From NCBI GenBank assembly GCA_027923505.1, contig BROI01000013.1:310001-374000 (forward strand): 64,000 nt of DNA, given 5' to 3'. Origin of the DNA: Mayamaea pseudoterrestris (taxonomy: Eukaryota). Position numbers and translations under genes: made by a program. Position 1 is the first letter of the stretch. Every line of letters starts with the position of its first letter. Positions 1 to 64,000 of the stretch are shown piece after piece. The notes under the pieces were generated by a model. That model searched no databases. It was given only the letters and a program-made list of their open reading frames with translations, and was not told the DNA's origin.

Positions 1-494
1 GGAGCGACTTGCAAGACAAGACGTCGCAGAAGTTTTTGCGGCTGAGCGAAGCAGAGTCAGTCATTTTTAAGAACTTCTAGATCTGCTTGTCATTTCACAT
101 CCTATATCGTGAGTTTTTGCTTCGTAGCCCAAGGCTGGACTTGGTCCATGACACCGACGTACTGTAGAAGAATATTAGTTTGCATATCAGGAGTTTCATA
201 GTTCTGTAATCCCGCTTCTTCAGAGGCAATTTACAATCGAGGTGTATGTTACTGGCCCCAGTTGATTAACTAGAGCATGCCTTATTGAAACGTCACTGAC
301 AGTCGCACCGAAACACAACGCACGAATTGGATGACCATTCTCACTCTCTGGCCTACAGTCCTTTTGGCAAGAAAGGAAAGATCGATGACCGCGCGCGACT
401 CTTGTGAAGCAACTTCACCATCACTTTCAACTTGCCAGTAAGCTTCGACAAGCAGTGTCTTCGTCGGCATCATAGCAAGAAAAACGATCATACC

Positions 495-3400
495 ATGGCG
501 TCTGGATCAAACTTTAGTGCGAACGAATTATTCGATCTAAAACATCTGTTAAAATGCGTGAGTTTTATGCGCGACCTTTCGCCCAAGCAGTTGGAGGAAC
601 TCGTCGCCAGCGTCGAATGCGTCGACTATGCCTCGGGCGACAGAATTATAGAGATTGGCAAGGATACAGTACCGGCGCTTTACATGGTTCGTAACGGTTA
701 CGTCTGGCTGAGACGTGAAGGCGAAGATCCTGTCAAGCTATTGAATGGTTGTCACTTTGGAGAAGACTTGTTGGATGCCGCGCAAGGTTTGGATGACTCG
801 GTTATGCTTCCTGGTCCATACAATATCACTGCCGAAAACAATATACCTTCCATGCCTGTACAATTTGCTCGATTGACGCTCATGGCCTGTCGAAAAGTAT
901 TCAATATTGATAAGGTCGACAAGAGCGATAGCATGTACATTCGGCGCAAGAATAAAAATCGAAACCCTTTCGAAGAATCCTCGAGTAGAACGACCACCAG
1001 CAGCTCCCGGAAAACATCGACCTTGAGATCCTCGGCTGTGGAAGATGATGACGATGATGAAGACGAGCGCAAGGCAAAGCTCAAGAAGGAAAAGAAGAAG
1101 AAAAAGGATCATGACTCTTCCAAAAAGAGTAAGAAGCGAGAGTCGAGTAAATTAAAGGTGCCAGAAAGCGAAGAGTCGGTAACGTCGACCGAGCATCTAT
1201 CTATACGTCAGGAAGCAGCGCCTCCTGTAAAAGCTGAGAGTCATCCGGAGAACCATCAGTTCATATTAAACGACCTGGCAGGCGAGTCGGACCCAGAGCC
1301 AGTATTTGAAGCCGAACCTGAGCCGGAGGAGCCCCCAGCTCCTCGGCAAAGTTTTGCCGATATCCGCAAAAAACTCCAAGAACGCTCAAAGGACCAGCCC
1401 AGTCCGTTGGTATTCAACAAGTCGCCAGCTAGGTCGTCACGTGTGCTTAAATCGCCCGAACCGGCAAAGGAAATAACCGTGGACTTCTCTTCGTTTCATT
1501 TAAATGCTCCCGATGTGGTGGAGACACCAAAAGAGTCAAGACGAGGTGTATCGCGCACTTCGTCTAGCGAGAAGAAGCATCGCAGCTCGGGTGAACGGCG
1601 AACGAGCGCCCACGACAAGAAGGATCGAGGCGATCGGAAACAGCGGGAAGATGAATCCAAAGGAAAGCGCGAAAAGAAGCATCGCGACGAGGACTCTAAA
1701 GAAAAGAGCGAGAGAAGGCCTAAGGACGAAAGTTCAAGAGATAAGGAGAGGAAGCACCGCGACGATGACCCGAAGACGCCCAGGAAAAAGCCTGTCGACA
1801 AGCATTTGCACAAGGCAAGGCAGGGCTTTGACGATAGAAGCAAAAAGACTCGAAAGGAAGCAAAGCTTGAACCTCGAGAGGAGAAGCCATCGCGTCCGCC
1901 TCCAAATGTCTTTCAAAAGCCACTTCCTCTCCAGCTCGAGTATCAGGCACCACAATTTCCGAAAACGCAGGACGATGAAAAAACCATTACGCGAGCTCTG
2001 TCGAAGGCGTTTCCATTCAAAAATATGGAAAAGAATAACATGAAGAAGCTGATTGCAGCGTTTGAACCGACTCGCGTAGGCGCTGGAACGGAGTTTGTGA
2101 CCGCTGGAGATGAAGATGATTATTTTTACGTTGTCAACCACGGTAAAGTTGTAGAAGAAGTCGACGGTGAAGAGGTCCGCGAGGTTGGCGAGGGAGAAGC
2201 ACTTGGCGATATCAATCTTATGCATTCTACCAAGAACAGAATGATGTCGGTGCGGGCCAAGACTGATGCTGATCTTTTTCGCGTTGACCAGTCCACATAT
2301 CGTAAGATTTTACAAACGGAATCTGCCAACGAGGACCGAGAAAAGCGTAAATTATTGGAAACGATTGGCTTATTTCAAAACGTTTCTGATAGAAACAAGA
2401 AAAAGCTTTGCGGCGTCATGGAAGCTATTGATTTTAAAAAGGGAGAGTCAGTTGTGACGAAGGAAGATTACGCAAAAGACTTTTATATTATTAAGAATGG
2501 GAACGTCCGGTGTCAAGATCCCGACCAAGCTTCAGATACGGGCCGCACAGTAGGCGGTGGCGGGTTTTTTGGTGAGACCGCATTAGTGACAGGTGATGTT
2601 TACCCTGTCGACGTTACAGCTGCAAGTGATGTAACTGTTTACAGAGTCAGTCGAAAGTTGTTTGAAAAGGTCCTCGGTCCTGTGAGACACGTCATTGTTT
2701 CGCCTGTTGAGGCCAGAACATTGTGCTCATTAGAAATACTACGGTTTGACCCGAATACGGACCTGAACATACAAGAAAGCAATCAACTTGTCTCGCGTAT
2801 AGAGGATAAAATGTACGCGAAGGGTGAAGTCATTATCGAAGCGGGCGATGAGATTCTTGGCGGCCTCTACTTTGTTCGGCAAGGTCGAGTGGAAATTCAA
2901 AAGAAGGTTCGGCAAATGGTTGTTCCTGGTGGCGTATTCGGCGACGATCTTTTTGAGGAATCCAAATCAACGAAGCGACATACTGGCAAAAGCAAGTTTA
3001 CTGTCGTCGCCACCGAGAAGACCGTGTGCGGCATTCTTAAAATTACTGACTACAGATCTGTATTTAAGGAATGTGCGACACCCAAGGCCAAGGCATCATT
3101 AATAAAAGCGAAAAAGCAGGCTGCCCGTCAAAAGTCTTTGTCGATGCAGTACGTAGCAAAGGCAGAGCAGATTGACGATTCAAGTGGCGACGAGAGCGAG
3201 GATGACTCTGGCCACCGCCACATTGCCTTTCACAATTTGGTCAAGCGCATTTGCTTGGGCGAAGGTAAATTTAACGAAATGCATCATGCGCTTTCGCTGA
3301 TCGTCACCCTCATTGTCGCTTTCATTCATCTTCGCAGGCAATTTCGGACAGGTGTGGATGGTGTATGATCAAACGGAGCAGCCTCCACAACCGTATGCAT

Positions 3401-4452
3401 TGAAAATTCAGTCGAAGTACCAGCTTGTCCAAGAAAAGCAGGCGGAAGCGTGCATTCGCGAGAAAGAAGCCATGGCGAAGCTAAAGCATCCGAATGTAGT
3501 TCGTCTAGCTGGGTCGTATCAGGACGACAATTTTATTTACATGCTTTTGCCAATGATCCAAGGAGGCGAGCTATTTAACTTGATGCACCCCATTGATGGC
3601 GACTCGCCTGACGTGGCGTTGCCAGAAGACCAGGCCAAATTCTATGCCTTTGTGTTGGCCGACGTCCTTGCGTATTTGCACGATCAGAAATACGTGTATC
3701 GAGATCTTAAACCTGGTAAGAAGATTAAAGTGCCAAAATGTCATGGTGGCTGTCGATTATGGTTGCTTGGAACTAACTCGACTGCGTTTTTTTGCGTGAC
3801 AGAAAATGTTTTGCTGGATGTTACGGGCTACCCAGTTTTGATCGATTTTGGGTTTGCCAAGCGTCTCACGGAGAAGACATATACCCTTTGTGGCACACCT
3901 GGCTACTTGCCTCCAGGTTCGTCGTTGACGGTCGTGCGTGAGCATGGTATAATAAACCTGTCAAGAATCTCACGTTTTCGCTATTCTCACCTTTAAGAAT
4001 GCTGCCTTTCTCGCGGGCATACATTTTCAGCCGATCACTGGAGCTTTGGCATCCTTTTGTATGAAATGCTCTGCGGTGAAAGTCCTTTCTACACGCATGG
4101 CATTGACCAGGAAGACTTGTACCGAAGTATCATTGAGGACGACTACGACCCGCCCATGTACGCCAGCATGGAGGCTTGTGATCTCATTGATCGTCTGTTG
4201 GTCAAGGATCCGCTGGTGCGACTTGGGTCATTGTCGGGCGGCGAGAGCGATATTCTCTGCCACAATTGGTTCAAGGGATTGGATTCCCACTCGGCTCGCA
4301 AGCGAACGCTCAAGGCACCATGGCTTCCAAAGCTCAGCAAGGACCCTTTTGATACAACGCATTTCGACGATTGGAGTGATCTGGAAGACAAAACAGAGGA
4401 AGTATTTCCGGAGCTTGAGCCCGAGGAAGCTGCAATGTTTGACGGCTTTTAA
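495..4452 (+). CDS. cGMP-dependent protein kinase-like (about 4 cNMP-binding domains, long charged linker, AGC kinase domain); introns 3265-3337, 3716-3802, 3917-3997
   Basis: cNMP-like motifs (HFGE, LGDINL, FFGETAL, VFGDDL). Splicing restores GEGNFGQV, YRDLKPEN, DFG, CGTPGYLPPE and DHWSFG; AGC-type tail PWLP..DTTHFDD. Confidence 0.88.
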
Positions 4453-4728
4453 GTGTTACATACCATTACAAATATGTTCTGTAAGCTGGTTATAATGTTA
4501 AAGATGTTTCTTTCTGTTTTGTACATAACATACTTACGAGTCTGTTATTACATATTTGGCCCATCAAAGTATCGCATGGCGCATTTTGATGCGTATATGC
4601 AACGATAGTGCGCAGTAAGTGCGTCAAGACCCTTTTCGTTCGGTGCCACATGCATCAGTACACTGTACTAGTAGTATGATGCATGCGTTTGGCATGCTTG
4701 ACAAAAGTCGCGTGGTACTTCGCTCCAT

Positions 4729-5889
4729 TCATGGTCGATCACCACCACCGCCAACGTGCGGCGTCAATGGCCCTTGTCCACGACTCCTTCGTATCAAGTC
4801 ATCCGCGTGACAAGCACGGCATGTTTTGCTGCGTCGGACACCTTCATTCTCGCGAATCTCCTCCTTGTCCAGCATGCTACGGCAACGCGAGCAACGCACT
4901 TTCGCATCCGCTCCACTAGTCCGCATCGCAAACTTTTGTAAATTGCTTTGAATCTCTTGAATCTGCTCATCAAGTTCAGCCATGGCTTGTTCCTGCCGCG
5001 CTCTTAAGACATGTCCATGTCGGTGTATCCAAGCTTCGTTGGACTGGGTTGGTTCCAGCAGCGCCTCGCGAAAGACTTGACTCTGATTCAAAAAGCCTTG
5101 CTCCTCCGCAAACACTTGTTGATGAAGTTCTTCGCTATGTATCATCGCATTGGCACTTGCTGAACTTGCTGGTACATTGCTGAATAGCTCCTGCTGGGTC
5201 GCTTTCCAAGCGTCGTTCAAGCGGTGCAACTCTTGCTCCGACATGGCTTTATCTGTTGCGTCACTGCGATTCTTCGCTGGTGGTGGTACTGAGAACGACC
5301 GAAATAATGGATTGTTCATTGCTGTCAATTGATCATAATTTGAATCAGTCTCTTGACTCGCGCGTGGCTCCTGCAGAAACCCATCAACACCAAAACCATC
5401 GCTCGCTCGCAGATAGGCTTCGGCGTCAAGCGTCGCGGAAAACAAGTCATTTTCGTCATTTGCTTCAGCAGTAGTCGATGATGAGCTATCATTTGCTGTA
5501 TTTGTCTTGGATGTAACATTTTTCTCGGCTCGCGCCTGAACGTAGGCTTGAAGCTCTTGGACCGACCAGTATGGAGCATTGTGCGAGGCGGCGTCATTGT
5601 CGTGATGGCTCGTTCGCTTCGACAGGGACGGAAATAGCTGACCAAGCTCCTGCTTGATCTTGGATGCATCGATCGTCAGCTCAACTTTTTCTTCATTATT
5701 TGACGACAGGGCCAGTAGTATTCTACTCTGTGAGCGAGCGGTAGTCTGACTGGATCGAAGAATTGTTCCTCGTTGACGATGTGTGATGAGTGATGGACAA
5801 TGAATCCATCCGGAACAGTACGACCTTGCCATCATAATAAAAACGAAGGCTACCAAGCTCCACCTGCCTTTTATCATCCTCAATATCAT
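4729..5889 (-). CDS. Hypothetical protein with N-terminal signal-like peptide and C-terminal CxxC...CxxC zinc-finger-like motif
   Basis: 386-aa ORF; hydrophobic N-terminus; CSRC...CRAC. Confidence 0.65.
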   Translation of the reverse strand: MILRMIKGRWSLVAFVFIMMARSYCSGWIHCPSLITHRQRGTILRSSQTTARSQSRILLALSSNNEEKVELTIDASKIKQELGQLFPSLSKRTSHHDNDAASHNAPYWSVQELQAYVQARAEKNVTSKTNTANDSSSSTTAEANDENDLFSATLDAEAYLRASDGFGVDGFLQEPRASQETDSNYDQLTAMNNPLFRSFSVPPPAKNRSDATDKAMSEQELHRLNDAWKATQQELFSNVPASSASANAMIHSEELHQQVFAEEQGFLNQSQVFREALLEPTQSNEAWIHRHGHVLRARQEQAMAELDEQIQEIQSNLQKFAMRTSGADAKVRCSRCRSMLDKEEIRENEGVRRSKTCRACHADDLIRRSRGQGPLTPHVGGGGDRP

Positions 5890-5978
5890 TTAGAAAATTC
5901 TGTGTACTTCGTTAAAATATAACGAAATGCACAGCAAATTCCATGGCCAAGTTCCTTTGCGGACCGTGGAGCGGTCGG

Positions 5979-6327
5979 TTGACACTGGCACTTGTTTCAT
6001 ACTATTGCCTCGTGACGTAATTGACACTGGCACTCGTTTTCTATTAAAGCCTTAAGACGTAGTTTTCACTGGCACCCGTTTCAGACTATTGCCTTTTGAC
6101 ATGGTTTTCACTGGCACTCGTTTCACAGTATTGTCTTATGACGTAGTTTTCACTGGCACTCGTTTCGTACTATTGCTTGATGACGTAGTTTTCACTGGCA
6201 CTCGTTTCGTAGTATTGCCTTATGACGTAGTTTTCACTGGCACCCGTTTCATACTATTGCCTCATGAAGTAATTGACACTGGCACTCGTTTCGTACTATT
6301 GCCTTGTGACGTAATCGGCACTTGCTT
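5979..6327 (+). repeat. 42-bp tandem array, family A (8 units plus a partial unit)
   Basis: Core CACTGGCACTCGTTTC recurs at 5983, 6025 ... 6277; approximate consensus GACGTAGTTTTCACTGGCACTCGTTTCGTACTATTGCCTTAT. Confidence 0.95.
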
Positions 6328-6614
6328 TCGGTGGCCGGGCCGGCGTCGGCCTTGCCACAACTAGCGTTCGTCTTCGTTTCGCCATTGCCACATCGACTAC
6401 CAACGAGGGGAAGGCCTTTGGACAAAGACGGGAGGAAGACGCTTGAGAGCGTGACGAGTGACAGTAGTTTCTGTAGCGTTGTCTACGGTAGAGGATACAA
6501 TTATCAGGAGTTGCACGTCAAAGTCTCTGCTGCAACTCGGCGTGTCCGAAAATTGGACAAAAGGGCCGTCGAATCTCCAAAGGGAATCTCACGCAACGAA
6601 GCTACAAAATAACC

Positions 6615-8690
6615 ATGGGGAACCAACCAAGTGCTACTCCCTTGACTGATGGAAGCAATAGCAGCAGTGGATCGTCTCAATCATCCGAGACAAGTCTAGG
6701 TGAAGTAGACGAGACGACAATCATCACCAAGGTTGCAGCAGCTGCCTCGTCTTCGCTGCAGCTCACAAGCACCTCGGCTCGTTCCACGACGACGGCAGGC
6801 TGCTTGTCCTTTTGCTGGACATCAACGACAAGAACGAATCCTCCCTTGCTTCTAGTTGTCAATACAAAGAATGACTTAGATGACGACGAAGACGGAGAGG
6901 AAAACGAGTCAGATTTCAACGTTTCATCAAGTTCCTTTTGTTCACCTTCTGAAAAGGGCAGCAATTCACCAAGTACTTCGTTCTTTCGACGAAGCAGCAG
7001 CGGGTCCATGTCATCACTACTGTTAATGGACAATGACCCGCTCGCCTATACACCAAACGAACTTGCCTTGCGAGATGATGTCATTGTTGCAGCATCTGAT
7101 TGCGCACTGGACAAGGAATTGTGGATTGTCACAACGGCGGCACTCCCCTGGTTGACCGGCACGTCGGTGAATCCACTACTACGAGCGGCTCACTTGGCCT
7201 TGAGCAATGCTCGGAACTTTCCGCATCGTGAAACAACCTTGGTGGTGCCGTGGCTGGAGGATGCGCAGGATCGAATCGCATTGTATGGAAACGAATGGCA
7301 AGATTCCACGCCAATTGAGCAGGAGGCATACATTCGAACCTGGCTGGTTGACAATGCTTGCCTGCACGTCTCGTCGTTGCAACTCAAGATTCACTTTTAT
7401 CCGGCTCGATATCACGCCACGCTTCAGAGTATTTTTGCCATGGGTGACTTATGCGAACGATTAGTTGTACGAGATCCAGAACATAGTGTTTGTATTCTCG
7501 AGGAACCGGAACATGTCAACTTTTATCGAGCGCCCGGCTTGGTGAGCTGGAGAAGCAAGTTTCCTCATGTACGTGTGTAATTTAGTTTGCGTATCTTTTG
7601 CTGCGTTCATGGGTTGTAGACTGAACCCTGCAATCGATTTTCACAGGTCGTTGGAGTCGTTCACACCAACTACAAGGCGTATGCAGCAAACAACATTGGT
7701 GGAGTAGTCACAGCACCCTTGGTAGGCGCCATGAGCTCCTTCATGGTGCGAGCATATTGTGATCAAGTCATTAAACTTTCAAGCGTCTTGCAGGATTATG
7801 CCGTTGAAAAGGAAGTGGTTTGCAACGTGCATGGAAGTCGTTCTGCGTTTTTAAGTGCGGCAGAACCAACGGGCAATGAGGTTTACTTTATTGGCAAGAT
7901 GCTTTGGGCCAAGGGACTCGACAAGTTGCTCGAGTTGCAAGCGTACTGCAAGAAAAAGACTGGTCAGTACTTCGCAATGAGTGTTTACGGCAGCGGACCA
8001 CAAATGGAGGAAATCAAGGAGGCATTTTTGGGTCAGCAGCGGCGACATTGGAACGAAGACGCTGCAAAGTCGTCATCAGCATACGAGGCTTTATCAAAAT
8101 ATTACTCCTATTCGGTCTGGAGCGGGTTCCGGCAGCCATTGCCGGTCTCCTTCAAGGGTCGAAAAGATCATGCAGCGCTCTCGAGTGACTATAAGATTTT
8201 CGTCAATCCATCGGTGACGGAAGTCCTTTGCACGACAACTGCAGAAGCGGTAGCAATGAACAAATGGGTGATTGTCCCCGATCATGCATCTAATGACTTT
8301 TTTCGAGACTATCCAAATGTGCTGCTGTACAAGACGAACGAGGAGTTCCTTCAACTTTTCCAGCATGCCAAGGCGCACGCACCAAAGCCACTCTCGGACC
8401 CTTTGAAGCATACCTTGACGTGGGAAGCGGCCACGACGCGGTTCATCGAAGCAGCCGCGGTCAGTGAGCGTGACGCCGCCCGACGAAGCCGCATTGGTGC
8501 CAAGTATGATGAGACGATTGCCAAGTGGCACTACAAGCTCGGGAAGGGCTCAACGGGCGATGTCTTGCGCAAGGTTATGGGGGGCGGTCCCGTCGCAGAC
8601 CAATACAAGTACGAGAGAAGGAGCCAAAACAATTTGGAAATGATGGGGACGGCCAGTCCATCGACAGAAGTGGAGGCGTTTGTGAAATAG
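6615..8690 (+). CDS. DGD: Digalactosyldiacylglycerol synthase (GT4); intron 7569-7646
   Basis: TTAALPWLTGTSVNPLLRA, LEEPEH, spliced HVVGVVHTNY, YFIGKMLWAKG, EVLCTTTAEA. Confidence 0.9.
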
Positions 8691-8901
8691 CGGAAGCGGC
8701 GGAGCTTGGTGGTCATTGGACCATGTGTATTGTATCTGTATATGGCGTGATGTGTGTAGTGATGTTAAAATGTTTTTGTTCATTATTATTACCTAAAACA
8801 CTATAGTGCATACACATGAATAGGCCGAATGTACCGCGCAGGCAGCAAAGTAAAGCAACTGTGGGTCCGTGCTTCAGAACCTACCCTCGGCGTCCAATTG
8901 A

Positions 8902-10498
8902 TCAACTAGCGACACCACTCTGCTTCGTTAATATGGCCTTTTGAAGAACAGGCCATGCATGGACCGGCCAGTTCTCGCTCCTGCGACATGAAACAGAAAG
9001 ACAAGTTTTTAAGCAGGCGAATATTCCAACAACCCCGTCTTGCCATCAGCAACTTTACTCACCACAACATTTTGCCCTGAATCTGCAACGAAAATTGCTT
9101 AAGCTGCCCAAAATCGTGATTTCCAGCGTCAGGTTTATCCGTCAAGGGAATCAAGAGCTCCCAAAGTATCGTCGACAACTCATCAGCGGTTCCAAACGTT
9201 CGTCCATTCACCTGGTCGCGCACAAGTTCCTTCAAGCACGGAAATTCGTACGCGCAGACAGGAACCTCACATCCAAAATAATCCAAAATCTTGATCGGCA
9301 GATCCATGCCGGACGTGCTCGTGTGCAGCGAAAGTCCAACATCTGCGCACGCCAAAAGTACTGGATAATCCGTCGGTTCCAACCAAGCCGTCATGACGGC
9401 GACATGCTGCCAGGCATATTGTGAAATGCGCTCCTCGTAGGCTTCCTTGAGTGCGCCCTTGCCTGTCAAGACGCAGACAACCTTGAGCGACGACGAGGAT
9501 GAAGATGCTGCATGATCGCCCTGCTGCAGTCGCGACGCAATGTGCTCGTCCAATTGCTGCAACGCCGTCAGCAGCATGCCAAAGTTTTCGTCCCGCGTCC
9601 AGGACGTAGCGCTGACAATGAGAGCGGGTCGGCCCTTGCGTGGACGAAAGCGACCAGGAGCGTACTCCTCGGTGAATAGTGTCTGCAGTGGCAATTTTGT
9701 CGCGGTGTTTGCATCAACGTTCGCACCTGTACTACTCATGGCATCAAACCAATGCTTCGGACACGCCTGCATAAACTTGGAATGCAGCTTGCCAAGCATG
9801 GCATGTTGCTCCTTGATGGAGCGAAGGCGAAAGAGAGCCGGCGGACAGTCGTACAACACATCCGAGTTTTCCTGCGGAACATTCATTTCCGCCGACCCGA
9901 GAAACTGCTTCAAAGCGCGCGTCACAGTCAAGTGTCCATCCGCTTTGGGCGCAAAGAATGTTTCATATTTACGAGCTATCCATCGCACCAAGCCGCCATC
10001 GGGAAGCATGCTGTATCCCAAGTTATGCCAGTCAATGACCAAAGCCGTCCTTGGCGAAAACAGGCGACAGTAGGCAACGGCAACCATGAGAAGCGGAACA
10101 GCAGGCGGATTCTGCACCAGCAGACAATCTACGGGCGTTTCCCTTGATACTCGCATCAAGAGCGCATGTGACAGCAAACAAGTCAATGAAACAATGCGCC
10201 AAAGCAAGTAGAGCGGCCAGGAAATGACGCGAACCATTGTACTGGTCGAGTCTTCATCGTTGCGCAAAATCTTCAAAGAAGGAAATCTCACCACTGTTAG
10301 TTGCTTATTGTCTTCATATTTCTTCAAAGCGTCAATGAGCTTTTCTCCCGTGTATCCGACAAAGTGAACCTTGTGACCGGCTTGGAGGAGGGACGTTGCC
10401 TGATACTGCATGCGAGGAGAGCGTCCCAAGTCGCCCAACACCACTACAACCACATGGTAGATTGGCTTGCTACTGGCGTGGCCAGTGCTAATGTTCAT
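8902..10498 (-). CDS. ALG1: Chitobiosyldiphosphodolichol beta-mannosyltransferase; intron 8981-9062
   Basis: VLGDLGRSPRMQY, QNPP, IDWHN, SATSWT, HTSTSGMDLP; the spliced last exon gives WSENW. Confidence 0.92.
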
Positions 10499-10578
10499 AG
10501 TGATGACTAAAGAGTGGAAATCTTGTCGAGCAATGAGACAGGTTCGGCGAGATCAGATGCTGAAGCAGCAGCAGCAAG

Positions 10579-11418
10579 ATGCGCTGTTGTGCTGCTTGGG
10601 CTCGGCCGTGCGCTCTCCGACCTTCCATGTGTCGTAGCGTGACAGAATCAGTACCGGTCCGACGCTCGCACCTTCGTTTCATCGACGTCCACCGATTTTC
10701 GCAAGTGCGTCTCACAAATCGCCACCATGGCGCAGTTACGAGCGCAAACTGTACCATGCTCTCTATAACTAGCACAACTAGAGCAATGCTATGCAGTAGC
10801 AAGCGTGTGTCTTTGAAAGCAAGGAACGTTGCGCTCTTGCGCTACGCTTCGACAGAAACCGACAACGGCAATGATGGGCAAGTCAACTACTACTCGCTCT
10901 TGAATGTGCCGCAAACGTTTTCCATTCAGCAAGACGAACTCAAGCAAAACTACCGCGACCTCATGACGCAGCATCATCCGGACAAGTTTCGTCATCAAGA
11001 AAATGCTGCAGGCGATGCTGCCGACAATCAAGACTATGCATCATTGGTGACGCTTGCCTACGACACCCTCAAGCGTCCCCACACGCGGGCGCAGCACTTG
11101 CTGGCGCTGGAGACTGGAATAGACATGGAGAATGATCATCAAGTGCAGGAACACTCTGAGAATATCATGACGACTCTGCCGCCGGAAACGTTAATGCACG
11201 TCATGGAGCTGCGCGAGTCAATCGATGCAACGACTGCACCAGCCGCTCTGCAGTCGCTCTTGGAGGAGAATGAGAATCGCATGCAAGATACGAGTCTAGC
11301 GCTGGAGCAAGCCTTTCACGAAAAGGACTACGATAACGCCACCTTGCTGACGGCTCAAATGCAGTACTGGAACCGCATTCATGAAACGATTCGCGACAAG
11401 ATGCACTTGTTGTCGTGA
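10579..11418 (+). CDS. HSCB: Fe-S cluster co-chaperone HscB/Jac1 (probably mitochondrial); true start uncertain
   Basis: J-domain with HPDKF, AYDTLKRPHTRAQHLL, LMHVMELRE and C-terminal MQYW; basic presequence. Confidence 0.85.
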   Translation: MRCCAAWARPCALRPSMCRSVTESVPVRRSHLRFIDVHRFSQVRLTNRHHGAVTSANCTMLSITSTTRAMLCSSKRVSLKARNVALLRYASTETDNGNDGQVNYYSLLNVPQTFSIQQDELKQNYRDLMTQHHPDKFRHQENAAGDAADNQDYASLVTLAYDTLKRPHTRAQHLLALETGIDMENDHQVQEHSENIMTTLPPETLMHVMELRESIDATTAPAALQSLLEENENRMQDTSLALEQAFHEKDYDNATLLTAQMQYWNRIHETIRDKMHLLS

Positions 11419-12038
11419 TTGTGCGGGTGTTTCGTCGGCCACGTTTGACAGGTACGTTGCATACAGGATTTACCTGCTTGGCTACTGCAAATTGTATCTC
11501 CCGTCTGGCTGCAAAAGTGCTTGAACGAGGTTATTCCATTTGCTACATGAATGCGCAATGTCTTTATAGTTGGACGGGTCGGTCTTTTTTGTGACTGCCC
11601 GTCCTGGAAGGCGTGCTACATGACATGTTGCATCTCACACTGTTGCTCCAGTTTAGCTGATGACAGAGAGTCGAACAGAGTTTCGTCTAGTTGTCGCGCA
11701 AAGCGCATGGGAGTGGCGCCGCGGCGTCAACCCGCATTGACTGGCGTCCAGTTGCGCGTGCCAGAATCGCAAGCCACGAGAGTCGACATAGGGGAAGTGC
11801 TTTTTAACGTGATTGCAATGCACATTGTGGATTGGGTTTCGTTTGCTCTAAGATCATCATTGTTGCAGGATGAGTTGAGTTGCCATGTGTACATGGGAGA
11901 TATGGTTCACACATTTCTTGGGCGGAAGACTTGTTAGGGCGTATGCCAAGATTTGCTAGTCGTTCGAAACGTAATAAGTAACATACACTGTAAACTATAA
12001 CAAAGTAAACTATTTTTGTTTTGTACGCTTGCGTGGTA

Positions 12039-12692
12039 TTAACGAATATCCAGTACATGAGAACGGAACGATCTGATCCTGGTACAAACAAAGGCTACAT
12101 CCCATTTACCCGTGACGGGGTGTACTTCAAGCCAGCCAATCATATTTGCAATAGTTGCACTTGGTTTCATTATAATTGGAAGCGATGCTTGCTGCGCACG
12201 ACGTTCGATTTCTGCAAACAAGTCAGCTTTCTTAGGCTTGTAGTAACTTTTCCTTGCCACTTTAAACTCTGACAAATTAAAGTTGGTGATATCTCTCGCA
12301 TCGTGCATCCCAATAGCCATAGCAAACACTTGCCGCATGTTTGAGTTGTCTTTTTGAGACTTGATGTATCGTTGGCACGGAGACAAAAACTTCTCTGGTA
12401 CGTTACTGCGTTCGAATTCTTTCTGCATTTTGCGAATAAAGCAATCGTAATTGCAATCCCGGCGCTGTTTCAATAGAATCATAAAATTATTATATTTTTT
12501 CCAATTGAACTTACGATACTTGTAGTTCGTTTCGATGTAACCGGGAAGATCCATTGAGCTCCCGGCGCCTCCGTCGTCGCCTGAATCCTTCATGAAAATT
12601 AATCGAGCGCGAAAGAGCTGGTGGTTCATTTTCGGAACATTGTTTACCAGCGAGATATTACTATAAGATTTTCTAATTAGAGAAGAAAGCAT
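12039..12692 (-). CDS. Hypothetical basic protein in an AT-rich patch
   Basis: ~217-aa ORF rich in K/N/Y with visibly lower GC than its neighbours; no enzyme motif recognised. Confidence 0.45.
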   Translation of the reverse strand: MLSSLIRKSYSNISLVNNVPKMNHQLFRARLIFMKDSGDDGGAGSSMDLPGYIETNYKYRKFNWKKYNNFMILLKQRRDCNYDCFIRKMQKEFERSNVPEKFLSPCQRYIKSQKDNSNMRQVFAMAIGMHDARDITNFNLSEFKVARKSYYKPKKADLFAEIERRAQQASLPIIMKPSATIANMIGWLEVHPVTGKWDVAFVCTRIRSFRSHVLDIR

Positions 12693-12759
12693 GTTGGACA
12701 ATGGCGCTTGAATGAAATCTTGCAGTGAAGTCGCAAGTTAGATTGCGTCGTAACGCGCG

Positions 12760-13054
12760 TGACGCTGTTTTCACTGGCACTCGTTTCACATTATAGCCTG
12801 CTGACGCAGTTTTCACTGGCATTCGTTTCTTACTATAGCCTTTGTGACGCAGTTTTCACTGGCACTCGTTTCACAATATAGCCTCTAAGACGCAGTTTTC
12901 ACTGGCACTCGTTTCACATTATTGCCTAATGACGCCGTTTTCACTGGCACTCGTTTCGTGCTATTGCCTCATGACGTAATTGACACTGGCACTTGTTTCG
13001 TGCTATTGCCTCATGACGTAATTGACACTGGCACTCGTTTCATACTATTGCCTT
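12760..13054 (+). repeat. 42-bp tandem array, family A (7 units)
   Basis: Cores at 12772, 12814, 12857, 12900, 12942, 12984, 13026. Confidence 0.95.
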
Positions 13055-13164
13055 TCACTGCCGTTTCAACTCTCACTCAGTATTGTTCTCTCGACGACCA
13101 TGGAGGACATCGATTTCAATGGTAGCTGCCCGTCATTACAATCACTCTATCATCACAAGAAAGA

Positions 13165-14361
13165 ATGAAATCTTTTGAAGCGCTCGCTGCGTTTCTCTTG
13201 CTTCTTGGTGCCTCTGCCTTTGTCCCCTCGCATCATCATCTGTCACAAACTACCGTCTCCTCATCACTTAATCGTTTCATAAAGAGCCATTTATTCGTCG
13301 AGTCGAACGATAATGAAGAAGCTAAACGACTTCAAGAAAAAGCTGAGACCCTTCGAGAGCAGATTCGCTCATTGGAGAAGCAATTGAATCGAAACAATCC
13401 ACCGAGGCAGCAGCAGTCGCCTCCTCCTCCTTCCAAGCGAGACATGGAAACGTCATCGTCTACACCAACTCTCGTCAACAAGCGCATTCTCGTCGCTGGA
13501 GCTAACGGCCGACTCGGCAGCATGGTTTGTCGCTACTTGCTGCGCAACCATCCGCAAACGGAAGTTGTAGCGGCCGTTCACGTGGTGGGCGAAAACAGTG
13601 CCACCGCGCGAGGCTACGGCCGACTCCAGTATGAGGTTGGCGCCGAAGATGGACGCGGATCCATTGGAGCGGCCTGGAGCGCAGCTGACGAAAGGACAGC
13701 TACCTTTGAGTATGATGAGCAAGTCATGGGAGAATACAATTTGCGCAACCTTCGTATTGTAGAGGTGGAACTACTTGATCCGCTCCAATGTCAGAGTGTT
13801 TGTGATGAATCGATTGATGCCGTAGTATGGTGCGCGACTGACTTTAACGGCAATCTACCGCGAGCAATTAGTGGATTGAACGTGGCATTTCTCTTTCGAG
13901 CCGTCTCGAACCCAATCAAGGGTCGCGTCGAGGTGGAAGGCCTGGAGAACATGTTAGGCGCACTCAAACTGGCCAAGCAGGAGCGCAAACGACAGCGCGG
14001 CTACGATGCGACTAATGATCCAGTCAACGTTGTGCTTGTTTCGACGGCGCCGGATGCTCTTGATGATTTTGAAACGCCATTTGGGTCCTTTCTGGGCATT
14101 AAAAGGCAAGGCGAAGAGTTGCTCGACTCCTTTCCCAGCCTTACATCAATTGCTTTGCAAATGAGTCGTTACGGGGACAACTTTGTTGAGGAAGGAGTTG
14201 ATATACAGACACAAGTTGCGACGAAGGGCGATGCTAGCAGTGTTGACGACTCATCGCGACGACGGATAAATCGACGCGACGCCGCCAAGGCAGTGGCGGA
14301 TGCCTTGCTGGATCAAGAGCTGATTGGCAAGACCGCACAAGTATGGACTGCTATAAGGTAG
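13165..14361 (+). CDS. Plastid-targeted NAD(P)-binding Rossmann protein (atypical SDR/NmrA-like)
   Basis: Signal peptide plus ASAF motif; ILVAGANGRLG; INRRDAA. Confidence 0.8.
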   Translation: MKSFEALAAFLLLLGASAFVPSHHHLSQTTVSSSLNRFIKSHLFVESNDNEEAKRLQEKAETLREQIRSLEKQLNRNNPPRQQQSPPPPSKRDMETSSSTPTLVNKRILVAGANGRLGSMVCRYLLRNHPQTEVVAAVHVVGENSATARGYGRLQYEVGAEDGRGSIGAAWSAADERTATFEYDEQVMGEYNLRNLRIVEVELLDPLQCQSVCDESIDAVVWCATDFNGNLPRAISGLNVAFLFRAVSNPIKGRVEVEGLENMLGALKLAKQERKRQRGYDATNDPVNVVLVSTAPDALDDFETPFGSFLGIKRQGEELLDSFPSLTSIALQMSRYGDNFVEEGVDIQTQVATKGDASSVDDSSRRRINRRDAAKAVADALLDQELIGKTAQVWTAIR

Positions 14362-14523
14362 ACTACTCATAAATGCGTATAAAAGGCTTTTCATCTGGTT
14401 GGATGCGACCATAGTAGTTTATCGTCAATCGAACTACTGTACCTTTGAGATCCAGTCGTAGTGGTACTGATATTCTGTCGCGAAGGAAGTTTTGTTGCTC
14501 TCTTCCTGCCATGCAAATCGACC

Positions 14524-15894
14524 ATGAAATCTCGCCGCTTGCTGCATCACTTGGCAACGTTTCTAAATTTCATGATAATAAGGACTAGTTCATCTTTCGT
14601 TTTGTCCAAATTGTCATCATCTTTGTGCAAGCGCTTCGCTGTAAAGCCGAAAATTACGTCGCGTTCAAGAATGACGTCGGCCGCGGCATCAAGTAGTCCA
14701 TTATTCACTCTCGATACATTTCTGAAGCAGCAACGACGTGAACCAACCAGCCACATTGTCATTGGAAATGAAGCGGGAGATGCCGATAGCGTCATTAGTG
14801 CCATAGCATGGGCCTACGTTGAGTCTTTGTATGGAACTGATGCTGCTAAGTCATTCATGACACCAATCATTTCCATTCGTCGCAAGGACCTCGAGACGCA
14901 GCGACCAGAAACGCTCATGCTGCTAGGCTTGTCTGGAATATCGACGGATTGCTTGATCTACGTTGATGATCCAATCATTACTCATCACGACAAGACGCTT
15001 CAAGTTACCTTGGTTGATCACAATCGACTCACTCTCCCACTCGTCAACTACAAAGTACTGGAGATTTTGGACCATCACGCCGACTTGGGCGCTCACATTG
15101 ATGCTACAAGTCGCTTAATTGCCTTTCGAGACGGTTTCGCCACTGTTGCGAGCACTTGCACGTTGATTGTAGAGCAAATGAACAAGATATGCAAGGCCCG
15201 TGCCTTTCCTGCATCCTTGTCAGTCCTCTTGCTGGGCGTCATTCTGCTAGATTCGGTGAACATGCTTCCAGCAGCGGCCAAGGGAATGGAGCGAGATCAA
15301 GCTGCAATTGACATGCTGCTGCGACGGACTGGTTGGAGCGAGTCGTCGGCGGTGGCTCGAACGGTATTGCGCCTTGATGACAACGATGGCTTACCCGATA
15401 CGAATGCACTCTTCCAGGCGCTCCAAGACGCAAAGTTTAGTTCTATCTTTTGGGATAGCTTAAGCGTATACGATGCGCTACGACTGGACTACAAGAGATT
15501 TGAATCCTTGCAGGGCTCAGCAGGTTTTGGGTCGTCATCCGTCTTGATCAGCCTGGATGATTTTTTAAACAAACAGAATGTGCATGCATCAATACTGTCA
15601 TTCATGAAGGAGCGAGGCATTAATTGGTTGTTTGTCTTGTTCAACTCAATTATGGATGGCAATCCAAAGCGACAACTCATGGCATGCACGACCTCCAGTG
15701 ATATGGATGCCATGATTGACTACTTGATGAAGCAAGAAACACTGCAGCTCGCGCGGCGTGACGATCCGCTGCCGACGACATTGTCGCCCAAAGTGCAAAC
15801 GTTCGACCAAGGAAACACCAAGGCCAGCCGCAAGCAAGTGGCGCCTATACTACATAGTTATTTTAACGTGCAGCATCAGGCGGCTGCATTATAG
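14524..15894 (+). CDS. Exopolyphosphatase of the PRUNE/PPX1 type (DHH family)
   Basis: GNEAGDADS, LVDHN, ILDHH, VASTCTL, DYK, ASRKQVAP. Confidence 0.88.
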   Translation: MKSRRLLHHLATFLNFMIIRTSSSFVLSKLSSSLCKRFAVKPKITSRSRMTSAAASSSPLFTLDTFLKQQRREPTSHIVIGNEAGDADSVISAIAWAYVESLYGTDAAKSFMTPIISIRRKDLETQRPETLMLLGLSGISTDCLIYVDDPIITHHDKTLQVTLVDHNRLTLPLVNYKVLEILDHHADLGAHIDATSRLIAFRDGFATVASTCTLIVEQMNKICKARAFPASLSVLLLGVILLDSVNMLPAAAKGMERDQAAIDMLLRRTGWSESSAVARTVLRLDDNDGLPDTNALFQALQDAKFSSIFWDSLSVYDALRLDYKRFESLQGSAGFGSSSVLISLDDFLNKQNVHASILSFMKERGINWLFVLFNSIMDGNPKRQLMACTTSSDMDAMIDYLMKQETLQLARRDDPLPTTLSPKVQTFDQGNTKASRKQVAPILHSYFNVQHQAAAL

Positions 15895-15930
15895 CGATGT
15901 ATAAAACAATTACATCATTGTTCACATTAG

Positions 15931-17289
15931 TTAACCACCATATCCCATTTGTTTCTTAACTTTATGAGCGTATCGACGATCAGCTAGAAATTGCGTCAGC
16001 GAATCAATTTTGAAAACGAGCAAGGGCACCAGAGACACGCCCAGCATGGTTGACAACAGCGTCAATGGCATGTTGTTCCAAATGCGACGCGGAATGGCCA
16101 GCTTCACGTCGTTGCATGCATCCAACAGCATAAACACACCAGCTGGTAGCATCAAAAAGCATCGCCAAAGCAGCCATGCCAAAAACCGATACACCATACC
16201 GATTATCCAGTACTGCTCGCTCCACACGGCAAGCGCGTTCATTATACATGCATACACCAAGCCAGCACCATCCAAAATCTCCCTTGCAACCACTGGAACA
16301 ATTAGAATCGTCATGCTCCATTGTACCGCCACTCGAAAGAGCACGTTGCTGAACATCAATACCACAACCTTTCCAAACTCTTCACGGTCCAAAAAGCCAT
16401 TCTCGTCAATATCAAACTTGTCAAAAATTGCTTGACACCGCGAGCGCGGAAGTGGTCGACAGGCGGCTGGTCCGGCATAGACGCCAAGCTTCAAATGGAT
16501 TTGCAGCAAGGCATTGTAGAGTTGAGTTTCGTCAACAAGACCGGAATGATCAGTGTCGACTTCTTCAAATGCATTGTCAATCATACTTTGAAAGAACCTT
16601 GCCCGCGTCAAGATGGAGTAAGGCGTCGGCGGCTTTGCTCGTCTATGTCTAGGAATAATTATTGTAAGATTGAGTTGCGGTTCAATCGCTCGTGAAGCGG
16701 TCATGGTGGGCGGCAGTTGTTGCTGCTGGTGTATGTGTGGCTTCGAAACAGGCGCTTGTCGTGATTTGTTCGAATGCGGAGCTGACTTGGTTGGCTTTAC
16801 TTCCTCAATGTCAGAATCGGTTTCAGAAGATTCATCGCTGTCACTCTCTTCTTGCGAGGAGGATGCAGAAGAATCCGAATCCGACTTGACGGAAGAATTT
16901 TGTCGTCGAATGCTAGACAAGGTGGAATGATTGCTGATACCGAGGGAGGAGGCATCGTCTCCCGACTTGACTTCGTTTTGATGCAGTGAAGGATCCGCGG
17001 ACGTGTCGTCTCCTTCTATTAGCGGCTCGAAATGCTTATCATCGTACTGCCGGTCTCTTGGTGCTTGCTCATTAATTACTCCGCCGTCGTCTTCGTATCC
17101 ATAGTCGTAGCTGACATGATCCGACTTTTTCTCGTCAAAGCTGGCATTCGTTCCAGGGACATCGACTGCCGCTTCACCTTTCTTTCTTGCCCTTCGCTTC
17201 TTTCCAAGTCCAAAGAGGCGAAATCGTTTGCTGCTTTGCGAGCTGGATGCTGAGACGCCAGAGACAATTGAAGCTCCGTCGACGTTCAT
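15931..17289 (-). CDS. EF-hand protein with C-terminal membrane segments
   Basis: Two EF loops (DTDHSGLVDETQ, DIDENGFLDREE) followed by hydrophobic stretches. Confidence 0.75.
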   Translation of the reverse strand: MNVDGASIVSGVSASSSQSSKRFRLFGLGKKRRARKKGEAAVDVPGTNASFDEKKSDHVSYDYGYEDDGGVINEQAPRDRQYDDKHFEPLIEGDDTSADPSLHQNEVKSGDDASSLGISNHSTLSSIRRQNSSVKSDSDSSASSSQEESDSDESSETDSDIEEVKPTKSAPHSNKSRQAPVSKPHIHQQQQLPPTMTASRAIEPQLNLTIIIPRHRRAKPPTPYSILTRARFFQSMIDNAFEEVDTDHSGLVDETQLYNALLQIHLKLGVYAGPAACRPLPRSRCQAIFDKFDIDENGFLDREEFGKVVVLMFSNVLFRVAVQWSMTILIVPVVAREILDGAGLVYACIMNALAVWSEQYWIIGMVYRFLAWLLWRCFLMLPAGVFMLLDACNDVKLAIPRRIWNNMPLTLLSTMLGVSLVPLLVFKIDSLTQFLADRRYAHKVKKQMGYGG

Positions 17290-17845
17290 AACTGACGGTT
17301 GCGTTGTTCTTCAGCAGTTCGGCAGCCTCTGTCGCTTACGAAACACAAAATCTGCAAGACAATCTCACGCTTCAATTCTCCAATTGTCTACACTACACCA
17401 ACTATCATCAAGCACAGACTGTAATGTTGGTCCCAGTGAGTGATCCGAAAACAAGCAGGAGACGAGGAGAGGTTGCGGCCGAAGTCGACGGTCATTCGGA
17501 TAGAAAGGGGGCAGTCATGGAGGACGCACGATCTGTGACTCTTGTGACGCCATCAGTCCCGCTTCAATGACCGAAACTCAAAGTTAACGTTGGGGTTTTG
17601 GGAAGCGTTTCTTGTGGCGTCGGAGCGACCATGACATTCTGATTCGGCCACATTCGTCGCCGCAAAGCAAGCGATTATAGAACCTTTCATTGTGCAGACG
17701 GGTTACACAGTCGTGATAACAAATCGGCTTGATTCTAAAGTAGCATCAATTATATTGCAACGGCGACAGATACGCAGCAACTCCATCGCAAGCAGCAAAC
17801 ATTTCCCCATCCGTCAGCTTCTCAATAAGACAACTCCGTATACAA

Positions 17846-18229
17846 ATGAAAGCCTCGTTGTCGCAAGTAGCGATATCGCTCTTGCTTGTACAAACTACGA
17901 CCGCATTTTTGACTGTGCAGAAGCGAGACCGACCAAATGCTTTTGCAACCAACGGGGCAGCAGCAGCCTCATCGACTGTTCCGAATGCAAACAACAATCA
18001 CAAGTCACCGGGAGAGCGCAGTCACAAGCAGCCAAGCTTTCTAGCAGCATCCCATGCCGGCGGACACGCTAATCCATTTGCTGTCGCATATGATTATCAA
18101 GACTTTACGCCATGGCAGCAGGATGCAACTGATGACGATTCAATGGATGTTGATCTCAGCTACTCGACTATTCTCATGGCATGCGCTTTGTCAATGGCTC
18201 TTGGATTCGGACTGGGCTACGGAACGTAA
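17846..18229 (+). CDS. Small probably plastid-targeted protein with a C-terminal TM helix
   Basis: Signal peptide ending TTTAF; hydrophobic C-terminus. Confidence 0.6.
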   Translation: MKASLSQVAISLLLVQTTTAFLTVQKRDRPNAFATNGAAAASSTVPNANNNHKSPGERSHKQPSFLAASHAGGHANPFAVAYDYQDFTPWQQDATDDDSMDVDLSYSTILMACALSMALGFGLGYGT

Positions 18230-18773
18230 AAATTATTGAATCACTTGGCCAATTGTATATACACAACATCATGAGCAGATATATCTTCGAGTCATTCTTA
18301 AATGCTGCGGGGCACAATGCTTTGCTAAGATGACATTAATGGCAAACAATGCACGTCTACTACGTCTTCATTATCCGTGTATATAATAGTTTTTTAGATT
18401 AGTTTGCTTGCTTTGTTGGTCGCTCGTCAAATAATGAGCAAGTCATGCTTGAGGCGGCGGCATCAGTTGCCATCACCAATATGCTACTTCACAGTTCACA
18501 CAAAGACTTTAACTGTCGTCTGCTTCTCGTTCCGTTACATTCAGTCAAGTCAAGTACGATATTCATAATCCTGCACATGAGCATCAGAAAATAAAATCTT
18601 GACTGCCTCGAGTCACATAGCTAACCGGCTGCAGCGACGGACAGACTGTCGCGGGATGTGACGCAATGTCCGGGTTGCGTATCCTCAAACATCAACCTCA
18701 ATCGCTCGGTGCATCTCGTGCGTAATCATCACCCATCCGGCGCTCGATCATATCCTTCGTTGCATCTGTCACC

Positions 18774-19892
18774 ATGAAGTTCTCTGCTGCTTGCGTCCTT
18801 GCCCTTAGCGCCTCGGCTTCGGCCTTTGCCCCGGCATCCACTTCTAGCGTGAGTCAAGCAGACCGACCGGTCGTTGGAGCGGTGTTGTAGAAGAAACTGG
18901 AGCTGTCTTTTTCGCTGCGCGAATGAGCCGTTCCGGTTGAACTTGCTTGATAGAAAATGATGCTTGTATATAGCATTGTAATGCATTTCTGCGGTGGGTA
19001 GCAAGTAGCAAATCTCACGCCATTCCTTCCGTTGCTTTGTTTACAGCGCTCCACTCAGCTCAATGCTTTGAAGGACGACCTTTCCAACGCGGCCAAGATT
19101 GCGTTTGCCGGAGCTTTGGCTGTTGGCGTTGCGTCGCAGCCGGTCATGGCCTTGACCAAGTCCGAAATCAACCAGCTGTCCTACCTGCAGGTCAAGGGAA
19201 CTGGTCTTGCCAACCGCTGCCCAGAAGTCGTTGGCGAGGGCACCATCACCCCCAAGTCGGGCCAGCGATTGGTAGATATGTGCATTGAACCAAAGGCATG
19301 GGCCGTCGAGGAGGAGATCGGCAAGGCCGGAAAGACTGAGAAGAAATTTGTTAACTCCAAGGTCATGACCCGCCAGACATACACTCTTGATGGAATCGAG
19401 GGAAAGATTGAGAACAGTGGAAACATTGTCTTCAAGGAGGAGGAAGGTATTGACTACGCCGCCACCACTGTGCAACTTCCAGGAGGCGAGCGTGTTCCAT
19501 TCCTATTCACCGTCAAGGACTTGGTCGCCAAGGGTAACGGCAACGCATTCAAGCCTGGCTTCCAGATGGGAGGTGAATTCAGCACACCATCATACCGCAC
19601 TGGTCTTTTCCTTGACCCCAAGGGACGCGGAGGAACCACGGGTTACGACATGGCCGTCGCACTCCCAGGTCTTCAATCTGGAGAGGAAGGTGATGATGAG
19701 CTCTTCAACGAAAATAACAAGGTTTTCGACGTGACCACCGGCCGCATCGAGATGGAAGTCAACAAGGTCAACACGGAGGAGCAAGAGATTGGAGGTGTTT
19801 TCGTTGCCACCCAGCTATCCGACACTGACATGGGCTCCAAGATCCCCAAGAAGGTCCTTACCAAGGGAATTTTCTACGCACGAGTTGACTAA
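18774..19892 (+). CDS. psbO: Photosystem II oxygen-evolving enhancer protein 1; intron 18849-19046
   Basis: Exon 1 MKFSAACVLALSASASAFAP; LSYLQVKGTGLANRCP, EGIDYA, PGGERVPFLFT, FLDPKGRG. Confidence 0.97.
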
Positions 19893-20139
19893 ACAGATAA
19901 TAGTGTCGAAATGCTAGTGCAGCAGATGCTATGTGATCCCGAAGCCTTTATTAGCTTACTTTACATTGCGACTAGAAGCTGCCTTAGTATTCTGTTTTGA
20001 TAGATTATATGCAACCTTTTTATAAACTTGAATAGCAAATGTTTGGCCAGGCATGCCCCATGGCATACCACACGTTACGCTCATTGTCCGGTTCCGGTAC
20101 ATGGGTCGCCAGCAAGAGTGTCATTAGCGGGTCGTAGTA

Positions 20140-21179
20140 TTAACGCTGCCCTGGATTCCTTACTGTTCCAAGCAATTCGTAAATCGCATCGTTCATGGCG
20201 TTAAAAATGCTTTCGTCAATGACAAAACCAGAAGCAGGGCTTTCGTCTTCAGAAGGGTGCGACGGGCCTATCGGTGCCTCGGGTTCGTCGGCATGAACGC
20301 CACCTTCCTGAACGTGCCACATACTTGAAGTTGTTCCTGGCTGAGACTCTCTTGAAAGTGCTACTTGTACTCCGTGCAATCCATCATCTCGACCCATGAC
20401 GAAAAATCTTCGGCAACAAGGGCATTTCTTCTCGTCACTCTGTGAGAGCCACTGCTTGATGCAAGCGACATGAAAAACATGCTCGCAAGCAGTATTTGAC
20501 GACCAGGAAACATCAACTCCAACTTCGTATTGTACGAGACAGATAGCACAGGTTGCTGATGCCAGTCGATTCGGCCGCACTCGCCCCAACAAGAAGTTTC
20601 CAGCCGCAGGGATTTGAATCATGGCAATGTCGTCCAATGCGTCAGAGTTTACTCCATCCTCGAGATAGACACTCATTGTGTGCTCGCCGTGTGCCACAGG
20701 CAGGTCTATGGAGAAATGATCTGCTTTCAAAGTCTGTTAAAAAGAATGATAGAACAGTTGTTGGTTCGTTGCGACGAATCAGCGACAAACTGGAACCTGC
20801 ACTTTGCACTCTGACGCTCAGTATTTCGTACCATTGTTACTGGCTCCCACCGGAGCTGCGTATTTGCTGCTGTCATTCTCGTCGACGGCCATCGCTCGTT
20901 CACCGTCATTGTCGTCTGCTGCAGAGGTAGGGCATGTGCTTCTTCTCTCTCGTCGTGAGAGAACATATCAGTTTGTCTGTTCCGTTGATACCATTGGTAT
21001 TCGTTTCTGCTTCCATGACGTGCTGTTCTGCGGTCCCTTAATCGCTGACAGTATGGAGGTATTTGATATATGACACAGAATGCAAGAGGAATGCCGAGGA
21101 AAACAGTCCAATAGACCCAAGGAGCAACGGTGTCGGCAGCATCATCGTCAATCATCAAGTAGTCATCGTCGTCCACCAT
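20140..21179 (-). CDS. TM-anchored RING-H2 E3 ligase (ATL-like), paralog 1; intron 20734-20831
   Basis: N-terminal TM; CAIC...CEHVFHVAC...W...CPCCR; splicing gives EPVTM|TLK. Confidence 0.82.
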
Positions 21180-21853
21180 GGTCAAGGCTTGTTGCAATCA
21201 AGATGATACGCATGCCTTTTGCCGATGAAACGACAATTTGCAAGTTAATGGTCTAGCGTCGCAATGTGCAACAACGTTGTCAATGACGACGAAAAATCCG
21301 GCAGGAAATGGACAATAGAACAATGGCATCATGGCGAAGGAGCATCCAAGAACTGATCGACGAAAATGCACCACATTTGTCAAGCTGAGTCATTGCGCTT
21401 CTTATCCACATGGAAAACTCAGTATTCAAGAATTGTCTAGTGTTGAGTATTACGAGGAGCAGAAGACGGTCGTTCTCCAACAGGCTGTACAATGCCATAC
21501 GATATTAATGTCATGCAATCATGTTAACTTCTGTTTAGAAAAGGAATTTAACTGCTGGCTAAGCAAGCACATTGTCACTTTTCCGTCTTACATTAGCAAG
21601 CGTGTGCGTCGGCGAGTAAACATTTGCCTGTTAACTTCAGTCGCCTTGACCACTTCTATACCTGCATGGCTTGTATGGCTTGAGATTTGTGCGAGTGGCT
21701 GCATGGCGTCCTCGCTTCAGCTCGCAGCCCGATGTCACACGCGAATAGGGCTATGCTGCATTCTCGCGCCAGTTTGCTGCCCAGTGCCACATGCAGCGAT
21801 TTGGGCTACGCTCTATGCGCTTTGATTCATTTGCTGCCGACGTTTATACTCAG

Positions 21854-22708
21854 TCACACTTCGAAAGAGACGAGGTCATATGCTGCATCGACCACAAATT
21901 CTCGCCGGCAGCATGGACAAGTTTTGCCATCCGGCTGCGCCAGCCACTGGTGCACGCAGTCAATGTGGAAGACATGTTCGCACTCACTGTTTGAAGACCA
22001 CACGATATTCGATCCAATTTCATAGGCAACCAGACAAATGGCGCAAGTTGGAGATGCCAATCGCTTTGGCCGTTCCTCGCCCAGATACAAGCCAGCAGTT
22101 GGAATCAGGATCATTGTGTCGTCCTTTTGTGTAACGCTGAGAGCTTCGTCTTGGCTACCGGTAGGCGAAATTTTTAGATCAGCAATGACAAGCGGTCTGT
22201 CTTTTATGATGTTTTCGTCTTTCAATGTCTAACGAGTGGACGAACCATGGAGTATGACATGTCATGTGAGTAAATAGAGGCGTTCGTCGCGCAAAGCGCA
22301 AACTGACAACTGGCCACGTACCATTCGTACAGGCTCCAGCACCTGCTTCAGTTTTGTCCAAGCGACATTTCTAGTGGTGTTTTCGCGTAGCTCGTCAACA
22401 ACATATTCTGTTGGTTGCGGAAGCGATCGTTCAGAACCCACAGAATCTCGTCGCAACTCGGTGGCACTCCATTCTCGTTGACGCATTGACGCCCTTCGGT
22501 TTTCCGTCGACCCGAAAAAGACATGGTTGAAGGAACGGGATTGTCTTTCTTCCTCTCGTTCGTTTCGTTCCTGCCTGCTCAGTGGTGGGCCCCAAAAACA
22601 GTTTAAAATTGGACAGCCGCACATGGCGCATCCAAAGGCAACAACAAACGCGAATGTAATGAAAACCGGGAGACTGATACTGCCGAGAAGCGACAAAAAA
22701 GCACCCAT
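21854..22708 (-). CDS. TM-anchored RING-H2 E3 ligase (ATL-like), paralog 2; intron 22229-22321
   Basis: N-terminal TM; CAIC...CEHVFHIDC...W...CPCCR; splicing gives EPVRM|TLK. Confidence 0.82.
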
Positions 22709-23065
22709 GTTTCCTATCAGATAGATGTTGAGCTGAGCAGGCCCACGAGCAGTTCGTTTATGAAATTCTGACAGCATGCCATGGTCGAAACGCCGACAAA
22801 CGAAATTGCAGAGAGAAAGTGATGCTCCAGGAACATGCAGCGCCAGGCCGGTCGTGCATTCAATTTTTCGAATGTTTTCATTATATTTCTGTCGTATCGT
22901 TACTCATCGTCTGAGGTTCGATTGTAGCGAGGGGCTTAAGATCTCAATGGTATCTTACATTCAACCAAATAAAGTAGGCAATAGTAATAGAACGCGCGAC
23001 CACTCGTGACCAGCGAACAAGCCTCCGACGACGCAACGGAGCAGGTCAAGCATTCACCGCCCACC

Positions 23066-23971
23066 ATGACGATGCTGCGGACCCTTGCGCTTTTTTCCCT
23101 TGCAATAGTGCCTGGTGCACTCGCGTCTCCCGCCATTGTTTGGTCAGATGCAGCGAATAGTCGGAAAGCGATAATTAACGCAAAGTCGACTCCAGTTAAC
23201 CGCGTGCTAAGTGAACTGTCGTATCCGTCTGATGCAGCAGGCCGAAGCGTTGTCTTTCTCCTCGGCCGCAACAAGAGTGATGGATCGGAGGCACTCTCCA
23301 AGCTAGCGGAAAGTGGCGCTCTTGCTGGAGTCTCTAAGAAATATGAAAGCGCTATGGTGCATCATACACATGTCAGCGGACTGGACTCGGCGGCAACGCT
23401 TGTTCGCGAAGCAAAAAAGACTGGAAAGAGTGCGACTCAAATGAGTCTTGCTGAATTCAACGAGTCTGTTCGAGTGAAGGATGCCTCGGAAGTGACTAAT
23501 GGCAAGAGCAAGCGAGCCCGGGTTCTTGCTGAGGCGAATGTTTGGATCGTTTCAGTGGACGCCAACGCAGATGCCTCGCAGTTGGATGCCGCGACTGTAG
23601 CGGCCATTGAAAATGTATCCTTTAGCAATGTCGTTTTGACGGCGCAAAGATCGGTTGATGAAGTCAAGGTGGAGCGAGAAATGTTTACGCATCGCCGCCT
23701 ACAAAAGATGCAGCAGGCGGCTTCTCGTTTGTTGTCGCAAAACTCACGTCGGCTCGAAGATGCACAGGGCGACGATGCGAACAACAATAACAACAACAAT
23801 AATGACTTGCAGGGAGTATATTATGTCAACATGACTCCCAATATTTTGGCGGGCATTCTGTTTACCTTTTTCTTTGCCTTTGTCATTATGCTTGCCGTTT
23901 CGTGCATGGGTATGATCTCTGGACAAGATGTTTATGTTACCAAAATGCCTTCTGTTGGTCGTGAAGCTTAA
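23066..23971 (+). CDS. Type I membrane protein resembling V-ATPase accessory subunit Ac45/Voa1
   Basis: Signal peptide, RRLE site, and C-terminal MTPNILAGIL...MISGQD TM region resembling the Ac45/Voa1 TM domain. Confidence 0.6.
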   Translation: MTMLRTLALFSLAIVPGALASPAIVWSDAANSRKAIINAKSTPVNRVLSELSYPSDAAGRSVVFLLGRNKSDGSEALSKLAESGALAGVSKKYESAMVHHTHVSGLDSAATLVREAKKTGKSATQMSLAEFNESVRVKDASEVTNGKSKRARVLAEANVWIVSVDANADASQLDAATVAAIENVSFSNVVLTAQRSVDEVKVEREMFTHRRLQKMQQAASRLLSQNSRRLEDAQGDDANNNNNNNNDLQGVYYVNMTPNILAGILFTFFFAFVIMLAVSCMGMISGQDVYVTKMPSVGREA

Positions 23972-24557
23972 ACACCTATAGCATGGATAGTTTTATCAAC
24001 ATACGATTTATCGACTATTGTTATAGCGTATATGGGCATCCAAAAGTTGCCGCGCACGGTTCTCGCTGATATGTTTGCTAAGGGTATACCGTCTACTAAG
24101 CATTTACCGCTACGTCCAGCGCTTTCCCAATCAGACGGGGTCGTCACTACCGTAGTTACTTAATTACTGCAAAATGTTTATTATTTTGGGATGGTATATG
24201 GACCGTCGTCGTTGAGTGTTGTGGGCTCTAAGTCGAGGCAATAGTTTGTGGTGGACGCTGCCAATATGAATAGAGATATTGGTACTGGGAGGTGATGAAA
24301 CATTTGCAACACTCATACTTTCTATTAATCTTCTCTAAACGTTCCATTGCACGAGGTGAGACTTCCCGCGCGTACATGCGCTTTCACTCTGGGCGGGTGC
24401 AGTGAAGCTCCGGTAGCTAAACGAAGGTTGGACGGCATCCTTTAGCTTTAAGTTTGCGCATGTTGAACTCGTGCGTGCGTATCTTCGAGTTCAACGCAAT
24501 CGATCCGTCGATCACGCCTCGTCGTCTCCCATCTTCTACCAGACCATCCTCTTCACC

Positions 24558-25375
24558 ATGAAGCTCGCTCTTGTATTCACTCTCGCAGCCTCCGCCTCAG
24601 CCTTCTCGCCGGTGCGTGCTCTAGTTGTAGATCTTGCTGTCGGCGCGGGCCTAGATTTGCCGTTTCAATATTGGATTCTCGGTTGTGCAATGATGGGATG
24701 ATAGATCTTACTTGACGAATGATTCCGCTCCTTTCACAATGCCATGGCTTGAAGTGCAATTGCTCTAGCACAATTGTATGTCTAATTCAGTATACCTTAC
24801 GTTTTTTCTTGCTTTTTCAATACTCCCAGGCCACCTCTCGCCGTGAAGCCATGGCTGCTGCCGGAGCCGCTGTCGGTGCTGCCATTGTCCCATTGGCCGC
24901 CAACGCTGCTGCTGGAGAGTCTCCACGCTTCTCAGTCTTTGGATTGATCGGTGATGGAACGTCCTACAGTGAGGGTGCCGCTTACGGAACCGATCAAAGC
25001 CAGGAAGTTTACTCCCCGTATTCGCCATACTCACCGACTGGTGAGAAGTCACTCTACAAGGCCGAAAACCCAGAGTATGCCGCACGAAAGAAGGCAGTCC
25101 TTGCCGAAACCCGCAAGCGTCTGCAAAAGATCCCTGGCTACGTTGACAAGAAGAAGTGGTTCGAGGTCTACAATGAACTTGGTCGTTACATGTACGAAAC
25201 CCGCGGAGCCGCCAAGGAGTTGGCAACCACCCCTGCCCAGAAGAAGGCTGCCACTGAATTCTTCAAGTCAATTGAAAAGACTGACCTTGCTGCCAGACGT
25301 CGCAACCAAGAACTTGCTGCAAGTGCTGCCGCTGATTCCATCGCCAAGCTTGATGCCTTCACTGCCACTCTCTAA
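24558..25375 (+). CDS. psbQ: Photosystem II extrinsic protein PsbQ'; intron 24612-24829
   Basis: ASAFSP presequence, SRR twin-arginine thylakoid signal with ANA cleavage site, diatom-type AGESPRFSVFGLIGDGTSYSEGAAYG. Confidence 0.88.
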
Positions 25376-25746
25376 GTCAAAATGTTGTGTTTCAATTTAA
25401 TGAGTTAGATACATAAGCGCTTGTAAGGATACAACGATGGTGTTTGAGTTTTATACCATAGACGTAGCGCCTTGGAAACTTCAGCTTAATAAAGAATTGG
25501 GTAACGAAGTGTAGAGGAAATGAAATGTGGACAATGGATGATGATTGTCTATAAATAATGTCGCTAACCACAGATTATCAAGCCAAAGCTCGCAAACTGT
25601 GCTGCGGAATGGTGATAAGATATAGATCAGAACCTACATTAGGTAGTAAAGTAGGTTAAGGGATGTGGTTGCTTGCGATGCTGACACGGTGCGACACTTG
25701 TCACGCCCCAAAGACGACCATCCATTTTTCACATCACAAATTCACC

Positions 25747-27621
25747 ATGGCCGACGCCGACAACGACCATCAGTCGGCGCAGCCACTTCCAGTAAATGGA
25801 TCGGATCCTGTTTCGAATCTAGATGGAGTCACGCATGATGAACTGGCGATAACAATTCGCGTTTTAAATGCCGTCGGAAAGCTTCAAAAGCAACCGGATG
25901 GACTCGACCTCTACAAGCACGTTGCACTCCGACACTTGCGCAAGGCATTGGCGTCTTGTTTCGAGCTGCAAAAGCGAACAATGTATCAGGGAAAGGATGA
26001 AACTGAGTTCTACCAGGAGGAGCGTTTGAAGCGGAGTTTGAAGCGACAAAAGACTGCCGACAAGGCGCTGCAGAAAAAGTACATTGCCACGACGGAATTA
26101 CGCCAAGGACGGATTCAGAAACTGCAGCAACTGACGCACGATGGACAAGAGGAAGAGGAAGAAAAGGTTCGGATCAAGTCGCAGTACCTCATTCCCGATG
26201 GTCACGTTGAGACGACGCTGAAGCAACAGCCGCTGTTGCTGACTGATCAGGAACAAGGTGAAGGAGACGCAAGCACGACCAAGTTGCCCTTCCACCGCTC
26301 CTGCTACGTCTGCAAGATTCGCTATCAAGACTTGCACTCCTTTTACGATCAGCTATGTCCATCCTGCGCTGCTCTTAACTTTGAAAAACGCCATGCAGTG
26401 GCAGATTGCTCACGAAAGGTTGCCGTCGTGACGGGCGCTCGCGTCAAAATCGGCTACCAAGTTTGTCTCAAACTACTGCGGTCCAACTGCATTGTTGTCG
26501 CCACGACGCGCTTTCCGAATGCGGCTGTTGCCAACTTTCGACGTGAAGCTGACTTTGAGAAGTTTCGCGACAAGTTGCTTGTTTACGGACTCGACTTGCG
26601 CGACGTGACGGGGCTGGAAGCGTTTACAAGATATCTCAAGCTGCGCTTTGCCACTGGAATCGATATACTGATCAACAATGCCTGTCAAACGGTGCGGCGA
26701 CCAGCGCAGTATTACAAGCCACTGGTACTGCAGGAGCAGTCCTTGTGGAAGGATGGTGATGCTACGCACAAGGCAATTCTGAGCGGCTGCGCCGAGTTTG
26801 AACGCATTCGGAGAAAAATAGACGAGAATCAACACGATACGACACCGGCGCTACAGAATGGCGATGTCAACCAAACCTCGAAACCAATGCTGTTGGAGGC
26901 GATGGACGAGGAAGACGACACGCAGCAAAGGTCATCAGAAGCTTTGGTGGCTATATCGAGTAGCAGCCCTGTGAGCCACGGTCAGTCACCGTTTGAGACT
27001 TCGGGTCTTTCCCACTCGGCTGCCATGTCGCAAACCGTACTCCTACCGGAGGATGCCGGCGTCTCGAATGATATTCTGCCACCTGGAGTGACAGACATTA
27101 ATGGCCATCAAATCGACTTACGTACGACGAACTCGTGGTTGTTGAAGATGGAGGAAGTCTCAACACCAGAAGTCATGGAATGCATGTTTATTAACTGCAT
27201 TGCGCCCTTCGTATTAAACTCGCGACTAAAGCCACTCATGTGCACTCCCCACACGGAAGACCGACCTGATCGCTACATTATTAATGTTTCTGCTATGGAG
27301 GGAAAGTTTTATCGCTACAAGACACCGCAACATCCGCACACAAACATGGCTAAGGCCGCTTTAAACATGATGACGAGAACGTCGGCGGAGGACTTGGCGA
27401 CTAAACATCGTATATTTATGAACAGTGTCGACACTGGCTGGATTAACGATGAGAATCCTCTAGAAGTTGCTAAAAAGATTGAAGTAACGAATTTGTTTCA
27501 AACGCCTATTGACGAGTGTGATGCGGCGGCGCGGATTCTGGATCCAGTCTTCTCCGGTATTAATGAAAGAAAGAGGAAATATGGTTGCTTCTTTAAGGAC
27601 TATCATGAGTCAGAATGGTAA
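25747..27621 (+). CDS. Short-chain dehydrogenase/reductase with N-terminal CxxC..CxxC module
   Basis: CYVC...CPSC, VVTGARVKIG, LINNA, NVSAMEG, HTNMAKAALN, VDTGW. Confidence 0.85.
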   Translation: MADADNDHQSAQPLPVNGSDPVSNLDGVTHDELAITIRVLNAVGKLQKQPDGLDLYKHVALRHLRKALASCFELQKRTMYQGKDETEFYQEERLKRSLKRQKTADKALQKKYIATTELRQGRIQKLQQLTHDGQEEEEEKVRIKSQYLIPDGHVETTLKQQPLLLTDQEQGEGDASTTKLPFHRSCYVCKIRYQDLHSFYDQLCPSCAALNFEKRHAVADCSRKVAVVTGARVKIGYQVCLKLLRSNCIVVATTRFPNAAVANFRREADFEKFRDKLLVYGLDLRDVTGLEAFTRYLKLRFATGIDILINNACQTVRRPAQYYKPLVLQEQSLWKDGDATHKAILSGCAEFERIRRKIDENQHDTTPALQNGDVNQTSKPMLLEAMDEEDDTQQRSSEALVAISSSSPVSHGQSPFETSGLSHSAAMSQTVLLPEDAGVSNDILPPGVTDINGHQIDLRTTNSWLLKMEEVSTPEVMECMFINCIAPFVLNSRLKPLMCTPHTEDRPDRYIINVSAMEGKFYRYKTPQHPHTNMAKAALNMMTRTSAEDLATKHRIFMNSVDTGWINDENPLEVAKKIEVTNLFQTPIDECDAAARILDPVFSGINERKRKYGCFFKDYHESEW

Positions 27622-27821
27622 CGTACACTAATAATCTTGCTAGGTTTGATTTCTAACTTGGAATGGCACTACTTTTTATCACCTGTCTCTTTGTGAGCAA
27701 CCCATTTCTGGAACTGTTGATGCATTTCGACTTGGGCTACCTGCACAAATTGCGCATCGTGCCACAAGCCATCCTTTGTAGATCATCCCTCCATGGCCTC
27801 GTGGCAAGCGAAAGCTACCGG

Positions 27822-28058
27822 TGTGCTATCTGACACGATTCACATGCACCGGCCCAGCCTCAACGGCGAGCCGGACAGTCAACGGACACGCCCGTCGGGT
27901 ATTAGCGAAGATGGGCGATCCTGATGCGACATCTGCGATCCTCGCCAGTAAAAAGAGCGATGGATCGCCATGGAGGCAACTGGAGGCAAGTTGCCGTTGT
28001 AGCGTTTAAAATACCATCATAATTTCCATTTACATATCATCCTACGATAGGTACTTCA
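27822..28058 (+). repeat. 5' LTR (237 bp)
   Basis: Identical by eye to the 3' LTR except for one T indel (AATTTCC vs AATTTTCC). Confidence 0.95.
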
Positions 28059-28108
28059 CTTTGAATTCAAAATAGACAACTGTCTATCGAAAACGGAAAC
28101 GAAACAAC

Positions 28109-29206
28109 ATGTTGATTAGAGGAGTCGACGTCAAGATCCCTTTGGTGCCTCGCGTCAAGTTTGAGTCGCTACCGAAGCAAGATTTAACCTTTACTAAGCA
28201 AGATGGATCCAAGCACAAGCGCAAGATACAGATTGCTAGTGATGAAGACGTCGTCTCGGTCCTTCGAGTGATCGAGGAGGTAATTGGAGCAATGGAGCAA
28301 CTCGCCTTCGATGGAGCAGCGCCTCATCGTATGCGTGTTCGCAAGGAATCCTTTCGCCTCTGCCTTCTTGGCTCTACTCGTGATACTTGGGATCAATCAG
28401 TCCTATTAGACGACACCATTGTCGCTTGGAATCAATCGCTCAAGCTCTTCCTCTCTGAGCTCATGGTCGTCGACGACGATTTGCGTCGACAAAAAGAGTA
28501 CCTCAAGAATCTCAAGTTGCCCGACGGCTATACAGTTACCCAATCGATTGGTTTGTTGCGTAACATGTTCAAGTTGATGACTTATATGCCGCAAGAAGAC
28601 GTGGATGTTTACCCGACGGCGGTCCAGTATACGGACGAGGACATCAAGGATCTCCTGCTCTCGATGGTCCCTGCTTGGTTACAAGCCAAGTTTGAGGAGC
28701 AATCTTTAACGAGCCGTCTAGTAGACCTCTCCCTGATTCAATTTGCGCGTTGGTTGGATAATATGATCAACTTAAAGGCAAGCAACAGGACTCCAGTCGA
28801 CTCGAACGACAATGGCGGCAGCCGTCGGAGCGGCAAACGCTCGCGTCGCAACGGTGGCAACGGCGGCGGCCAAAACAACGACCATGGGAATGGATCGAGA
28901 AAGAAGCATAAAGCAAACAACGATGCCAACGTGTGCAAATACCATGGCGGCCACACTTGGGAGCAGTGTTTCGGCAACCCCAAGGGCCCGCGCTACAAGC
29001 CGGGTTTCAAACTCGACAAGTCGAAATTGAAAAAGAAAAACAATGGAGGCGGCAACAATGGAGGCGGAGCCGCTCAAGAAGCTGACGAAGACCAGCACAT
29101 GATAGTGGATGTTACAACAGAGGAACCAGCGCAAGCTACAGAGGCAAACGACAGCGAGTCGGAGGTTGATTGGGATCAAGCAATTGGAGCGGTCTTTGAA
29201 GAATGA
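28109..29206 (+). CDS. gag: Gag-like protein
   Basis: Follows the 5' LTR; basic G/N-rich region; CKYHGGHTWEQC knuckle variant. Confidence 0.85.
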   Translation: MLIRGVDVKIPLVPRVKFESLPKQDLTFTKQDGSKHKRKIQIASDEDVVSVLRVIEEVIGAMEQLAFDGAAPHRMRVRKESFRLCLLGSTRDTWDQSVLLDDTIVAWNQSLKLFLSELMVVDDDLRRQKEYLKNLKLPDGYTVTQSIGLLRNMFKLMTYMPQEDVDVYPTAVQYTDEDIKDLLLSMVPAWLQAKFEEQSLTSRLVDLSLIQFARWLDNMINLKASNRTPVDSNDNGGSRRSGKRSRRNGGNGGGQNNDHGNGSRKKHKANNDANVCKYHGGHTWEQCFGNPKGPRYKPGFKLDKSKLKKKNNGGGNNGGGAAQEADEDQHMIVDVTTEEPAQATEANDSESEVDWDQAIGAVFEE

Positions 29207-32200
29207 GATACGGCGGCGGTCTCAGCGGCAGCCAGTGCGACGGAAGACGCTCTTGTAGCGGACGAAGTTAATCAACAAGCTACTAGCGACAAAGTTATGG
29301 ATTACATTCCTGTTGTACTTATTGTCGTTGGTAAAGCTAATGGCAGTCGTTGCAAACGCACGCTTACCGCCCTTTGCGACTCAGGAGCATCGACAAGTTG
29401 GATTAGCCAAAGAGCGGCACATGGATTGCCTCAGTGCAAAGCGCCACGTTTAGTATCACAGACTGCAGTTGGCAAATTGGAAAGCTCTACCAAGATTGAT
29501 TTTGCCGAGTCGTTCCTTCCCGAGTTTAGTACTTCAAAAAGGATCGGCGCCTTTCCAGTGCGAGTCTTCCAGCAGGATATAAGGTATGACATGCTGCTGG
29601 GGCGAGACGTCTTAACGGCGCTCGGATTGACCATTGACTTTGGAGACAAACAAATCAATTGGGGTAATCAATCGACTCCAATGGTGACGATGGAGGATTT
29701 GAGCAATCGGCCAAAACAAATCAGAGACTCTTTGATTGAGCGGTTTGTTCTATTCTCTGATACTGAACCAGATCTGCATACAAGCGAGGAGATTTTATCA
29801 GCTAAGTATAACAAAGTGTCGACAGACGAGGTTGCCGATCAATCAACTCATTTAAATGAGGAGCAACGTACCGATTTAAAACGTCTCTTACGACGCTTTC
29901 CCGCTCTCTTTTCAGGCAAGCTTGGCAAATACCCACACGAGCTAGTCCACATTGACATTGATCCACAAGCTAAACCAGTCCATAAAAGACATTATCCAGT
30001 GCCTCGAGTGCATGAGCAAACCTTCAAGGAAGAGCTTGATCGACTCGTCGAACTCGGTGTACTTGAGCCTTGCGGCCGCAGCGAATGGGCGGCGCCCACC
30101 TTTATTATACCAAAGAAGGACAAGACTGTACGCTTTGTTTCTGACTTTCGGGCGTTGAATAAAGTGATTAAAAGGCGCACGTTCCCGATGCCGCGTATCC
30201 ATGAGCTACTGGCGAGGCGCAGCGGGTACAAGTTCTTCACAAAGCTTGATATTTCAATGCAGTATTATACCTTCCAGTTGGACAAGGAAAGCAGTGAGCT
30301 CTGTACAATTGCAACGCCGTTCGGTTTATTCCGTTACTTGCGCTTGCCAATGGGCGTTAATCAAGCCCCCGATATTGCTCAAGAGGTGATGGAGAAGGTT
30401 TTACAAGGGTTGCGCGACGTTGAAAAGTACCTTGATGACGTCGGCTGCTTTAGCGACACTTGGAAGGAGCATTTAACGCTGTTAGAGTCGGTTTTAAAGC
30501 GACTCGAGGCTAGCGGCTTTACAATCAATCCAAGTAAATGCGAATGGGGCGTCAAGGAAACCGACTGGCTTGGGTACTGGCTCACGCCGACAGGACTCAA
30601 ACCCTGGCCCAAGAAAGTCCAAGCAATTGTGGATATGAAGCCTCCTACCAATCTCAAGCAGTTGCGCTCATTCCTTGGTCTTGTTACATACTATCGAACC
30701 ATGTGGCCGCGACGGTCGCACATGCTTGCTCCTTTGACGAATCTCGTCGGCAAAAAGTCTTTTCAATGGGGTGCGCCTCAACAAAAAGCATTCGAGGAAA
30801 TGAAAGCAGTTGCAGCAAGCGATGTTCTTCTTCGTTATCCTGATCATAACAAGCCATTCGTCATCAAGACAGATGCCTCTGATTATCAACTCGGCGCCGT
30901 CATCCTTCAAGATGGCGTGCCGGTCGCCTATTTCTCGCGCAAACTCAACAGCGCCCAAGTCAATTACACAACCATTGAAAAGGAATTGCTAAGTATTGTT
31001 GAAACGCTCAAAACGTTTCGTTCGATGCTGCTTGGAGCGCGTTTGCAAATCCATACGGACCACAAAAATCTCACTCACGAGTTGACCGCCTTTCAAACGC
31101 AGCGCGTCCTTCGTTGGCGTCTGTACTTGGAGGAGTTCGGACCCGAGTTCCTTTATCTCAAAGGGGAGCTTAATACTGTCGCAGATGCTCTTTCAAGGGT
31201 TCCAACGGCAAGGGAAACCTCTCTAGTGGGGGAGAGCCCTGTTGATGTTTTAAAGCAACAACAGGATGCCCGACAAAAGGAAGCGCAAGAGGCAGCAGTG
31301 CCCATGCGACATACCCATCACGATGACAACTTACACGGTGTCAACGATGGCCATCACGATGGCGGCGTTCTTGCACATTCAATTGAATCAACAACAAACG
31401 ACCATGGGGAAAGGCAAATTGAAGAGCTATCAATTGCTAATGAAGGTTACTGTCTCCTACGGGACGAACCAGAGCTTGCAGAGTGCCTGCTCCTCCATCC
31501 GGAGTTCGACGAACAAGGGCGATATCCCCTGTCGTATTCAACCATTGCCGAGTATCAACAAGAAGATGCAACGCTAATGGCCGCAGTCCAAAACCAAGAC
31601 GCGACAACAATACAATACAAACAACTTGGAGACGTTCAGATTGTTGTATTCCAAGCAGACGAACGCTGGCGAATCTGCATCCCCAGTGCGATCCTCGATC
31701 GCTTGATTCTTTGGTACCACCTCTCAATGGCCCACGCTGGAATGACTCGATTAACAACGAGCATCAAGCAACACTTTTACCATCCTAAGCTCAAGCAGCG
31801 CGTCGAGCATCTTGTTGGTGCCTGCGATACTTGCCAACGCAACAAAGGAGGCAGCCGTCAATATGGAGAGCTGCCAGCGAGAGACGTGCGCGTCGCTCCT
31901 TGGTATGAGGTCCACGTTGATCTCATCGGACCATGGAAAGTATCCGTAAACGGCATTGACTGTTACTTCAGAGCGTTGACGATGATTGACCCAGTTACTA
32001 ACCTTGTCGAAATCGTTCGCTATCAGGACAAGTCGGCGTATCATATCGGCCGCCTCTTTGAAGACAACTGGCTCTCTCGTTATCCTCGACCAATGCGACT
32101 CGTTGCCGACCAAGGCAGTGAGTTTAAAGGAGCATTTGGAACCATCCTTGAACACAATGGGATTGAATGGCATGCCGCTTCGGCCAAGACGCCCACTGCT

Positions 32201-32692
32201 AACAGCATTTGCGAGCGCTGTCACCTCGTTATTGGCAACGTGCTTCGTACCCTGGTTCACGCTCATCCGCCCGAAGACTTGATGGACGCTGACGATATAA
32301 TCGATCAATGTCTCGCCACAGCAATGCATGCAACACGAGTTGTATCAAGTGGAGCTCTTGATAATCTGTCTCCCGGTGCAGTCGTCTTTCAACGCGACAT
32401 GTTTCTGGATATACCGCTTGTTGCCGACATTCTAGCTATCTCTGTTAAACGAGAAGCGATTGTCAATGAACGTTTGCTCCAAGCGAACCGTTCGAGACTG
32501 ACTCATGACTTTAAAGTTGACGAGCAGATCCTCAAGAAGGTATACGACCCTAACAAGCTCGAAGAACGATGGATCGGTCCTTATTCAATTGAACAAGTCC
32601 ACGTTAATGGAACGGTTACCATTCGCCTCTCGCCAATGGTGACTGACCGAGTTAATATTCGACGTATCAAGCCGTATCGGCAAGACGTTTGA
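29207..32692 (+). CDS. pol: Pol (protease, RT, RNase H, integrase); in frame with gag after one TGA, first ATG at 29297
   Basis: LCDSGAS, YLDD, KTDASD, H-x4-H...CxxC, VDLIG/DQGSEF/ER, WIGPY. Confidence 0.95.
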   Translation, partial: DTAAVSAAASATEDALVADEVNQQATSDKVMDYIPVVLIVVGKANGSRCKRTLTALCDSGASTSWISQRAAHGLPQCKAPRLVSQTAVGKLESSTKIDFAESFLPEFSTSKRIGAFPVRVFQQDIRYDMLLGRDVLTALGLTIDFGDKQINWGNQSTPMVTMEDLSNRPKQIRDSLIERFVLFSDTEPDLHTSEEILSAKYNKVSTDEVADQSTHLNEEQRTDLKRLLRRFPALFSGKLGKYPHELVHIDIDPQAKPVHKRHYPVPRVHEQTFKEELDRLVELGVLEPCGRSEWAAPTFIIPKKDKTVRFVSDFRALNKVIKRRTFPMPRIHELLARRSGYKFFTKLDISMQYYTFQLDKESSELCTIATPFGLFRYLRLPMGVNQAPDIAQEVMEKVLQGLRDVEKYLDDVGCFSDTWKEHLTLLESVLKRLEASGFTINPSKCEWGVKETDWLGYWLTPTGLKPWPKKVQAIVDMKPPTNLKQLRSFLGLVTYYRTMWPRRSHMLAPLTNLVGKKSFQWGAPQQKAFEEMKAVAASDVLLRYPDHNKPFVIKTDASDYQLGAVILQDGVPVAYFSRKLNSAQVNYTTIEKELLSIVETLKTFRSMLLGARLQIHTDHKNLTHELTAFQTQRVLRWRLYLEEFGPEFLYLKGELNTVADALSRVPTARETSLVGESPVDVLKQQQDARQKEAQEAAVPMRHTHHDDNLHGVNDGHHDGGVLAHSIESTTNDHGERQIEELSIANEGYCLLRDEPELAECLLLHPEFDEQGRYPLSYSTIAEYQQEDATLMAAVQNQDATTIQYKQLGDVQIVVFQADERWRICIPSAILDRLILWYHLSMAHAGMTRLTTSIKQHFYHPKLKQRVEHLVGACDTCQRNKGGSRQYGELPARDVRVAPWYEVHVDLIGPWKVSVNGIDCYFRALTMIDPVTNLVEIVRYQDKSAYHIGRLFEDNWLSRYPRPMRLVADQGSEFKGAFGTILEHNGIEWHAASAKTPTANSICERCHLVIGNVLRTLVHAHPPEDLMDADDIIDQCLATAMHATRVVSSGALDNLSPGAVVFQRDMFLDIPLVADILAISVKREAIVNERLLQANRSRLTHDFKVDEQILKKVYDPNKLEERWIGPYSIEQVHVNGTVTIRLSPMVTDRVNIRRIKPYRQDV

Positions 32693-32837
32693 GGTTTGCG
32701 CAGCTCCCTTGTTTGATCTACCATGATTGAGCTAAATTACGGCACCCTGTGCGACAGGAAGGCCGCTGCCACTTTACAAACAAGAAGGAAGACATTTTAC
32801 CCCAGCTACCCTCATGGTCGCTCTTAGTGTGGGAGAG

Positions 32838-33075
32838 TGTGCTATCTGACACGATTCACATGCACCGGCCCAGCCTCAACGGCGAGCCGGACAGTCAACG
32901 GACACGCCCGTCGGGTATTAGCGAAGATGGGCGATCCTGATGCGACATCTGCGATCCTCGCCAGTAAAAAGAGCGATGGATCGCCATGGAGGCAACTGGA
33001 GGCAAGTTGCCGTTGTAGCGTTTAAAATACCATCATAATTTTCCATTTACATATCATCCTACGATAGGTACTTCA
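32838..33075 (+). repeat. 3' LTR (238 bp), preceded by PPT AGTGTGGGAGAG
   Basis: Direct repeat of 27822-28058. Confidence 0.95.
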
Positions 33076-33222
33076 ACCGGTACGTCGTACGAGTAACTGT
33101 GTCGCAGCGAGTACCTTTCCGACAGATTCGTTGGAACCATTCGTTTGGGCCAGCGAAAGGGACCTGACCCTCACTTTTTTGTCCGTCTTCCACCTTTGCC
33201 ACTCGCCATCTTATATTCTACC

Positions 33223-36200
33223 ATGCCCAAGCGAAGACGAAGCAAGCCTCACCAAGAGCCACAGCAGCACGAAGAAGTATGGCAGCCTGTCGATGTCACT
33301 CTGGAGCGCAACGGTGAAACTGCCTTGGACGCGAACCACTACGACGATGACCAATCGCGCCAGCTGAAATCGCATTCCGACCTTGAGGCCCCGTCTACGG
33401 AGGACATGGGAATCTTTTTTGGTCTCCAAGTCATTCAGCCTGATCAATATCAAGTAACGACCAAGGCTGATGGGACGAAGCGGTTCATGATTGTTGGTAG
33501 GGGCGACGACCGCAACGGAGAACATGCCGATCAAGGCTCTGCCAACGCCGGCGAAACACGGCAGCAAAAGAAGAAGGACACAACTAAGAGTAACGGAACC
33601 GAGACGGACGTCATAAAAGCCAATGACAAACAGGTAGAGCATGTGGACGGAGAATCTCGAAAGAAGCGCCAAAAGAAGGAGAAGCAAAAGCGGAAGGAAA
33701 GTATCGACGCCGCCGAAGCACCTTTGCCGGATGACGCTGCTACAAGCTCATGCAGCGATACCGCGTCACCTACCGAGGAAGAGATTCAAGCTATGCAGCA
33801 GTCGTGGTTGATTGCCACAGGAGGCGTCTCACTTCATCCAGACTTGTGCAAGGGTCTGCTTCGGCAGCAGTTCTTTGCGCCTCTACCTATTCAGGCTGCT
33901 ACCTTGCCTGCCTCCGTCTTGGGCCGCCGTAACATTGTTGGCGCCGCTCCGACTGGTTCCGGAAAGACGCTGTCGTTTCTGATCCCAGTATTGCAGTGCC
34001 TGCTGGAGCAGCAAGATGAAGCGGCTGCTGCCACTAAACACGTCGATCTTGACGAGCCGAAACTGCAGGCGTTGATACTGACGCCCACGCGCGAGCTGGC
34101 CATGCAGATTCATCAAGAATGCGACAAGCTTTTGCCGCGACAGATTGGCACCATTGTAGGTGGACTTGCACTCGCCAAGCAGGCGAGGGTATTGAACAAA
34201 TTCAGGCCGCCCATTATCGTTGCTACACCGGGTCGACTCTGGGAATTGGTGAGTTTGTTATACAGTATGCGCGAGTTGGTTGGTGCAACTTGATCGAAGA
34301 AGAGAGAACATTGAACCGCATCGCCTAACTGAAAGATTTTGTGAAGAGCATTCATAGCACGTCAGTCTGAGATCATTACATTGCACTCGCATAATTTGCA
34401 CCCATTTCTTTCTTTTTTTCTCACATGTTCAATCATTGTTCCGTATTTAGATTACGTCTCGAGACTACCCACACTTGAATGATCTGTCTCAGATTCGCTT
34501 TCTAGTCATTGACGAGGCAGATCGCATGATGAAGCAAGGTAGTTTTCCGCAGTTAAAAAGCATTCTTGAATCAGTGCAAACAGCCAATCCGATGGATGAC
34601 GACGACGAAGAAGACATTGACGACTTGGATGACGATGAAGACGCGCTTGGGGATCGTCTTCTGGGACTGCCTGGCATTCGAGGTGAGGCTCAAGTTGAAA
34701 TGTTGACTGACGACATTCTCGCGCAGATTGAGGAGCAGCGGACGGGGCACAAGCCTGTTACCGAGGAAGTGGACGATGAGGACATTGAGTTTGGAGATGA
34801 CGAGAGCGATGAGAACGTTGATGATGACATATCACTGCCTCTTGCTCCTCCCGTTCATCGATTAACCTTCGTTTATTCTGCTACCTTGACACTTCCCGCG
34901 TCGGAGAAGTACGTCAAGTCGACGAAGAAGTCCAAGCGGCAGTCCGGTGTCGAAGGTGCAATTGCCGAGATACTTGACAAGGCTCATGCAAAAGGGAAAA
35001 CCAAGGTCGTTGATTTATCAAGTGGGAAGAAGGTGAACTCAACGCAAGTCAAAGTAACGGAGACTGACAGCAAGTCGCGCCAAAGAAAGGAAAAGGAGGC
35101 ACCGCCGCAAACTAGGCAATTTCAACTACCGCCTGGGCTGACGTTGCAACAAATAAAGTGTACGCAAAAGCACAAGGACTCTCATCTATATGCCTACTTG
35201 ACGACCACAGCTGACGGTGCAGCTGGTCCATGCTTGGTGTTTTGCAACTCGATTGCCGGAGTGCGAAGGTTGGGAGCGACTTTGCAGACTCTGGGCATGG
35301 ACGTTCGGATTTTGCACGCTAAGATGCAACAGGTACGTGAATTGTGTTCTGGAAATAATGCTTGCGATCGTCAGCTATGAGGATATCTACTACTTTCCTG
35401 ATGCACCGTTCAAAATGATCGGAACATTAACGTGAGGGTTTATGTGAACAATCTCTGAGCCAGCCCATATTCGATCATGCAATTGCTAATGAAACTTGAT
35501 TGATCTCTTATCTTACCATATACCTTTGTCCTCTAGCGCGCACGGATGAAGGCTGTTGAGTCGTTAAAGCAGTCTAAACGCCGAGTGGTTGTCATTGCAA
35601 CTGATGTGGCTGCTCGCGGACTTGACATTCCTTCCGTTGCCACAGTTGTCCACTATGATGCATCTCGGACCGTTGACACGTTCGTGCATCGAGCGGGACG
35701 AACAGCGGTGAGTTAACGATTGCTGACGAAATGGTGTCATGTTTTGCGACTGTGATGATCCAACGGTATTCGGACTAGAGTCTCAGAAGGTTTACATGTT
35801 GATTTACACCCTTGGCTGTCTGAGTTGCACTGATCATGGCGCCTCTCGTTTCGCTCGTTGATATTTAACTAACAGACTGTCTTTGCCTATGCAGCGCGGA
35901 GTGGGAGTAGGTTCAACAGGTTGCAGTGTTTCCTTGATCGCATCGGGCGAAGACAAGAACCATGCCCGCATCTTTCACGCTCTCCAGGCAAAGTTTGAAC
36001 CAGTTCATTTAGATGGCCGACTTTTGACAGCCGCCCAGGAGCGAGTCAACCTTGCTTCGAAGGTCGTCCTTGACGATGAGTTGGAGCAACGTAGAACTCG
36101 ATCGAATCAGTGGTACAAGGAGCAAGCTGACGCCGTTGGATTCGACGTTGAGGATGACATGTATGAGGATGCGGATGACAAGGACCAGCGACAACAAGGT

Positions 36201-36338
36201 CGTTCTAGGGAAGCAAAGGCGTCCAAAGCCAAGTTAAAGGCACTGCTATCCCAGCCCATGGTTGCTCAGCGCTACGGCAAGTTCCTTTCGACCAGTCAGG
36301 CCGTGACGAGCATGCGCGTGGCGCCGTTGAACAAATGA
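33223..36338 (+). CDS. DDX24: DEAD-box RNA helicase, DDX24/MAK5-like; introns 34249-34450, 35333-35536, 35708-35894
   Basis: [52 protein letters not shown]-terminal ERVNLA...W segment typical of MAK5. Confidence 0.85.
34291..34375 (+). ncRNA. Candidate intronic C/D snoRNA, snR72-like (LSU Am876 equivalent)
   Basis: Terminal stem TGATC/GATCA; degenerate box C AAGAAGA; D' CTGA 34329; C' GTGAAGA; box D CTGA 34367; guide GCACGTCAGT is antisense to the conserved LSU ACUGACGUGC. Confidence 0.6.
35372..35462 (+). ncRNA. Intronic C/D snoRNA, snR52-like (LSU Um2921 equivalent)
   Basis: Box C ATGAGGA 35377; box D CTGA 35455; guide GTGAACAATC is antisense to the LSU A-loop GAUUGUUCAC, and D+5 falls on the U before G. 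Confidence 0.75.
35745..35829 (+). ncRNA. Intronic double-guide C/D snoRNA (snoR37/U53 plus snR78/U52-like)
   Basis: Stem TGCGAC/GTTGCA; box C GTGATGA 35752; guide GGACTAGAGTC before D' CAGA; C' ATGTTGA; guide CCCTTGGCTGT before box D CTGA 35820. Confidence 0.85.
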
Positions 36339-36397
36339 GGATAGCGAAGAAGATGAGTAAGTACACTAAGTGTTACTATGCATGTGAGAAATCATGA

Positions 36398-36479
36398 TCG
36401 ACGGTGACGAACAAGGTTTTCGGACTAGAGTCTCTGAAAGCATACATGTTGATATTATCCTTGGCTGTGTCTGAGTCGA
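36398..36479 (+). ncRNA. Paralogous double-guide C/D snoRNA in a putative 3'UTR intron (36357-36545)
   Basis: Stem TCGAC/GTCGA; box C GTGACGA; guide GGACTAGAGTC before D' CTGA; guide CCTTGGCTGTGT before box D CTGA 36471; flanked by a GTAAGT donor and TTCCTTGCAG acceptor. Confidence 0.8.
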
Positions 36480-36688
36480 CTGAAAATTGCCGATTGTACA
36501 AGCCTGTACGCTGCTGTCTTTCTCACATTGTGCCTTTCCTTGCAGCTAGTGTCATGGACGAATGGTGAAATTAGCTGCAAGCGATGACAATGAACAAAGC
36601 AAGGGTACACGCTGCCTGATTAGGTTTACATGCATATACTCGTATACGTAGCAGTTGCAAACTAAATGAGACTGAAGTAATAAAACAA

Positions 36689-37741
36689 CTATTTCTTCTT
36701 GTGCTGCTGCTCCCGCACATGACCAACAAATTTGCGATAGACTTGATCGTCCGTTGCTTGCTGCTTGGGTGGTAGCGTGCGACGCTGCACGTTCGTCGCC
36801 CCTCTTCGCGCCGCCTCAAAGCCAATGCGATCGTCATTGGCGTCAGCAGTATCAGTTGCATCAACAATTGCTTTCGTGTTGCTCCTTGTTGGATTGTTGT
36901 CAACGAAAGCTGCACCAGTACCCTGTTGTTGCTGCTGCTCGACAAATTCCTGCGGCAGATCCATGGTCCGTATGCTCGGCTGAGCAAACCGGCTTGGGAC
37001 GGCGTGATGACTCGCCCAACTTGTTGGCAATGTATGAGTACCATTCTTGTCGTTCGATAATGCGTTGCGCGGCAATTGCTGCTTTGAGTCTACTCTTGTC
37101 GGAGGCAATATTACTTCGGCAATGCCTGTACCCGCCAGCATGGCGCCGCCCGTTCCAGTATCTCCCTCGGCCTTTGCATTATCCTCCGTGTCAAATTTTC
37201 CTGCCAATTGACGCGCCTTGGCTGCCAGCTGCTGGTAGAGTTCCTGTTCGTCGGCTGGTAAGTGTGAGCTGTCTAGTTGCACCTGGTGCTGCCTATCGTT
37301 CTTCATGGCTGATGCAATCTCACTGTTGCTCGCAGCGCTGTCAAGCTTTTGCTGAATAAATTCTTCCATTGCCTGTTGATGTTTCGATTCCCAAAGTCCA
37401 AGCTGTGACTTATTGTCTTGATCATTGTCGCTATCAATATTCTTTAAACCTGCAGCGCGTCGCTTTCGTTCCAACACCTTGTATTCGCCATCGTGTGGAG
37501 CAACGAGCAGGTCTTGCGCATTGACGCCTCGCTTATACTGCATATCCGTCAGGAGTTTGCGCTTTCTCTTGGTTCGCTGAATCCGATCAAAGGTGCCTTC
37601 ATTGTCAGCGACTCCGTCTCCATCAAAAGCAACAGCTGCTGCTTGAGTTTTATCAGCAGCATCGTGCTCAGCCTCGCTGTCGTCGCTAGTTTCCTCGCGT
37701 CGACTGCTTGGCTTTCGTTTCAGAGTTCGCTTCTTGAACAT
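36689..37741 (-). CDS. C9orf78/Tls1 (HCA59)-like splicing-associated protein
   Basis: MEEFIQQKL, MLAGTGIAEVILP, C-terminal ATDDQVYRKF. The longer ORF merely extends upstream into the repeat array. Confidence 0.7.
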   Translation of the reverse strand: MFKKRTLKRKPSSRREETSDDSEAEHDAADKTQAAAVAFDGDGVADNEGTFDRIQRTKRKRKLLTDMQYKRGVNAQDLLVAPHDGEYKVLERKRRAAGLKNIDSDNDQDNKSQLGLWESKHQQAMEEFIQQKLDSAASNSEIASAMKNDRQHQVQLDSSHLPADEQELYQQLAAKARQLAGKFDTEDNAKAEGDTGTGGAMLAGTGIAEVILPPTRVDSKQQLPRNALSNDKNGTHTLPTSWASHHAVPSRFAQPSIRTMDLPQEFVEQQQQQGTGAAFVDNNPTRSNTKAIVDATDTADANDDRIGFEAARRGATNVQRRTLPPKQQATDDQVYRKFVGHVREQQHKKK

Positions 37742-37848
37742 GCTGTTTGTGAATGCAGTTGGCGACCTTAAAGTTGCGTTCGATGTGATGGTTGCAAGGC
37801 TGATGGCGCTTGAACGAATGGCCATCCTGTTTGCTTTACAGTTGACAG

Positions 37849-38280
37849 TACACTCTGGCTTACAGTGCCAAAAACTTTGATTTTCAACGGCTGTCAATGC
37901 TACACTCTGAACCAGTGTGCCAAAAAGTTTGATTTTCAACGGCTGATGATACTACACTCCGAACCAGTGTGCCAAAAACTTTGATTTTCAACAGCTGTCA
38001 ATGCTACACTCCGAACGAGTGTGCCAAAAACTTTGATTTTCAACGGCTGTCAAAGCTACACTTTGAACCGGTGCGCCAAAAACTTTGATTTTCAACGGCT
38101 GGCAATGCTACACTCCGAACCAGTGTGAACCAGTGTGCCAAAAACTTTGATTTTCAACGGCTGTCAAAGCTACACTTTGAACCGGTGCGCCAAAAACTTT
38201 GATTTTCAACGGCTGGCAATGCTACACTCCGAACCAGTGTGAACCAGTGTGCCAAAAACTTTGATTTTCAACGGCTGTTT
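37849..38280 (+). repeat. 52-bp tandem array, family B (8 cores)
   Basis: Core GTGCCAAAAACTTTGATTTTCAACGG at 37865, 37917, 37969, 38021, 38073, 38135, 38187, 38249. Confidence 0.95.
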
Positions 38281-38429
38281 TAGGAACTACACTTTGATGC
38301 ACAGTAGCTTGTATATCAAAGTAAGATATTGAATCACAGTGAACTCGCGCCAGCAAACCATGGCGTCTCATCGGTACTGATGTTGCACCGCGCCCGAAAC
38401 CATACATGCAGTCAACTCTCTCGACGACG

Positions 38430-40271
38430 ATGGGACGAGGAGGCCGGCGCAACCGCAAGCGTAAGCTTTCCGCAGAAGATGAAGGAAACACGAATGCAAA
38501 AGAAGAGGCTCTGACGGTACATGTTACTTGGTGGAGCGAGACTTGTAGCTCTAGGAAGGAGCTACTGGATTCGAAGCCTTTGCAAGTTGATGATGAGGCT
38601 TCAGCAGTCGTTCCTGTTCGAGATGATGACGATGAAACAAGCCTTACCCGTCATTACTATACTTTGCTTGCCACCAAGTACAAGTGGAAGTCACCGACCC
38701 TAGTTCAGTCACATGCATGGCCGCATATCTTGAGCAGACAGAGCCCTGGACAGCGACGAAAGCATGTCGCCTTTGTTTCGGCGACGGCATCCGGAAAGAC
38801 GCTTGCATTCGGCTTGCCGCTACTCATACGAGCTCATTATCAGAAACAACATGGACTAGTGCTGGTTCCAACGAGGGAGCTTGCCGGTCAAGTTGGAAAG
38901 AATCTGAATGATTGGAATGCGACGATATTGTCGTCCGGCAAAATGCACCATGCAGCAACGCAAAACACAGTGATTCTCGTCATGCACGGCGGTGGCGCGT
39001 CGACGACAATCCACATGGACGCCATTCACAAGGCTTTGAGCAACGAAACGTTTCTCATCATGGTTTCAACGCCTGGACGGTTCCTTGATGTGCTGGAAAC
39101 AATGGAACAGGCGGCAATAAACACTAAAGAAAGTCCTGGTTCCAAGCTACCTCCAATCAAGCTTTCCACAATTTGTTTGGATGAAGCGGATCGCTTGGCA
39201 ATACAAGCTGACTTATCCAAACAAGTGGACGACATTTTGGAACGAGTCATTGAGGGACGTGATCAGCAGCAGCAGCTGTGTCTGTGTTCGGCAACGCTTG
39301 CGGCGGCAGCTCGCACAAAGTGGGACGATTGGCTGCAGCGTACGACTCATTCCGATTGCGTCTTGGTTCAGATTGGAGGATGTACCAGTCAGAAACATTC
39401 GCAAAATGGAGGCGACGCATCTGTTGCGAGTGATGCCGCACCCGATAGCGAGCAGCACTCACCCAACAGCGCCCGCAGTACCAACATGTTTTCTCGCATA
39501 CCAACCAACTTGACGCAAGTATTGCATGTTTGCGCCGAACACAAGAAGCCTCGCAAGCTCATTACGACGCTACAAGGCATTCGAACCGACTCTAAAGGAA
39601 AGACTGGTCTTGGTATCATCTTTTTCAATCGCATCAAAACACTACAATTTGCCAGCAAGCTGCTGCAAAAGAGTCACATTAGCAGTCTTGAGCTCCACAG
39701 CCAGTTGCACCAGCACGAGCGTGACCGCGCGATGCAACTGTTTGCGAGTGGACGTGTGCCGCTGCTACTGGCGACGGATGTGGCAGCCCGCGGCTTACAC
39801 GTTAGCCACGTCAAGTATATTGTGAATTACGATTTTCCTGGTAATTTGGAGCAATACATTCATCGGTGTGGTCGGGCCGGGCGAAACCAAACGGCAAATG
39901 CTGCTGGCGTGGTTTACAGCTTTTTCACGCGCAACTTTAGCGTCATGGCCAAGGACTTGGTGGTGTTGCTCAAGGCGACGAACCAGCACGTTGATGCAAA
40001 CTTGATAGAGTTGGCGCGTGACACTAAAAGGCATGCGGTTGCGTCAAACGAATCTGGGCAGGCTGTAAAAGATGCAAAGCGGCAACGAGCGAGTGATGGC
40101 GAGTTAGCAGTGGAGGAACGTGAAGAAGAATCTGCACCAGAAGACGAAGAAGGAAACGACGGTGCTGCCATGAAGGATCATCCTGCGAATCGAATTGTGT
40201 TGAGACGAGCTGGAAACGTAAGCGATGCATCATCCGACAGCGACGACGAGGAAGACAATGAAAGCAAGTAG
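38430..40271 (+). CDS. DEAD-box RNA helicase
   Basis: [40 protein letters not shown]. Confidence 0.88.
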   Translation: MGRGGRRNRKRKLSAEDEGNTNAKEEALTVHVTWWSETCSSRKELLDSKPLQVDDEASAVVPVRDDDDETSLTRHYYTLLATKYKWKSPTLVQSHAWPHILSRQSPGQRRKHVAFVSATASGKTLAFGLPLLIRAHYQKQHGLVLVPTRELAGQVGKNLNDWNATILSSGKMHHAATQNTVILVMHGGGASTTIHMDAIHKALSNETFLIMVSTPGRFLDVLETMEQAAINTKESPGSKLPPIKLSTICLDEADRLAIQADLSKQVDDILERVIEGRDQQQQLCLCSATLAAAARTKWDDWLQRTTHSDCVLVQIGGCTSQKHSQNGGDASVASDAAPDSEQHSPNSARSTNMFSRIPTNLTQVLHVCAEHKKPRKLITTLQGIRTDSKGKTGLGIIFFNRIKTLQFASKLLQKSHISSLELHSQLHQHERDRAMQLFASGRVPLLLATDVAARGLHVSHVKYIVNYDFPGNLEQYIHRCGRAGRNQTANAAGVVYSFFTRNFSVMAKDLVVLLKATNQHVDANLIELARDTKRHAVASNESGQAVKDAKRQRASDGELAVEEREEESAPEDEEGNDGAAMKDHPANRIVLRRAGNVSDASSDSDDEEDNESK

Positions 40272-40346
40272 AATGACTATAAAAGTAAATTAAATCTCTT
40301 TATATGCAAAATTACGCAAAGTATTCGGCTGACTGATGACCCTTCA

Positions 40347-40936
40347 CTAGACAGCCAAGCTCCACAGCAAGGACGTTCCGACTACCCCCATCATGACGGC
40401 GCTGCTCCAGACGATTGATAGAGACGCCCCTCCACTTTCGGCGTTCGCATCTTGACAAGTATCAGCCGTGAGGTTGCAGGATGGAACGTAGGAGTTTGAT
40501 TCGCAAACGAGCAGCTTGCGAAAAGAGTCGCTGCAAAAGTTTCCGGCGCAGCTTTGCGAGCAAGTATCCAGCGTTTCGCACAGCAAGCCATCCACCGTGG
40601 CGCAGTTATCGTCACTGAGTGTAGCGTTGGCGGAAGCATCCGTCGCATTGGTGGAGGCAGCAGTTGCAGCTGACGAGGATGCAGCAGACTGTGGAAGGTT
40701 CGTCTTGATGCATTCGGTGCAATTGTTAATGTTAAAGTTGCCTAGAGGAAGGAGTGGATGAGTCAATCACCTTGATCATGACTATACGCAAAAGTCCCAA
40801 GCGAAGCAATGAACGTACCAGTGACAATGAGGCACGCTCCAAGGACGCCTCGCTGCCCCGTGCATTCGGAGTACGCCGTCGAGGTGAGGACTCCAAGGAA
40901 GAGGGAGGCGAGCAGCGGCAAGCAATGCTTCATCAT
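40347..40936 (-). CDS. Small Cys-rich secreted, probably GPI-anchored protein; intron 40742-40818
   Basis: Signal peptide MMKHCLPLLASLFLGVLTSTAYS, many Cys, S/A/T linker, SGG followed by a hydrophobic tail. Confidence 0.7.
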
Positions 40937-41175
40937 GATTGAGAGAGAAAAAGGTTTATAGAAATGCAATGCGAGAATATTGTAGTAAGTACTTTCACGC
41001 TCGACTTCCGGATGCGTCAAGAACAATGATCCGTTCAAGGCACGATCCTACGGAGCGTTTGATCATGGCGGTCGCGACGAGTTGCGCACCCAAATTTTAT
41101 GTCGCAGCGGTTAGCTATGTCACAGCGGTACATAGCGGCGCGCCATGTTCCCGTCCGTCTTTTTTAACAACACCA

Positions 41176-42876
41176 ATGAGTTACATTAACAACACATCAT
41201 TCATGCCTGCAAGAAGTGTGCCATCATTTAGATTTTTCAACCTACTGCAGTTTGGAATGGTTGTTCTGGTTTTCGGCAGTAGTTGCATGCGTCGTCAGCA
41301 CTTTTGTGTTTCGTCCTTGCAGCACCCACTTACTCGGATGGCAACATATCCAAGGACCAGAACACATCAGATGGCATACAAACCCATGGCAAAAATGACT
41401 CCCTCTACACAAGAAGACGATCATGATTCATACACTGACTTTAATCACAGAGTCTGCTTGGCCGTTGGTTCCAATCTGGGCAATCGATTCGAAAACATTC
41501 ACAAGGCCCTGCAGTTGCTTTGCATTGACGACAGTCACAACACCAAGACAAAGCTCATTCAAACATCCTTTTTACGCGAAACAGCTCCCATGTACTTGTC
41601 GGAGCAGCCGCACTTTTTGAACGGCGCCGTCATGCTGGAGACGAGTTTGTCGCCGCGCGACATGCTGCAGCGCATCAAATCAGTCGAAACGCGACTGGGA
41701 CGAAACATCAACGACACGAAACGCAACGGCCCGCGACCCGTCGATTTGGACATTATACTGTATGAAGCCAAACGTCGTAACAGTGACGACTACGCGCCAG
41801 TGGCAGTCAACGAGCCGGACCTTGTCGTGCCGCACGCGTCCATGCAGGAGCGAGAATTCGTGTTGGAACCATTGATGGATCTCGTTGGCGGCGACTTTAC
41901 TCATCCAGTCTTAAATCAAACGCTGGAACAACTCTTGGCGCAACTGCGCAACGACAAATCCGACGCTACCGCAGCTGCCGTTCGCGTGCTGGCGCTCCCT
42001 CGCAATCGCGTCATTCACTTGAACGAAACCATTGTCATGGGCATTCTCAACGTGACGCCCGACAGCTTTAGCGACGGCGGAAGGTGGTCGTCCAGCGTGG
42101 AGACAGCGGTGCAGCAGGCGCTGCAGATGGAGCGAGACGGCGCTCACGTCATTGACGTTGGCGGCGAGTCGACGCGTCCCGGTGCCAAGGAACTTGACGT
42201 CAACGTGGAGCTGCAGCGCACCGTTCCCGTCATTCGGCAACTACGAAACGTATCAGATATACCAATATCGATTGATACGAGGCATGCCATTGTTGCAAAA
42301 GCAGCTATTGACGCTGGAGCGGATATTGTCAATGATGTGAGCGGAGGTCAATTCGACAAACAAATGCTATCGACAGTGGCCAAACTAGCCGTTCCCATGG
42401 TATTGATGCATATGAGAGGGACACCGGAAACAATGCAATTATTGGCGCAATATGAAAACGTTGTCAAGGACGTTGCCGATGCAATGGCGGAGCGATCTGC
42501 TGCGGCGGAACGAGCGGGTGTGCACCGGTGGACGCAAGTCATTGACCCTGGTATTGGGTTCGCCAAGGGCACGAAGGGCAATCTACAATTACTCGGAAAT
42601 TTAAAAAGGCTACGATCAGTAACACGCAATCTACCAATTATGCTTGGGACGAGCCGCAAAGGATTCATTGGACGATTAACCGGCACCGACGCGGCCAAGG
42701 ACAGAGATCCAGGAACAATTGCCACAATGGTCGCCGCATTGTGTTTGGATGACTCGGCCGATGCTGGCTGCAACTTGGTTCGCGTGCATAACGTTTCAGC
42801 GTGTAAGCAGGCCATGGTGGTAATAGATGCGATACGTATGTGTCGCCAAGACACAAACGCAGAATCCGAAGAATGA
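41176..42876 (+). CDS. Bifunctional HPPK-DHPS (folate synthesis); start uncertain
   Basis: HPPK motifs LAVGSNLG, FLNG, GPRPVDLDI; DHPS motifs MGILNVTPDSFSDGG, GGESTRPG, DPGIGF, SRKGFI, RVHNV. Confidence 0.93.
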   Translation: MSYINNTSFMPARSVPSFRFFNLLQFGMVVLVFGSSCMRRQHFCVSSLQHPLTRMATYPRTRTHQMAYKPMAKMTPSTQEDDHDSYTDFNHRVCLAVGSNLGNRFENIHKALQLLCIDDSHNTKTKLIQTSFLRETAPMYLSEQPHFLNGAVMLETSLSPRDMLQRIKSVETRLGRNINDTKRNGPRPVDLDIILYEAKRRNSDDYAPVAVNEPDLVVPHASMQEREFVLEPLMDLVGGDFTHPVLNQTLEQLLAQLRNDKSDATAAAVRVLALPRNRVIHLNETIVMGILNVTPDSFSDGGRWSSSVETAVQQALQMERDGAHVIDVGGESTRPGAKELDVNVELQRTVPVIRQLRNVSDIPISIDTRHAIVAKAAIDAGADIVNDVSGGQFDKQMLSTVAKLAVPMVLMHMRGTPETMQLLAQYENVVKDVADAMAERSAAAERAGVHRWTQVIDPGIGFAKGTKGNLQLLGNLKRLRSVTRNLPIMLGTSRKGFIGRLTGTDAAKDRDPGTIATMVAALCLDDSADAGCNLVRVHNVSACKQAMVVIDAIRMCRQDTNAESEE

Positions 42877-43297
42877 TGGCCAATGCCATGGAATGATCAT
42901 CCTGCAGAAGCGCCTCCAATGCTTCGAAGTGCAGTTGCTCGCGTTCCAGTATGACGCGCATTTCCTTACCTTTTCAGCATCCTACACACAAAGTCACACT
43001 ACTATAGAAGTATTGATATAGCTGCTAACACTCATAGCTATGTTATGATGATCAAGATGGTATCAGATTGCTAGATGATTACTTCAAGTGGGAATTTCGT
43101 CACGAGCGACCGGGTAAAGATGCGAGGAGAATGCAACGCGGCTCTCACACAACAATTTTCTCATAGTATATTTACCATTGTTTTCGTTAATATGCGTGAG
43201 TCAGAGTTAAAAGAGCTGTTGCTTTTCGTTCGCATTGAGATGTATGCCGAAGCTGGACTGCTGATCAAATAACTCGGACCGACAGCCAGAGGCTTCA

Positions 43298-45611
43298 TCA
43301 ACTGCCAGGTTCACTTGGCTTCTGCGAAAACTCCAACAAGCTTGTCTGTCGAAACCCGTCATACTCGGATACACTAGTGTGACTGTCGCCACCACCACCG
43401 CCAGGTCCAGGTAGAATGGATCGTAGCATTTGAAAAATTGAAATGCGAGGAGCGTCCGTGCTCCCATTGGTTTCAGATTCGTTCTCTTGTGCTGCAAGCA
43501 CCACGTTGCTCGTATTATTCTTTTGCTCCAGCAATGCATCAATCTGCCGATCCAAATCAAAGGCCGAGACCCATATGCTTGTCACTGCTTCCGTCTGCCC
43601 AATGCGTCTTACGCGGTCTTCTGCTTGCAAGGCGTCTCCTGGCGTCCATGGACGATCAAGAAGAATCACCGTGCAGGCCGCCGTCAAGGTTAGCCCCACG
43701 CCGCCTGCTCCAAAAGTCACGACAAAGACTGGGGCTAAACCATTCTGAAAGTCGTCGACCAAGCCTTGTCGTTTCTTTGGTGGGGTTTCGCCAGTCAACA
43801 AATGTCCGTCCCAACCTGACTCCTTCAATCGCTTATGCACCAACTTGGCAACGTCGACAAAGCTTGTAAAGATTACCACTGCTGGCTCCTTTTCTAGCGT
43901 TTGCTGCGCGAGCTGAACTGTTGCATCCACCTTGGCGAAACTTCCAACGAGTCGGACCTTTTGCACAGCTCCTAGAATGGAGTCATTCTTGTCGACGGTA
44001 GACCCCGGTGCCGGCGTTGCATGATATACTCTTGCCAAGTCTTTGAGGGCATGTGTATGCTGTAGTTGACACTTGGCGCTCACAGGTACATTGTGAATGA
44101 CTCGCGTCTTTGGAGGCAGTTCCTTCATGACACTGTCCTTGGTGATATGCAGTACGTGGGATGCGACGAGCTCGCGCAGCTGCACAAGGTTTGACGCTCC
44201 ACTGGCGTTCCAAACGGCGCGTGCGCCAAAGTGTTGTTGAAAGCCAGCGCAAAAGTGAGTCTCGTACTCGCGCTGGTGGTTTCCAAATGGGTGCTGGACA
44301 GCCTTTAACAAAGGAAAGAGGTTGGCTGGTTTGCCATTTTTCATTGGCGTTCCAGTCAGTAGTAACACGCCGACGCATTTGCAGCGACTAGCTTTTGAAG
44401 TGTTTAACATGAGCTTCAACGCATCCTGTGTCCGCGAGGCTGCCATGGATTGCATTGAATGCGCTTCGTCCGCAAGCACGACGTATTTTGTAACTGCAGA
44501 ATCATCCTTTGGTGCAACTGTGAAGGAAGGTACCTTTGCCCAAGAGGCAATGCAAACATCAGTAGTCGTCCAATCGCAAGGCTCCATGTCTTGGACCTTC
44601 AAGCTTGTTGCTTGCTCCGCCGTTCGCTTCCATTCCGCTTTGAGCGAGACTGGGCAAATGACAATGACTTTGACTCGATCAAAGGTGCGTTGAAAGGCCC
44701 GAGCCCATACGCAGCCCGTCAATGTCTTGCCTCTGTGAAAAAGGGAAAATCAATGTAAGATAATAGGGCGATTTTACAAACATCGGCAAACTTGCGACAG
44801 ACAAAAGAATCGAGTGCGTAGCATATACGTACAAACCCATATCGAGCGCCAGTATCATTCGTCTTCGAGTCAATCCCCTCAAAATGGCTTGCTTTTGATG
44901 CGAAAAAAGAGTCCATCCGTTGTCAAGAGGCTCGGACAGCGTGGCATGCCTAACGAGTCGTTTACGTATACTTTCTTGCTCATCGTTGCCATGTTTGTCG
45001 TCATCATCGGGTGGAGGCGGAATGGGATATTGGAATCGAAGCAATGGTGGCAGCGATTGTATAATTGGAGGATAATGTGTGTCATTCTGCTCAATCGACT
45101 TTTGCTGTATATTTAGTGGCGGCTGGTCTGATTTGTTTTGATTCCAATTGGATGGGCGCAAAGAAGCAACGGCAGTCTGCTGGCTCAGAACAGTATGCTG
45201 CTGCAGTTGAATAACGGCAGCTCCTACGACATGACTATCTATGCATGAAGTCTTGTTTTTGGTGTCCAAAGAAGATGCCGACTGTATTTTTGGTGCGACT
45301 GTGGCGGCAGAAGCGACGGATGCTGGTTCATCGATGGCGGCCTCATTCATTGGCTCAGACGGTTGTTCCACCTGATCAGCCAATACAATTGCAGCGTCCC
45401 AGTCAATGTCTGCATCAAACGATTCGTTTAACACATTATTTGCATTAGCATGAGGCTGTTGCGAGCAAACTGGTTGTTGATGAACAATCGGCTGGATGTT
45501 CTGCAGCTGATGCTGCTGAATGTCTCGGGATCGGTCGCTTGATGGCGCTGCCTCGGACGTTTCAGCGGTTCTTGCTCGTTTCAATGACTTGAGATACGGA
45601 TTCTGTATCAT
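43298..45611 (-). CDS. SNF2-family helicase (SMARCAL1/ZRANB3-like); intron 44733-44832
   Basis: Spliced DMGLGKT, DEAH, LTGTP, GGVGLTLT, QAEDRVRRIGQ. Confidence 0.88.
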
Positions 45612-45767
45612 TTTCGACCTATTGTCTCAAGTGGAGCAGTGAAAATTGCGACGCCATCATCATGGTCAAAGTTGTCGAGCAACCATCGTCGATTGTCGTT
45701 TCAACGAAAATGCATGTCGTAGCGGTTTCCATTTCGTCAGCATGACGTCATTTTCATTTTCGCTGCG

Positions 45768-46709
45768 ATGCCTCGTCTCGCCTCGCACAAACCGCGCTTC
45801 ACCATGATGGTCGAGCCGCAGCAGGACTCGGAGGATGACGACTTGTACGACCTACTTGAGCAATCCTATCAATCTCCAGTCTACCGAGATTACTACGACG
45901 ATCTTACTGTTGATGGTTTGAGAGAGAAGCACGAGTTATTCTGGCTTTGGACAACGGTTGCTGCTGCGCTCGTGTTGCTTGCATTCACTTTTGAAGGTAT
46001 GTGCGAATCATGACTGATTGCTAACTGAGCAGATTGAGAGTCAGCGGTCACGTCAAATATCTCATTTATACTCTTCTTTCGCGCAGAACTATTACGCGAG
46101 TATCTGACGGATCTCTGGACGACCTTTTGGAATACAATTCTCGACGCAGCCGAGTCCCTATCCGATTTTGCATTGATGAATTACGCGGCACAAGCAATAC
46201 GAACCGTACGATTTCGACGACGACAATTAACAGACGTCATGCCGGAACTAGAGCCACTGCCCGCAAAGGCAAGGCTGGATCTTCAGCCGCAGCAGGATAG
46301 CAGGAATCTGCATCATGATCCGGACGATGTGGAACCAGCTTTTATCGATGAATGCGACTTTCCAATCAGCTGGCTCGTCTATCATCCTGTACTCGGTGTT
46401 GTCACGAAAACAATTGCAGATGAGTATCGATCTGACGTAAAATCATCAGATTTGAGTAGCGACGACGAGACGCAAAGCAAGCGTGACAACGCTGGAATGG
46501 CAACCGAGAAGGATGACAACGACAGCATGAGCGACACTTGCCAACCACCTGACACATTTGATCATTCCGTAACAACGTTGAAACATACAAATCCGCTGCC
46601 AAATGGATCCCCATGTACGATTATACATGCGAATGACGGTAGCAATGATCCTTTTGCGATACAAGTACCAAAACCTCCTCCGGTCACGGTCGCTGTGAAT
46701 GGAGGATGA
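45768..46709 (+). CDS. Hypothetical single-TM protein; intron 45997-46086
   Basis: A GTATGT...CGCAG splice joins two ORFs in frame; one hydrophobic helix. Confidence 0.55.
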
Positions 46710-46856
46710 CCAAGCTGCCGCAGTTAGTCTTCCTGGTTAAGTTCGTATACTTGTATAATACTCGTTTTGTGAAGAGGTTATTTATTTTCTTGTAGCAATG
46801 TCTCTATCTTTACTCATGTACGATACGCATCATAGCTCCATCATTCGACTCAATCT

Positions 46857-47873
46857 CTACATGTTCAATCCGTTAAAGACACGTGGAGTCGTTCCATCCT
46901 CCTCAATGATTTCCAGTACCTTGTTGCTAGCCTTGGGGTCAGTCAAGGCGCCGACGCAAACATCAGCCACATAGTCGCGCGAAATTTCTCCAGCTTCTAA
47001 CGCATCCTCTCCGTAAATGCGCAAGTCGCCCGTTGGTGGCTTGGCCTTGAGGCCGCCGGGTCTTACAATCGTGTAGTCAATTCCAGATGCTTTTAAATGA
47101 TTCTCCGCAACCAGTTTCTCATCCAATACGTTGCCAAAGGCATTCGTCACAATAAATCCTGGCGAACTGGCCTTGCCAATGGCGCGCGCATTGGTCAAAA
47201 TGCTGGAGACCATGACAATCTTCTTCACGCCAGCTTGCTTGGCAGCATCAATGAGCTTGCAGGTACCAACATTGTCAACCTCATGCGCCGCTTGGTTCAT
47301 TTTCAAGGGATTGCCTGGAACGAAACCAACGGCAATGATCAAAGCGTCGGCGCCGGCAAGTGACGTGGTTGCCATGTCATCCACACTATCCTTGGCAACG
47401 TCAAGTTTCTTCAAGCTAACATTGGCACTTGAGCTGACGGCGGCAACGTTCTGCACCATGGCGCCTCTGACGACGGTGGATGATTCCGACAGCGCCTGCG
47501 TGGCCTTGTCCACGTTGCGCACGCCTCCAATCACCTTCAGAGACGATTGGGAGGCGAGCCGCTCGAGGATGCGTCGACCCGTTTGACCCGTAGCGCCAGC
47601 GACGACAACGGTTTGGATCGTTGCAGCATTGGCGGCGAATGACAATGATGACGGTCCGAATGATAGAGGAATTTTACTTGCAAACGTTACGGCTGCAACC
47701 GTAGAAACGGCGGTGCGAAAGGCTTGCCGACGATCCAAAAAGTAGTTATCATGCTCGTGTTCATTGCTGCTTGCGCCAGCTAGTACTCGCGTACCAAAGG
47801 ATGGACGAGCACTTGGTGCAAAGGCAGCAGACGGTGCTACCAGTAGGGAACAGACAATGACAAAGATCTTCAT
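46857..47873 (-). CDS. Plastid NAD(P)-binding protein (Tic62-like atypical SDR)
   Basis: SAAFAP presequence, DRR motif, VAGATGQTG, TIVRPGGL, ISRDYVA. Confidence 0.85.
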   Translation of the reverse strand: MKIFVIVCSLLVAPSAAFAPSARPSFGTRVLAGASSNEHEHDNYFLDRRQAFRTAVSTVAAVTFASKIPLSFGPSSLSFAANAATIQTVVVAGATGQTGRRILERLASQSSLKVIGGVRNVDKATQALSESSTVVRGAMVQNVAAVSSSANVSLKKLDVAKDSVDDMATTSLAGADALIIAVGFVPGNPLKMNQAAHEVDNVGTCKLIDAAKQAGVKKIVMVSSILTNARAIGKASSPGFIVTNAFGNVLDEKLVAENHLKASGIDYTIVRPGGLKAKPPTGDLRIYGEDALEAGEISRDYVADVCVGALTDPKASNKVLEIIEEDGTTPRVFNGLNM

Positions 47874-47959
47874 GGTGATGGATCGAAACGAATTGTATTG
47901 TGACTCGGATGCGCGATGCGCAAAGATCGCTCACGTCACACTTCAAAACCGGTCCGACT

Positions 47960-48200
47960 CCACAGTCGACTTCCGTTGATAATCAAAGTTTTTGGCACTA
48001 CTGTTTAAGCCACAGTCAGCTTCCGTTGAAAATCAAAGATTATGGCACTACTGTTTGAGCCCTAGTCAGCGTCCGTTGAAAATCAAAGTTTTTGGGTCAA
48101 CTGTTTGAGCCACAGTCAACGTACGTTGAAAATCAAAGTTTTTTTGAGCCACAGTCAATGTACTTTGAAAATCAAAGTTTTTGGCACTACTGTTTGATTC
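47960..48200 (-). repeat. ~50-bp tandem array, family B variant (5 cores), inverted relative to the 37849 array
   Basis: CCGTTGAAAATCAAAGTTTTTGGCAC (reverse complement of the family B core) at 47973, 48023, 48073, 48123, 48162. Confidence 0.9.
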
Positions 48201-48300
48201 ACAGATATGATAATCGTACCGGTACACGAAGTCATGACGCGCGCGGATCGCTTGTTCCAGAAACTGCATGACTCGTCTTTGTATCGTCTCATTTACAATC

Positions 48301-49215
48301 ATGGCATCTGCTTTCGAGGAAACCTTTACCGGGATTGTGAATGTTCGTCCTGGTAGAGAGCTGTTTGTTCGCAAGGTTCGAATCGGCAGAGGAGAAAGCT
48401 GCCATACAGAAACGGCGCCAGCAAAGAAAATCTTGCAGGTTGTTTTCGTTCATGGAACTTGCGCAACTCAAGCGCAGTATGAATATCTATTGGCGTCCGT
48501 TGCCAAAATGTCTCAAAGTGAAAGTAAATATAGCGGCATTCAGTTAGACTGTCTCTTGTACGACCTGTTGGCCTGCGGCCAATCACCAATGTCCCGGCGC
48601 TACAGCGACTATGCCAGAAGCGAAACGTGCCAAGACTTGCAGGCGCTATTGGCCGCTCATACGGATCCAAACTTGCCAATTTTGTTCATTGGGCATTCCT
48701 ACGGACCCACTATATTCTTGTACCTTGACAGCAAGTCGCTGGCGAATGTTTTGGGCTACGTATTTATCGGCTCGGCCGTTCGCACCCCCAGCTTTTCGCG
48801 TCAGGATGGAGGACACCAAATTTTTGTGCTGCCACTTTTCATACTTCGATGCTTGCAAAAATCGCTCAACAAGGCTTTTGTCAAGCAAGCTGTACATCCG
48901 GATAATATTGAAATACAGCAATTGTCCTTGGACGAGTGTTTCCATAATGACATGTTCATGGCCAAGGCGTACCACACGCAGTCGCGATGGACAACTCCGG
49001 AGCAAGCTGTAAAAGTAATAAAAAACAAGCCATGTCTTGTCATTCATGGGGCAGATGATGGCATTATATCGATTACTGCTGCTCAGGAACTAGCGAATCT
49101 TCTCAAGACTCCTTTGCATGACGTTGCAATGGCGAGTCACTTGGTCATGATGGAGCAACCTGACAAAGTTGCCTCGCTGATCTTGGATTTTATAGTCGAC
49201 AAGTGTATCACTTGA
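48301..49215 (+). CDS. Alpha/beta hydrolase
   Basis: VFVHG, GHSYG nucleophile, IHGADD, SHLVMME. Confidence 0.85.
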   Translation: MASAFEETFTGIVNVRPGRELFVRKVRIGRGESCHTETAPAKKILQVVFVHGTCATQAQYEYLLASVAKMSQSESKYSGIQLDCLLYDLLACGQSPMSRRYSDYARSETCQDLQALLAAHTDPNLPILFIGHSYGPTIFLYLDSKSLANVLGYVFIGSAVRTPSFSRQDGGHQIFVLPLFILRCLQKSLNKAFVKQAVHPDNIEIQQLSLDECFHNDMFMAKAYHTQSRWTTPEQAVKVIKNKPCLVIHGADDGIISITAAQELANLLKTPLHDVAMASHLVMMEQPDKVASLILDFIVDKCIT

Positions 49216-49252
49216 CTAAATTGGATCATTTTTTCATCAAATTATTTATTGT

Positions 49253-51967
49253 TTAACTATCCTCCGGAATACGGAGAAGCTCGTTCACCTTAGCTGCATC
49301 AAATTCGACACGAGCACTCAAAAAAGCCTTGGCATCCTCAAGCTTGACATCCCAGTTATTCTTTCGCTTTAAACTAGATATCAAGTCCAGCACGTCGTCC
49401 AAATCATCCACATTTAACAGCTTGGCAATCTGTAGCAGTCGTGACAGTGATGGACAGCCTTTCGTCACGGCAGTTGTCGACTGATACTCGGGACCGTAAA
49501 GCTTGTCCTTGGTGTAACTCAGCAAGTCTCGCATGTCCGTATCCAACGCCAGCGCTCCCAGCGAGGAAAAGTCGCACTTGCGCAACGACGTTTCCAAGCG
49601 CTTTGAGACAGTCGCCAGCACCGTCAAAAGTAAATTGTCCCAGAGACGAGGAGCCAGGTAGCTTCGCAGTGGCATTAGAAGCTCATCCAACAGTGAACAA
49701 AGGTGCACCATGTATCCTTCCGACAGCTGCATGAGATTGTACATGTCATCGTCCAAGTTGTAGTTCATCCGAGCCGTGATCCTATCTGTTGCTTTGCCTG
49801 CACCCATGGATCCCATGAAAGTTCCAACGCCACCCTCAGCGCCAACTGCTTCTCCAACAATGGATCGAATGCGTGACTTTAAAACAGATTCAAGTGACTC
49901 AATAGATGCGTCGGCAGCAACTTTGAAACCATCAGAGACGGTCTGCAGTGAGCGCACACACATTCGGAGCTGCTCGGTGTGCTGGTCGGAAGAAAAGCCC
50001 TTGTCCACGGTGGTCATGAGGATGGACTCCAATTGTTCTGTTCGCTGCACAGCCACTTCCAAGTCATTCAAAGTTGCACATGCTCGCGCAATGCCTTCCT
50101 GTTGTTGCTGCTTGCGGACAAGCAAGTCCTTTTGCTGTGCGCCAGCAACGGTGGTGCCTTGCCTAATTAGATTTGAAGCATTAAAAATGCCAGCTGACCC
50201 AACAAGCAAACCTTCACCTGGCTTTAGCAAATTCACTCCCATCTCTTCCGCGCGGTGGCTCAAGACTTCTAGCAATATGTCATTCAGACAATCGACACAA
50301 AAGTTAGTCATGGCGCTGGCCGTTCCAGTGTGACCAGTTGCCAACGCACGCTGCATTCCATGACGAAGCGCATACAAGCAAGTGTCCACCAATGCCGTTT
50401 GCAAGGCTTCATTGTGAATTGAAGCATTTGTACCATCCGTTAGCAAGGAAAGTGGCTGATAGTAGCGCGGATCTGTTTCCGGCTGCACAAAGGCGCGCTG
50501 CATGCTCGCCAGCAACAAGCAATGTTCAATGGCAGCGTACTGTCCACCAACTTCAGCAACGGTTTGATGCAGCTGCGTCATGGGTGAAACAATTTCAGTC
50601 GCCAAGTATTCCTCCTTTTTGTCATTCGCCGTCCATCGCGTGGCTTGCTGCTCGCGCTCCCATCGCAAGTGTCGGGCCTTGTTGATTTCATGACATGTAT
50701 GATGTAGAAACCGCAAGTATGATTCGGAATGTTGGATGCATATGGCCGCTTCCTCCATGGCAGCATCTACATCTGACAGCGTTCCAATGACGACGGAGAA
50801 GCCGCAGTCATCAGCATTTTCATTTGCCGCAGTCGCATCATCGAGCAAGCCGCCACTACTACCTCGACCAGTGTATCGCTCCTCCAGTGCTGCATACACT
50901 TTGGTTGCTTTCAAACTTGTTGTTTTCAGTTGCCGATTGGCTTGGTACGCTCGAAGTAGTGGCAAGACGGCTTGTTCAACCTGTGAATGCACCAGTCGCA
51001 CCACGGCCGCGTCTCCATCCACCTTGTGAAGGCAATGCGACACGAGCGGCAAGTGATGGCGCAGCGTGTTGACGGAAGCATTGTAGACGCGTGCCATTGG
51101 TGCATATGGAGCTTGCTGCTGCTGTTGCTTCATATCGCCTCCTTCCACTGCGGCCACTGCTTGCTGCATGGCTGGTTCAAGTACATTGGACGTGAGAAAC
51201 TGCAAGTACAGTGATAAAGCTTGCTCATCAAGTTGAATGAGCGAAAGGACTGGCGTAAGCTGGCCAATCATTTTCAAATCTCCCTGCTCCACCGCCGCCT
51301 TGTAAAGTTGCAAGACTTGCGTCGCGAGTTGCTCATGCGTCACTTGGAGCTGTTGGAGCGCATAGTCGCCGGCATATTCTCTCGTGCGAGGATCTTGAAG
51401 CTGCTCATGCTGCTGATTTGTTTCATTTGCAGTTTCATCATGTTCAGTTCCATTCGTCTTGCCGCGACTACTACCAGTCTTGTTCCACTCGAGCCACGGC
51501 CGAATCGCCTCCGCCGCCGCCAGCCACGACTCGGCTTGGAGCGCCCGCGACGCAACATCGGAACATTTTCTCAATTCCAATGCCATGCTAACGGCTTCCA
51601 TGTGCTGCTCCACTTGGCGCTTGGAGTCTTCCAGCGATCGAATCTCCCGCGAGGCTTGTGAACCACCCGAAGCAATGCGTGACAGTGAATTGTAAATCGA
51701 GTCGCTGCAGGCAACAGCAGTGTGAATTGGATGATCGACGGATATTTGTGTCAATATTGAAGGCAATTGATAGTCGAACGAGTCGAGTTTGGTTTGTAGG
51801 TTATTGCCGAGCTCGATGGCTTGTTGCTTTGAGGCCTGCGCAAGCAGTTTAAGAGCCTGCACTGGATCGTCGCTCTCTAAAGCATCCGTCATTTCCTTCG
51901 GAATAGAGACGCGGTCTTGAAGGAAACTGACATTGTTTCTATTGTGACTAGCAATTTCACTAGTCAT
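49253..51967 (-). CDS. COG4: Conserved oligomeric Golgi complex subunit 4
   Basis: Long helical protein; FSSLGALALDTDMR and RLLQIAKLLNVDDLDD fit the COG4 C-terminus. Confidence 0.75.
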   Translation of the reverse strand: MTSEIASHNRNNVSFLQDRVSIPKEMTDALESDDPVQALKLLAQASKQQAIELGNNLQTKLDSFDYQLPSILTQISVDHPIHTAVACSDSIYNSLSRIASGGSQASREIRSLEDSKRQVEQHMEAVSMALELRKCSDVASRALQAESWLAAAEAIRPWLEWNKTGSSRGKTNGTEHDETANETNQQHEQLQDPRTREYAGDYALQQLQVTHEQLATQVLQLYKAAVEQGDLKMIGQLTPVLSLIQLDEQALSLYLQFLTSNVLEPAMQQAVAAVEGGDMKQQQQQAPYAPMARVYNASVNTLRHHLPLVSHCLHKVDGDAAVVRLVHSQVEQAVLPLLRAYQANRQLKTTSLKATKVYAALEERYTGRGSSGGLLDDATAANENADDCGFSVVIGTLSDVDAAMEEAAICIQHSESYLRFLHHTCHEINKARHLRWEREQQATRWTANDKKEEYLATEIVSPMTQLHQTVAEVGGQYAAIEHCLLLASMQRAFVQPETDPRYYQPLSLLTDGTNASIHNEALQTALVDTCLYALRHGMQRALATGHTGTASAMTNFCVDCLNDILLEVLSHRAEEMGVNLLKPGEGLLVGSAGIFNASNLIRQGTTVAGAQQKDLLVRKQQQQEGIARACATLNDLEVAVQRTEQLESILMTTVDKGFSSDQHTEQLRMCVRSLQTVSDGFKVAADASIESLESVLKSRIRSIVGEAVGAEGGVGTFMGSMGAGKATDRITARMNYNLDDDMYNLMQLSEGYMVHLCSLLDELLMPLRSYLAPRLWDNLLLTVLATVSKRLETSLRKCDFSSLGALALDTDMRDLLSYTKDKLYGPEYQSTTAVTKGCPSLSRLLQIAKLLNVDDLDDVLDLISSLKRKNNWDVKLEDAKAFLSARVEFDAAKVNELLRIPEDS

Positions 51968-52271
51968 CGTGTTAATTGTCGAATTGGAAGTCAAATAATC
52001 AGGCTTGGTCGTTTCCAAATTTGGCTGAGGTGACAGCCAGCATCATGGTGGATTGAGCGGTCGAGCGGTTTCTCGCCGCCACAAGGTTGGGTTCGATGCT
52101 GGCGTCGTGTACCGCTGCGTCGTGAACGAGTGACTCAGCTCTCTCAAGGAAGTCGTTCGCGTTCCACCATGGAGCCGTCATAAAAAATCTCAAGGTGCAA
52201 TCCAGTACAAAAGCAAGCATCTACTCTCTTTCTTTCTCGTCATAATCTCTCTCATATAAAGGCAACGCATC

Positions 52272-52970
52272 ATGGGATCAGTCATTGGAAAAACCGGCGT
52301 CGCCGAACCAGCCTATGAAGTCCTTTTCAAGCAGCATGCGAGTGACACTTTTCCCTACGAAATCCGAAAGTACGGTCAAAGGTTCGCAGCCCAAGCAACC
52401 TTTACTTCCAACGATGGTGACGATCGGAGTACGCCGTTTCGTCTCTTGGCCAAGTATATTGGAGTCTTTGGAACGCCCGAGAATGAAGGAAGTAAAGCCA
52501 TTGCCATGACGGCGCCAGTTGCCATTTCGGACAAGCCAACAAGCATTGCCATGACGGCTCCCGTTATCATGAGCAACAAGGACGCCACCACCAAGACAAT
52601 GGACTTTATTCTTCCAGCTGAATATGACTCCTTGGAAAAGATTCCAAAGCCAACCAATCCGGCCGTGATGATTCACGCCATTCCGCCGCAGGTTGGAGCA
52701 GTACATCAATACTCTGGGTCCATGCGCGAGAATGATTGTAAGAACAAAGCGACGCAACTAGTTAAGCAATTGCAGAAGGATGGAGTCAAGGAATTGACAG
52801 AGGACCAAGCGTTGCAGAATTACGAGTATTGGGGATATAATCCTCCCTTTACGTTGCCAATGTTTCGTCGTAATGAGGTTTGGATTCCACTGGATGAAGC
52901 GCAGGTGGCAAGCTTGGTGAGTGGCACTGGCGGCGTTGGATCAGCGACAGGTGTCACTGATATCAACTAG
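52272..52970 (+). CDS. SOUL heme-binding protein
   Basis: EPAYEV, YEIRKY, FRLLAKYIG, IAMTAPV twice, YNPPFTLPMFRRNEVWI. Confidence 0.9.
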   Translation: MGSVIGKTGVAEPAYEVLFKQHASDTFPYEIRKYGQRFAAQATFTSNDGDDRSTPFRLLAKYIGVFGTPENEGSKAIAMTAPVAISDKPTSIAMTAPVIMSNKDATTKTMDFILPAEYDSLEKIPKPTNPAVMIHAIPPQVGAVHQYSGSMRENDCKNKATQLVKQLQKDGVKELTEDQALQNYEYWGYNPPFTLPMFRRNEVWIPLDEAQVASLVSGTGGVGSATGVTDIN

Positions 52971-53097
52971 ATATAAACTACTGTATGATACTATTAGTTA
53001 CTGTTCACAATTACTTTTACTGTTAGTCAACACGTCATGAGAGACGATGGGGCTGGACCAGGTTGCCTCCTTGCAGCCTCAACGACACATTTGCAGA

Positions 53098-56000
53098 CTA
53101 TCATACCACTACAATGCCCTGTGCCCTACAACCCAATGAGTCAGGCAAAACATGTCCAGGATGTGCCATTGACATGAGGATGGTCTGAAATGGTGCAAAA
53201 TGGACTGCCGGGAGGCCTACACCATGGAATGGTCTGCAGGCTGGGTGTGGCCAACACCCCAAATTATGGAATCATACCATGAGAATGCCCCGTGCCCTGG
53301 CCACCCAACAGCCCAATGAGTCAGGCAAAACATGTCCAGGATGTGCCATTGACATGAGGATGGTCTGAAATGGTGCAAAATGGACTGCCGGGAGGCCTAC
53401 ACCACGGAATGGTCTGCAGGCTGGGTGTGGCCAACAGCCCAAATTATGGAATCATACCACTACAATGCCCAATGCCCTGGCCACACAACAACCCAATGAG
53501 TCAGGCAAAACATGTCCAGGGTGCGCCATTGACATGAGGATGGTCTGAAATGGTGCAAAACGGACTGCCTGGAGGCCTACACCATGGAATGGTCTGCAGG
53601 CTGGGTGTGGCTGGCCAACACCCCAAATTATGGAATCATACCACTACAATGCCCCGTGCCCTGGCCACCCAACAACCCAATGAGTCAGGCAAAACATGTC
53701 CAGGGTGTGCCATTGACATAAGGATGGTCTGAAATGGTGCAAAACGGACTGCCGGGAGGCCTACACTATGGAATGGTCTGCAGGATGGGTGTGGCCAACA
53801 CCCCAAACTATGGAATCATACCACTACAATGCCCCATGCCCTGGCCACCCAACAACCCAATGAGTCAGGCAAAACATGTCCAGGGTGAGCCATTGACATG
53901 AGGATGGTCTGAAATGGTGCAAATTGGACTGCCTGGAGGCCTACACCATGAAAAATGGTCTGCAGGCTGGGTATGGCCTACGCACCAAATTATGGAATCA
54001 CCACTACACTGCCCCATGCCCTGGCCACCCAACAACCCAATGAGCCAGGCCCCAACAGCCCAATGAGTCAGGCAAAACATGTCCAGGATGTGCCATTGAC
54101 ATGAGGATGGTCTGAAATGGTGCAAAATGGACTGCCGGGAGGCCTACACCACGGAATGGTCTGCAGGCTGGGTGTGGCCAACAGCCCAAATTATGGAATC
54201 ATACCACTACAATGCCCAATGCCCTGGCCACACAACAACCCAATGAGTCAGGCAAAACATGTCCAGGGTGCGCCATTGACATGAGGATGGTCTGAAATGG
54301 TGCAAAACGGACTGCCTGGAGGCCTACACCATGGAATGGTCTGCAGGCTGGGTGTGGCTGGCCAACACCCCAAATTATGGAATCATACCACTACAATGCC
54401 CCGTGCCCTGGCCACCCAACAACCCAATGAGTCAGGCAAAACATGTCCAGGGTGTGCCATTGACATAAGGATGGTCTGAAATGGTGCAAAACGGACTGCC
54501 GGGAGGCCTACACTATGGAATGGTCTGCAGGATGGGTGTGGCCAACACCCCAAACTATGGAATCATACCACTACAATGCCCCATGCCCTGGCCACCCAAC
54601 AACCCAATGAGTCAGGCAAAACATGTCCAGGGTGAGCCATTGACATGAGGATGGTCTGAAATGGTGCAAATTGGACTGCCTGGAGGCCTACACCATGAAA
54701 AATGGTCTGCAGGCTGGGTATGGCCTACGCACCAAATTATGGAATCACCACTACACTGCCCCATGCCCTGGCCACCCAACAACCCAATGAGCCAGGCAAA
54801 ACATGTCCAGGGTGTGCCATTGACATGAGGATGGTTTGAATTGGTGCAAAACGGACTGCCTGGAGGCCTACACCACGGAATGGTCTGCAGGCTGGGTGTG
54901 GCCAACACCCCAAACTATGGAATCATACCACTACAATGCCCCCTGCCCTGGCCACCCAACAACCAAATGAGTCAGGCTAGGTTTGCAGGGCAGAATATGT
55001 GGTACCATTAGTTTGCAGGTTGGTTTGCAGCTGACAAATTGGTACAGTACGTTTGCGGGTGGACTAAGTGGTACCATTAGTTTGCAGGTTGGCTTGCGGC
55101 TGACGAATTGGTACAGTACGTTTGCGGGCGGACTAAGTGGTACCATTAGTTTGCAGGTTGGCTTGCGGCTGACGAATTGGTACAGTACGTTTGCAGGCGG
55201 ACTAAGTAGTACCATTAGTTTGCAGGTTGGGTTGCGGCTGACTAATTGGTACAGTACGTTTGCAGGTGGATTAAGTGGTACCATTAGTTTGCAGGTTGGC
55301 TTGCGGCTGACTAATTGGTACAGTACGTTTGCGGGTGGACTAAGTGGTACCATTAGTTTGCAGGTTGGCTTGCGGCTGACTAATTGGTGCGTATGCGGGT
55401 GTGGACTAAGTGGTACCATTAGTTTGGCAGGTTGGCTTGCGACTGACGAATTGGTACAGTACATTTGGGGCAAATGGACATGTCCGGGTGTGCCATTAGT
55501 TTGCAGGTTGGCTTGCAGCTGATGGTTTGCGGGTGGACTAAGAGGTACCATTAGTTTGCAGGCTGGCTTGCAGCTGACGAATTGGTACAGTACGTTTGCG
55601 GGCGGACTAAGTGGTACCATTAGTTTGCAGGTTGGCTTGCGGCTGACAAATTGGTACAGTACGTTTACGGGTGGACTAAATGGTACCATTAGTTTGCAGG
55701 TTGGCTTGCGGCTGATGAATTGGTACAGTACGTTTGCGGGCGGACTAAGTGGTACCATTAGTTTGCAGGTTGGCTTGCGGCTGATGAATTGGTACAGTAC
55801 GTTTGCGGGTGGACTAAGTGGTACCATTAGTTTGCAGGTTGGGTTGCGGCTGACTAATTGGTGCACCATGGAATGGTCTGCAGGCTGGGAGTGGCCAACA
55901 CCCCGAATTATGGAATCATACCACTACAGTCCCCGTGCCCTGGCCACCCAACAACCCAATGAGTCAGGCAAAACATGTCCAGGGTGTGCCATTGACATGA

Positions 56001-58430
56001 GGATGGTCTGAAATGGTGCAAAAGGGACTGCCAGGAGGCGTACACCATGGCATGGTCTGCAGGCTGGGTGTGGCCAACACCCCAAATTATGGAATCATAC
56101 CACTACAATGCCCCATGCCCTAGCCACCCAACAACCCAATGAGTCAGGCAAAACATGTCCAGGGTGTGCCATTGACATGAGGATGGTCTGAAATGGTGCA
56201 AAAGGGACTGCCAGGAGGCCTACACCATGGAATGGTCTGCAGGCTGGGTGTGGCTACACCCCAAATTATGGAATCATACCACTACAATGCCCCGTGCCCT
56301 GGCCACCCAACAACCCAATGAGTCAGGCAAAACATGTCCACGGTGCGCCATTGACATGAGGATGGTCTGAAATGGTGCAAAAGGGACTGCCAGGAGGCCT
56401 ACACCATGGAATGGTCTGCAGGCTGGGTGTGGCCAACACCCCAAATTATGGAATCATACCACTACAATGCCCCGTGCCCTGGCCACCCAACAACCCAATG
56501 AGTCAGGCAAAACATGTCCAGGGTGTGCCATTGACATGTGGATGGTCTGAAATGGTGCAAAACGGACTGCCGGGAGGCCTACAGCATGGAATGGTCTGCA
56601 GGCTGGGTGTGGCCAACACCCCGAATTATGGAATCATACCACTACAGTGCCCCGTGCCCTGGCCACCCAACAACCCAATGAGTCAGGCAAAACATGTCCC
56701 GGGTGTGCCATTGACATGAGGATGGTCTGAAATGGTGCAAAACAGACTGCCTGGAGGCCTACACCACGGAATGGTCTGCAGGCCGGGTGTGGCCAACACC
56801 CCAAATTATGGAATCATACCACGACAATGCCCCATGCCCTGGCCACCCAACAACCCGATGAGTCAGGCAAAACATGTCCAGGGTGAGCCATTGACATGAG
56901 GATGGTCTGAAATGGTGCAAAACGGACTGCCTGGAGGCCTAAACCATGGAAAATGGTCTGCAGGCTGGGTATGGCCAACACCCCAAATTATGGAATCATA
57001 CCACTACAATGCCCCATGCCCTGGCCACCCAACAACCCAATGAGTCAGGCAAAACATGTCCAGGCAAAGGGTGTGCCACTGACATGAGAGTGGTCTGAAA
57101 TGGTGCAAAAGGGACTGCCGGGAGGTCTACAGCATGGAATGGTCTGCAGGCTGGGTGTGGCCAACACCCCGAATTATGGAATCATACCTTTACAATGCCC
57201 CATGCCCTGGCCACCCAACAACCCAATGAGTCAGGTAAAACATGTCCAGGGTGACCCATTGACATGAGGATGGTCTGAAATGGTGCAAAACGGACTGCCT
57301 GGAGGCCTACACCATGGAAAATGGTCTGCAGGCTGGGTATGGCCAAAACCCCAAATTATGGAATCATACCACTACAATGCCCCGTGCCCTGGCCACCCAA
57401 CAACCCAATGAGTCAGGCAAAACATGGCCAGGGTGTGCCATTGACATGGTGCAAAACGAACTGCCTGGAGGCCTACACCACGGAATGGTCTGCAGGCCGG
57501 GTGTGGCCAACACCCCAAATTATGAAATCATACCACTACAATGCCCCATGCCCTGGCCACCCAACAACCCAATGAGTCAGGCAAAACATGGCCAGGGTGT
57601 GCCATTGACATGAGGATGGTCTGAAATGGTGCAAAATGGACTGCCGGGAGGCCTACACCACGGAATGGTCTGCAGGCTGGGTGTGGCCAACACCCCAAAT
57701 TATGGAATCATACCACTACAATGCCCAATGCCCTGGCCACCCAACAACCCAATGAGTCAGGCAAAACATGTCCAGGGTGAGCCATTGACATGAGGATGGT
57801 CTGAAATGGTGCAAAACGGACTGCCTGGAGGCCTACACCATGAAAAAATGGTCTGCAGGCTGGGTATGGCCAACACCCCAAATTATGGAATCATACCACT
57901 ACAATGCCCAATGCCCTGGCCACCCAACAACCCAATGAGTCAGGCAAAACATGGCCAGGGTGTGCCATTGACATGAGGATGGTCTGAAATGGTGCAAAAC
58001 GGACTGCCTGGAGGCCTACACCACGGAATGGTCTGCAGGCCGGGTGTGGCCAACACCTTAAATTATGGAATCATACCACTATAATGCCCCATGCCCTGGC
58101 CACCCAACAACCCAATGAGTCAGGCAAAACATGTCCAGGGTGTGCCATTGACATGAGGATGGTTGGAAATGGTGCAAAACGGACTGCCGGGAGGCCTACA
58201 CCATGGAATGATCTGCAGGATGGGTGTGGCCAACACCCCAAATTATGGAATCATACCACTACAATGCCCCGTGCCCTGGCCACCCAACAACCCATTGATT
58301 CAGGCAAAACATGTCCAGGGTATGCCATTGACAGGTGCAGAGTCTCAAATGGTGCAAAAAGAAATGCCTGGAGGCTGACACCATGGGTACAGCCTCCACT
58401 GTGGGTATGGCCAACACCACATGTTGTAGA
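53098..58430 (+). repeat. 180-bp satellite (about 24-25 monomers in two blocks)
   Basis: Monomer marked by CCAATGAGTCAGGCAAAACATGTCCAGG recurs every ~180 bp. Confidence 0.97.
54978..55863 (+). repeat. 69-bp tandem array embedded in the 180-bp satellite (about 12 units)
   Basis: Unit GGTACCATTAGTTTGCAGGTTGGCTTGCGGCTGACGAATTGGTACAGTACGTTTGCGGGTGGACTAAGT; 23-aa periodicity in the ORF track. Confidence 0.95.
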
Positions 58431-58620
58431 TTCTGACCTGTCAAACGGAGCACCCAAAAAATTTTGACATAAGTTGGGTGGGAGCTGAGAACATGTTCAT
58501 GCAATGGCATTAAACAAGGAATGTTCTCTGTGGCTACTGTAGATTGAGGATTTGGCAGCCTTCAGTCAAATCACAATTTCGTCTTTGCCCTTTATATACT
58601 ATTGTCCCTGCTCCGTGCAT

Positions 58621-58739
58621 AGCAAGGACCATACAGCGCTGACAGCACCGCATCCCGTCTGCTCTGCGAAGTTAAGCAGCGCCTGGCCTGGTTAGTACTA
58701 CGGTGGGGGACCACGTTGGAATCCCAGGTGTTCTTGTTT
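58621..58739 (+). rRNA. 5S rRNA gene
   Basis: CCATAC, CATCCCGTC, GAAGTTAAGC (box A), GTTAGTACT, GGGGGACC; terminal stem AGCAAGGAC/GTTCTTGTT; oligo-T terminator; TATA-like element about 30 bp upstream. Confidence 0.93.
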
Positions 58740-59099
58740 TTACTTTTGCAACTGCGTTTACATTAACGTTAGCTCTCACCACCGTAATGGCCTAACATGC
58801 TTTGCAGCTAATAGTATGTTACGCTGCAAACCAATAGTTTTTGGTCTCTTCCATGGTAGGTCACGTCCTTGGAAATACTCGTACCGGTATGGGAATTTTA
58901 TCTGAGATAACCGAAGCGACGTCAATTATAATCGCATCGGCATTCATGCATGAGCGACAATCTCGCTATTCGATCATCGAAACGTTTCCTTCCATCGATG
59001 CCATCCTTCAGTCTGCCTTCTAGTGCCACTACTTTTTGCAGTGCATTGTAGTATTAGGAATATCTCTAATACATAAAAGAGGGGGAATAGCCTTGAAAG

Positions 59100-61025
59100 A
59101 TGGTTTCTTTATTCAATAGCCTGAGACGGTCACCTGTGGATTCGTCGCACGATTCTCTGCTTGGCGATTCTCAACGAAACAATCAACCAAATGACATTAG
59201 CGACGACATTGGACCCAGCATTAACCATCAAAACTATGCATCAGTCGACAATGGTCATCAACTTGACGAGTCGCACAGTAGCAACTGGTCGGATATTCGT
59301 TCGCCGTCGTTTGACTCTCAAGCAACTGAATCCTCCGTCGTCGGCCAGCCAATACACATGCCCCTCAAGAACATGGTTTGCATTCTTTCGACTGCATTTT
59401 CATATGGATGTATCATGACGACACTTTTCATCATTACACTGCCAACTGAATGCGAACGAATCCATCAGTCGCATCCAACGACTCCAAAGAGCGTTGCTCT
59501 TGGAATCTTTGTTTCCGCAGCCGGCTTGACGCAACTTATCAGTCCATTGGCAGGTCGCCTGTCCGACAATTACAAACCACCAAACGGATTGGAACTGGGA
59601 CAAAGACTTCCGTACCTAGTGCTTGGTTCATTTAGTGCTGTTATTGGCTTGATGGGACAAATGTTTGCGTCAAGCGCCGGCAACGTTTGGTTTCGATACG
59701 GCATTTGCTTCCTGCTCAACATGCTTGGCTTGACGCTCATGTACAGCATGATGCTTGCACTCATTCCTGATCAAGTGCCGGCGCATCAAACTGGAGTTGC
59801 CAATGGTGTATTGGCGCTGCTGCTGACAACGGGCAGCCTGTTTGGGTTTGGACTCATGCATCTTTACTACGACTACTACAGCGATAGCTACTCCTTGACG
59901 GTTTCAAAGTCGTCCAAGCACAAGACGCTGGACTTGAGCAGTGTCTATGCATTGTACATATGCGTGGTGATTGTTTCAACAATACTGACTGGAACGTATG
60001 GGCATGACAGAGATGCCGAATTGGCTGCTGAGCGCATGGACAGTCGACGAAGCGAAAAGCAATTGGAGGAGGACGATGATGAGGCGCCAAGCGACAAGCT
60101 CGTCGACACTACAATAGCTACAGCAAGCAACACTACAGATCCATCTCTAGCGCATCATGTGCATCATCACAAGCATGGAAAACGCCGTTCACAGTGGCGT
60201 CATGCCGTTGGACGAACCACGCGCAAGGCCACCCAAGCAGTCATTGTTACACCATCAATCATACTCAAGTCAATGCTGATTGATCCATTTCAGAGTATGC
60301 ATTGGAGGGAAATCCGTCAATCTTATACCATTGACCGAGTCAAGTACCACGACTTTTACTTCGTCACCCTTTCGCGTTTATTCTACTATTGCGGCATGAG
60401 TGTCCAAACCTTCTTTCTCTACTTTCTCAAGGACATTATCCATAAGATGCACCATCAGGGACCCGAAACAGCCGTTGCTAGTTTGGCAATACTTGGACAA
60501 TGCGCAGCAGCCTTGACGTGCTACCCCGTCGGTGTCCTTTCCGACAAGGTGCTTGGCGGAAAACGCAAGCCCTTTGTCTACCTGTCATGCGCCGTCCTGT
60601 GCGCCGCCACGGCTGCCATTATATGGGCGCGGACGCTGTCGGACATGATGCACCTTTGTCTTATCATTGGAGCCGCGAATGGTGTTTACCTGACAATGGA
60701 TACGAGTCTGGCGGTGGACACGTTGCCAAAGGCTTTTGAGTTGGAACATGATGATTCGATTGGCAGTGCGCAACTACTTGGTGTTTGGGGTGTTGCGGCG
60801 CTTCTAGGAACGACGCTTGGCCCCATGGTTAGTGGTCCTCTCTTGTACATATTTGGACGCCACTCAACAACCGCATGCGATGAGGATGATGGTTGTGCTG
60901 CTACGACTGACACCTATGACGAAAGCTACACAATTTATGGCTACGCCGTTGTTCTTGGGCTTTCTTCCTTTTACTACTTGCTATCGGCGTGGTCATTGTG
61001 CTACGTTCGAAGTCATCATGAATAA
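59100..61025 (+). CDS. MFS transporter (about 12 TM)
   Basis: PLAGRLSD...GQRLPY and GVLSDK..GGKRKP motif A copies; large central loop. Confidence 0.85.
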   Translation: MVSLFNSLRRSPVDSSHDSLLGDSQRNNQPNDISDDIGPSINHQNYASVDNGHQLDESHSSNWSDIRSPSFDSQATESSVVGQPIHMPLKNMVCILSTAFSYGCIMTTLFIITLPTECERIHQSHPTTPKSVALGIFVSAAGLTQLISPLAGRLSDNYKPPNGLELGQRLPYLVLGSFSAVIGLMGQMFASSAGNVWFRYGICFLLNMLGLTLMYSMMLALIPDQVPAHQTGVANGVLALLLTTGSLFGFGLMHLYYDYYSDSYSLTVSKSSKHKTLDLSSVYALYICVVIVSTILTGTYGHDRDAELAAERMDSRRSEKQLEEDDDEAPSDKLVDTTIATASNTTDPSLAHHVHHHKHGKRRSQWRHAVGRTTRKATQAVIVTPSIILKSMLIDPFQSMHWREIRQSYTIDRVKYHDFYFVTLSRLFYYCGMSVQTFFLYFLKDIIHKMHHQGPETAVASLAILGQCAAALTCYPVGVLSDKVLGGKRKPFVYLSCAVLCAATAAIIWARTLSDMMHLCLIIGAANGVYLTMDTSLAVDTLPKAFELEHDDSIGSAQLLGVWGVAALLGTTLGPMVSGPLLYIFGRHSTTACDEDDGCAATTDTYDESYTIYGYAVVLGLSSFYYLLSAWSLCYVRSHHE

Positions 61026-61157
61026 ATACTGTAAAATTTTTGTAAAATAGCTAGTGTACAGTTAAAGACTCGATGATATGTTCAGTAAACGTCTCGACTG
61101 TTCCTACTTTTGCTCGTTTGGCTGATTGTTGGTTTGGTGAACCATCTCATTTCGATG

Positions 61158-62510
61158 CTATGTACTTGACTCGACTGTGACTACTTTTGCTCGTTTGGCT
61201 GATTGTTCGTTTGGTGAACCATCTCGTTGTTGCTCCTTTTCCAGTCGATCCAAAATGTACGCATCTGAATAGGATCGTCCGTCTCCAAACTCTTTGATTG
61301 TCGCATCCACTGCCTTGCCGTCGAGCCGAACGTGAGCCTGGTAATTCACATTCCAGACACGACAAAGCTGCTCCAATGACTGGCAGTCACATGTTTTTCC
61401 AATTGTTTGACCCGCCGGATATACATGAGGCAGAAACGGAACCAAGTGCGGAGGAGTTCGTCGAAAGGACATCATTTCCGAAATGACATACTTGGTGTTC
61501 TTGTAGTGAGTGTAATACTTTAGAGAGTGCTGCAAGTATTGTTGAATGACAGTCGTCTTGTCGAGAAGGAGACCCGAGTCGTAAGAATACTTGGCATCCG
61601 CAATGATGTTAACGTCAGTGGGCTTGCGAAAAATGCTCGCATTGTAAAGGGCGGGTCGTCCGAGCAAGACGCCGCGAGCGCCAGTCGACGAACAATAGTC
61701 AGTAAAGTCTTGCCTCGTGTAAAAGTCTCCATTGACAAAGAATGGTATGCTCGAATGTTTCGCAGTGACAATCTCCAAAACTTGCTTGAGCTCATCCTTC
61801 TTGGCAGGTTGCACTTCGGTGTCACCGACCCGTCGACCGTGAATGGCAATCGCATTGCATCCGGCATGAATCAAGCCAGACACAAAGTCCACCGTCGCCT
61901 GCGTCGTTGGTAGCAATCGAATCTTGGCCGAAACTGGAGTGTTTGGAACAGCGTTGGAAATGGAGCGAATAATAGTGCAGGCTCTAGCAGGGTCACTCAG
62001 CAGTGCCGATCCCATGCCGCCGCTCGTGCTAAACTTTTTGGGACATCCCATGTTGACATCAATGCCGTCAGCATCTTGACTAACATGCGTCGCTACTTGC
62101 TTGGCTAGTTCTGAACAGCCCGTTCCAATCTGAACAATCAACTTGCCTGTTTCTATCTTTGGATCGATTCGTAGCAGCAAGGGTGCATGTTCACCCATTT
62201 TTCGAATCGTTTTTCGATTCGCGTTAGAAACATCCTTGACGTAGTCAATTGTTGTATCGCTCGAGTCACTGTAGGTAGTCACGACTCGCTTGGTGTTTAG
62301 AATGCTTCGATCCATGAGTTCCTCCGTGTATACCAAGTCGGCTCCATACTCCAAGGCCAATGTCCGAAGAGGCGTGGTTCCGGCGCGGACCATGGGAGCG
62401 AGACAGACGAGAGGGGCACGTGATGACGGTTCATGATCATTCGTATTGCCATTGCTGCTTCTATCAGAGAGTCTGTAGAGTCGTCTGACTCTATCTTCCC
62501 TGCTGCTCAT
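61158..62510 (-). CDS. DUS2: tRNA-dihydrouridine synthase (Dus2-like)
   Basis: LAPMVRAGTTPLR, QIGT, DVNMGCPKKFS, KIRL, HGR, NGD. Confidence 0.88.
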   Translation of the reverse strand: MSSREDRVRRLYRLSDRSSNGNTNDHEPSSRAPLVCLAPMVRAGTTPLRTLALEYGADLVYTEELMDRSILNTKRVVTTYSDSSDTTIDYVKDVSNANRKTIRKMGEHAPLLLRIDPKIETGKLIVQIGTGCSELAKQVATHVSQDADGIDVNMGCPKKFSTSGGMGSALLSDPARACTIIRSISNAVPNTPVSAKIRLLPTTQATVDFVSGLIHAGCNAIAIHGRRVGDTEVQPAKKDELKQVLEIVTAKHSSIPFFVNGDFYTRQDFTDYCSSTGARGVLLGRPALYNASIFRKPTDVNIIADAKYSYDSGLLLDKTTVIQQYLQHSLKYYTHYKNTKYVISEMMSFRRTPPHLVPFLPHVYPAGQTIGKTCDCQSLEQLCRVWNVNYQAHVRLDGKAVDATIKEFGDGRSYSDAYILDRLEKEQQRDGSPNEQSAKRAKVVTVESST

Positions 62511-62673
62511 TGAATGGTCTATAATAATGGGGAGGTGAGTGTAGATTGTAAGGGACGAGTCGTCTATCTAGTGCTACTACTATAATCTGCAATGCATCCA
62601 TGGCCGCGAGACGCGCAAACGTGCGAATGATGAACGCAAACCAAAACCGGTAAGATGTCTTTCTACAATCCCA

Positions 62674-63043
62674 TATGACGTAATTGACACTGGCACTTGT
62701 TTCGTACTATTGCCTAATGACGTAATTGACACTGGCACTCGTTTCATACTATTGCCTTATGACGTGATTGACACTGGCACCCGTTTCGACATATGACGTA
62801 GTTTTCCTTGGCACTCGTTTCACAATATTGCCTTGCGACGTAGTTTTCACTGGCACTCGTTTCGTACTATAGTCTTATGACGTAGTTTTCACTGGCACTC
62901 GTTTCGTACTACTGCCTTATGACGTAGTTTTCACTGGCACTCGTTTCGTACTACTGCCTTATGACGTAGTTTTCACTGGCACTTGTTTCGTACTATTGCC
63001 TTATGACGTGATTGACACTGGCACTCGTTTCAAGGCAATAGTA
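62674..63043 (+). repeat. 42-bp tandem array, family A (9 units)
   Basis: Cores from 62688 to 63016 at 42-bp spacing, with one 34-bp unit. Confidence 0.95.
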
Positions 63044-63291
63044 ACCAAAAATAAAGTAAATGGTGGTGTATTGCCGGTTCGTTTCAAGTCGATTTTTCGG
63101 TTTTCACGTCGTGATCATGGCGAAAGAAGAAAGTGGTCATGGATGGTTCGCAGTGCGACATAATTTGCATCACTGCGACATCCGTTTCCGCATCCTCGGC
63201 ACGACGGCAAAATGCATCACCAGATTTGGATCAGCTGCGCTTGCTTTCCTACTACTGGAAGTACTGTCACCGACAAAACCATTACTATAAA

Positions 63292-64000
63292 ATGAATCAA
63301 GACTTGCAGGCCAAGCTGCAAAAGCGTCGTCAAATGGCGGATGGAGACATTGAACCGGAAATATCCATTGACGATCTTCGTGGAGCATCCGCTGCCAACG
63401 CCAACAACGCTTCAGATGCACTTCACATGAGCGCCGATCTAAAAGCAGCCATGGAGCGACAGCGACGCAAAGCAGATGGAGATTTAGTAGAAGAAAATGA
63501 TGACACTAGTAGTAAAGTTGTGGAACAGGGAACGCAGCAATCAACGCAAGCAATTCCAGTCGCTCTGACACCCGACAATAAGCAGCAGCAGCAGCAACAG
63601 GAAATTTCGTCTGGATCGTCTCGTCCCCGAAGCAGTCGCTCCAGTAACAAATCACGCAGCAATAGCGGTGAACAAAGGAAACTATTATTTGACGACGATC
63701 AAAGTCATAGCGAGTCGCAGTACAGTCATGATGATGCAGCAGCAGCAATGGCCTTGAAAAGCAAAGCAATTACTACCGGTAGTACACCCACCCGACGACC
63801 AGCATCCAGCCGACGCAACAAATCGATTACTGGGAGTGCGAGTAAACGGCCTACTGTTATTGACGAGGATGGCAAGTCAGTGACGAGTCGTACGCCAAGT
63901 CTTGAAGGAAATAGCAATGATTTGGATCGGTCGGGTCATTCGACGGGCAAAGCACGCAGACAGGGACGAGGATCGTCGCACCATGTGATTAGCTCGAGTA
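63292..64000 (+). CDS. Partial hypothetical low-complexity protein running off the window
   Basis: ATG at 63292 opens a frame without stops to the window end; begins MNQDLQAKLQKRRQMADG. Confidence 0.6.
   Translation, partial: MNQDLQAKLQKRRQMADGDIEPEISIDDLRGASAANANNASDALHMSADLKAAMERQRRKADGDLVEENDDTSSKVVEQGTQQSTQAIPVALTPDNKQQQQQQEISSGSSRPRSSRSSNKSRSNSGEQRKLLFDDDQSHSESQYSHDDAAAAMALKSKAITTGSTPTRRPASSRRNKSITGSASKRPTVIDEDGKSVTSRTPSLEGNSNDLDRSGHSTGKARRQGRGSSHHVISSS

Follow-up and report, generated by a model that had tools for sequence, protein, structure and literature searches.

The window analysed here is a 64-kb stretch of a diatom genome, and Tandem Repeats Finder was applied to it for array detection. 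Five arrays are present, three of family A (42-bp period, 7–9 units) and two of family B (50–52-bp period, 5–8 units). Tandem Repeats Finder and word searches both place them where a first-pass annotation of this DNA had put them. As that annotation had also claimed, each array is located between the start of a minus-strand gene on its left and the start of a plus-strand gene on its right (5/5). The arrays and their flanking genes are listed below.

4729..5889, minus strand: gene left of A1, annotated, encoding a 386-aa protein with a self-match and two homologues (44% and 29% identity); codon score 0.059
5979..6335, plus strand: A1, family A (Tandem Repeats Finder 5983–6313, 42 bp × 7.9)
6615..8690, plus strand: right of A1; ORFs 6615–7580 and 7731–8690, probably one glycosyltransferase gene
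12039..12692, minus strand: left of A2; 217-aa ORF with a conserved domain in its C-terminal half
12760..13072, plus strand: A2, family A (Tandem Repeats Finder 12760–13053, 42 bp × 7.0)
13165..14361, plus strand: right of A2; Rossmann-type NAD-binding protein with a plastid-type presequence
36689..37825, minus strand: left of B1; 378-aa protein, no Pfam match, codon score 0.152
37849..38290, minus strand (of the core): B1, family B (Tandem Repeats Finder 37865–38278, 52/62 bp, ~8 units)
38406..40271, plus strand: right of B1; DEAD-box helicase
46857..47873, minus strand: left of B2; NAD(P)H-binding (NmrA-like) protein
47960..48204, plus strand (of the core): B2, family B (Tandem Repeats Finder, 50 bp × 5.1)
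48268..49215, plus strand: right of B2; alpha/beta hydrolase
61158..62510, minus strand: left of A3; dihydrouridine synthase
62674..63043, plus strand: A3, family A (Tandem Repeats Finder 62674–63031, 42 bp × 8.7)
63139..63999, plus strand: right of A3; ORF running off the window, codon score 0.095, one weak longer homologue

No common functional theme is evident among the ten neighbouring genes, one of which (6615..8690) we take to be galactolipid-synthase-like. The placement of A2 had been said to depend on the reality of the ORF at 12039–12692. A word-index search returned no match to this ORF, not even a self-match. An all-against-all HMMER search gave seven matches at E≤1e-3 (best 7e-8) to a C-terminal domain of ~100 aa, and because this domain is conserved, the ORF is probably a real coding sequence.

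The arrays fill 49–76% of their host intervals (A1, 49% of the interval between the minus-strand gene 4729–5889 and the plus-strand start at 6615; A2, 66%) and end 23–279 bp from the nearest start codons, the shortest distance being that from the left edge of B1 to the ATG of its left gene (23 bp). B1 consists of eight units, each of 52 or 62 bp, and contains a duplicated two-unit block of 114 bp with 99% identity (38013–38278). B2 consists of five 50-bp units, one of which is cut to 39 bp; its core is inverted relative to that of B1, and beyond the 26-bp core its unit differs from the B1 unit. A family A 16-mer, allowing at most 3 mismatches, has 25 matches in the window, 24 of them inside the family A arrays (chance expectation 0.78), and all 12 window matches of a family B 24-mer lie inside the family B arrays (0 expected). 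Unit profiles searched with nhmmer detect no further units in the window at E<0.1, and neither word searches nor nhmmer finds solo or degenerate units elsewhere in it, so that presence is all-or-none. The motif TGGCAC is found in the units of both families, as had been reported. However, the alignment score between families A and B is reached by 136/2000 and 201/2000 shuffles, and the shared motif does not show that the two are related.

The family A block has a composite architecture. At each locus it spans ~0.3–0.37 kb and is built from five interior I units (containing TAGTTTTCACTGGCAC) and E caps (containing TAATTGACACTGGCAC). The unit order is partial E, E, five I, E and degenerate E in A1; five I (with the private variant TGACGC), two E and a degenerate partial I in A2; and E, E, truncated E (34 bp), five I and partial E in A3. 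The last 12 bp of A3 (63032–63043) repeat the unit tail in inverted orientation and close a hairpin. The number of I units is thus exactly five in all three arrays, with E units only at the array edges. The 84-bp E dimer is ~96% identical between A2 and A3 (12972+13014 versus 62676+62718; 2 and 1 differences per 42 positions); the A2 I units differ from those of A1 and A3 at 5–9 positions per 42, and the nearest neighbour of 11 of the 21 full units lies in a different array. The five-I, E-capped layout and the E-dimer identity together indicate that the family A arrays are copies of one composite template and not independently grown repeats. The equal I count could instead stem from a length constraint. 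This caps-plus-five composition and the near-identical cap dimers are new here. The arrays begin and end at differing unit phases, and signs of local turnover are visible in the TGACGC variant carried by all five A2 I units and in the 114-bp duplication of B1. Variation along the family A unit is very uneven (dispersion chi-square p of ~1e-14, a value obtained from units that are not independent), with little or no change at positions 9–10, 13–21 (three single-unit departures) and 24–28 (one).

Multiplicity was assessed by comparing word depth between array bins and flanking bins in three DNA-like runs (X1–X3). Array words are ~200–350 times deeper than the flanking DNA, a depth that is not a calibrated copy number. 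The summed word depth is 36,385 and 28,270 in the two array bins of X1 versus roughly 80–190 in the flanking bins, 6,631 and 5,362 versus about 21–49 in X2, and 1,649 and 1,426 versus about 3–10 in X3. In all three runs many joints and loose ends bear different flanking letters, and some link opposite strands; in X1, 1,368 of the 2,439 contigs placed on a 20-kb stretch fit two places. The excess word depth and the many different flanks argue that the family is high-copy and dispersed, and the uncalibrated depth would correspond to a rough multiplicity of 10^2–10^3 arrays. Among the contigs listed, none spans an array, and X1–X3 show neither a donor nor a circle, and neither an empty allele nor an insertion polymorphism.

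These data bear on the explanation that the arrays are ordinary promoter minisatellites that arose independently and were placed by chance. Tandem repeats are a common feature of promoters in compact eukaryote genomes, and the positional statistic of the window is weak (per-promoter P=0.15, see below). However, the same units, the two-type architecture and the near-identical cap dimers recur at unlinked loci and the word depth is in several hundred-fold excess. By architecture, unit identity and depth, an independent origin is already contradicted, and we give it next to no credence.

The arrays might alternatively be the internal repeats of a classical non-autonomous transposon, either an element with terminal inverted repeats (TIRs), such as CACTA or hAT, that has subterminal repeats, or a Helitron. 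The true termini of this promoter-targeting element would be located beyond the arrays or be degraded. Such an element would account for blocks that are high-copy, dispersed and uniform in size; CACTG-like words open the units, and the genome does contain live mobile DNA, as the active LTR element of the window demonstrates. The ends of the arrays do not fit it. Ten 600-bp flanks compared by blast yield only chance matches of 11–19 bp, the alignment of the three family A arrays reveals no shared ends, and a reading of the junctions at all five loci finds no target site duplication (TSD) at four of them and only a 5-bp TCGGT match beside A1, which agrees with the earlier report of neither TIR nor TSD. 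Shared non-repeat sequence is likewise lacking at 3/3 family A and 2/2 family B loci, the arrays differ in the unit phase at which they start and end, and, the gypsy-type element aside, the window holds no transposase. A MITE or other TIR DNA transposon with internal repeats was accordingly rejected, having neither terminal inverted repeats nor TSD. A solo LTR, which would have a common non-repeat body with TG..CA ends and a TSD, was rejected as well, as no flank is shared and the LTRs in the window (27821–28025 and 32837–33041) contain no units. Helitrons are defined by a 5´ TC, a 3´ CTRR that follows a subterminal hairpin and insertion between A and T. The terminal hairpin of A3, with a 12-bp stem (z=-1.78; 10/200 shuffles fold equally well), and the GC-rich palindrome with CTAG after A1 resemble such ends. 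However, each occurs at one locus only and is not common to the three family A loci, which led to rejection of a Helitron-type element. We therefore regard a classical transposon as unlikely.

Two further identities were rejected. A coding 14-aa repeat is not supported by the consensus, in which only one of the six unit frames is open by reading. A coding repeat would vary mainly at third codon positions, but in this frame the variable positions 29, 30, 32, 36, 41 and 42 are all codon position 1 or 2; no ORF of at least 120 aa crosses any array in the window. A tRNA-derived SINE or known RNA is not supported either, with 0 tRNAs and a 5S rRNA (58621–58739) as the sole Rfam match in the window.

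To place the arrays relative to gene orientation, a liberal gene map of the window was used, which comprises 11 divergent, 11 convergent and 10 tandem junctions. All five arrays lie in divergent junctions, in intervals of 0.4–0.7 kb that they largely fill, and they occupy 5/11 of these junctions when both families are counted and 3/11 for family A alone. The earlier claim that tandem and convergent junctions are free of such arrays holds for families A and B only: an unrelated 5.3-kb satellite (53124–58386) fills one tandem junction. The all-divergent pattern has P=0.005 under a per-junction null, P=0.003–0.015 under a per-net-base null and P=0.039 among promoter-bearing junctions; P rises to 0.15 when one divergent junction counts as two promoters. 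Removal of four doubtful ORFs leaves 4/5 arrays in divergent junctions (P=0.04–0.41). The "divergent only" pattern is weakly supported. The proposal of an element that targets bidirectional promoters thus stands in part: architecture, depth and flanks argue for dispersal, but, with a per-promoter P of 0.15, this window does not establish that bidirectional promoters are targeted specifically and not just like any other promoter-bearing interval.

The first-pass annotation had also offered a replication origin, which would make the arrays iteron-type origins or episome-maintenance or centromere-like sequences in divergent promoter gaps. The direct repeats do recur at about whole helical turns, and the arrays occupy promoter-containing gaps between genes, a frequent location of origins in other eukaryotes. 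Beyond these formal likenesses nothing favours it. The GC content of the arrays (40–45%) is close to that of other intergenic DNA (46%), which indicates that there is no AT-rich unwinding element; no initiator-like gene is found among the adjacent, ordinary genes; and the density of three family A arrays in 64 kb, like the high multiplicity, goes far beyond what origins require. Plasmid and bacterial iterons are ~20 bp long and lie in a replicon beside its initiator gene and an AT-rich region. The diatom arrays share with them the direct repeats at whole helical turns, for which cooperative protein binding is thought to operate in iterons, but have no ~20-bp unit, initiator gene or AT-rich region. 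An origin function is therefore very improbable.

Our favoured explanation, to which we give about an even chance, is that both families consist of satellite-like minisatellite modules dispersed in euchromatin, which enter or survive in promoter DNA. Ready-made blocks would reach new sites as copies, without any need for transposon termini. Small circles could be excised from arrays and reinserted, copying could accompany repair or recombination, or an unrecognised element could carry the blocks. The blocks would enter, or be tolerated only in, the nucleosome-poor 5´ intergenic DNA of a compact genome. After insertion the arrays would be locally homogenised (TGACGC in A2, the 114-bp duplication in B1), and any effect on transcription would be secondary. 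The location of all five in divergent intervals would then result mainly from a promoter-interval bias and small numbers, since a divergent interval offers two promoters. A true preference for divergent junctions may nevertheless exist, as the window pattern is nominally significant under the per-junction and per-base nulls (P=0.003–0.005). Lying so close to the start codons of ordinary housekeeping-type genes, the arrays must at least be compatible with promoter function.

Dispersed satellites in euchromatin include the short arrays of Drosophila 1.688 and the human euchromatic alpha repeats. The euchromatic satDNAs of Tribolium are reported to have spread in gene-rich regions and to show recent inter-array exchange, with eccDNA or TE routes proposed (PMC11610590). 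The diatom modules resemble Cast1-9/TCAST of Tribolium castaneum in forming short head-to-tail, single-family arrays across gene-rich DNA, and in inter-locus exchange followed by local homogenisation without transposon termini (PMC11610590). Unlike the beetle, Drosophila and human satellites, the diatom monomers are much shorter (42 and 50–52 bp), the blocks are uniform (~5–9 units) with a fixed two-type architecture, and the arrays sit inside 0.4–0.7-kb promoter intervals that they mostly fill. We know of no long heterochromatic source array for these modules.

If the multiplicity and placement seen here are representative of the whole genome, a considerable part of the promoters in this compact algal genome would contain one and the same imported repeat block. 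Such a finding would inform how diatom promoters are constructed and evolve, and how satellite-like DNA spreads without transposase signatures. It would also suggest the blocks as possible parts for diatom engineering, portable as bidirectional promoters or insulators, and would be a practical caveat for the assembly and annotation of diatom promoters.

Besides the lack of a donor or of polymorphism in X1–X3, further observations count against satellite-like modules of this kind: the uneven variation along the unit would also fit selection on putative binding sites, and the periods of 42 and ~52 bp are near four and five helical turns. A reading that we hold tentatively, with a smaller but real chance, makes the arrays selected cis-regulatory elements, that is, iterated candidate binding sites through which both neighbours would share a bidirectional promoter, an enhancer or an insulator. 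In family A the putative sites would be a bZIP "aureo box"/CRE-like TGACGT and a factor site on the CACTGGCAC..GTTTC block, and in family B the CCGTTGAAAATCAAAGTTTTTGGCAC core; phasing on one helix face would give cooperative factor recruitment, and the module may have been mobile first and co-opted later. Invariant blocks within otherwise variable units are consistent with this, as are the regular periods, the filling of the intervals and the position of all five arrays close to, and between, divergent starts. TGACGT is present at 15/24 family A unit heads (A1 5/8, A2 2/7, A3 8/9) and the ACGT core at 17/24. TGACGT matches the site bound by diatom aureochrome bZIPs, whose target promoters are noted to contain multiple spaced sites (PMC4937327). 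However, the ACGT core is lost in 5/7 A2 unit heads (TGACGC or AGACGC), family B has no TGACGT, and the A–B similarity is not significant. Outside the arrays neither motif is enriched (TGGCAC, 25 observed versus 34.5 expected; TGACGT, 34 versus 33.4), the ten neighbours suggest no theme, and hundreds of copies are hard to square with a specific regulon.

A bolder combination, which we consider doubtful, is that the "caps plus five" family A module and family B are a mobile bidirectional-promoter or insulator cassette that colonises a large share of bidirectional promoters and spreads without transposon termini. Its putative readers would be a bZIP on TGACGT and a binder of CACTGGCAC..GTTTC, phased on one helix face, and, if true, it would represent a new class of promoter-resident mobile cis-regulatory element. 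Related deliveries of transcription factor (TF) sites are known: MITE-amplified TF motifs in plants are transposon-borne arrays of such sites, and Helitrons carry heat-shock elements in Caenorhabditis. As in these systems, a repeated module with a potential TF site, TGACGT, would reach many promoters; unlike them, the diatom arrays have no TIR, TSD or Helitron ends, and TGACGT is a candidate site. Variable tandem repeats also occur in yeast and human promoters near gene starts, where they may tune expression or nucleosome occupancy. The diatom tandem repeats likewise lie within promoters and close to gene starts, but the yeast and human repeats are locus-specific sequences, whereas in the diatom a single family is found, apparently at many loci, and its copies have a higher-order structure in common.

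Tandem Repeats Finder recovers all five short arrays at the places named in the first-pass annotation, as three family A arrays and two family B arrays:

5983–6313, family A array A1, 42-bp unit, 7.9 copies
12760–13053, family A array A2, 42-bp unit, 7.0 copies
62674–63031, family A array A3, 42-bp unit, 8.7 copies
37865–38278, family B array B1, core on the minus strand, 52- and 62-bp units, ~8 units
47960–48204, family B array B2, core on the plus strand, 50-bp unit, 5 units

A1, A2 and A3 share one common orientation. The 16-base family A core (≤3 mismatches) has 25 matches in the window, 24 of which are inside A1–A3 (chance expectation 0.78), and all 12 window matches of the 24-base family B core are inside B1 and B2 (chance expectation 0). 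An nhmmer search with unit profiles revealed no further units in the window below E=0.1, and solo or decayed copies are absent from the 64 kb. Accordingly, the units are present in the 64 kb solely as blocks of 5–9. B1 and B2 have a 26-bp core in common with an alignment score that is reached by 0 of 2000 shuffles, and are clearly related. The word TGGCAC is indeed present in both families but provides no evidence of one system. The A–B resemblance (AGTTTT..TGGCACT) has a score reached by 136 and 201 of 2000 shuffles, which is not significant and lends no support to a shared ancestry of the two families.

The new observation of this analysis is a composite template in family A. When cut into units, the arrays contain two types, the cap units (E), which carry ..TAATTGACACTGGCAC.., and the interior units (I), which carry ..TAGTTTTCACTGGCAC.., in the following layouts:

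A1: partial E, E, five I, E, degenerate E
A2: five I, E, E, degenerate I
A3: E, E, truncated E, five I, partial E

The I-unit count is exactly five in each array, and the E units are confined to the array edges. In the distance matrix, the E dimers of A2 and A3 differ at 2 and 1 of 42 positions, and 11 of the 21 full units have their nearest neighbour in another array. The A2 I units bear private variants, with TGACGC in all five, and are 5–9 positions off the I units of A1 and A3. Slippage acting separately at each of the three loci does not yield such a pattern. The five-I layout, the near-identical E dimers and the cross-array nearest neighbours show that the family A arrays were all copied from a single composite block and homogenised locally afterwards. 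B1 contains a duplicated 114-bp two-unit block (99% identity), which indicates local turnover here as well.

Array starts and stops fall at differing unit phases, the ten 600-bp flanks have merely 11–19-bp chance matches in common, and flank comparison together with alignment bears out the earlier statement that TIRs and TSDs are lacking. Copies of one block could also be produced by a classical transposon with unseen termini, which, beside borders of this kind, we regard as improbable. The last 12 bp of A3 repeat the unit tail in inverted form and make a hairpin with a 12-bp stem (63004–63043).

Four public sequencing runs containing the region (X1–X4), three of them DNA-like, were compared with window positions 1–20000, which cover A1 and A2. 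Summed word depth, which is not equal to copy number, in the two array bins is 36,385 and 28,270 in X1 (~80–190 alongside), 6,631 and 5,362 in X2 (~21–49), and 1,649 and 1,426 in X3 (~3–10). In X1, 2,439 contigs were placed on the 20 kb, 1,368 of which fit two places, and many joints connect positions in A1 with positions in A2; the letters inserted at these joints differ, and some joints pair opposite strands. The opposite-strand joints suggest that similar inverted junctions are present elsewhere in family A. At the array borders, loose ends show a low-agreement consensus, which indicates many different flanks. The depth is taken only as a sign that family A is high-copy and dispersed; our guess would be 10^2–10^3 arrays, and scattered arrays, at three per 64 kb, could by themselves explain the excess. 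Among the contigs listed, none bridges or joins across an array, and no empty allele was seen. Run X4 has an RNA-like look: its depth is 66–258 over the PsbO bins versus 0.6–11 elsewhere, the array bins show no excess (5.2 and 4.3), and one contig begins at 13102, 49 nt beyond position 13053, where the last full A2 unit stops. Contigs cannot reveal RNA starts or levels, and the X4 pattern was not counted as evidence.

The window is gene-dense (~49% GC) and encodes the nuclear PsbO and PsbQ; among solved structures, the closest to this PsbO are the PsbO chains of diatom photosystem II, with ~88% identity to the best by our own count from the printed alignment, which places the host among the diatoms. 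A gene map built from ORFs, Pfam matches and a codon-usage score comprises 33 features separated by 32 junctions, of which 11 are divergent, 11 convergent and 10 tandem. All five arrays are located in divergent junctions, between minus-strand and plus-strand gene starts, where they fill 49–76% of the interval and end 23–279 bp away from the flanking start codons. An example of how short array-free bidirectional promoter gaps get here is found at 10498–10579, where just 80 bp separate the start codon of a minus-strand glycosyltransferase gene from that of a divergent plus-strand HscB-type co-chaperone gene.

The A2 case rests, as recognized at the outset, on the weak minus-strand ORF 12039–12692 being real. 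Its codon score of 0.041 is at the lower edge of the confident set (0.041–0.213), and shadow ORFs score −0.13 to 0.03. A word-index protein search gave neither a match nor a self-match for this ORF, and gave a self-match and two homologues for the neighbour 4729–5889. An all-against-all HMMER search returned 7 proteins at E≤1e-3 (best 7e-8), all matching within the C-terminal domain of ~100 residues. The ORF is probably a real coding sequence, and the A2 junction is thus probably divergent. The 217-aa product has a conserved ~100-aa domain with the pattern FAMAIG..KP..L.EI.RR..NW..WL.HPV, which is shared by seven other proteins; a 929-aa MORN-repeat protein contains two tandem copies of it. 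No Pfam family matches the ORF, the protein collection has no gene call for it, and an atlas look-up of the domain gave no usable match. Over 11746–12370 the X1–X3 contigs diverge from the window by ~5% and show several 1-base gaps; over most coding stretches the divergence is ~1–2%. They also contain 1-base deletions at 11709 and 11820, within the doubtful ORF 11551–11937, which is therefore probably non-coding.

The claim that the arrays occur only in divergent junctions holds as a count (5/5), but the statistics are weaker than stated, with P from 0.003 to 0.15 by null. The values are 0.005 per junction, 0.003 per net intergenic base, 0.039 for promoter-bearing junctions alone (0.015 per base), and 0.15 when each divergent junction is counted as two promoters; without four doubtful ORFs, 4/5 arrays are divergent and P is 0.04 to 0.41. 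We give almost no credence to the arrays being independently arisen promoter minisatellites placed by chance. The window supports the location of the arrays in 5′ intergenic DNA and their absence from 3′ gaps and genes; placement in bidirectional promoters specifically is not established by it.

The 42-bp unit is unevenly conserved. Positions 9–10, 13–21 (3 single-unit departures) and 24–28 (one) are invariant or nearly so, and positions 29–32, 36 and 41–42 are variable (dispersion p ~1e-14, for units that are not independent). TGACGT, the 'aureo box', described in PMC4937327 as the site bound by diatom aureochrome bZIPs, heads 15 of the 24 family A units, just 2 of 7 in A2. The periods of 42 and 50–52 bp are close to 4 and 5 helical turns. 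The main rival, which we consider possible, if rather unlikely, reads the arrays as selected, phased binding sites that form a shared promoter, enhancer or insulator. It is compatible with dispersed blocks if a mobile block was co-opted. A replication origin seems very unlikely. As general promoter words, TGGCAC and TGACGT show no enrichment outside the arrays. Hairpin or cruciform potential of the units is unremarkable (z = 0.46, −0.86, 0.46 and 0.83). A coding repeat was rejected by ORF scan and position-wise variation along the unit, and the units have no match that would indicate a tRNA, SINE or Rfam origin. The GC and CpG contents of the arrays are similar to those of other intergenic DNA. 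Long-term methylation decay is not supported by the CpG o/e (0.73–1.34 versus 1.11 in other intergenic DNA), yet transitions make up 14 of the 17 differences at CpG positions.

The observations are of dispersed, apparently high-copy blocks with a fixed architecture and without transposon hallmarks, which lie in promoter gaps and are locally homogenised. We give roughly even credence to their being euchromatic dispersed satellite-like blocks copied into promoter gaps. Ready-made blocks would be copied to new sites via a terminus-independent route, which may involve small circles excised from arrays and reinserting, repair-templated copying, or a carrier not yet recognised. The blocks would enter, or be retained in, nucleosome-poor 5′ intergenic DNA. 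Divergent gaps, each with two promoters and more tolerant than any other target, would together with n=5 explain the all-divergent pattern. The blocks match in kind the euchromatic dispersed satellite DNA of Tribolium, which, according to PMC11610590, is spread in gene-rich regions with recent inter-array exchange and proposed eccDNA or TE routes. The differences lie in the size of the monomer, the uniform size of the blocks, the fixed layout of two unit types, the position within very short promoter gaps, and the host. The observation in the first-pass annotation is largely right, and its interpretation, a protein-binding system or an element targeting bidirectional promoters, is partly supported. 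The arrays merit genome-wide follow-up.

Judged by titles and abstract openings, none of the papers found by literature search outside subscription journals describes diatom arrays of this type. An exact family A 20-mer has 0 matches in metagenome contigs. A tolerant two-core family A pattern found one locus in a collection scan, on a 10-kb metagenome contig, which was rejected as a chance match to an unrelated 45-bp satellite; this contig consists almost wholly of different minisatellites (periods 23, 25, 31, 33 and 45 bp) unrelated to either family. A tolerant core pattern of like kind has 0 matches in prokaryote genome contigs, and the family B core has 0 in viral contigs.

The claim that no such array occurs in a tandem junction is true of families A and B, but an unrelated 5.3-kb satellite (53124–58386, 180/360-bp period) fills the tandem junction after a SOUL-domain gene. 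A 69-bp array (54999–55862) is embedded in it, and a single 5S rRNA gene (58621–58739) lies 235 bp past its end, with no 5S match within the satellite. Another tandem junction holds a full-length Ty3/gypsy-type LTR retrotransposon (27821–33041) with a gag-like ORF (28109–29206) and an RT/RNase H/integrase ORF (29297–32692), which is free of A and B units. Its LTRs, 205 nt long, share 100% identity, which suggests a very recent insertion. At 495–4495 (plus strand), a cyclic-nucleotide-binding ORF containing three cNMP domains precedes protein-kinase ORFs that lie in different frames, and together these are probably a single PKG-like gene with introns; a contig of the RNA-like X4 has pieces on either side of 3263–3995 with a shorter unaligned stretch in between.
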